From NCBI GenBank assembly GCA_012295275.1, contig CM022667.1:5270001-5334000 (forward strand): DNA of 64,000 nucleotides, in the 5' to 3' direction. Within the stretch, counting starts at the first letter, position 1, and each line of letters begins with the position of its first letter. The position numbers were made by a program, and so were the translations under genes. The stretch is from Chrysomallon squamiferum (lineage: Eukaryota > Animalia > Mollusca). The notes under the pieces are model-generated. The model worked only from the letters and a program-made list of their open reading frames with translations, did not search any database and was not told the origin of the DNA. Positions 1-64,000 of the stretch are shown in pieces.

Positions 1-159
1 TGAAAAGTGTTAGGAAGGAAATAAAATCAGTATAGAAAAAAAAATTAAAGAATGAAAAATGCTAAAAAGTTATCAAGTAAATATTATTATCCAAGAGAAA
101 AATAATATATTGAAATAAATTAATAGTTAACAACACAAAGGGAGTACTTTATCTATTCG

Positions 160-470
160 AGTTCATTAAGTACAATTAAATGGAAATGTACTATGACTCG
201 CAGTTTACAGTACATGTGGTAAGACTAACGCATTTTCTCTACTTATGTTAGTTAAGTACAGTTCATTGGAACTACTGATTAACTAATGTATTTTATTAAT
301 TTGTGTTACTTTAGTACTGTTTATAGGAAACGTAGCATGACTAACGCATTTCATATTTTTCTCTTAGTTAAGTACAGTTTATAGAAAATGCAGTATGACT
401 AATAAATTGTTTCTACTTGAGTTAGCTAGGTACAGTTTATACGAAATGTAGTAAATTAAAGTATTAATAA
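160..470. repeat. Degenerate ~58-bp intronic minisatellite (first of many blocks in the array)
   Basis: Consensus approx. agttaagtacagtttacaggaaatgcagtatgactaatgtattttatctacttgtgtt, repeated about 4-8 times in many introns (e.g. 1380-1720, 2810-3160, 4740-5080, 8500-8945). Confidence 0.8.
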
Positions 471-492
471 GACTGGGTATGACGAAATTTAC

Positions 493-510
493 CCTCAATA
501 TTGCTGTCGA
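493..510 (-). pseudogene. Dead micro-exon (VDSNIE class)
   Basis: Homologous to the DDSNxE exons, but the acceptor is CGG instead of CAG and the donor is weakened to GTAAAT. Confidence 0.6.
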
Positions 511-1054
511 CCGAAAATAGTGAGGAAAATTGAAATAAATAAAGGGAAAATGTTACATATGAAATAGTGGTTTTAAAGATAAAGGTAAAGTGAAACAAAT
601 AGCTCAGTGATAATGAAAAAAGAAAGTAAACATTAACAAAACAAGAAAAAATCCGAAAGATAACGGAGCAAAAACAACAACAAGAGTAATAACGATAAAA
701 AGCAATTAATATTATGGATTAGGTGTATTACTTTTAGCTCTTTTCATTACATATTTTGAACTGTAGATAGACAGATAGGTAGATATAATGTTAGAAGAAT
801 TGTGCTCAATTGTATTTTATATTTTAAGGCCGAATTATATGTAATCATTAATTCAGAACTATACATTTTATGTGGATAAGCAGCCGAAAATTAGTGTAAC
901 GTATTGCAGTTCCCTAATAAAACTAATCAGATTAATGAAGTAGTATCAGCGCATTTGACGTTTGTGTAATAAAAGTAAAAATTCAAATAGAATTAAATAA
1001 AAGTTAAGAGAAATTAAACGAATGCGCTAGAAATAAAATATTAAATGAAAAATG

Positions 1055-1108
<54 letters not shown>

Positions 1109-1218
1109 GTAAAGCATTACGAGCAGATTACAGTGGTACCAACAGTATTTCACCTACTGTTCGTTAAGTTAAGAGGTTTGAATCATTTTGTAATTGGATT
1201 GAATATCACGAAACTTAC

Positions 1219-2017
1219 CACCGACATCACTGGAGACTGGAAAGTGTCAGGAAGAAAATAAAAAATGTAGAAACAAAAAGAAAAGGAAAAAATGTTAAAA
1301 AGTTATAAAGTAAATGTAAATATTCTAGAGAAAAAATAGAATGAAATAAATGAATCGTTGACAACACAAAGGCAGTACTTTATTAATGTTCATTGTGTAC
1401 AATTAATATGAAATGTTCTACCGACTCACGGATCTTATCTACTTATGTTAGATCTGTACAGGTTACAATACATGTGGTATGTCTACCGTTTTTTTCTATG
1501 CTTATCTTAGTTTCGTATAGTTTACTGGAAACGCAGTATAACTAATGTATTGTATCACTTTGTTTTACTTAAGTACAGTTTAGAGGAAACGTAGCATATC
1601 CAATATATTTTATCTTTTTGTGTTGTGTACACTTTACAGGCAATGCAGAATGTTTAATATATTTCTTCTACTTGTGTTAGATAAGCACAAACGATAGAAA
1701 ATGTAGTACGACTAATGTATGACAAAACTTACCCTCATCATTGCTGTCGTCTGAAAATATGAGGAAAAACAAAAGAAAGGAAGAAAAAAGATAAAGGGTT
1801 AAAAAAAAGTATATTTAATAGATATCAAAGAAAATGTAAAGTGAAATAAATAAATCAATAATAATAATGAAACAAGAAACTAAATATTAAATAAAAAAAA
1901 AAAAAAAAAATAGAAAAGAAAAAAAAAATTGAAAAGAAAAACGACCAACAACAACAAAAGTAATAATAATAAAAATCTATTAACATTATGGATTAGGAGT
2001 TTTACCTTTAGGAATTT

Positions 2018-2057
<40 letters not shown>

Positions 2058-2126
2058 GTCTATATTTTTATCTCGATATATCTATCTACATGTGTGTATG
2101 TACAAATCAATACCATGGATACTAAG

Positions 2127-2177
<51 letters not shown>

Positions 2178-4128
2178 TGGTATCGATGGCATTTTATATG
2201 CTAAGACTGAATGATATATGATAGTTAATTGTGAACTATAATTTGTATGTGGATACGTAGCTGAACTTATTGGAATGTATTGCATTTCTCTATTAAAACT
2301 AAGGAGAATAATAAAGTTGTATAAACGCGTTTCGTCTTTAGGTAATAAAAGTAAATTTTAATTTTATTTAATTAAAGTAGAGTTGGAATGAACTACGAAA
2401 CAGTTTTAAGTGCAGATGTCAAGATGTTATCTACTGTCACTTAGAAAATGTATGACGTTTAACGGAACGACAGAGAAATAAAGTATTGAAATAAAACTCA
2501 AAAAAAAAAAAAATATATATAAAAAGCATTACGAGCAGATTACAGTGGCAGCAATAGTATTTTACCTACCTGTGTTCATTAAGTACAGTTTATAGGTTGC
2601 ACTACTTTCTTAATAAGATTGAATATGACGAAACTTACCGTTCATATCATTGTCGAGTGTAAAGTGGACAGTAACGTCTTAGGAAGAAAATAAAAGCAAT
2701 GTAGAAACAAATAAAGAAGAATAAATATTTGAAAAACATAAAGTAAATATTAATATTAAAGAAAAAATGTAGTAAAATGAATTAATAATACAGATCACAA
2801 CGTCAGCAGTTTATCTATGTGCATTAATTAAGTACAATGTATCGGGAATGTACTATGACTAACGGATCTTATCTGCTTTTGTTCGGTAAGTACAGATTAA
2901 CGGAAATATTGATTAACTAATGCATTTCATCTATTTGTCTTACTCAAAATACAGTTTACAGGAAATGTAGCATGACAAGTGTATTTTACCTAACTAAGTT
3001 AGTTAAGTTCAGTTTACCGGGAAAGTAGCATGACTAATGTATTTTCTATATTTGTGTTAGTTAAGTAAAGTTTACAGGAAATGCAGTTAGACATATCTAT
3101 TTCATCTACTTGAGTTAGTAATGAAGAATGCATAGGACATGTTCCACAAGGAATGTATTAATACGACTGGGTATGACGAATCTTACCGAGAGGTTTGGGT
3201 CCTGCTGAAAGTTGTGAGGTAAAATGATAGAAATAAAGTGGAAATGATTAAAAGTTTAAAAAGAAATAGTGATATTAAAGAAACAAACAAGTAGAAAATA
3301 TATCATAACGATAATGAAAAAGAAAATAAATATTAAGAAATGTATTTACATGCATTCATATATCTATCTATATATACATAGATACACACACACATACATA
3401 CACACACACACACACACACTCATATATAAATACATACACACACATAAATACAGTATATACACAAACATATATATTGAGTAAATTTTAGAATAACTCATCT
3501 TGAATGGTATTTCATATCCTAAGTCTGAATTATATATATTAATTAATTGTGAACTATAATTTTTTGTGTGGGTAATTTGCAGAAATTATTGGAATAGATT
3601 GTAGTTCTCTTATAAAAGTAAAGAGATTAATAAAATAGTATGAACGCTTTTGCTGTTTAGGTAATGGAAGCAAAAATGGAAATAGAAAAAAAAATTAAAT
3701 TAAAAGAAATCAAAATTATGAGAACGAAATAATATATTTTATCTACTTGTATTACTTAGGAACAATGTATAAGAAATGTAGGTACAACTTATGTATTAAT
3801 AAGACTGGGTATGACGAAACTTACCCTTAACTTTGCTGTCGTCTGAAAATTGTGAGGAAAAAATGATAGAAATAAAATGGAAATGATTAAAAGTTTGAAA
3901 AGAAATAGTGATGTTAAATAACTCAGTAATAATGAATCAAGAAACTAAACATTAAGAAAAGAAGTAAAAAAAAAAAACGAAAGCTAAAGGACCAACAACA
4001 AGAAGAAGAAGAGTAATAACGATAAAAAGCTGTTAACACTGTGGATGAAGTGTATTAGTTTTAGAACTTTTCATTATATATTTTCAATTATTTCTTTCTC
4101 TCTAAATTATTGTTGTCGTTGTTATTAT

Positions 4129-4163
<35 letters not shown>

Positions 4164-7100
4164 GTGTGTTTGTCTCTATGTGTGAGACAGTATATTTATA
4201 TACATACATTCATTTATATATCTATATAGGTATATATATATATATATAATCGTAGACAAACTTGTGCTCAATTGTATTTTATATCTTAAGGCTGAATTAT
4301 ATATAATCTAAATGAGAACTATGATTTTTGTGTGGATAAGCGGCCGAAAACTATTGGAATGTATTGCAATTCTCTAATAAAACTAAGCAGATTAATAAAG
4401 TAGTATTAACGCAATTGACGTTTATGTAATAAAAGTAAAAATCGAAATAGAATTAAATAAAAGTTAAAAGAAATTACGAGCAGATTACAGAGGTACCAAC
4501 ACTATTTCACCTTCCTCTATTCGTTAAGTAAATTTAATAGGTATGGATAAGTTTCTAATTGAATATCACGAAACTTACCATCGACATCACTGGCGACTGA
4601 AAAGTGTTAGGAAGAAAATAAAAACAATGTAGAAACAAATAAAGACGGAAAAAATGTTAAAAAGTTATAAAGGTAATGCATTGTATTTTATTTATAAAAA
4701 CACAGTGAAATAAATTAATAATTAAAAACACAAGGGCAGTACTTTATCAATTTGAGTTCATTAAGTACAATTAATGGGAATTGTACTAAGACTCACGGAT
4801 CTTATCTACTTGTGTTAGATAAGTACAGGTTAAGTATTTGTGGTATGACTACAATATTTTGTCTACTTATATTAATTGTGTATAGTTTACTGTAAATATT
4901 GATTAACTAATGTATTTTGTCTATTTGTGTTACTTAAGTACAGTTTACAGAAACATAGCATAAGTAATAAATTTGATCTTTTAGTGTTAGTCTACTTTAA
5001 AGGAAACGCAGTATGTTTAATATATTTCTTCTACTTGTGTTAGATAAGTACCACTGATAGGAAATATAGTACCACTAATATATTAATAATACTGGGTATG
5101 ACGAAACTTACCCTCAACATTGCTGTCGTCTGAAAATATGAGGAGAAAGAAAAGAAATAAAGAAAAAAGATAAAAGGTTACACAAAATATGTATAAAAGA
5201 TATTAAGAAAAATGTAAAGTATAATAAATAAATGAACAATAATGAAACAATAAAATAAATCTTAACAAAAGAAAGAAATTCAAAAGACAAAACGACCAAC
5301 AACAACAACAACAAACGTTATAATAATAATAAAAAATTAACATTATGGATTAGGTGTGTTACTTTTAGAACTTTCCATTATTTATTTTCAATTACTTCTT
5401 TATGCTTAAATTATTATTGTTGTTGTTGTTGTTGTTCTTCTTATTATTATTATGTACATGTACTACGACTAACGGATCTTATCTGGTTGTGTTGGGTAAG
5501 TACAGATTAACGGAACTATTGATGAACTAATGCATTGCATCCAATTCTGTTATTTAAATACAGTTTACAGGAAACGCAGCATGAATAATGTATTTTGTCT
5601 GTTTGTGTCAGTTAAGTAAAGTTTACAGGAAATGCAGTTTGACTAATATATTTTATCTACTTGAGTTCGTTAGTAACAATGTATAAGAAATGTTGTACAA
5701 CTAATGTATAAATAAGACATTAATGTATTAGTAAAATTATGAGGAAAAGTTGTAGAAATAAAGTGGAAATGATTAACAGTTTAAAAAGAATTAGTGATGT
5801 TAAAGAAAAAAATAAAGTAAAATATATAACTTAATAATAATGAAACAAGAAAATAAATAATAAGGAATGTAGATATACACATTCATATATATATATATGC
5901 ATAAACCAATACCGTCGATACTAAGTTATATATATATACATATATATATATATATAAGAATAATAGAAGTTGTATAAGCGCCTTTCGTGTTTAAGTAATA
6001 AAGTAAATTTAATTTAATTTAATTTATGTAAACGTGGAATGAAGTACGAAACAATTTCAAGTGCAAAGGTCTAGATTTTATCTACTGTCCCTTCGAAAAT
6101 TTAGGACGTAAATTAACATTACTATCATTGTCTATATTGTCTGATAATATAACAAAATAAAATAAATAAAACATAAATAGACAATTAAATGGCATAAAAA
6201 AACATTAATAATAATATTGAAAAAATATTGAAATCGAATAAAACGACAATTAAGAGAAATTAAACGAATGAGAAAGAAATAAAATATTAAAACAAAACTG
6301 AAAGAACGAAACAAATTGTAAAAGTTTACGAGTAGATTACAGTGGCAACAGTAGTATTTTACCTAACTGCGTTCGTTAAGTACAGTTAATAGTTTTCACT
6401 AATTTCCTAATAAGGTCGAGTATGACGAAACTTACCATGCATATCATCTCCGTCTGGACCGTAGATTGGATACTCTTAGGAAGAAAATGAAAGAAATGTA
6501 GAAGAAATAAAGAAGAACAAATATTAAAAAGTGATAAAGTAGATATCAATATTAAAGAGAAAAATGTAGTAAAATGAATTAATAATAAAGATCACAACCG
6601 CTGTATCTTGTTTATTTGCGTTCATTACGTACAATTTATGAGGCATGAACTATGACTAACGGATCTTATCTGCTTGTGATGGATAAGTACAGTCTAACGG
6701 AAATATTGATTAACTGAAGCGTTTGATCAATTTTTGTGACATAAATACAGTTTATAGGAAACGTAGCATGACTAATGTATTTTCTCTATTTGTCTTAGTT
6801 AAGTACAGTTTACAGGAAATGCAGCTTGATTTATGTATTTTATCTACTTGAGTTAGTTAGGAAGAATGCATAGGACATGTTCCACAACGAATGTATTAAT
6901 ACGACTGGGTATGACGAATCTCACCGATAGGTTTGGGTCCTTCTGAAAGTTGTGAGGTAAAATGATAGAAATAAAGTGGAAATGATTAAAAGTTTAAAAA
7001 GAAATAGTGATATTAAAGAAAAAAACAAGTAGAAAATATATCATAACGGTAATGAAAAATAAAATAAATAATAAGAAATGAATTTTCATGCATTCATATA

Positions 7101-9144
7101 TCTATCTATATATATATATATATAGATACACACACACATACACACACAGATATATATCCAACCACACACACTCATATATAAATACATACACACACATAAA
7201 TACATTATATACACAAACATATATATTGAGTAAATATTAGAATAACTCATCTTCAATGGTATTTCATATCCTAAGTCTGAATTATATATATTAATTAATT
7301 GTGAACTATAATTTTTTGTGTGGGTAATTTGCAGAAATTATTGGAATGGATTCTAGTTCTCTTATAAAAGTAAAGAGATTAATAAAATACTATGAACACT
7401 TTTGCTGTTTAGGTAATGGAAGCGAAAATCGAAATAGAAAAAAAATTAAATTAAAAGAAATAAAAAATATGAGAAGGAAATAAAATATTAATATTAACAT
7501 ATAAAAAATATATTTGTAAAGTATTAGGGGAACATTGCAGTGGTAACAGCAGTATTTTACCTACCTCTGCTCGTTAAGTACACTTTATAGGTGGTACTTA
7601 TTTCCTAATTAGATTGAGTATCATGAAACTTACCCTCGAAATCAATGGCCACTGAAAAGTTTTAAGAAGAAAATAAAACCAAAGCAGAATCGAATAAAGG
7701 AGGAAAAACTGTTTAAAACTGATCAAGTAAATATTAGTATACACGAGAAAGAAGTATGTATGTCTATGTATAAATCAGTGAATGTGGATATATATTTCTA
7801 TATGTAATCTGGTACGGATGGTATTTTATATCTTAAGGCTGAATTATATATAATAATTAATTGTGAACAATGATTTGTGTTTTCATAAATAGCAGAACTT
7901 ATTCGAATGTATTTCATTTCTCTAATAAAACTAAGGAGAATAATAAAGTTGTATATATGCGTTTCGTGTTTTAGTAATCGAAGTAAATTTTAATTTTATT
8001 TAGTTTAAGTAGAGTTGGAATGAAATACGAAAGAATTTCAAGTCCAGATGTCAAGATTTTATCTACTGTCTTTTAGAAAATGTATGACGTCAATTAACAT
8101 TACTTTCATTGTCTCTATTTTCAGATGATATAACAAAAATAAAATAAATAAAGCGTAAATAGACAATTAAATGGTATAAGATAACTTTTATAATAGTATT
8201 GAAAAAAGTACATGGAAATCGAATAAAATAAAATCTAAGATAAATTAAACGAATGAGAAAGAAATAAAATATCAAAATAAAACAGAAAGATCAAAAAAAG
8301 TATTTGTAAAGCACGATTGAGAATGTCCAAACTTACTTTCCGGATCATCGTCGTCTGGAAAGGGGAGTGTATAGACTCAGTAAGAAAATAAAGGAAATGT
8401 AGAAAAAAATAAAGAAGAAAAAATATTAAAAAGTCATAAAGTAAATATTAATATTAAAGAGTAAAATGTAGTAAAATGAATAAATAATAAAAAATACAAC
8501 TGCAGTACTTTATCTATCTGTGTTCATTAAATACACTTTATGGGGAATGTACTACGACTAACGGATCTTATCTGGTTCTGTTGGGTAAGTACAGACTAAC
8601 GGAAATATTGATTAACTGAAGCGTTCGATCAATTTTTGTTACATAAATACAGTTTATAGGAAACGTAGAATAACTAATGTATTTTATCTATTTGTCTTAC
8701 TCAAAATACAGTTTACAGGAAACCTAGCGTGACTAATGTATTTTCTGTGTTTGTGTTAGTTAAGTACAGTTTCATCAATTTTTGTTACATAAATACAGTT
8801 TATAGGAAACGTAGCATGACTAATGTATTTTCTCTATTTGTCTTAGTTAAGTACAGTGTACTGGAAATCCAACTTGATTTATGTATTTTATCTACTTGAG
8901 TTAGTTAGGAACAATGTATAAGAACTATTGTACAATTAATGTATTAATTCCACTGGGTATGATGAAACTTACCCTTAGGTTTGCTGCCGGCTGAAAATTA
9001 TTAGGAAAAATGATAGAAATAAAGTGGAAATGATTAGAAGTTTAAAAAGAAGTAGTGATGTTACAGAAAGAAATAAAGTAAAATATATAACTTAATAATA
9101 ATGAAACAAGAAAATAAATAATAAGTAATGTATATATACACATT

Positions 9145-9181
<37 letters not shown>

Positions 9182-12100
9182 AATGTTAGAATAAGTTATG
9201 TTCAATGGTATTTAATATGCTAAGGGTGAACTTTGTATAATCATTAATTTTGAAGTATAATTTTGTTTGTGGATAAGTTGCAGAAATTATTGAAATAAAT
9301 GGCAATTCTCTAATAAAACTTAAGTGATTAATAAAATAGTGTGAACGCTATTGTTGTTGATGTAAAGGAAGTGAAAATCGAAATAGAATAAAACGAAAAT
9401 TAAGAAAAATTAAACGAATGAGATAGAAATAAAATATTAATATAAAACAAAGAGAAAATATATTTGTTAAGTATTACGGGCAGATTGCAGTGGTAACTGC
9501 AGTATTTTACCTACCTCTGCTCGTTAAGTACACTTTATAGGTGGTACTTACTTCCTAATTAAATTCAGTATCATGAAACTTACCATCGACATCACTGGCG
9601 ACTGAAAAGTAGTAGAAAGAAAATAAAAGCAATGTTGAAACAAAGAAAGAAGGAAAAAAATGTTAGAAGATTATCAAGTAAATATTAATATTCATCAAAA
9701 AAATAAAAAATAAAAAATACAGAGAAATGATTTAATAATTTATAACACAAGGACAGTACTTTTTCTATTGGTGTTTATTAAGTACTTTTAATGGGAAATG
9801 TACTATTACTAACGGATCTTATCTACTTGTTTTAGACAAGTACAGTTTATAGTGCATCTGGTTTGACTAACGCATTTTCTCTACTTATGTTAGTTAAGTA
9901 TAGTTTAGTGTACATATTTATAAACTGATGTATTTTATCAATTTGTTTTTCTAAAGTTCTTAATACAGGAAACGTAGCATGACTAAACCATTTTCGATTT
10001 TTCTCTGAGTTAAGTACACATACTGGAAATGCGATATGACTAATAAATATTAACTACTTGAGTTAATATGTACAATTATTACGAAATGTAGTAAAACTAA
10101 TGTATAAATGGGTCTGGGTATGACGAAACTTACCCTGAATATTGCTGTCGTCTGAAAATATGAGGAAAAACAAAATAAATAAATGAAAAACATAAAATGT
10201 AATAGAAAATATATAGAAAGGATGTTGTAGAAAATGGTAAAATATAATAAAGAAATGAACAATAAGGAAACAAGAAAATAAATCTTAACGAAAGAAGAAA
10301 AAATGCAAAAGACAAAACGACCAACAACAACAAGAAACGTAATAATATTAAAACATATTAACATTATTGATTAGGTGTATTACATTTAGGACTTTTCATT
10401 ATTTATTTTCAATTACTTCTTTCTCTTTAAATTATTATTATTGATGTTGTTGTTTTTATTATAATTATTATTATTATTATTATTATAACGTACAAGTACA
10501 TATATATACATATGTTTATATTTAAGAACGATACAAGTTGTAAAAACGCGTTTCGTGTTTAAGTAATAAAAGAAAATTTTATTTTATTTAATTTAACTAG
10601 TCGTGGAATAAAGCACCAAACAATTTCAAGTGCAAAGATCAAGACTTTATCTATTGTCTCTTAGAAAATGTATGACGTAAATTAACATTACTATCATTGT
10701 CTATATTTTTGGATAATATAATAAAAATAAAATCAATAAATCATAAATAGACAATTAAATGGGAAAAGAAAACTTTTATAATAATATTGAACAAAATTAT
10801 GGCAATCGAATAAAAATTTTTTTTAGATAAATTAGAGGAATGAGATAAAATTAAAATATTAAAATAAAACTGAAAGAACAAAAAAATATATTTTGTAAAG
10901 CATGATTGAGTATGACGAAACTTACCATTCGTATCAGGGAGAGGGGGTTTTGGAACGGGGGCTTAGGAAGAAAAGAAAAGAAATGTAGAAAGAAATAAAC
11001 AAGACAAAATATTTTAAAGTCATCAAGCAAATATTAATGTTAAAGGGTAAAATGTAGTAAAAAGAATAAATAATGAAGAACACAACTGCAGTACATTATG
11101 TATTTGTGTTCATTAAATACAATTTATGGGGAATGTACTATGACTAACGGCTCTTATCTGATTGTGTTGGGTAAGTGCAGATTAACGGAAATATTGATCA
11201 ACTAATGCATTTCATCCAATTCTGTTATTTAAATACAGTTTACAGGAAACGCAGCATGAATAATGTATTTTGTCTGTTTGTGTCAGTTAAGTAAAGTTTA
11301 CAGGAAATGCAGCTTGATTTATGTATTTTATCTACTTGAGTTCGTTAGGAACAATGTATAAGAAATGTTGTACAACTAATGCATAAATAAGATATTAATG
11401 TATTAATTATATTATGAGGAAAAGTTGTAGAAATAAAGTGGAAATGATTAACAGTTTAAAAAGAATTAGTGATGTTAAAAAAAAAAAAGAGTAAAATATA
11501 TAACTTAATAATAATAATATACAGTTTATAGGAAACGTAGAATGACTAATGTATTTTCTCTATTTGTCTTAGTTAAGTACAGTTTACAGGAAATGCAGCT
11601 TGATTTATGTATTTTATCTACTTGAGTTAGTTAGGAAGAATGCATAGGAAATGTTCCACAAGGAATGTATTAATACGACTGGGTATGACGAATCTTACCG
11701 ATACGTTTGGGTCTTCCTGAAAGTTGTGAGGTAAAATGATAGAAATAAAGTGGAAATGATTAAAAGTTTTAAAAGAAATAGTGATATTAAAGAAAAAAAC
11801 AAGTAGAAAATATATCATAACGATAATGAAAAATAAAATAAATAATAAGAAATGAATTTTCATGCATTCATATATCTATCTATATATATATATATAGATA
11901 CACACACCCACTCATATATAAATACATACAAACACATAAATACATTATATACACAAACATATATATTGAGTAAATTTTTGAATAACTCATCTTGAATGGT
12001 ATTTCATATCCTAAGTCTGAATTATATATATTAATTAATTGTGAACTATAATTTTTTGTGTGGGTAATTTGCAGAAATTATTGGAATGGATTCTAGTTCT

Positions 12101-15100
12101 CTTATAAAAGTAAAGAGATTAATAAAATACTATGAACGCTTTTGCTGTTTAGGTAATGGAAGCGGAAATCGAAATAGAAAAAAAATTAAATTAAAAGAAA
12201 TCAAAAATATGAGAAAGAAATAAAATGTTAATATTAAACTCATAGAGAAGATATATTTGTAAAGTATTAGGGGCAGATTGCAGTGGTAACTGCAGTATTT
12301 TACCTACCTCTGTTCGTTAAGTACACTTTATAGGTGGTACTTATTTCCTAATTAGATTGAGTATCATGAAACTTACCCTCGCAATCAATGGCGACTGAAA
12401 AGTTTTAGGAAGAAAATAAAACCAATGCAGAATCGAACAAAGGAGGAAAAACTGTATAAAACTTATCAAGTAAATATTAGTATACACGAGAAAGAAGTAT
12501 GTATGTCTATGTATAAATTAGTGAATGTGGATATATATTTCTATGTGTAATCTGGTACGCATGGTATTTTATATCTTAAGGCTGAATTATTTATAATAAT
12601 TAATTGTGAACAATGATTTGTGTTTTCATAAATAGCAGAACTTATTCGAATGTATTTCATTTCTCTAATAAAACTAAGGAGAATAATAAAGTTGTATATA
12701 TGCGTTTCGTGTTTTAGTAATCGAAGTAAATTTTAATTTTATTTAGTTTAAGTAGAGTTGGAACGAAATACGAAAGAATTTCAAGTCCAGATGTCAAGAT
12801 TTTATCTACTGTCTTTTAGAAAATGTATGACGTCAATTAACATTACTTTCATTGTCTATATTTTCAGATGATATAACAAAAATAAAATAAATAAAGCGTA
12901 AATAGACAATTAAATGGTATAAGATAACTTTTATAATAATATTGAAAAAGTACATGGAAATCGAATAAAATAAAATCTAAGATAAATTAAACGAATGAGA
13001 AAGAAATAAAATATCAAAATAAAACAGAAAGATCAAAAAACGTATTTGTAAAGCACGACTGAGAATGTCCAAACTTACTTTCCGGATCATCGTCGTCTGG
13101 AAAGGGGAGTGTATAGACTCAGTAAGAAAATAAAGGAAATGTAGAAACAAATAAAGAAGAAAAAATATTAAAAAGTCATAAAGTAAATATTAATATTAAA
13201 GAGTAAAATGTAGTAAAATGAATAAATAATAAAAAATACAACTGCAGTACTTTATCTATCTGTGTTCATTAAATACACTTTATGGGGAATGTACTACGAC
13301 TAACGGATCTTATCTGGTTCTGTTGGGTAAGTACAGACTAACGGAAATATTGATGAACTAATGCATTTTATCTATTTGTCTTACTCAAAATACAGTTTAC
13401 AGGAAACATAGCACGACTGATGTATTTTGTATGTTTGTGTTAGTTAAGTACAGTTTCATCAATTTTTGTTACATAAATACAGTTTATAGGAACCGTAGCA
13501 TGACTAATGTATTTTCTGTGTTTGTGTTAGTTAAGTACAGTTTACTGGAAATCCAGCTTGATTTATGTATTTTATCTACTTGAGTTAGTTAGGAACAATG
13601 TATAAGAACTATTGTACAATTAATGTATTAATACGACTGGGTATGATGAAACTTACCCTTAGGTTTGCTGCCGGCTGAAAATTATGAGGAAAAATGATAG
13701 AAATAAAGTGGAAATGATTAGAAGTTTAAAAAGAAGTAGTGATGTTAAAGAAAGAAATAAAGTAAAATATATAACTTAATAATAATGAAACAAAGAAAAT
13801 AAATAATAAGTAATGTATATACACACATTCATATATATATATATATATATATATAGATATATAGCAAATGTTAGAATCAGTTATGTTCAATGGTATTTAA
13901 TATGCTAAGGGTGAATTTTGTATAATCATTAATTGTGAAGTATAATTTTGTTTGTGGATGATTTGCAGAAATTATTGAAATGAATGGCAATTCTCTAATA
14001 AAACTTAAGTGATTAATAAAATAGTGTGAACGCTTTTGTTGTTGATGTAAAGGAAGTGAAAATCGAAATAGAATAAAACGAAAGTTTAGAAAAATTAAAC
14101 GAATGAGATAGAAATAAAATATTAATATAAAACAAAGAGAAAATATATTTGTTAAGTATTAAGGGCAGATTGCAGTGGTAACTGCAGTATTTTACCTACC
14201 TCTGCTCGTTAAGTACACTTTATAGGTGCTACTTATTTCCTAATTAAATTCAGTATCATGAAACTTACCATCGACATCACTGGCGACTGAAAAGTGTTAG
14301 AAAGAAAATAAAAGCAATGTTGAAACAAAGAAAGAAGGAAAAAATGTTAGAAGATTATCAAGTAAATATTAATATTCATCAAAAAAAATAAAAAAAAAAT
14401 ACAGTGAAATGATTTAATAATTTATAACACAAGGACAGTACTTTTTCTATTGGTGTTTATTAAGTACTTTTAATGGGAAATGTACTATTACTCACGGAAC
14501 TTATCTACTTGTTTTAGACAAGTACAGTTTATAGTGCATCTGGTTTGACTAACGCATTTTCTCTACTTATGTTAGTTAAGTATAGTTTAGTGTACATATT
14601 TATTAACTGATGTATTTGATCAATTTGTTTTTCTAAAGTTCTGTTTACAGGAAACGTAGCATGACTAAACCATTTTATAATTTTCTCTGAGTTAAGTACA
14701 CATACTGGAAATGCGATATGACTAATAAATATTAACTACTTGAGTTAATATGTACAATTATTACGAAATGTAGTAAAACTAATGTATAAATGGGTCTGGG
14801 TATGACGAAACTTACCCTGAATATTGCTGTCGTCTGAAAATATGAGGAAAAACAAAATACATAAATGAAAAACATAAAATGTAATAGAAAATACATAGAA
14901 AGGATATTGTAGAAAATGGTAAAATATAATAAATAAATGAACAATAAGGAAACAAGAAAATAAATCTTAACGAAAGAAGAAAAAATGCAAAAGACAAAAC
15001 GACCAACAACAACAAGAAACGTTATAATATTAAAACATATTAACATTATTGATTAGGTGTATTACATTTAGGACTTTTCATTATTTATTTTCAATTACTT

Positions 15101-18100
15101 CTTTCTCTTTAAATTATTATTATTGATGTTGTTGTTTTTAAGTAATAAAAGAAAATTTTATTTTATTTTATTTAAGTAGTCGTGGAATAAAGCACGAAAC
15201 AATTTCAAGTGCAAAGATCAAGACTTTAGCTATTGTCTCTTAGAAAATGTACGACGTAAATTAACATTACTATCATAGTCTATATTTTTGGATAATATAA
15301 TAAAAATAAAATCAATAAATCATAAATAGACAATTAAATGGGAAAAGAAAACTTTTATAATAATATTGAACAAAATTATGGCAATCGAATAAAAAATTTT
15401 TTTAGATAAATTAGAGGAATGAGATAAAATTAAAATATTAAAATAAAACTGAAAGAACAAAAAAATATATTTTGTAAAGCATGATTGAGTATGACGAAAC
15501 TTACCATTCGTATCAGGGAGAGGGGGTTTTGGAACGGGGGCTTAGGAAGAAAAGAAAAGAAATGTAGAAAGAAATAAAGAAGACAAAATATTTTAAAGTC
15601 ATCAAGCAAATATTAATGTTAAAGGGTAAAATGTAGTAAAAAGAATAAATAATGAAGAACACAACTGCAGTACATTATGTATTTGTGTTCATTAAATACA
15701 ATTTATGGGGAATGTACTATGACTAACGGCTCTTATCTGATTGTGTTGGGTAAGTACAGATTAACGGAAATATTGATCAACTAATGCATTTCATCCAATT
15801 CTGTTATTTAAATACAGTTTACAGGAAACGCAGCATGAATAATGTATTTTGTCTGTTTGTGTCAGTTAAGTAAAGTTTACAGGAAATGCAGCTTGACTAA
15901 TATATTTTATCTACTTGAGTTCGTTAGGAACAATGTATAAGAAATGTTGTACAACTAATGCATAAATAAGATATTAATGTATTAATTATATTATGAGGAA
16001 AAGTTGTAGAAATAAAGTGGAAATGATTAACAGTTTAAAAAGAATTAGTGATGTTAAAAAAAAAAAGAGTAAAATATATAACTTAATAATAATAATATAC
16101 AGTTTATAGGAAACGTAGAATGACTAATGTATTTTCTCTATTTGTCTTAGTTAAGTACAGTTTACAGGAAATGCAGCTTGATTTATGTATTTTATCTACT
16201 TGAGTTAGTTAGGAAGAATGCATAGGAAATGTTCCACAAGGAATGTATTAATACGACTGGGTATGACGAATCTTACCGATACGTTTGGGTCTTCCTGAAA
16301 GTTGTGAGGTAAAATGATAGAAATAAAGTGGAAATGATTAAAAGTTTTAAAAGAAATAGTGATATTAAAGAAAAAAACAAGTAGAAAATATATCATAACG
16401 ATAATGAAAAATAAAATAAATAATAAGAAATGAATTTTCATGCATTCATATATCTATCTATATATATATATATAGATACACACACCCACTCATATATAAA
16501 TACATACAAACACATAAATACATTATATACACAAACATATATATTGAGTAAATTTTTGAATAACTCATCTTGAATGGTATTTCATATCCTAAGTCTGAAT
16601 TATATATATTAATTAATTGTGAACTATAATTTTTTGTGTGGGTAATTTGCAGAAATTATTGGAATGGATTCTAGTTCTCTTATAAAAGTAAAGAGATTAA
16701 TAAAATACTATGAACGCTTTTGCTGTTTAGGTAATGGAAGCGGAAATCGAAATAGAAAAAAAATTAAATTAAAAGAAATCAAAAATATGAGAAAGAAATA
16801 AAATGTTAATATTAAACTCATAGAGAAGATATATTTGTAAAGTATTAGGGGCAGATTGCAGTGGTAACTGCATATTTTTTACCTACCTCTGTTCGTTAAG
16901 TACACTTTATAGGTGGTACTTATTTCCTAATTAGATTGAGTATCATGAAACTTACCCTCGCAATCAATGGCGACTGAAAAGTTTTAGGAAGAAAATAAAA
17001 CCAATGCAGAATCGAACAAAGGAGGAAAAACTGTATAAAACTTATCAAGTAAATATTAGTATACACGAGAAAGAAGTATGTATGTCTATGTATAAATTAG
17101 TGAATGTGGATATATATTTCTATGTGTAATCTGGTACGCATGGTATTTTATATCTTAAGGCTGAATTATTTATAATAATTAATTGTGAACAATGATTTGT
17201 GTTTTCATAAATAGCAGAACTTATTCGAATGTATTTCATTTCTCTAATAAAACTAAGGAGAATAATAAAGTTGTATATATGCGTTTCGTGTTTTAGTAAT
17301 CGAAGTAAATTTTAATTTTATTTAGTTTAAGTAGAGTTGGAACGAAATACGAAAGAATTTCAAGTCCAGATGTCAAGATTTTATCTACTGTCTTTTAGAA
17401 AATGTATGACGTCAATTAACATTACTTTCATTGTCTATATTTTCAGATGATATAACAAAAATAAAATAAATAAAGCGTAAATAGACAATTAAATGGTATA
17501 AGATAACTTTTATAATAATATTGAAAAAAGTACATGGAAATCGAATAAAATAAAATCTAAGATAAATTAAACGAATGAGAAAGAAATAAAATATCAAAAT
17601 AAAACAGAAAGATCAAAAAACGTATTTGTAAAGCACGACTGAGAATGTCCAAACTTACTTTCCGGATCATCGTCGTCTGGAAAGGGGAGTGTATAGACTC
17701 AGTAAGAAAATAAAGGAAATGTAGAAACAAATAAAGAAGAAAAAATATTAAAAAGTCATAAAGTAAATATTAATATTAAAGAGTAAAATGTAGTAAAATG
17801 AATAAAAATAAAAAAAATACAACTGCAGTACTTTATCTATCTGTGTTCATTAAATACACTTTATGGGGAATGTACTACGACTAACGGATCTTATCTGGTT
17901 CTGTTGGGTAAGTACAGACTAACGGAAATATTGATGAACTAATGCATTTTATCTATTTGTCTTACTCAAAATACAGTTTACAGGAAACATAGCACGACTG
18001 ATGTATTTTGTATGTTTGTGTTAGTTAAGTACAGTTTCATCAATTTTTGTTACATAAATACAGTTTATAGGAACCGTAGCATGACTAATGTATTTTCTGT

Positions 18101-21100
18101 GTTTGTGTTAGTTAAGTACAGTTTACTGGAAATCCAGCTTGATTTATGTATTTTATCTACTTGAGTTAGTTAGGAACAATGTATAAGAACTATTGTACAA
18201 TTAATGTATTAATACGACTGGGTATGATGAAACTTACCCTTAGGTTTGCTGCCGGCTGAAAATTATGAGGAAAAATGATAGAAATAAAGTGGAAATGATT
18301 AGAAGTTTAAAAAGAAGTAGTGATGTTAAAGAAAGAAATAAAGTAAAATATATAACTTAATAATAATGAAACAAGAAAATAAATAATAAGTAATGTATAT
18401 ACACACATTCATATATATATATATATATATATATAGATATATAGCAAATGTTAGAATCAGTTATGTTCAATGGTATTTAATATGCTAAGGGTGAATTTTG
18501 TATAATCATTAATTGTGAAGTATAATTTTGTTTGTGGATGATTTGCAGAAATTATTGAAATGAATGGCAATTCTCTAATAAAACTTAAGTGATTAATAAA
18601 ATAGTGTGAACGCTTTTGTTGTTGATGTAAAGGAAGTGAAAATCGAAATAGAATAAAACGAAAGTTTAGAAAAATTAAACGAATGAGATAGAAATAAAAT
18701 ATTAATATAAAACAAAGAGAAAATATATTTGTTAAGTATTAAGGGCAGATTGCAGTGGTAACTGCAGTATTTTACCTACCTCTGCTCGTTAAGTACACTT
18801 TATAGGTGCTACTTATTTCCTAATTAAATTCAGTATCATGAAACTTACCATCGACATCACTGGCGACTGAAAAGTGTTAGAAAGAAAATAAAAGCAATGT
18901 TGAAACAAAGAAAGAAGGAAAAAATGTTAGAAGATTATCAAGTAAATATTAATATTCATCAAAAAAAATAAAATAAAAAATACAGTGAAATGATTTAATA
19001 ATTTATAACACAAGGACAGTACTTTTTCTATTGGTGTTTATTAAGTACTTTTAATGGGAAATGTACTATTACTCACGGAACTTATCTACTTGTTTTAGAC
19101 AAGTACAGTTTATAGTGCATCTGGTTTGACTAACGCATTTTCTCTACTTATGTTAGTTAAGTATAGTTTAGTGTACATATTTATTAACTGATGTATTTGA
19201 TCAATTTGTTTTTCTAAAGTTCTGTTTACAGGAAACGTAGCATGACTAAACCATTTTATAATTTTCTCTGAGTTAAGTACACATACTGGAAATGCGATAT
19301 GACTAATAAATATTAACTACTTGAGTTAATATGTACAATTATTACGAAATGTAGTAAAACTAATGTATAAATGGGTCTGGGTATGACGAAACTTACCCTG
19401 AATATTGCTGTCGTCTGAAAATATGAGGAAAAACAAAATACATAAATGAAAAACATAAAATGTAATAGAAAATACATAGAAAGGATATTGTAGAAAATGG
19501 TAAAATATAATAAATAAATGAACAATAAGGAAACAAGAAAATAAATCTTAACGAAAGAAGAAAAAATGCAAAAGACAAAACGACCAACAACAACAAGAAA
19601 CGTTATAATATTAAAACATATTAACATTATTGATTAGGTGTATTACATTTAGGACTTTTCATTATTTATTTTCAATTACTTCTTTCTCTTTAAATTATTA
19701 TTATTGATGTTGTTGTTTTTAAGTAATAAAAGAAAATTTTATTTTATTTATTTAAGTAGTCGTGGAATAAAGCACGAAACAATTTCAAGTGCAAAGATCA
19801 AGACTTTAGCTATTGTCTCTTAGAAAATGTACGACGTAAATTAACATTACTATCATAGTCTATATTTTTGGATAATATAATAAAAATAAAATCAATAAAT
19901 CATAAATAGACAATTAAATGGGAAAAGAAAACTTTTATAATAATATTGAACAAAATTATGGCAATCGAATAAAATAAAAATTTAGATAAATTAGAGGAAT
20001 GAGATAAAATTAAAATATTAAAATAAAACTGAAAGAACAAAAAAATATATTTTGTAAAGCATGATTGAGTATGACGAAACTTACCATTCGTATCAGGGAG
20101 AGGGGGTTTTGGAACGGGGGCTTAGGAAGAAAAGAAAAGAAATGTAGAAAGAAATAAAGAAGACAAAATATTTTAAAGTCATCAAGCAAATATTAATGTT
20201 AAAGGGTAAAATGTAGTAAAAAGAATAAATAATGAAGAACACAACTGCAGTACATTATCTATTTGTGTTCATTAAATACAATTTATGGGGAATGTACTAT
20301 GACTAACGGATCTTATCTGATTGTGTTGGGTAAGTACAGATTAACGGAAATATTGATCAACTAATGCATTTCATCCAATTCTGTTATTTAAATACAGTTT
20401 ACAGGAAACGCAGCATGAATAATGTATTTTGTCTGTTTGTGTCAGTTAAGTAAAGTTTACAGGAAATGCAGCTTGATTTATGTATTTTATCTACTTGAGT
20501 TCGTTAGGAACAATGTATAAGAAATGTTGTACAACTAATGTATAAATAAGATATTAATGTATTAATTATATTACGAGGAAAAGTTGTAGAAATAAAGTGG
20601 AACTGATTAACAGTTTAAAAAGAATTAGTGATGTTAAAAAAAAAAAAAGTAAAATATATAACTTAATAATAATGAAACAAGAAAATAAATAATAAGGAAT
20701 GTAGATATACACATTCATATATATATATATGCATAAACCAATACCGTCGATACTAAGTTATATATATATATATATATACATATATAAGAATAATAGAAGT
20801 TGTATAAGCGCCTTTCGTGTTTAAGTAATAAAGTAAATTTAATTTAATTTAATTTATTTGAACGAGGAATGAAGTACGAAATAATTTCAAGTAAAAAGGT
20901 CTAGATTTTATCTACTGTCCCTTCGAAAATTTAGGACGTAAATTAACAGTACTATCATTGTCTATATTGTCTGATAATATAACAAAATAAAATAAATAAA
21001 ACATAAATAGACAATTAAATGGCATTAAAAAACATTAATAATAATATTGAAAAAATATTGAAATCGAATAAAACGAAAATTACGAGAAATTAAACAAATG

Positions 21101-24100
21101 AGAAAGAAATAAAATATTAAAACAAAACTGAAAGAACGAAACAAATTGTAAAAGTTTACGAGTAGATTACAGTGCCGACAGTAGTATTTTACCTAACTGC
21201 GTTCGTTAAGTACAGTTAATAGTTTTCACTAATTTTCTAATAAGGTTGAGTATGACGAAACTTACCATGCATATCAGGAAGAGGGGGTTCTGGAACGGGG
21301 GCTTAGGAAGAAAAGAAAAGAAATGTAGAAAGAAATAAAGAAGACAAAATATTTTAAAGTCATCAAGCAAATATTAATGTTAAAGGGTAAAATGTAGTAA
21401 AAAGAATAAATAATGAAAAACACAACTGCAGTACATTATCTATTTGTGTTCATTAAATACAATTTATGGGGAATGTACTATGACTAACGGATCTTATCTG
21501 ATTGTGTTGGGTAAGTACAGATTAACGCAAATATTGATCAACTAATGCATTTCATCCAATTCTGTTATTTAAATACAGTTTACAGGAAACGCAGCATGAA
21601 TAATGTATTTTGTCTGTTTGTGTCAGTTAAGTAAAGTTTACAGGAAATGCAGTTTGACTAATATATTTTATCTACTTGAGTTCGTTAGGAACAATGTATA
21701 AGAAATGTTGTACAACTAATGCATAAATAAGATATTAATGTATTAATTATATTATGAGGAAAAGTTGTAGAAATAAAGTGGAAATGATTAACAGTTTAAA
21801 AAGAATTAGTGATGTTAAAAAAAAAAAAGAGTAAAATATATAACTTAATAATAATAATATACAGTTTATAGGAAACGTAGAATGACTAATGTATTTTCTC
21901 TATTTGTCTTAGTTAAGTACAGTTTACAGGAAATGCAGCTTGATTTATGTATTTTATCTACTTGAGTTAGTTAGGAAGAATGCATAGGACATATTCGACA
22001 ACGAATGTATTAATACGACTGGGTATGACGAATCTTACCGATAGGTTTGGGTCTTGCTGAAAGTTGTGAGGTAAAATGATAGAAATAAAGTAGAAATGAT
22101 TAAAAGTTTTAAAAGAAATAGTGATATTAAAGAAAAAAACAAGTAGAAAATATATCATAACGATAATGAAAAATAAAATAAATAATAAGAAATGAATTTT
22201 CATGCATTCATATATCTATCTATATATATATATAGATACACACACCCACTCATATATAAATACATACAAACACATAAATACATTATATACACAAACATAT
22301 ATATTGAGTAAATTTTAGAATAACTCATCTTGAATGGTATTTCATATGCTAAGTCTGAATTATATATATTAATTAATTGTGAACTATAATTTTTTGTGTG
22401 GGTAATTTGCAGAAATTATTGGAATGGATTCTAGTTCTCTTATAAAAGTAAAGAGATTAATAAAATACTATGAACGCTTTTGCTGTTTAGGTAATGGAAG
22501 CGGAAATCGAAATAGAAAAAAAATTAAATAAAAAGAAATCAAAAATATGAGAAGGAAATAAAATGTTAATATTAAACTCATAGAAAAAATATATTTGTAA
22601 AGTATTAGGGGCAGATTGCAGTGGTAACTGCAGTATTTTACGTACCTCTGTTCGTTAAGTACACTTTATAGGTGGTACTTATTTCCTAATTAGATTGAGT
22701 ATCATGAAACTTACCCTCGAAATCAATGGCGACTGAAAAGTTTTAGGAAGAAAATAAAACCAATGCAGAATCGAATAAAGGAGGAAAAACTGTTTAAAAC
22801 TTATCAAGTAAATATTAGTATACACGAGAAAGAAGTATGTATGTCTGTGTATAAATCAGTGAATGTGGATATATATTTATATATGTAATCTGGTATGGAT
22901 GGTATTTTATATCTTAAGGCTGAATTATATATAATAATTAATTGTGAACAATGGTTTGTGTTTTCATAAATAGCAGAACTTATTCGAATGTATTTCATTT
23001 CTCTAATAAAACTAAGGAGAATAATAAAGTTGTATATATGCGTTTCGTGTTTTAGTAATCGAAGTAAATTTTAATTTTATTTAGTTTAAGTAGAGTTGGA
23101 ATGAAATACGAAAGAATTTCAAGTCCAGATGTCAAGATTTTATCTACTGTCTTTTAGAAAATGTATGACGTCAATTAACATTACTATCATTGTCTCTATT
23201 TTCAGATGATATAACAAAAATAAAATAAATAAAGCGTAAATAGACAATTAAATGGTATAAGATAACTTTTATAATAGTATTGAAAAAAGTACATGGAAAT
23301 CGAATAAAATAAAATCTAAGATAAATTAAACGAATGAGAAAGAAATAAAATATCAAAATAAAACAGAAAGATCAAAAAACGTATTTGTAAAGCACGATTG
23401 AGAATGTCCAAACTTACTTTCCGGATCATCGTCGTCTGGAAAGGGGAGTGTATAGACTCAGTAAGAAAATAAAGGAAATGTAGAAAAAAATAAAGAAGAA
23501 AAAATATTAAAAAGTCATAAAGTAAATATTAATATTAAAGAGTAAAATGTAGTAAAATGAATAAATAATAAAAAATACAACTGCAGTACTTTATCTATCT
23601 GTGTTCATTAAATACACTTTATGGGGAATGTACTACGACTAACGGATCTTATCTGGTTCTGTTGGGTAAGTACAGACTAACGGAAATATTGATTAACTGA
23701 ATCGTTCGATCAATTTTTGTTACATAAATACAGTTTATAGGAAACGTAGAATAACTAATGTATTTTATCTATTTGTCTTACTCAAAATACAGTTTACAGG
23801 AAACCTAGCATGACTAATGTATTTTCTGTGTTTGTGTTAGTTAAGTACAGTTTCATCAATTTTTGTTACATAAATACAGTTTATAGGAAACGTAGCATGA
23901 CTAATGTATTTTCTTTATTTGTCTTAGTTAAGTACAGTTTACTGGAAATCCAGCTTGATTTATGTATTTTATCTACTTGAGTTAGTTAGGAACAATGTAT
24001 AAGAACTATTGTACAATTAATGTATTAATTCGACTGGGTATGATGAAACTTACCCTTAGGTTTGCTGCCGGCTGAAAATTATGAGGAAAAATGATAGAAA

Positions 24101-27100
24101 TAAAGTGGAAATGATTAGAAGTTTAAAAAGAAGTAGTGATGTTACAGAAAGAAATAAAGTAAAATATATAACTTAATAATAATGAAACAAGAAAATAAAT
24201 AATAAGTAATGTATATACACACATTCATATATATATATATATCTATATATATAGCAAATGTTAGAATAAGTTATGTTCAATGGTGTTTAATATGCTAAGG
24301 GTGAACTTTGTATAATCATTAATTTTGAAGTATAATTTTGTTTGTGGATAAGTTGCAGAAATTATTGAAATGAATGGCAATTCTCTAATAAAACTTAAGT
24401 GATTAATAAAATAGTGTGAACGCTTTTGCTGTTGATGTAAAGGAAGTGAAAATCGAAATAGAATAAAACGAAAATTAAGAAAAATTAAACGCATGAGATA
24501 GAAATAAAATATTAATATAAAACAAAGAGAAAATATATTTGTTAAGTATTACGGGCAGATTGCAGTGGTAACAGCAGTATTTTACCTACCTCTGCTCGTT
24601 AAGTACACTTTATAGGTGGTACTTACTTCCTAATTAAATTCAGTATCATGAAACTTACCATCGACATCACCGGCGACTGAAAAGTAGTAGAAAGAAAATA
24701 AAAGCAATGTTGAAACAAAGAAAGAAGGAAAAAATGTTAGAAGATTATCAAGTAAATATTAATATTCATCAAAAAAATAAAAAATAAAAAATACAGAGAA
24801 ATGATTTAATAATTTATAACACAAGGACAGTACTTTTTCTATTGGTGTTTATTAAGTACTTTTAATGGGAAATGTACTATTACTCACGGATCTTATCTAC
24901 TTGTTTTAGACAAGTACAGTTTATAGTGCATCTGGTTTGACTAACGCATTTTCTCTACTTATGTTAGTTAAGTATAGTTTAGTGTACATATTTATAAACT
25001 GATGTATTTTATCAATTTGTTTTTCTAAAGTTCTTAATACAGGAAACGTAGCATGACTAAACCATTTTCGATTTTTCTCTGAGTTAAGTACACATACTGG
25101 AAATGCGATATGACTAATAAATATTAACTACTTGAGTTAATATGTACAATTATTACGAAATTTAGTAAAACTAATGTATAAATGGGTCTGGGTATGACGA
25201 AACTTACCCTGAATATTGCTGTCGTCTGAAAATATGAGGAAAAACAAAATAAATAAATGAAAAACATAAAATGTAATAGAAAATATATAGAAAGGATATT
25301 GTAGAAAATGGTAAAATATAATAAATAAATGAACAATAAGGAAACAAGAAAATAAATCTTAACGAAAGAAGAAAAAATGCAAAAGACAAAACGACCAACA
25401 ACAACAAGAAACGTTATAATATTAAAACATATTAACATTACTGATTAGGTGTATTACATTTAGGACTTTTCATTATTTATTTTCAATTACTTCTTTCTCT
25501 TTAAATTATTATTATTGATGTTGTTGTTTTTAAGTAATAAAAGAAAATTTTATTTTATTTATTTAAGTAGTCGTGGAATAAAGCACGAAACAATTTCAAG
25601 TGCAAAGATCAAGACTTTAGCTATTGTCTCTTAGAAAATGTACGACGTAAATTAACATTACTATCATTGTCTATATTTTTGGATAATATAATAAAAATAA
25701 AATCAATAAATCATAAATAGACAATTAAATGGGAAAAGAAAACTTTTATAATAATATTGAACAAAATTATGGCAATCGAATAAAATAAAAATTTAGATAA
25801 ATTAGAGGAATGAGATAAAATTAAAATATTAAAATAAAACTGAAAGAACAAAAAAATATATTTTGTAAAGCATGATTGAGTATGACGAAACTTACCATTC
25901 GTATCAGGGAGAGGGGGTTCTGGAACGGGGGCTTAGGAAGAGAAGAAAAGAAATGTAGAAAGAAATAAAGAAGACAAAATATTTTAAAGTCATCAAGCAA
26001 ATATTAATGTTAAAGGGTAAAATGTAGTAAAATGAATAAATAATGAAGAACACAACTGCAGTACATTATCTATTTGTGTTCATTAAATACAATTTATGGG
26101 GAATGTACTATGACTAACGGCTCTTATCTGATTGTGTTGGGTAAGTACAGATTAACGGAACTATTGATGAACTAATGCATTTCATCCAATTCTGTTATTT
26201 AAATACAGTTTACAGGAAACGCAGCATGAATAATGTATTTTGTCTGTTTGTGTCAGTTAAGTAAAGTTTACCGGAAATGCAGTTTGACTAATATATTTTA
26301 TCTACTTGAGTTCGTTAGGAACAATGTATAAGAAATGTTGTACAACTAATGTATAAATAAGATATTAATGTATTAATTATATTATGAGGAAAAGTTGTAG
26401 AAATAAAGTGGAAATGATTAACAGTTTAAAAAGAATTAGTGATGTTAAAAAAAAAAAAAAGTAAAATATATAACTTAATAATAATGAAACAAGAAAATAA
26501 ATAATAAGGAATGTAGATATACACATTCATATATATATATATGCATAGATCAATACCGTCGACACTAAGTTATATATATATATATATATATATATATAAG
26601 AATAATAGAAGTTGTATAAAAGCCTTTCGTGTTTAATTAATAAAGTAAATTTAATTTAATTTAATTTATTTGAACGAGGAATGAAGTACGAAACAATTTC
26701 AAGTCCAGATGTCAAGATTTATCTACTGTCAGTTAAAGAATGTATGACGTAAATTAACATTACTATCATTGTCTATATTGTCTGATAATATAACAAAATA
26801 AAATAAATAAAACATAAATAGACAATTAAATGGCATAAAAAAACATTAATAATAATATTGAAAAAATACTGAAATCGAATAAAACGAAAATTAAGAGAAA
26901 TTAAACGAATGAGAAAGAAATAAAATATTAAAACAAAACTGAAAGAACGAAACAAATTGTAAAAGTTTACGAGTAGATTACAGTGGCGACAGTAGTATTT
27001 TACCTAACTTCGTTCGTTAAGTACAGTTAATAGTTTTCACTAATTTCCTAATAAGGTTGAGTATGACGAAACTTACCATGCATATCATTTCCGACTGGAC

Positions 27101-30100
27101 CGTAGATTGGATACTCTTAGGAAGAAAATGAAAGAAATGTAAAAGAAATAAAGAAGAACAAATATTAAAAAGTGATAAAGTAGATATTAATATTAAAGAG
27201 AAAAATGTAGTAAAATGAATTAATAATAAAGATCACAACCGCTGTATCTTCTTTATTTGCGTTCATTACGTACAATTTATGATGCATGAACTATGACTAA
27301 CGGATCTTATCTGCTTGTGATGGATAAGTACAGTCTAACGGAAATATTAATTAACTGAAGCGTTTGATCAATTTTTGTTACATAAATACAGTTTATAGGA
27401 AACGTAGAATGACTAATGTATTTTCTCTATTTGTCTTAGTTAAGTACAGTTTACAGGAAATGCAGCTTGATTTATCTATTTTATCTACTTCAGTTAGTTA
27501 GGAAGAATGCATAGGAAATGTTCCACAAGGAATGTATTAATACGACTGGGTATGATGAATCTTACCGATAAGTTCGGGTCCGTCTGAAGGTTGTGAGGTA
27601 AAATGATAGAAATAAAGTGAAAATGATTAAAAGTTTTAAAAGAAATAGTGATATTATAAAAAAAAAAAGTAGAAAATATATCATAACGATAATGAAAAAT
27701 AAAATAAATAATAAGAAATGAATTTTCATGCATTCATATATCTATCTATATATATATATAGATACACACACACACACTCATATATAAATACATACACACA
27801 CATAAATACATTATATACACAAACATATATATTGAGTAAATTTTAGAATAACTCATCTTGAATGGTATTTCATATGCTAAGTCTGAATTATATATATTAA
27901 TTAATTGTGAACTATAATTTTTTGTGTGGGTAATTTGCAGAAATTATTGGAATAGATTGTAGTTCTGTTATAAAAGTAAAGAGATTAATAAAATACTATG
28001 AACGCTTTTGCTGTTTAGGTAATGGAAGCGAAAATCGAAATAGAAAAAAAATTAAATTAAAAGAAATCAAAAATATGAGAAGGAAATAAAATGTTAATAT
28101 TAAACTCATAGAGAAAATATATTTGTAAAGTATTAGGGGCAGATTGCAGTGGTAACTGCAGTATTTTACCTACCTCTGTTCGTTAAGTACACTTTATAGA
28201 TGGTACTTATTTCCTAATTAGATTGAGTATCATGAAACTTACCCTCGAAATCAATGGCGACTGAAAAGTTTTAGGAAGAAAATAAAACCAATGCAGAATC
28301 GAATAAAGGAGGAAAAACTGTTTAAAACTTATCAAGTAAATATTAGTATACACGAGAAAGAAGTATGTATGTCTGTATATAAATCAGTGAATGTGGATAT
28401 ATATTTATATATGTAATCTGGTACGGATGGTATTTTATATCTTAACACTGAATTATATATAATAATTAATTGTGAACAATGGTTTGTGTTTTCATAAATA
28501 GCAGAACTTATTCGAATGTATTTCATTTCTCTAATAAAACTAAGGAGAATAATAAAGTTGTATATATGCGTTTCGTGTTTTAGTAATCGAAGTAAATTTT
28601 AATTTTATTTAGTTTAAGTAGAGTTGGAACGAAATACGAAAGAATTTCAAGTCCAATACTCAAGATTTTTTCTACTGTCTTTTAGAAAATGTATGACGTC
28701 AATTAACATTACTCTATTTTCAGATGATATAACAAAAATAAAATAAATAAAGCGTAAACAGACAATTAAATGGTATAAGATAACTTTTATAATAGTATTG
28801 AAAAAAGTACATGGAAATCGAATAAAATAAAATCTAAGATAAATTAAACGAATGAGAAAGAAATAAAATATCAAAATAAAACAGAAAGATCAAAAAACGT
28901 ATTTGTAAAGGACGATTGAGAATGTCCAAACTTACTTTCCGGTTCATCGTCGTCTGGAAAGGGGAGTGTATAGACTCAGTAAGAAAATAAAGGAAATGTA
29001 GAAACAAATAAAGAAGAAAAAATATTAAAAAGTCATAAAGTAAATATTAATATTCAAGAGTAAAATGTAGTAAAATGAATAAATAATAAAAAATACAACT
29101 GCAGTACTTTATCTATCTGTGTTCATTAAATACACTTTATGGGGAATGTACTACGACTAACGGATCTTATCTGATTCTGTTGGGTAAGTACAGACTAACG
29201 GAAATATTGATAAACTAATACATTTGATCTATTTGTCTTACTCAAAATACAGTTTACAGGAAACCTAGCATGACTGATGTATTTTGTATGTTTGTGTTAG
29301 TTAAGTACAGTTTCATCAATTTTTGTTACATAAATACAGTTTATAGGAAACGTAGCATGACTAATCTATTTTCTCTATTTGTCTTAGTTAAGTACAGTTT
29401 ACAGGAAATGCAGCTTGACTAATATATTTTATCTTCTTGAGTTAGTTAGGAACAATGTATAAGAACTATTGTACAATTAATGTATTAATTCGACTGGGTA
29501 TGATGAAACTTACCCTTAGGTTTGCTGCCGGCTGAAAATTATGAGGAAAAATGATAGAAATAAAGTGGAAATGATTAAAAGTTTAAAAAGAAGTAGTGAT
29601 GTTACAGAAACAAAATAAAGTAAAATTTAACTTAATAATAATGAAACAAGGAAATAAATAATAAGTAATGTATATACACACATTCATATATGAGTATATG
29701 TATATGTATAGTAAATGTTAGAATTATTTATGTTCAATGGTATTTAATATGCTAAGTGTGAACTTTTATATCATAATTAATTGTGACGTATAATTTTGTT
29801 TGTGGATAAGTTGCAGAAATTATTGGAATGAATTGCAGATCTCTAATAAAAGTAAAGAGATTAATAAAACAGTGTGATCGGTTTTGCTGTTGAGGTAAAG
29901 GAAGTGAAAATCGAAATAGAATAAAACGAAAATTAAGAAAAATTAAACGAATGAAATAGAAATAAAATATTGATATAAAACTGAAAGAGAAAATATATTT
30001 GTTAAGTATTACGGGCAGATTGCAGTGGTAACAGCAGTATTTTACTTACCTCTGCTCGTTAAGTACACTTTATAGGTGGTACTTATTTCCTAATTAAATT

Positions 30101-33100
30101 AAGTATCATGAAACTTACCATCGACATCACTGGCGACTGAAAAGTTTTAGAAAGAAAATAAAAACAATGCAGAAACGAATAAAGACGGAAAAATTGTTTT
30201 AAACTGATCAAGTTAATATTAATATTCATGAGAAAAATATGTGTGTCTATGTATAATTCAGTAATTGTGGATGTATAATATATATATAATCCAGTATTGG
30301 TGGTATTTTATATGTTAATGCTGAATTATATATAATAATTGACATTGAACTATTATTTATGTGTGGATAAATAGCAGAACTTATTCGAATGTATTGCATT
30401 TCTCTAATAAAACTAAGATAAGTAATAAAGTTGTATAAACGCGTTTAGTGTTTTAGTAATCGAAGTACAATTTAATTTTATTTAGTTTAAGTAGAGTTGG
30501 AATGAAATACAAAATAATTCCCAGTCCAGATGTCAAGATTTTATCTATTGTCACTTAGAAAATGTATCACGTAAATTAACATTACTATCATTGTCTGTAT
30601 TTTCTGACCGTATAACAAAAATAAAATCAATAAGTCATAAATAGACAATTAGATGGCGTAATAAAACTTTTATAATAATATGGAAATAATTATGGAAATC
30701 GAATAAAATAAAATTATGATAAATTAAACGAATGAGAAAGAAATAAAATATTAAAACAAAACTGAAAGAACAAAAAAAAATATTTATAAAACTTGATTAA
30801 GTATGCAGAAAGGTACTTTCCCTAAGATGGGGAAGGTTGCGTATATCGGGTTAGGTAAGGACTTATGAAGAAAATGAAAAAAGTGTAGAAGGAAATAAAG
30901 AAGAACTAATGTATTTCTTCTATTTGTCTTACTGAAATACAGTTTGCAGGAAACGTAGCAACACGAATGTGTTTTCTCTATTTGTGTTAGTTAAGTACAA
31001 TTTACAGGAAAGGCAGTTTTACTAATATATTTTATCTACTCGAGTTTGTTAGGAACTATGTATAAGAAATGTTGTACAACTAATATATTAATAAAACTAA
31101 GTATGACGAAACTTACCGTTATATTTGATGCCGGCTGAATATTATGAGCAAAAATGATAGAAATGATTTAAAGTTTAAAAAGAAGTAGTGATGTTATAGA
31201 AACAAAATAAAGTAAAATATATAACTTAATAATAATGAAACAAGAAAATCAATAATAAGTAATGTATATACACACATTCATATATATGTCTATAGTAAAG
31301 GTTTGAATAATTTATGTTCAATGGTATTTAATATGCTAAGGGTGAAGTTTTATGTAATCATTAATTGTGAAGTATAATTTTGTTTCTGGATAAGTTGCAT
31401 AAATTATTGGAATGAATTGCAGATCTCTAATAAAAGTAAAGAGATTAATAAAATACTGTGATCGCTTTTGCTGTTGATGTAAAGAAAGTGAAAATCGAAA
31501 TAGAATAAAACGAAAATTAAGAAAAATTAAACGAATGAGATAGAAATAAAATATTAATATAAAACTGAAAGAGAAAATATATTTGTTAAGTATTAGGGGC
31601 AGATTGCAGTGGTAACAGCAGTATTTTACCTACCTCTGCTCGTTAAGTACACTTTATAGGTGGTACTTATTTCTTAATTAGATTTAGTATCATGAAACTT
31701 ACCTTCGTCATGAACCCCGACTGAAAAGTGTTAGAAAGGAAATAAAAGCAATGCAGAAACGAATAAAGACGTACATTTTTTTAAAAACATCTGAAGTAAA
31801 TATTAATATTCACGAGAAAGAAATAAGTTTGTCTAGGTATAAATCAGTAATTGTGGATGTATAATATAAATATATATATGTATATCATCTAGTATCGGTG
31901 GTATTTTATATGTTAAGGCTGAATTATACATAATAATTGATTGTGAACTATAATTTGTGTGTGGATAAATAGCAGAACTTATTCGAATGTATTGCATTTC
32001 TCTAATAAAACTAAGAAGAGTAATAAAGTTGTATAAGCGCGTTTCGTGTTTTAGTAATCGAAGTACAATTTAACTTTATTTAGTTTAAGTAGAGTTGGAA
32101 TGAACTACGAAATAATTTCAAGTCCAGATGTCAAGATTTTATCTATTGTCACTTAGAAAATGTATCACGTAAATTAACATTACTATCATTGTCTGTATTT
32201 TCTGATAGTATAACAAAAATAAAATCAAAAATCATAAATAGACAATTAAATGGCGTAATAAAACTTTTATAATAATATGGAAACAGTTATGGAAATCGAA
32301 TAAAATAAAATTAAGATAAATTAAACGATTCAGAAAGAAGTAAAATATTAAAAGAAAACTGAAAGAACAAAAACAAAATATTTATAAAACTTGATTAAGT
32401 ATGACGAAACTTACTTTCATTAAGAGGGGGAAGGTTGTCTATATCGGGTTGTGTAAGGACTTAGGAAGAAAATAAAATAAATGTAGAAAGAAATAAAGAA
32501 GAAAAGATATTAAAAAGTCATAAAGTAAATATTAATATTAAAGTGTAAAATGTAGTAAAATGAATAAATAATAAAGAACACAATGGCAGTACTTTATCTG
32601 TTTGTATTCATTAAATACAATTTATGGGGAATGTACTATGACTAAGATACTAATCTTATCTGGTTGTGTTGAGTAAATACAGTCTAACGGAAATATTGAT
32701 TAACTAATGCATTTCATCTATTTGTCTTACTGAAATACAGTTTGCAGGAAACGTAGCAACACTAATGTGTTTTCTCTGTTTGTGTTAGTTAAGTACAATT
32801 TACAGGAAAGGCAGTTTTACTAATATATTTTATCTACCCGAGTTTGTTAGGAACTATGTATAAGAAATGTTGTACAACTAATATATTAATAAAACTAAGT
32901 ATGACGAAAGTTACCGTTAAGTTTGATGCCGGCTGAAAATTATGAGCAAAAATGATAGAAATAAAGTGGAAATGATTAAAAGTTTAAAAAGAAGTAGTGA
33001 TGTGAAAGAAAAAAAAATAAAGTAAAATATACAACTTAATAATAATGAAACAAGAAAATAAATAATAAGTAATGTATATACACACATTCATATATATGTC

Positions 33101-34895
33101 TATAGTAAAGGTTTGAATAATTTATGTTCAATGGTATTTAATATGTTAAGGGTGAAGTTTTATGTAATCATTAATTGTGAAGTATAATTTTGTTTGTGGA
33201 TAAGTTGCATAAATTATTGGAATGAATTGCAGATCTCTAATAAAAGTAAAGAGATTAATAAAATAGTGTGATCGCTTTTGCTGTTGATGTAAAGGAAGTG
33301 AAAATCGAAATAGAATAAAACGAAAATTAAGAAAAATTAAACGAATGAGATAGAAATAAAATATTAATATAAAACTGAAAGAGAAAATATATTTGTTAAG
33401 TATTACGGGCAGATTGCAGTGGTAACAGCAGTATTTTATTTACCTCTGCTCGTTAAGTACACTTTATAGGTGGTACTTATTTCTTAATTAGATTTAGTAT
33501 CATGAAACTTACCTTCGTCATGAACCCCGACTGAAAAGTGTTAGAAAGGAAATAAAAGCAATGCAGAAACGAATAAAGACGTACATTTTTTAAAAAACAT
33601 CTGAAGTAAATATTAATATTCATGAGAAAGAAATAAGTTTGTCTATGTATAAATCAGTAATTGTGGATGTATAATATAAATATATATATGTATATCATCT
33701 AGTATCGGTGGTATTTTATATGTTAAGGCTGAATTATACATAATAATTGATTGTGAGCTATAATTTGTGTGTGGATAAATAGCAGAACTTATTCGAATGT
33801 ATTGCATTTCTCTAATAAAACTAAGAAGAGTAATTAAGTTGTATAAGCGCGTTTCGTGTTTTAGTAATCGAAGTACAATTTAACTTTATTTAGTTTAAGT
33901 AGAGTTGGAATGAACTACGAAATAATTTCAACTCCAGATGTCAAGATTTTATCTATTGTCACTTAGAAAATATATCACGTAAATTAACATTACTATCATT
34001 GTCTGTATTTTCTGATAGTATAACAAAAATAAAATCAAAAATCATAAATAGACAATTAAATGGCGTAATAAATCTTTTATAATAATATGGAAACAGTTAT
34101 GGAAATTGAATAAAATAAAATTAAGATAAATTAAACGATTCAGAAAGAAGTAAAATATTAAAACAAAACTGAAAGAACAACATTTTTTTTTTTATAAAAC
34201 TTGATTAAGTATGACGAAACTTACTTTCATTAAGAGGGGGAAGGTTGTCTATATCGGGTTGTGTAAGGACTTAGGAAGAAAATAAAATAAATGTAGAAAG
34301 AAATAAAGAAGAAAAGATATTAAAAAGTCATAAAGTAAATATTAATATTAAAGTGTAAAATGTAGTAAAATGAATAAATAATAAAGAACACAATGGCAGT
34401 ACTTTATCTGTTTGTATTCATTAAATACAATTTATGGGGAATGTACTATGACTAAGATACTAATCTTATCTGGTTGTGTTGAGTAAATACAGTCTAACGG
34501 AAATATTGATTAACTAATGCATTTCATCTATTTGTCTTACTGAAATACAGTTTGCAGGAAACGTAGCAACACTAATGTGTTTTCTCTGTTTGTGTTAGTT
34601 AAGTACAATTTACAGGAAAGGCAGTTTTACTAATATATTTTATCTACTCGAGTTTGTTACGGACTATGTATAAGAAATGTTGTACAACTAATATATTAAT
34701 AAAACTAAGTATGACGAAACTTACCGTTCAGTTTGATGCCGGCTGAAAATTATGAGCAAAAATGATAGAAATAAAGTGGAAATGATTGAAAGTTGAAAAA
34801 GAAGTAGTGATGTTAAAGAAAGAAATAAAGTAAAATATTTAACTTAATAATAATGAAACAAGAAAATAAATAATAAGTAATGTATATACACATTC

Positions 34896-34932
<37 letters not shown>

Positions 34933-37900
34933 CAAATGTTAGAATAATTTATGTTCAATGGTATTTAATATGCTAAGGGTGAAGTTTTATGTAATCATTA
35001 ATTGTGAAGTATAATTTTGTTTCTGGATAAGTTGCATAAATTATTGGAATGAATTGCAGATCTCTAATAAAAGTAAAGAGATTAGTAAAATACATAGCTT
35101 TTGCTGTTGATGTAAAGGAAGTGAAAATCGAAATAGAATAAAACGAAAATTAAGAAAAATTAAACGAATGAAATAGAAATAAAATATTAATATAAAACTG
35201 AAAGAAAATGTATTTGTTAAGTATTACGGGAATATTGGAATGAAACTTATCATCGACATCACTGGCGACTGAAAAGTGTTAGTAAGAAAATAAAAGCAAT
35301 GTAGAAACAAAGAAAGAAGGAAAAACTGTTATAATATTTTCAAGTAAATATTAATATTCATGAGAAAAAAAATACAGTGAAATGATGTAATAATTTACAA
35401 CACAAGGGCAATACTTTTTCTATTGGTGTTTATTAAGTACTTTTAATGGGAAATGTACTATGACTCACGGATCTTATCTACTTAAGTACAGTTTATAGTA
35501 CATTGTGGTTTGACTAACGTATTTTCTCTACTGATAGTTTAGTGGACATATTTTTTAGTGGACATATTTATTAACTGATGTATTTTATCAATTTGTATTT
35601 CTTAAGTACTGTTTACAGGAAACGTAACATGACTAAACCATTTTATATTTTTCTCTGAGTTAAGTGCACATACTGGAAATGCGATATGACTAATACATTT
35701 TATCTACATGTGGTATAAACGAAGCATGACTAAAGCATTTTATGTTTCTGTTAGTTAAGTAAAGTTTACAGGACAGCAGTATGAGTAATAAATGTTATGT
35801 TCTTGAGGTAGCTAGGTGGAATTTATACATAATGTAGCAAACATAATGTATTAGTTAGACTGGTATGACGAAACTTACCCTCAGTATTGCTATCGTCTGA
35901 AAATACGAGGAAAAATAAAAGAAATAAAAGAAAAACTGTAAATATTGATTAGCTAATGTATTTTATCAATTTGTGTTACTTAAATACAGTTTACAGAAAC
36001 ATAGCTTAAGAAATATATTTTATCTTTTTGCGTTAGTTTACTTCACAGAAAATGCAGTATGTTTAATGTATTTCTTCTACTTGTGTTAGATAAGTACAAC
36101 TGATAGGAAATATAGTACCACTAATATATTAATAATACTGGGTATGACGAAACTTACCCTCAACATTGCTGTCGTCTGAAAATATGAGGAGAAACAAAAG
36201 AAATAAAGAAAAAAGATAAAATGTTTCAAAAAATATGTATAAAAGATTTTAAAGAAAAATGGTAAAGTATAATAAATAAATGAACAATAATATTGAAGAA
36301 AAATAGAAATGATAAACGACCAACAACAATAACATGAAAATTAATAATAATAAAACCCTATTAACATTATGCATTATCAGTGTTATCTATATGACGTTTA
36401 ATTATTTATTATGAATTATTTTTTTTTCTCTTTAAATTATTGTTGTTTTTATTATTATTATTATTCTCTCCATCTATCCATATATATATATATATATATA
36501 TAGTAAATCTTAGAAGAATTTGTTTTCGATCGTGCTTTATATGCTAAGACTGAATTAAATATAATCATTTTTGTTAACTATATTTTTTGTGTGGATAAGT
36601 AGCAGAAATTATTGTAATATATTGCATTACTCTTATACAACTAAGCATATTAATAAAGTTGTATACAAAGTTAAAATAAAACACAAAAAAATAAAACGCC
36701 TTTCATTTTTAGGTAATAAAAGTAAATTTTGTTTTTATTTGACTTGAATTGAGTTGGAATGTTCTACCAAACAATTTAAAGTGCAGATGTCAATATTTGA
36801 TCTACCGTCACTTAGCACGAATTATTCACAGTATGACGTAAATTACTATTGCTATCATCGTTCGCATTTTGTGATAATAGAACAAAACTGAACTAAATAA
36901 AGCTTAAATAGATCATTAAACTGTAACAAAAACATTTATAATAATGTACAAGAAAAAATATCGAAATAGAATAAAGTAAAAATTAAGAGAAATCAAAGGA
37001 GTGAGATAGAATTCAAACATTAAACTAAAAGTACAGTTTATAGGTATGACTAATTTCCTAATAAGACTACCAATAATAATAAATATAACTAATCTTAGCA
37101 TCGACATCTCTGTCGACTGAAAAGTCTTAGGGAGAAAATAAAAGCAAAGTAGAAACAAATAGAGAAGGAATAAATATTAGAAAGTTATGTAGTAAATATT
37201 AATATTAAAGAGAAAGAATACTGTGATATATATATTTTTAATTAACTACACAAAAATAACGGCAACAAAAACAATAACAGGAACAACAACATCAATAACG
37301 ACATATTAACATTATGGAAAAGGTATGTTGCGTTTCGTATTTTTTTATTTTCCATTTTCTATTATTGCTATTGTTCTGTTGGTCGATGGTATTTGATAAA
37401 CACTGAATTATTTATGATAATTAACAGTGAAGTTTAAGTTTAGTGTCGTCAAATAACCGAAATTATTGGAATGCGTGGCATTTCTCTAATAAAAATACAT
37501 TTTGATTTCATGTAATTTAAACACATTTAGAATGTCATACGAACGACATTCAAGAGTAAACGTTAAGATTTTTGTCACTGGCGCTCATTAAACAGAATTT
37601 ATCAGTGCGGTCAAAAAATCTGAGGAAGAAAATAACAGGAATGTACAAACAAATAAACAAGTAAAAAGTGATTAAAAATGTACAAAGTAAATATTAAAAT
37701 TAAAGAGACAAAATGCAGTAAAATAAATTAATAATTAATAACACAATAACAACAATAACAACAACAACAACAACAACAGCAACAAAAGTAGTACCACAGA
37801 TAATAATAAGAACAAAATTTTAATGTTATGGAGAAGAAAAGGTTGCCTTTCTTATTTTTTCATTATTGATTTTCTGGGTTTTGGGATTTTTTTTTCTAAC

Positions 37901-38481
37901 GGTTGATGGTATTTCATAAACACTGAATTATTTATAATAAGTGTGAACTATATGCTTTGTATTACTACATGGCAGATTGTTGGAATTCGTCGTGATTCTC
38001 TCGTAAAAATAAATTTAGTGTTTATGTAATTAATCTATGCAGACTAACAGTGCAGTACGAGCGCATCTCGTGTTTATCCAGTAAAAAGAAAGTTTGTTTC
38101 TATGCAATTTAAATAAATGTAATAAGCGATATGAAAGAATTTCAAGTATAAACGTCAAGATTATATCTACTGGTTCTCGTTAAATACTTTTTGAGAAATG
38201 ATATTGAGAATGATAAAATGTTCTAGTAACTTCCTCTATCTATTCTCACGACAGAAAGGGAAGAAGAAAAAATACATTATGAATTTTTTTTTTTTTTTTT
38301 TTAAATACAAATAAAGAATAAGAATTCAAAACATTAATAATAAAATGTAAGAAAATAACGAAATTAGAGTGAAATAAAGATGAAGAGAAACTAAACGAAT
38401 ACTATGGTGTTCGGTAAAGTGCAGGTTATCTAATTTCCTATTAAGACTAAGTATGAGGAAACTTACCACTGACTTTAGTCG
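1219..38481 (-). CDS. Array of ~53 symmetric phase-1 micro-exons encoding an acidic/Pro-rich low-complexity polypeptide (partial gene; continues beyond window start)
   Basis: On the + strand each unit reads gtatgacgaaacTTAC-[exon]-CTgaaaa or -CTtaggaag, i.e. minus-strand acceptor AG ... donor GTAAGT. Exons in transcript order with phase-1 translation: 38467-38481 TTKVS; 36158-36175 DDSNVE; 35879-35896 DDSNTE; 34725-34742 AGIKLN; 34225-34269 VLTQPDIDNLPPLNE; 33513-33530 IGVHDE; 32915-32932 AGIKLN; 32415-32459 VLTQPDIDNLPPLNE; 31703-31720 IGVHDE; 31117-31134 AGIKYN; 30119-30136 VASDVD; 29514-29531 AGSKPK; 28936-28953 DDDEPE; 28243-28260 IAIDFE; 27566-27583 DGPELI; 27077-27115 EYPIYGPVGNDMH; 25896-25931 APVPEPPLPDTN; 25208-25225 DDSNIQ; 24659-24676 VAGDVD; 24054-24071 AGSKPK; 23418-23435 DDDDPE; 22715-22732 IAIDFE; 22039-22056 ARPKPI; 21266-21301 APVPEPPLPDMH; 20085-20120 APVPKPPLPDTN; 19397-19414 DDSNIQ; 18849-18866 VASDVD; 18238-18255 AGSKPK; 17659-17676 DDDDPE; 16956-16973 IAIDCE; 16277-16294 GRPKRI; 15505-15540 APVPKPPLPDTN; 14816-14833 DDSNIQ; 14269-14286 VASDVD; 13657-13674 AGSKPK; 13079-13096 DDDDPE; 12377-12394 IAIDCE; 11699-11716 GRPKRI; 10926-10961 APVPKPPLPDTN; 10134-10151 DDSNIQ; 9584-9601 VASDVD; 8973-8990 AGSKPK; 8337-8354 DDDDPE; 7634-7651 MAIDFE; 6925-6942 EGPKPI; 6436-6474 EYPIYGPDGDDMH; 5112-5129 DDSNVE; 4579-4596 VASDVD; 3825-3842 DDSKVK; 3187-3204 AGPKPL; 2639-2677 DVTVHFTLDNDMN; 1733-1750 DDSNDE; 1219-1236 VSSDVG. 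All lengths are multiples of 3 and only phase 1 is stop-free across all classes. Another acceptor (tgaaaagtgttaggaag) sits at position 1. Confidence 0.85.
7400..30200. repeat. Near-identical tandem segmental repeats, unit ~4.58 kb (variant units up to ~5.8 kb), each holding 7-8 micro-exons
   Basis: The Pro-rich exon recurs at 10926, 15505 and 20085 (spacing 4579, 4580) and at 25896 (5811). The AGSKPK exon recurs at 8973, 13657, 18238, 24054 and 29514. Introns are almost base-identical between copies. Boundaries approximate. Confidence 0.9.
29550..35230. repeat. Tandem repeat, unit ~1.81 kb, about 3 copies, 3 micro-exons each
   Basis: Exon pairs 31703/33513, 32415/34225 and 32915/34725 are each exactly 1810 bp apart; the first copy is shorter and degenerate. 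Boundaries approximate. Confidence 0.85.
30817..30861 (-). pseudogene. Dead 45-nt micro-exon
   Basis: Copy of the VLTQPDIDNLPPLNE exon with an in-frame TAA (CAA>TAA) and donor changed from GTAAGT to GTACCT. Confidence 0.7.
35251..35268 (-). pseudogene. Dead micro-exon (VASDVD class)
   Basis: Exon body and acceptor intact, but donor GT>AT (+ strand aaacttat). Confidence 0.65.
37099..37116 (-). pseudogene. Dead micro-exon (VDRDVD)
   Basis: Acceptor ttttcag intact; donor GT>CT (+ strand aatcttag). Confidence 0.55.
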
Positions 38482-41400
38482 CTAAAAGTACTGAGGAAGA
38501 AAATGAAAGAAATGCACAAACGAATAAAGAAGGAAAAAAAAATCAATAAAAAAGTTAAATCGTAAATATTGATATTAAAGAGAAAACTGTAATAAAATAA
38601 ATTAATAATTAATATCGTAATAACAGCAACAAAGTATTGATATTGTGAAGAATTAAGGTTGCCATTCGTGTTTTTCACTATTCTGTTTCCATTCTTTTCT
38701 TTTTTTTCGATGGTGTTTTATAAACACTGAATTATTTAATACTTTAGGTTTAGTTTCGAGAAATAACCGAAATTTTTGGAATCCGTGGCGTTTTTCTAAT
38801 AAAAATAAATTTAGATTTCATGTAATTTAAAAACATTTAGAATGTAATACAGAACGAAATTCACAAGCAAACATCAAGATTTTAGGAACTGGCCCTCTTT
38901 AAATAGAATTTACAGAAAAAGTACTAATGATTGTCACTATGCTGGAAGTTACCATTAGTATCATCGTCGTCTATATTTTGTCGTAATAATAAGAACATAA
39001 ATTAAAATAAATAATACAAAAAGATAATTAAATGGTTCGAATATCATTAGTAATAATATTGAATGAAATAATTGAAATAGATTTCAATAAAAACAAATGG
39101 AAATTAAATAAAAATAGAGAAACAAAAAGATTTTATGAAGCTGAGACAAAAGATTTATAAAGTAACACAATTACAGTAGTAATAGTGTATTTTATCTACT
39201 TGCTTTCGTTAAGTACAAATTATAGGAAATGTGGTATGAGTAATGTATTATTAACAATGATGAAATAAACCATGAGAATTACCGTCGCCTGAAGACTGAT
39301 GGAAGAAAAAAGTCAATAAAGACATAAACAAAAGAAAAGAAAATTCAAAAGTTTAGAAATAAATAGGCATGTCAAAGGAAAAAGTAAAGCAATATGAATA
39401 AATAAGTAGGAATTAAAATGATAATAATAACCATAATAACATTATCGACAAGGAAGGTTGCATTTCGTAGTTATCCTTTATTTCCTAATACTTCTTTCTA
39501 CATTTATTTTTGAAATCTTATAATAACTTATGGTCAGTGGTATTATATAATCACTGAATTATTTATAATAATTGTGAACTATACGCTTAGTATGAATACA
39601 TGACACAGATTGTTGGAATGCGTCGCGTTTCTCTCATAAAACTAAATTTAGTTTGCTTGTAATGTAAGTAGATTAACAGTGTAGTATGAGCGCATTTCAT
39701 ATTTATCCAGTAAAAAGAAAGTTTGTTTATATGCAATTAAAATAAATTTAGAAAGCGATATGAAAGAATTGCAAGTATAAAGGTCAAGATTTTATCTTCT
39801 GATGTTCAGTAAATACCTTTAGAGAAATGATATTCAGAATGATGAAATTTATTAGTATCTTCCTCTATGTGTTCTCACGAAAGAAGAAATAATTATTAAA
39901 AAAAAAATAATAATAATAAAAATTAAAAAAAAAAAAAATGAAGCATAAAAACAGTAAAATGTTTCGAAAACGTTAATAATAACACTGAAAAAATAATAAT
40001 ATTAAAGTTCAAAGTAATAAAACTGAATTTATATATAAAAAGAAAAGAAAAAGAGAATGAGCGACCTCTGTCTAATGGGGAATTCTGTTCTGGCTATTTT
40101 TGTCACAAATACTCCTATTACTATTACTACTACTACTACTACTACTACTACTAATAATAATAATAATAATAAGAAGAAGAAGAAGAAGAAGAAGAATACT
40201 AACAAAAAGTAAATAAATAAATAAATAAATAAATATTAAAATAAATAAATAAAAAGAAATAAATTCAATTCATACCAGTTATTAAAATAAACACCTGTTC
40301 AGTTACTGCTTGAACAATTTAATTTTTATTCTAAATTAGAAAAGTTACTAATTCTTGTATCAGGTAGATAACATCAAACTTCAAAAACAAAATCCTGCAT
40401 AGTTCTTGTGCCAGATATGACGACAGTTGATCCTAGTCTACGTTATATACACTTTCAGATATTAAGAGAGAAGGAAATAATTACTTTTCCTCCGAGTACC
40501 CTGAACATAGAGCATAAACAGTTTCTGTTTCGTTTGGTCTGGCCGAGCCTAATTTCTTAAACGAGAGAAAAATGGTCAGACAAAATGTTTAGATCTTGAT
40601 ATCTCAGCTAGCCCTGAATAGCTGAAGAAATATCAATTTAACAATGTTTGGTGTGTGCAAAACAAACATTACTGGCTTAGGCATGCATATTGCTGACCTA
40701 CATTAGCCAAAATCTCTAGAATTTCTATATGAACTGTTTTCGAAACGGTATATGCGTCAAATGAAAGGGGAAAGAATGAAAAGTATTTTCACTTCAAATA
40801 CCAAGCCCCTTAGATCACCCAACAACAGTTCCTTTTTGTTTTCTTTCCTGCCTGTAATACACCACCAAGTGTAGGTTCGTTCCATACCGCAATTATCACC
40901 CTACCCGTTTTGTAGTTAACTGCGATTGTTGTGTTATGAATGATAACTTTGGTCTTTCTTTTAATGTTTTTAGAATAGCCAAGTCTCCTGTTTCTTTTCT
41001 TCTTTTTTTGTTTTGATAATAAACACAAGAATAATATTCTCTGTGTAAAAATATATTTTTGAGGTTGGACAGTGAAGAGAATAGTCATACTTCAGAGATT
41101 GGACGTAGATTTATTTCATGTTTCCCTTTGCACCAGAATGACTATTATGAAGTCTGGTCTACTGATTTCTGAAATACTGTGTTCATCCCTCTTTTGTTTA
41201 AAAATATAAATTTTGGAAAAGTTGATGATACAAAACTATCAATCCAAGAAAGATTATTATTTAAAATGAACTTTCATATGATTTTTTTTATCAAAATTTT
41301 AATCATTCCTGTTAGAACGTTTTTGGCACATGACTCACTTCCACTGTACGTTAATGTTTACATGATGCAAAACAAATTGAAGGCTCTGCACCCACAAAAT

Positions 41401-41519
41401 AAACCGCGCAAAATGCACATAAACACAAATATAATATACACTTATGGGTATTTATGTACATATGTTTGTGTGCTTGTCTCTTTGTTTATATAACGCAAAG
41501 TTTTGTATATACAACTTAC

Positions 41520-41840
41520 TTGCAATAGATTTGTTGCATGTCATTTCACCATCACGCAAGTCACCATCAGTGCAAGCATACACCCCTTCATCGACTTGAT
41601 TGAAATTATTCATGATGACAATGATCATCTCCCCCTTAATCACTGCTGAGTATCTTTCGTCGTATGTCTCACACTTCGTATTTTGACGATTACAAACAAC
41701 AACGTTTTGCGAATGACCAGCTTTCATCCGTGAAATTTTTATTCCTTCAGTTACAGTACCAACTACCATACACGCTAAGCTCGTACTTCGTCCCTTCAGA
41801 GCATCATCCACACAATCTATATACGTTCTTGCTAATCCCA
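41520..41840 (-). CDS. Ig-like domain exon (gene C), 321 nt, phase 1-1
   Basis: Acceptor tttgcctag and donor gtaagt. Translation GLARTYIDCVDDALKGRSTSLACMVVGTVTEGIKISR...VVVCNRQNTKC...DEGVYACTDG...MTCNKSIA has a DxGxYxC F-strand motif and six Cys aligned with the other exons of the family. No signal or TM exon was confidently found for it. Confidence 0.85.
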
Positions 41841-41847
41841 CTAGGCA

Positions 41848-41889
<42 letters not shown>

Positions 41890-42751
41890 TTCAAGAGAAA
41901 AATAGGAAGAATCATGCATAAAAATAAAAATAAAACATTACTATATTTGCAAGAAAGAAAGAAAAAGAAAAGAAAATGTATCTGAGATATGACAGAATAC
42001 AACACAATACAGGGATGAAAATGAATATGCACAAACAACTAAAATACGCATATGGCACACGCGTAATGCTCTGAACGGCACTGTTCGCGTCGTCGGTCGG
42101 ACTACGACTGATTCGATCAGTCTGTTATTTCTGAACGGAAAATTCTCACATTTCAGGTCAATGAGAAACTTCTGCATCGCTCCGCTCAGGGCGCCTGATC
42201 ACACTTTGTGGTTTCCACCATGAGAGATGCAAAACGAGTTCAACGAGCAGACCTAACCACATGATTTGTTTAGATTCGTCTCTTATAATGTTTTATTGGG
42301 TTTTTTCGTGCTATTTCATTTTTTATGTTAGTGTCGCCATCGCTCGCTGTATTCTCGCGAGTTGTTTGTAAATAATATGGAAACGTATGACGTATGAAAG
42401 ACAGAAATAATGAAAGAATGAAATACCTTATGTAAGAATAAAGATAAAATGAAAAATGAATAAAAAAATATAAATAAACAAAAACAAAAACAAAAACAAA
42501 ATGAAGAAAAAGAAAAACGAAAGACGACGAAAGAGCCAGAAAGGAAGAAGGAACGAATACAAAAAAAAAAAAAAAATAAAAATAAAAATAAATAAGTAAA
42601 TAAAAATAGTTAAAACACTGACGATATTTGACATAATTATGTGCAAAAATATATGTTTTAAATGTATGCAACCTACACCACAACTATCGTAAGGTCTCTA
42701 ATTACTACGACTGCAGCAGAAGCAATAACATCAATGATAAAATAAATGAAA

Positions 42752-42782
<31 letters not shown>

Positions 42783-43013
42783 TTTAATACTTCCAAATAA
42801 ACTGGATAGATACAGCGCATTGTGTTACCAGCATAAACTTTAAACGGCGCGAAAAAGCAAAGACATTCTAGTGGGAGACAAATGTAAACAAAGTTACAAC
42901 GTGCGTTTGAACCAAAGTGTTTAGTACTGAACGGGTTGATGTTAAAGACATCAGGATCCGCGACTCTCGATAGGAAAACAAATAAAAAATAAAATAATAA
43001 ACAACAACAGCAG

Positions 43014-43099
<86 letters not shown>

Positions 43100-43215
43100 G
43101 AAAAAACGCTTCCCGGGCGTCATCGGCTCTGTCTCAACAGAACAGCAAGGAAAGTAAACCTGACAGAGTAAGCAACTAGACTGTGTGAGCAGAATATAAA
43201 ACCTATATTGTTTTC

Positions 43216-43263
<48 letters not shown>

Positions 43264-43291
43264 ATATCACCCCCAACAAATATTAAAGAAA

Positions 43292-43328
<37 letters not shown>

Positions 43329-44508
43329 TTTTCAGTTAATTCTAATAAATAAATAAATAAATAAATAAATAAACACAAATTTTAACAGGTATTTTACTGA
43401 AGCAGTATGTATCTGAGAGGGGTGTATATATATGATGATATAAGCCATGAAAATGTAAAATATCCAAACGCCAAAACCAAAATAAAACTGAACTTCATTT
43501 TTCAAACTATGTTTAGTGAAAATCGAATAATAATATTTCGTGAAGTGCTTGAAATGCGCAACCTATGTGAGGTAATAAAACCCGTCCAAACGCTGTGTTC
43601 ACAAATATGACAACTGCGCATGTCAGACATTAGTGACAGTTTAATACTAGAATACAAAATAAACAGCCTTACGGTTAATTATCTAATTGTGTCTAAAAGT
43701 TAAAACAAAAATTGCAAAACAAGAACATAGCTGATTTGCAGTTTCGAGTCAATGCAATATAATAAAATAGTGTAAGTAGTACAAGTATTCATTAGTTTCA
43801 TACACTAACACGATATTGTTACCAACTGTTGTATGACGAAAAAGCGAATAAAAGTCTTCATATTATGATTTCACTGTATAATCTGAAAAATAAAATGTAT
43901 TAAAATATTATCAAACGGTTGTACTACTTTTACATTATGGTAATGTTATCTAAAATATTGGTGTGAAATGTTACAAAGTGGCAAATTGTAACTGCTATTT
44001 AGTGTCAAATTTTTAAAATTTATTTATTTATTTATTATTTTTATTTATTTATTTATTTATTTATTGCTACTTATGTTCACTACTACTACTACTACTATTA
44101 TTATTGCTATATATTTTTATTTTATTATTATATTTATTTTTAAAGATCACCATAGTTATCCAATTACCAATATACATAGAATATTCACTGAACCTGCTAG
44201 TTAGAATAGATTTATACGACTAAGAAAAGAAATTAAAAAGAGCAAACCGAATAAATGGAACTGTATTTCTTTTCAACTTCTGTTTTTTACGTTTTTTCCT
44301 TTAATTTTGATGACAGTATTACCTAAAAGTAAGAAAATATATTATAATTGCATATATGATAACTGTTTTCATTGGAGCAGACGTTAGAGTCTCAATGGAT
44401 TGCGTCATTTATTTGGACGTTACGTCATCTCAAAAAGTGTGTTGTAATAGACAAACATTTTTATTTATATATTTATTTACTAATTATTATTATGAATTTG
44501 TTTGTATA

Positions 44509-44551
<43 letters not shown>

Positions 44552-45292
44552 TTTCGAAATATGATCATATTTTAAAGCTGGTGTTGATATACAAGTAATT
44601 AAACCATGTAATGCATGCAGTCACTGTGTATTATAATGACCATGAACGGAAGGGTGGGGTCTGCTATTGTGGGTAGCCTGGGTATTGGAGGTAAGCGGTG
44701 TTTAGGACAGAATACTATGTATGCAGAAGAAAACTGATATTTATATTATCAGTTTGGTTATGGCATGAAAACTAATAACAACTCTATTCATGACATTTTC
44801 GCTTTTTTTGTTTTGGGTTTTATGTTTCATGTTTTAAAGGAACATAAGCCAGAGATCACATGCACGTCATGTGATATTTGGCATCAATACAAATGTCTTA
44901 AATTATTGTGTAAACAATTGTATATACGGACATGTTCAGACTGAAACTTGCGTGATAAACTAACAGTACACTGTGTTTATTTTAACTCTGAACATTTATT
45001 TGTGAAATAAATAAACAGTGCTGGAAATTGGAAGAACGCCTGGGAGATGTGAGAGTGGTAGCGCGGAGTTTCTTTACATTTTAGTTTCCAGTTTACCCTA
45101 AAATGTCTTACTAGAATGGCGTTGGAGACATTTATTTATTAGTTATCCTTTACGTTTCTAATAAACAAAGGTAATTTATTTCCTTTAATTATATTTGTAT
45201 ATTTTACTCAGGTATCAAAAATAATTAGGGTATATGAAGACAAAATGAAATGAAATCAAATCAAATGAAAATAAATAAATATAATAAATAAA

Positions 45293-45323
<31 letters not shown>

Positions 45324-45925
45324 TAACAACAAAACTTCACTTTTTCTCTTTGTTAACATAAAAATAATTCTTAAACCTAGAGCAGTACATATACTCTAAC
45401 ATATATATTTTTTTCTTCTTCTTCTTCTTCTTCTTTTATTATTCAAGAAGCCATTTGAGGAAGTCTGTTCAACTCCTCTTCTAGCGTCTTAGGAACTTCC
45501 TCTAACGTAGTCGACGGACACAAATGTCTGCCTACTATGTCGAGCACAGGAAAACGTAACTGCGACAGAAGCCTCGGAAACAAAACGAGAAAGGGTGCCA
45601 GTACTGCCTCACACGATTTAGCACAACATGGAAGTCGTAGAGACAATATGCCGATAGCCCGTAGACATAAACAAAGCAATAATAACTGTATGATCAAGAA
45701 AATAAATATGGTTGAATGAAACAATGCGATCTTCCTGTCAAAACTGAGAGTGACACCCTGAACACGTATAGACAGCAACTGCGTGATGCACGCGCAAAGT
45801 GTGGACTTTGTTTATTAACAGCCTGAATGTTTTTTAATGTCACGTGTCTCCTGGAATCTTATGATCTGTCAAATAGCTGGCATTAACATTGACATTTCAG
45901 TTCCCTTTGTTGGACGAGTATATAG

Positions 45926-45929
<4 letters not shown>

Positions 45930-45989
<60 letters not shown>

Positions 45990-45994
45990 ACACA
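45930..45994. repeat. (AC)n microsatellite
   Basis: AC run with one interruption. Many additional (AAT)n, (AAAT)n, (AT)n and (AAG)n tracts occur between 40 and 64 kb. Confidence 0.95.
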
Positions 45995-46415
45995 GACGAT
46001 CTTTATACTGGTCTGTAACCTTCCTGATATACAGATATGTAAATACCCTTAGGACATATTTTGAGTAAATCGTGGTTACCATGGTAACTAAATTCCTGGT
46101 CTCTCTGTGTGGATAGATAGGCTTTCACTTGACTGAAAGTAAGAACACGAAAATATTGTTTGTAATTCTTTAATACAGAAACGAACTTATTGCAAATAAT
46201 AACTTGAAGGATTTTTATATTTCACTATTATCATAACTGTTTCCCAGACACAGATATAAGCACAAAAACTAGACACACATTACTCGAACATAATAACCAC
46301 ATCCACACACATACGTTGAAGAAAATCTCGGTTACACAAAATATAAATATATATTACAAATAAACATCAGCAGAAATTAGCCACAAATGAAACACATTTT
46401 ACTGTTTCTATTCTA

Positions 46416-55283
<8,868 letters not shown>

Positions 55284-57486
55284 CGTTTTTACTAAAATAA
55301 GTTACTGAAACTTGCGAGTTAATGATTACTTTCATCAGATGAATTATGTGTATTTAAACTGTAAAAACAACAACATCTTATTTTATAATTATTATTGTTT
55401 TATTATTATTATTAGTTACATTATTAGTTATATATATGTGTGTTTGTTTTGTTTTGTGTTTGGAGTGGGTGGGGGCTTTGCAGTTACAAATAAATATATA
55501 ATAATCACCGAAATCTGTTTGTTTGAATTTTTTGCCACTTCTGTCTGTAGGTTTTATCCTTACAGTTACATGAGAGACCAGTGTTAACTAAACATAAGGA
55601 ATTACATTAAACTAGATGACAGTCTTGTCTGGTGCACATATTAAACGTCTCAATCGATTACGTCATTCATTTTTGCTTTTCTGGTGATAGCGTCACAACC
55701 GTTTTTTAATGTCAAAATAGGGGTCTATTATTATGATTCATATTTGGAAATGAAGAATATATATATATATATAAGCAGAAAATGATTCATATATGATTAG
55801 TAGTAAAGAGAGAAAAGGGTCTAGTCCAGCCTTTGAACAGTGTTGTTGATGTATTAGTATTTTTTCTTTGGGTTTCATATTTCATTGAAAGACAATCCTA
55901 ACATCACATGCATATCATTTTATACTTTAATATCATATTACCCGATGTTTAATTATAGAACTACGTCTGCGTGATAATATAACAATACTTGTGCTTATTC
56001 TGAAGTTGCACTTTTATTTTTTTTTTTAAATGAACTTTTTTTATAATGTTTGTTTAATAATTATTAACTGATACTTTCTGATAATATTGTCCTGCTTTAT
56101 AATTTTAAAAAAGCTATCATGAAATTTATTTTCAGTAAGTTATGTACCTAGAAAAATACAGCTTTTAGCGTACAACCACTGGACAGACGAAAGACACCGC
56201 AGTCCTTGGAAGTTTCAAAAACAGAACGTTGTGCAAGAAAGCTGTACCTAGCAGCCACCTTCTCGATGAAAGCGTTAGTAAGAATGTGACATTCAGCAGG
56301 ATACATTTCACAGTAATACAATAGTTTATTACGTGTCTGGTCTTCGTGTAATTCAACCCTGTATATTGGAACATATTATTAATGTGAGAGTATTCATTTA
56401 TGTTAATTATAATATGACAGATTATTTTATTAGAGGCTTTCCATCGATTTGGCTTTGGACAGTGCCATTGTCCCGACACACAGTAACAAACTGATTCGTA
56501 ATAGCACTGTCTGCGGGATTTGTGTGGGCGAGACTATACTAACAGAACACATTTCTATATTTACTTCTTCTTTTATTTGTTTGTTTGTTTGTTTATTTAT
56601 TTATTTATTTATTTATTTGTTTATTTATATATTTCTATAGATCAATTAGAAACAATTTCTATAACGTTTGACAGGTAACTTGGTGCTTATATAAAATGGT
56701 TATATTAATTTATGCAGATCACACAATATTTTCCGCAGAGTGACCAGATGTCCTACAACGTGTATTGAACATGTTCTCAGATGCCGGTTGTGGAAACTTA
56801 AACCAAAAAGTGACAAAAAAATAAAAAAAAAAAATAAAAATAAAAAAAAAAAAAAAAAAAAATAAATAAATAAAAATAAATAAATAAATAATAATAAAAA
56901 AAACGCATGACTATACATTTATATTTAATTACGAGAGTGTTAAAACTGTTTGTCGTCAGAACAATCTCTCCTTTGTGATCTTGATTAATTTATTAAAATT
57001 ATCGTTCGAATAGTATTAATGGGTGTAAAAGCGGCTGTTTCACTAATTTAAAATTATGTGAAAATATTTTCACCTGAAATTTTGCAAGTATTTGTTAAAT
57101 GTTAATAAAGACAGTCTCATCTTCTTGATTTGTGAACTTTCAAAATATCCACTCTATAAAGATTCGGATGGTCACCTACTGGGGTGATCTTATTCACAGG
57201 AATGGAAGTATAATTAATTAACTGCAACTTATCCTTCATCAAGCACTTTGAATTAAAGGAAGTATATTCTAGATCAGTGTGCTCTGTTATATATCTGGAT
57301 GGTACATGATTTTATTAGTCTCAGATAGTTACAAAAGAAACAAAATTAATGCATATTCATGATATGATTTGTTTAATAGTTCAAATGTATACATTTTAAA
57401 GTAATTATGTTCATTAATAAGAACAACGTGTCAGACAATATCTCCTCCATGTTACCTTTTCACAGATGTGTATGCTGTGTTGGTTC

Positions 57487-57552
<66 letters not shown>

Positions 57553-58335
57553 TTCATTTTTTTTTTTTTTTTAGTAAATATAACTGAATTATTATTCTAT
57601 ATATTGTATATTTTGTATATTTTATGTTTTTCGAGAATAAAGTTAGTGTCACAATGCGCAGACTCCATCCCGAGAAACCACGTAACCAATGAGAAAATTA
57701 AGAATACAATATCTTTAATATTACAGTTCAAGTTTACAACACTAAACTAAACAATAACTTGAAAAATTTACCGTTCATATATCTTAATGAATACTCCTAG
57801 CGTCAGTAAAGAAATTACAAATAAAACCATCAATATATTTTAGTTCAAAACACTTAATAACTTCGCAGAGAACAATAACCAAAACTATAGACATTAAGTA
57901 AATACTAGCTAACAAAGGTAAATAGGAAATTTTAGACCATGACCATCATAAATACATAACCCATTTTACTTAACACTTTAACAATAAAATAAACAGTATA
58001 TGTATTCAACATCTCGCGCTCAATTTGGTAAGTGATTTCAACTCTACATTTTTGTACAACATCAACTTACACATTTCTTCAATATCTGCAATTCAGGTAT
58101 AGATGATGCACAATATTTTGTATGCCTATTACTCCTGAGAAATAACACAAAATTCTCTCGTTGTCTCTGTTAAAATTAATTAACACAAACACAGCATACA
58201 CAAAAGAAACACACTGGCAATACGCATTCATAAACACGCAAAATAACACTGTGAAACAAGAAATATAAATACATGTTAAAAATAAACTCCAGCTGAAATT
58301 AGCCAAAAATAAATCAAATGTGTTAAGTTATTACT

Positions 58336-58447
58336 TTATGGTTGTGAAACATCAATCGTTCTATTATTGTCCATAGATGTTGCTTCAGACTTTTCTTCAT
58401 TTTCTAATTTAGGAAAGGATTCGTAAACAATTTTGGGTTTCCTGGAC
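58336..58447 (-). CDS. Gene A cytoplasmic terminal exon
   Basis: RSRKPKIVYESFPKLENEEKSEATSMDNNRTIDVSQP*; shares the acceptor context, IVYExF and DVSQ with gene B. Confidence 0.8.
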
Positions 58448-58495
58448 CTGTGAACAAAATGTCCAGAAACATATTTAAAAACTACATAGTACAAA

Positions 58496-58527
<32 letters not shown>

Positions 58528-58532
58528 TTAAA

Positions 58533-58571
<39 letters not shown>

Positions 58572-58576
58572 TTAAA

Positions 58577-58610
<34 letters not shown>

Positions 58611-58614
58611 TAAA

Positions 58615-58672
<58 letters not shown>

Positions 58673-59868
58673 TAATTAATTAATTTAAAAAATTAAAATA
58701 AGAGATTTTTCACATTTCACCTTGTGTTCTAAAATGCTGTTTCTTGATTGGTATTGTAGTTGAAGAATAGAAAACAAAATCTATTTACCTTTTCCAAGCT
58801 GAAACCAGAAATAACACTATCACACTCCCGATAGTCACTACAGGAATCAATGTACCTAGTGAGAAAAAAAAAATAAAATAAAAAGAACAAATAGTTTCTT
58901 TAAATAATTAATTAGTTAAATAAAAGTATGCAGGAAAATAAATAAGTAAAAGGATGTGCTTACAACATATCTTTATCTGATTATTTGAAAGACAGGTGGA
59001 ATTCACTGGCCTAAAAATAGTAGGAAGAACCGGGTTCATATTTTACTATTTATATTTTTGTTACGGGGATCCTAACTGTTAGTGGATACTAAATGCAGTA
59101 ACCTTAGCAACTGAGATAGTAACCCATGACGTAGATAACACTTCTTAATCCAAAACCTCTTTTAGTGGAATATCTACTACTCAAAGGACGTTAACGGTCA
59201 AAAGAACGTTTTGATCATATTTTTTGTTCACCCCAGATAGGGTTAGAATATTGGCTATTCTGTTGTAATTTGGCCCAAAGACAACACATTATTAAGGGGT
59301 ATGCAATCATTGCCCTTATCTTTAGAAAGTTTTTAAGTTAACCCAGATTTCGTTTTCATGGATTTTAAGCAAATACATTTAATTCAGTGCATTCCAATTT
59401 TAACAATAAAAGGAATGAACAATTTCCTTTCATTATCACTTTAAATTTGAAAAAGGTTTGTTGATAATTTAGTTTCCAAGACAGGGGAAGGGCCATTGGC
59501 TGGCTACAAGATGGAAACACTAACAGATCTGTGGCTCGTCGGCTAAATGTAAGCCACAGTGTTATCGGTAGACTCTGGAAGAGACTCAGGATGACTAATT
59601 CTCTTCAGAGTCGCTCCCGTTCTGGAAGACCAGGGTTAACAACAAGAAAAAGAAATACAATTTCATCTAACATATCTTTGGGGTATTTAGGTGTTTCTGT
59701 CTTTTCTAAAAAACAAGTTTGAAATATGAGAAATATTTTTAAAATGTGACACTAAAATGACACTAAGTTTGCTCGCTATGAACAATGCGCAAGAGTATTG
59801 TAGACAGTACTGCAAAAAGGTCAAATGTCAACCATTACACTGATATACATACATACATACATACACAC

Positions 59869-59915
<47 letters not shown>

Positions 59916-61450
59916 ACAAAAAAAAGGTACTTTTAGGATAACATAATTTAATGTTTTAGTTAAGATGCACGCCAAACAAAAAAATCAAAACGAACCGACG
60001 TTGACGTTATAATGCATTTTGACCTCTACCTTGACAACACTCCTAGTGACATCCGACGTGTTTCCACACACACACACACACACTTTAATTAGGACGTTTA
60101 ACATCTCTAAACAATAAGAAACCACAGTATACTTCTGAATTAAATAACAATATGTGATGATCACTTCGTTACTAATTAAAATTAGTCTGATTCAACAATA
60201 TTAATTTGTATTAAATTAATATCAAATGAACAGGCCTCTGTGTATGGTATTATAAACGCTGACAGATGAATTCTAATAACTATAAAATAACAATACGTGA
60301 TGATTCATTATTTATCACTTAGAATTATTTTAATTTAACAATGCTAATTGTTATTAAATTACCATTCAATCAATGTGTATGATATTATAAACCCTGACCA
60401 TTTATGTCCAAAGACCAGGGAGGCAAGGATTCCGTGGTTATGGTATCAAGACATGCTGGTTATTATACACTGATACAAAAAAAGATTTACTCATTTGTCA
60501 CAGACCCATTTGCAACACACCTTACAACAACACAGTTCTAGCTAGTATATAGTAATCGACTCATCTTCACAAATGTTATACAGACAGCTTAAGGAATAAT
60601 TAATCAAATCATTTTTATGTTTTTATTTCTATTATACTTTACAAGAAGTAAACACATAAACCAACAAACATTAAACAGTTGAAACCGATTTAATTACTGG
60701 TGATACTAGAACATTAATTAAGAAAGTCCCTCTATTTTTATTTATTTAATATTTTTTTTAATATATAAATTATAAAAAGAAACATAAGAACAACCTACCA
60801 GCAACAGCGATAGATTTGGCTCTGTGATGACTGTCTGCAAAAGCGAAATAACAACACGAGTAACTAATAATACTAACAACAGATACATACACACTCACAA
60901 ACACGCATACAGTGACAAAAGAATTCCAATTTTAATAGACATTTTTAAAAATGAAAAAGAAATGAAAATAATTTTTTTATTTTTTTTAAATTAGGATTTT
61001 TATTTGCACGTTCTAGAAGATATTTTCCTTCTTCTTGTTGTTGTTGTTCTTCTTCTTATTATTATTATTATTACTGTATTTAACAACTAAAAAAACGAAA
61101 AACATTCGATCGTCATTGACTATTCCACTAATATTGTTTTGGTTTCTTTACTTAGCCATTCTGCTGACTATGAAACAACTGGGATGTGTAACAAATGGGA
61201 GACAGCCAGTAAAATACGCCACTTTCAGGTTGCATTACATAAAATTAACTGATAACAGCAACAGCCATGAATGTCTTTGTGTTCGGTGATTCAACATTAG
61301 GAAAAAAGAAAAGGAAAACAACCTTTTTCAATTTGCCACAAATGTTGTGTTAAAATATAAAAAAGATCGCCTTAATGCTGGTACTACGATTTTCTAGTAT
61401 TAAACATTTTTTCATAACACTGATGAAAATATCATAATAATAATAATAAT

Positions 61451-61482
<32 letters not shown>

Positions 61483-61904
61483 CGAAGAACAACAACAACA
61501 ACAATAAATTGTTGTCATTACTATATAATAAATACGGCTACTAGTAGTAATTACAATATAAACATTAATTGTCAGCAATCTTATTTATTTATTTTATTTT
61601 ATTTTTATTGTTATTTTTAGTTTTAGTTTAATTAATATCTAAATCACAAAAACAAACTACCAATAAAAGTCGTCGAAGCGGTAGGTTTGGCTCTGTAAGG
61701 ATGGTCTGAAAAACAAAAACAAAAGTAATTATTGTGGCAATACTACTACTACTACTACTACTACTAACAATAATAATAATAATAAAGCATGGAATAATTC
61801 CAATTTTACAATACAGACATTTGTACAATAAAAAGAAAGTAGACAATTCATTAAAAAAAGAAGAAGAAAACGAAGAAATAAAGACGATTATGACTGATGA
61901 TGAA

Positions 61905-61977
<73 letters not shown>

Positions 61978-62713
61978 GTAATACGGTCTATGAAAAACTG
62001 AAACAATTCAAAGCATAAATATAATACTTTTATTCAGTAGTGAATTAGGCAGAAACGTTATACTTCAGGACCTAACAGTCTTATGTGGTCTGTCAAAATA
62101 TCTGTATTATATTTTACGAGTAATTTCATCTAATTAATAATTACTATTAAGAAATTAGAATTTCTGAGTCGACTGGTCATGAATTTATTTCTTGTTTGAT
62201 TACTCTTGAACCCGATTATTGTTGCTGTTTTGGTTTATTTTGTAATGGCTACGAACTGACTAGCTTTTAGATGAATTGTTGTGAAATATATATTTTTTAA
62301 ATCCTATTAATTTTTAACAATTATCGAACAGTGCTTGACACCATTCCATGTAATATGGTTTCGTAACATATTAAATCAGGCTTCTGCTACTGATACTGAC
62401 CGAAAAAAGACACAGACTTTAAAGCTTGCAACTCTAATAGTAAAGATTAAATATACATGTACAGATAATTTTTACAAAATAGTGATGAAAACTAAATAAA
62501 AATAAAGAACGAATGTATGTATGTATATCTGTGTGTGTATGTGTGCGTGTGTGCGTGTGTGTGTGTGTGCGTGTTGTGATACTTACGACTAAAATCCATA
62601 TCGTGTGCAGATCCTGGTCAATAAATCAAAGAAACCAACCAATAAATAAATAAATAATAAATAAATAAATAAATAAATTTTGTCTTGACTAGTAGATATG
62701 TGTAAAATAAATA

Positions 62714-62748
<35 letters not shown>

Positions 62749-63793
62749 CATTATTATTATTATTACAATGTGAAGTAATCAAATTTCTTACCAACAATTC
62801 GTGAATCTGCAGAGATATAGAACAAAAGAAAATAGTATCAGTGAAAACACATTACGTATTTATATCAATGAGACGAAACGACAGTTGCAGATAAATGTAT
62901 TCAATAAATTCAATAATACTGTGTATGTAAGTTAAGCCAACACATGTTAGCTTAATCTAATTTGTGTGGCTTAGTAATTGTTAAGTTCTGGACATAAAAC
63001 TTGAGTAAGGTCTATCTTTCATCAGTCAGGAATCGCTTTGCACTGGTTTGGTTGATACAGATGTATTTATTTATTATTAACCAGACTCAAGCAGGACAAA
63101 CAACATTGAACTAAAATGATTATGTGAGTAAATAATATATTTAATATTATACAATGCAGGTTATTCCAGTGAAATTGATATAATACTGATTATCATCGTT
63201 TTAAAAATGTGCGACTTGTTAGGTTTTTAGCATTGCCCACTGTGTTCGTTTGGTTTGTAAAATAATAATAAACCTATATGAATTGCAGAAACATTTTAAA
63301 TTCATCTACCGAAAAAAAAAAAAATCATTTTAATATCATTATATTTTAAATGATAACGAAAATAAAACATTTTAAATAAATAAACAATGGAAAATAACGA
63401 AAGACAAAGGATATGGATCATTAATTTATTACAGATCTACATGTTTTACATACTTACTTCGAGTTATTTTTATGCACGAACTGTTTCCAGCAGCATAATG
63501 TGCTCCATCACTGCAGATCCATTTCCCTTCATCAAACCTTTTGTTGAACGATTTTATAATGAGAGTTACCTGGTTGGGTGAATTGATCATATATCCATAA
63601 CCTGGTATATATGGAACGTCATAACATTTTTTATTACTGCGATCACAGATTAAAACTTCTTCAAGATGTCCAGAGTGTGGTCTAGTAAAACGTATTCCAC
63701 GAGAAATAGCGCCTTTGATGTAACATGTTAATTTCGTGGAGTGTCCTTCTGTAGGTTGATCTTTACAATCTAAATGTGTTGTTGCTGCTATTT
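58336..63793 (-). CDS. Gene A: paralogous type I transmembrane Ig-like receptor (5' part outside window)
   Basis: Exons: 63458-63793 Ig; 62792-62806 NSRIV; 62587-62613 GSAHDMDFS; 61661-61705 HHPYRAKPTASTTFI; 60799-60834 DSHHRAKSIAVA; 58789-58855 TM; 58336-58447 tail. Phases are compatible, there are no internal stops, and exon sizes mirror gene B (15, 27, 45, 67). Confidence 0.8.
58789..58855 (-). CDS. Gene A transmembrane exon (67 nt)
   Basis: GTLIPVVTIGSVIVLFLVSAWK(R); ctcactag acceptor, gtaaat donor. Confidence 0.85.
59477..59660 (+). mobile_element. Tc1-like transposase N-terminal (HTH) remnant
   Basis: QDRGRAIGWLQDGNTNRSVARRLNVSHSVIGRLWKRLRMTNSLQSRSRSGRPGLTT has the paired-like HTH plus the RSGRP (GRPR-like) motif. 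It is truncated, lacks a DDE domain, and lies in a gene A intron. Confidence 0.8.
63458..63793 (-). CDS. Gene A Ig-like domain exon (336 nt; missed by ORF track)
   Basis: IAATTHLDCKDQPTEGHSTKLTCYIKGAISRGIRFTRPHSGHLEEVLICDRSNKKCYDVPYIPGYGYMINSPNQVTLIIKSFNKRFDEGKWICSDGAHYAGNSSCIKITR; tttag acceptor, gtaagt donor. Confidence 0.9.
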
Positions 63794-63829
63794 CTAAATA
63801 TATGAATATACATTAACGATAACAACAAC

Positions 63830-63882
<53 letters not shown>

Positions 63883-63895
63883 TGATGATGATGAC

Positions 63896-63952
<57 letters not shown>

Positions 63953-64000
63953 TACTTCAAGGTTGGGAGTATTTCTTAATAATCCTTGTTCAAAGAAAAT

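What the first reader, a model, noticed from the sequence alone, without database searches (positions are those of the whole stretch)
1..38970. A 39-kb apparent satellite is an array of >50 symmetric 18-45 nt micro-exons
Seen: every ~0.3-1.3 kb there is a short GC-richer island bracketed on the minus strand by a polypyrimidine-AG acceptor and a GTAAGTTTC-type donor. Island lengths are 15, 18, 36, 39 or 45 nt, always divisible by 3. Phase 1 is the only frame without stops: phase 2 hits TGA in the DDSNVE exons and phase 0 hits TAG in the 45-nt exons. Some variants are synonymous in that frame (CTT/CTG in AGIKLN, GAC/GAT in DDSN). The 53 intact exons total 1158 nt (386 aa) of D/E/P/K-rich sequence. 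Known: schistosome micro-exon genes (MEGs) use symmetric micro-exons and exon skipping to generate protein variants. Inference: any subset can be skipped in frame, so this may be an independently evolved combinatorial diversification system that gene finders and repeat maskers would hide.
Basis: partly seen in the sequence, partly recalled or inferred. Interest (0 to 1): 0.92.

Follow-up and report, generated by a model that had tools for sequence, protein, structure and literature searches.

The report
Micro-exon stalk on mollusc Ig protein
An immunoglobulin-domain gene, whose closest named relatives are in sea snails, splices its Ig exon onto tiny in-frame exons hidden in a 39-kb repeat; the 53 or more such exons likely encode a very long acidic stalk whose length would be changed by exon duplication and probably some skipping.

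Summary
There are 53 intact AG..GT islands on the minus strand, all phase 1 and stop-free, against 0 on the plus strand and a mean of 4.4 in shuffles. RNA contigs from two runs of one study splice leader to Ig, Ig to a 24-nt micro-exon (not 15 nt), and on into an 18-nt micro-exon. Two neighbouring paralogues have Ig, short phase-1 micro-exon stalks, a membrane helix and a tail, so the array is likely a hugely expanded stalk. It grew by exon-plus-intron duplication (1.8, 4.6 and 5.5-5.8 kb units), with over 20 dead copies. Amino-acid changes look neutral, so the synonymous-variant argument fails. Combinatorial skipping is not shown: the first two junctions are the same in both runs. One contig end and two snail isoform sets hint at skipping. 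Exons 3-53 are untested by RNA, and the gene's 3' end lies outside the window. Closest designs: chicken BG genes, SmPoMuc, MEG/SmVAL6. It is none of these: a new variant of a known kind.

The parts
43810..43882 (-). Gene C leader exon; ATG at 43861; short hydrophobic leader, predicted signal peptide (judged by eye); GTTAGT donor
   Evidence: The loose end behind 41840 in X1 and X2 equals the last 13-18 nt of this exon; ORF
41520..41840 (-). Gene C V-set-like Ig exon, 321 nt, phase 1-1, six conserved cysteines
   Evidence: Covered end to end by RNA contigs X1 record 1 and X2 record 6; Pfam V-set E 6e-4, below cut-off; model pLDDT 72.7; Foldseek top hit CD8aa; VIA Z 12.7 to V domains
38467..38490 (-). 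Micro-exon 1, 24 nt, spliced directly to the Ig exon
   Evidence: 30 shown loose letters in X1 and X2 match the predicted junction and none of 6 alternatives printed
36158..36175 (-). Micro-exon 2, 18 nt; nearest of 8 exons that begin with the 6 letters seen in RNA
1219..35896 (-). 51 further intact phase-1 micro-exon candidates (18, 36, 39, 45 nt); with the first two they encode 389 aa, D 19%, P 14%, D+E 26%, S+T 8%
   Evidence: splicing not seen directly
493..39311 (-). More than 20 dead or skipped homologous units: donors lost at 37098 and 35250, a 15-copy TTAAT-donor class (33987 to 6116), 6 units with the exon deleted (26431, 21801, 20620, 16040, 11461, 5786), stop at 30861, CGG acceptor at 510; islands near 39295 and 38970 keep GT but are absent from both RNA contigs
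10555..20673 (.). Youngest higher-order repeat: 4579-nt offset, 99.3% identical, six intact exons per unit
30891..35237 (.). 1.8-kb three-exon repeat, 95.8% identical
1..38 (-). Acceptor tract of a further unit, cut by the window edge; the gene's 3' end is outside the window
46416..55283 (-). Paralogue gene B (predicted 353 aa): leader, Ig (53873-53553), 27-nt linker, Ig (51209-50889, GC donor), phase-1 micro-exons of 15, 30, 27 and 45 nt, membrane-helix exon (47420-47354), tail with IVYETF and NPVF
58336..63793 (-). Paralogue gene A (leader outside the window): Ig (63793-63458), phase-1 micro-exons of 15, 27, 45, 36 and possibly 42 nt, membrane-helix exon (58855-58789), tail with IVYESF

Best explanation
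The array is the 3' part of a transcribed gene whose V-set-like Ig exon is spliced to the first two micro-exons, and the whole series likely encodes a long, acidic, proline-rich, probably disordered stalk that would hold the Ig head away from the cell, its length likely set by gain and loss of exon units and by some in-frame skipping. Shown: leader-Ig, Ig-exon 1 and exon 1-exon 2 splicing; an open phase-1 frame; tandem exon-plus-intron duplication; dead copies; paralogues with the order Ig, micro-exons, membrane helix, tail. Inferred: exons 3-53 are mostly included in order; gene C ends in a membrane anchor outside the window; unequal crossing-over drives copy number; frame and bulk composition matter more than the exact residues; the family works in recognition or adhesion at a cell surface.
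For: RNA contigs of 2 of 4 runs laid (X1, X2, one study) cover 41520-41840 and stop at both splice sites, with no RNA depth over intron 41142-41505, which X3 covers. The loose ends match the predicted junctions. Paralogues A and B carry 4-5 symmetric phase-1 micro-exons between Ig and a hydrophobic exon. The fold is V-set. The profile finds 95 relatives; of 30 looked up, 20 are Gigantopelta aegis, 2 Lottia, 1 Haliotis and 7 unnamed, and several have low-complexity stalks. Higher-order repeats and dead units are present. No purifying selection on residues: 29 N: 5 S, P = 0.41; rates on a deep tree are flank 0.90, codon positions 1.79, 1.90 and 1.45. The X1 contig length (89 loose letters) equals the value predicted for in-order joining of the first five exons if the two GIKLN-type copies are identical in that animal. 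In G. aegis relatives, RefSeq isoforms lack 6 aa or 16 aa inside the stalk.
Against: Only two micro-exon junctions were seen (30 of 89 and 30 of 60 loose letters shown), in one study, and as contigs rather than reads. No membrane or tail exon for gene C was found in the window by two motif searches, so it could be secreted or GPI-anchored. Absence of stops is a weak signal: 1.5-2 expected, P 0.13-0.23. Zero exon indels against 25 flank indel patterns is also weak, given 246 exon sites against 3415 flank sites. With window alleles the in-order model predicts 104 loose letters, and neither 89 nor 60 matches. Ten exons rely on AAG acceptors. No ligand, tissue or protein evidence exists.
Confidence: 0.58

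Rival explanations
1. MEG-like combinatorial diversification: extensive skipping and alternative in-frame acceptors give each animal or cell a large repertoire of stalk sequences on one Ig head.
For: All pairwise joins are in frame and stop-free. The X2 contig (depth 57.7) ends 60 nt past the Ig exon, exactly the end of the third micro-exon if joined in order, where the constitutive model predicts no break. Nine exons have a second in-frame acceptor within 60 nt of the donor. Exon columns change faster than flanks between old classes (3.5 against 2.3 changes per column, P = 0.005). G. aegis isoforms lack stalk segments.
Against: The first two junctions are identical and unbroken in both runs. 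The X2 break could be a retained intron or an allele, and letters 31-60 were not shown. The excess of exon changes among recent copies vanishes after GC/CpG correction (39 against 34, P = 0.22). Many exons are identical copies (33 distinct of 55), so skipping would change length more than sequence. The G. aegis isoforms are models whose RNA support I did not see.
Confidence: 0.24
2. Only the first few micro-exons are used. The distal array is a runaway, nearly neutral tandem expansion that is skipped as a block or lies beyond the transcript's end.
For: Neutral-like N/S, more than 20 dead units carried along in the repeats, 99.3% identical units, and no RNA evidence past exon 2.
Against: Intact AG/GT, lengths of 3n and an open frame persist in 17 flank classes and five lengths. 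The 89-nt arithmetic points to the fifth exon and to a second transcribed copy. No stop or terminal exon was seen before the window edge.
Confidence: 0.1
3. A secreted acidic matrix protein: the Asp-rich repeat binds cations in shell, sclerite or mucus, and the Ig domain anchors it.
For: D+E 26%. No membrane exon in the window. PMC11871041 (passages) reports Ig-domain proteins in a vent-snail sclerite proteome.
Against: Both neighbouring paralogues are predicted type I membrane proteins. Four peptides of this gene were absent from the 4 readable supplements of that paper (one file unreadable; they may hold no sequences, and the species may differ).
Confidence: 0.08

Closest known systems
Chicken BG (butyrophilin-like) genes (PMC5938342, PMC4046983; passages read)
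   Same: Tandem multigene cluster; signal exon, one Ig-V exon, then 13-38 small symmetric exons with split first codons (21 nt, some 18 or 24); exon number varies between genes and alleles.
   Different: BG micro-exons lie after the membrane exon and encode a cytoplasmic coiled coil. Here they follow the Ig exon directly, are mostly 18 nt, Pro/Asp-rich, number at least 53, and the relatives are molluscan.
Schistosoma mansoni SmPoMuc (PMC2576457; passages read)
   Same: A micro-exon (27 bp) duplicated together with its introns as roughly 1-kb genomic repeats, up to 20 per gene, in a clustered family.
   Different: SmPoMuc repeats are near-identical glycosylated mucin units. Here there are 33 distinct exon sequences, S+T is 8%, the repeats are higher-order, and there is an N-terminal Ig domain.
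Schistosome MEGs and SmVAL6 (bioRxiv 2023.06.21.545858, first third read; PMC4350168, passages read)
   Same: Most coding sequence lies in very small symmetric exons and evolves fast. VAL-6 joins a VAL gene to a MEG-like exon series.
   Different: MEGs have 10-20 exons, mostly 15 bp, are described as restricted to flatworms, and have shown splice variation. This gene is an Ig-family member with a duplicated exon-intron array and no shown repertoire.
CD8 alpha
   Same: Top structural and profile hit. One V domain on an extended stalk (stalk recalled, not from a call).
   Different: 12-19% identity, so fold likeness only. The CD8 stalk is short and O-glycosylated (recalled).
Unnamed six-cysteine V-like Ig family of gastropods (e.g. 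G. aegis XP_041373349.1 'CEACAM6-like', XP_041373497.1, XP_041361641.1)
   Same: Profile E-values to 6e-92; six cysteines kept in 103-117 of 117 domains; clustered; some with stalks and stalk-deletion isoforms.
   Different: None of the 95 hits has a stalk of about 390 aa after one Ig domain (part was cut). The window domains do not nest inside the G. aegis expansion.

Membership tests
Schistosome MEG | Most of the coding region in very small symmetric exons | tested here: met
   1167 of 1540 coding nt in the window (76%) if all 53 are used; only two are shown spliced
Schistosome MEG | Pool of variants made by exon skipping | tested here: inconclusive
   Same first two junctions in both runs; one contig end hints at a branch
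Schistosome MEG | Flatworm gene belonging to a MEG sequence family | tested here: not met
   Named relatives of the Ig head are gastropod proteins; the stalk itself was not searched
Schistosome MEG | Secreted product | tested here: inconclusive
   Leader exon is spliced; no signal predictor was run; 3' end outside the window
Chicken BG / butyrophilin | Signal exon followed by one Ig-V exon | tested here: met
Chicken BG / butyrophilin | Membrane exon before the micro-exons (cytoplasmic array) | tested here: not met
   RNA joins Ig directly to micro-exon 1; paralogues place micro-exons before the helix
Chicken BG / butyrophilin | 21-nt heptad coiled-coil exons | tested here: not met
   No 21-nt exon among the 55; P 14%
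SmPoMuc | Micro-exon duplicated with flanking introns as tandem genomic repeats | tested here: met
   A profile of the 18-nt units hits all 55 listed islands; higher-order repeats
SmPoMuc | Mucin-type Ser/Thr-rich near-identical repeats | tested here: not met
   S+T 8.2%; 33 distinct exons
SmPoMuc | Transcript repeat number exceeding genomic number | not testable with these tools
   Needs long reads
V-set Ig domain | V-type beta-sandwich fold | tested here: met
   Model pLDDT 72.7; VIA Z 12.7, rmsd 2.2, 103 aligned
V-set Ig domain | B- and F-strand cysteines and D-x-G-x-Y-x-C motif (motif recalled) | tested here: met
   C23, C89, DEGVYAC
V-set Ig domain | C-strand tryptophan (recalled); Pfam V-set gathering score | tested here: not met
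   Ile35 here, Trp in 79 of 117 family domains; 20.4 bits against a cut-off of 26
Gastropod six-cysteine V-like Ig family (unnamed) | Six conserved cysteines and profile match | tested here: met

The most novel reading that the evidence does not exclude
A molluscan Ig surface receptor carries a combinatorially spliced ectodomain built from more than 53 six-residue micro-exons, so that individuals or cells display a large repertoire of stalk lengths and sequences. This would be a host-side diversification system that evolved independently of Dscam, FREPs and schistosome MEGs, renewed by exon birth and death in a tandem array.
Probability: 0.24. Interest if true: 0.87.

Novelty: new variant of a known kind. 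Interest (0 to 1): 0.66.

Why it matters
It shows a real, expressed gene hidden in what looks like satellite DNA. It also catches micro-exon evolution in progress: unit duplication, donor loss, and lengthening through new upstream acceptors. It points to an unnamed, clustered mollusc Ig family whose stalks are built from symmetric micro-exons. If long reads show wide skipping, it would be a new route to receptor variation in an invertebrate and directly testable. If not, it is still an extreme length-variable spacer, larger in exon number than the BG and SmPoMuc arrays read about here.

Tried and rejected
Three word-indexed protein searches found nothing; the full HMMER search then found 95 relatives. 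No whole genome is held, so the 3' end could not be fetched. RNA contigs were laid only on 41030-41845, so exons 3-53 have no direct RNA test. Run X4 holds a paralogue piece but not this Ig exon, which proves no absence. My first guess of a cephalopod source, from microsatellite-rich AT-rich DNA, got no support: named relatives are gastropods, and the tree does not place the window species. An apparent twofold excess of exon changes and a nonsynonymous excess fell away after parsimony counting and GC/CpG correction, so positive selection is not claimed. Descent of the RPKPI-type exon from gene A's 45-nt stalk exon is only suggestive (14 of 18 nt; 31 of 2000 shuffles reach this). A neural micro-exon programme is unlikely: TGC lies 5-25 nt upstream in only 4 of 53 (motif recalled). 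Islands near 39295 and 38970 were rejected as the exon after Ig. Literature searches found no description of this gene or family structure; the library lacks most subscription papers, and bioRxiv supplements were closed. PMC11703226 (GranRep and YYD repeats; passages) was rejected as an analogue because the GranRep repeats lie in one exon. bioRxiv 2022.06.24.497555 and PMC7736800 (passages) held nothing relevant. Earlier findings of this scan: none.
Full report
Observation. On the minus strand of 1-38,600 a simple rule (pyrimidine tract, AG, 9-60 nt, GTRAG) finds 53 islands, against 0 on the plus strand and a mean of 4.4 (maximum 11) in 100 dinucleotide shuffles. A curated list has 55 candidates. 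I dropped two: 30861-30817 (in-frame stop, GTACCT donor) and 510-493 (CGG acceptor). Only phase 1 is open (5, 55 and 1 stops by offset over the 55). Every ordered pair joins through a sense codon. The peptide is 19% Asp, 14% Pro, 26% D+E and only 8% S+T, so it is not a mucin. A further acceptor tract ends at base 1, so the array continues beyond the window.

Three kb upstream lies a 321-nt phase-1 exon (41840-41520) encoding a 106-aa domain. Pfam gives V-set at E 6e-4, below the curated cut-off. An AlphaFold2 model from four window paralogues (pLDDT 72.7) matches CD8aa and antibody V domains (VIA Z 12.7, rmsd 2.2, 103 aligned; sequence profile hits CD8 alpha at E 0.006). Further upstream are two paralogous gene models. 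Gene B (353 aa) has a leader, two Ig exons, phase-1 micro-exons of 15, 30, 27 and 45 nt, a membrane-helix exon and a tail with YETF and NPVF. Gene A has Ig, micro-exons of 15, 27, 45, 36 and possibly 42 nt, a helix and a tail with YESF. A micro-exon stalk is therefore a family trait, and gene C has expanded it about tenfold.

RNA. A search with the Ig exon listed 4 runs: RNA runs X1 and X2 hold it (shares 0.77 and 0.71, one study), X3 holds it and covers the intron as DNA would, and X4 does not hold it. Laid on 41030-41845, one contig each of X1 (depth 7.1) and X2 (depth 57.7) spans the exon and stops at both splice sites. There is no RNA depth over 41142-41505; one low-depth X2 contig covers intron 41030-41126. 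The upstream loose end is the end of the leader exon at 43810. The 30 downstream letters shown equal the whole 24-nt exon 38490-38467 plus the first 6 nt of an 18-nt exon. They match none of the 6 alternatives printed, and the joined form is not contiguous in the window. Eight exons begin with those 6 letters, and 36175 is the nearest. Islands near 39295 and 38970 and the donor-dead 37116 are not in these contigs. Other contigs match only part of the exon and continue differently, so more close paralogues or alleles exist.

Contig lengths give hints only. In-order joining with window alleles predicts a break 104 nt past the Ig exon. X1 has 89, which is the value obtained if the second GIKLN-type copy equals the first. 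X2 has 60, which is the exact end of the third micro-exon. The second could be skipping, a retained intron or an allele. Reading breaks this way assumes 31-mer graphs (recalled; it fits where the X2 contig begins).

How the array arose. A profile of the 18-nt units hits all 55 islands and further dead ones, so the units share an ancestor. Higher-order repeats have offsets of 1.8, 4.58 (99.3%) and 5.5-5.8 kb. More than 20 dead units travel with them: single donor losses, a 15-copy TTAAT-donor class, and 6 units with the exon deleted. The 36-, 39- and 45-nt exons start at an upstream CCTAAG where several 18-nt classes have CCTAAC, and 6 of the 10 keep an in-frame inner AG 18 or 24 nt from the donor. 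I infer lengthening by acceptor shift; which acceptor is used is untested. Out-of-frame CAGs 11 nt from the donor exist in 19 exons.

Selection. Among 46 recent copies in 10 classes, exons show 39 changes against 22.5 expected at the flank rate, but 34 after GC/CpG correction (P = 0.22). N:S is 29:5 against 15.1:4.2 expected (P = 0.41). On a tree of 35 distinct 18-nt units, codon positions 1, 2 and 3 run at 1.79, 1.90 and 1.45 against 0.90 for flanks. There is thus no purifying selection on residues and at most a hint of acceleration. Stop avoidance is weak (P 0.13-0.23). It also leaves room for the rival that distal exons are unused.

Relatives. HMMER over 1.84 billion representatives gives 95 hits. 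Of 30 looked up, 20 are Gigantopelta aegis proteins (16 listed with the same 53.39-Mb record length), 2 Lottia, 1 Haliotis and 7 unnamed. Both Atlas searches also pointed to unnamed mollusc clusters. Six cysteines are kept in 103-117 of 117 domains. The window domains branch outside the G. aegis expansion with modest support, so the window's species and class are not settled. G. aegis LOC121386609 isoform X3 lacks exactly 6 aa in a Pro/Asp-rich membrane-proximal stalk, and LOC121377638 X3 lacks 16 aa in a repeat stalk. These are RefSeq models whose exon structure and read support I did not see. PMC7895826 (passages) lists a 'CEACAM5' family among immunity families expanded in G. aegis, and one hit is named CEACAM6-like. 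That these are the same family is my inference.

Mechanism. Most likely (0.58) the array encodes a long acidic, proline-rich spacer that lifts a V-type recognition or adhesion domain off the cell. Phase-1 symmetry would let units be gained, lost or skipped without breaking the frame, so length varies by unequal crossing-over and by some splicing. Rivals: extensive combinatorial skipping as a repertoire (0.24), an unused distal array (0.10), and a secreted acidic matrix protein (0.08).

Comparison. It works most like chicken BG genes (Ig-V plus 13-38 small split-codon exons; PMC5938342 and PMC4046983, passages), but the array is on the extracellular side and is not heptad. It is built like SmPoMuc (exon duplicated with its introns; PMC2576457, passages) but is not a mucin. 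It resembles MEGs and SmVAL6 in exon symmetry (bioRxiv 2023.06.21.545858, first third; PMC4350168, passages; DeMarco 2010 not read) but is not a member. Searches found no description of this gene structure in molluscs, within an incomplete library. Verdict: real, expressed, a new variant of a known kind; interest 0.66, rising to about 0.87 if long reads show a repertoire.

Noticed in passing
window 50889-51209 (-): The second Ig exon of gene B keeps the frame only with a GC donor (GCAAGT) at 50888, where gene A has GTAAGT: a GC-AG intron or a damaged donor.
   Followed up: partly
window 46416-46551 and 58336-58447 (-): Cytoplasmic tails of B and A share K-x-x-IVYE(S/T)F; B also has NPVF. They resemble ITIM or endocytosis motifs (recalled).
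   Followed up: no
RNA/DNA contigs laid on 41616-41703 and 41807-41840: At least two or three further paralogues or alleles share the leader end and first 30 nt of the Ig exon almost exactly and then diverge, as patchy gene conversion would give; one such piece is in X4, which lacks gene C.
   Followed up: no
window 59468-59722 (+): Helix-turn-helix fragment (Pfam HTH_38, E 1.7e-6), likely a transposase remnant inside gene A's intron.
   Followed up: partly
window 47937-48164 (-) and 45443-45811 (-): Short ORFs that look like mobile-element remnants (from recall); Pfam gave nothing convincing.
   Followed up: partly
window 282-29448, introns of the array: A 58-59-nt minisatellite recurs in many array introns, in 2-5 copies.
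   Followed up: no
donor side of all units, +7 to +16: The ten bases after the standard donor hexamer are more conserved than the next 24; this could be a splicing enhancer, or a bias from how the units were found.
   Followed up: no
window 16973-16956 and 12394-12377 (-): Two recent copies gained a cysteine (AIDCE from AIDFE), which could cross-link stalks.
   Followed up: no
P0035 (G. aegis XP_041373078.1): One family Ig domain followed by a stalk of short Thr/Ser-rich repeats and further Ig-like sequence; a candidate second micro-exon array.
   Followed up: no
window 43672-43692 (-): A small AG..GTAAGG island between the leader and Ig exons; absent from the RNA contigs that join leader to Ig.
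   Followed up: no
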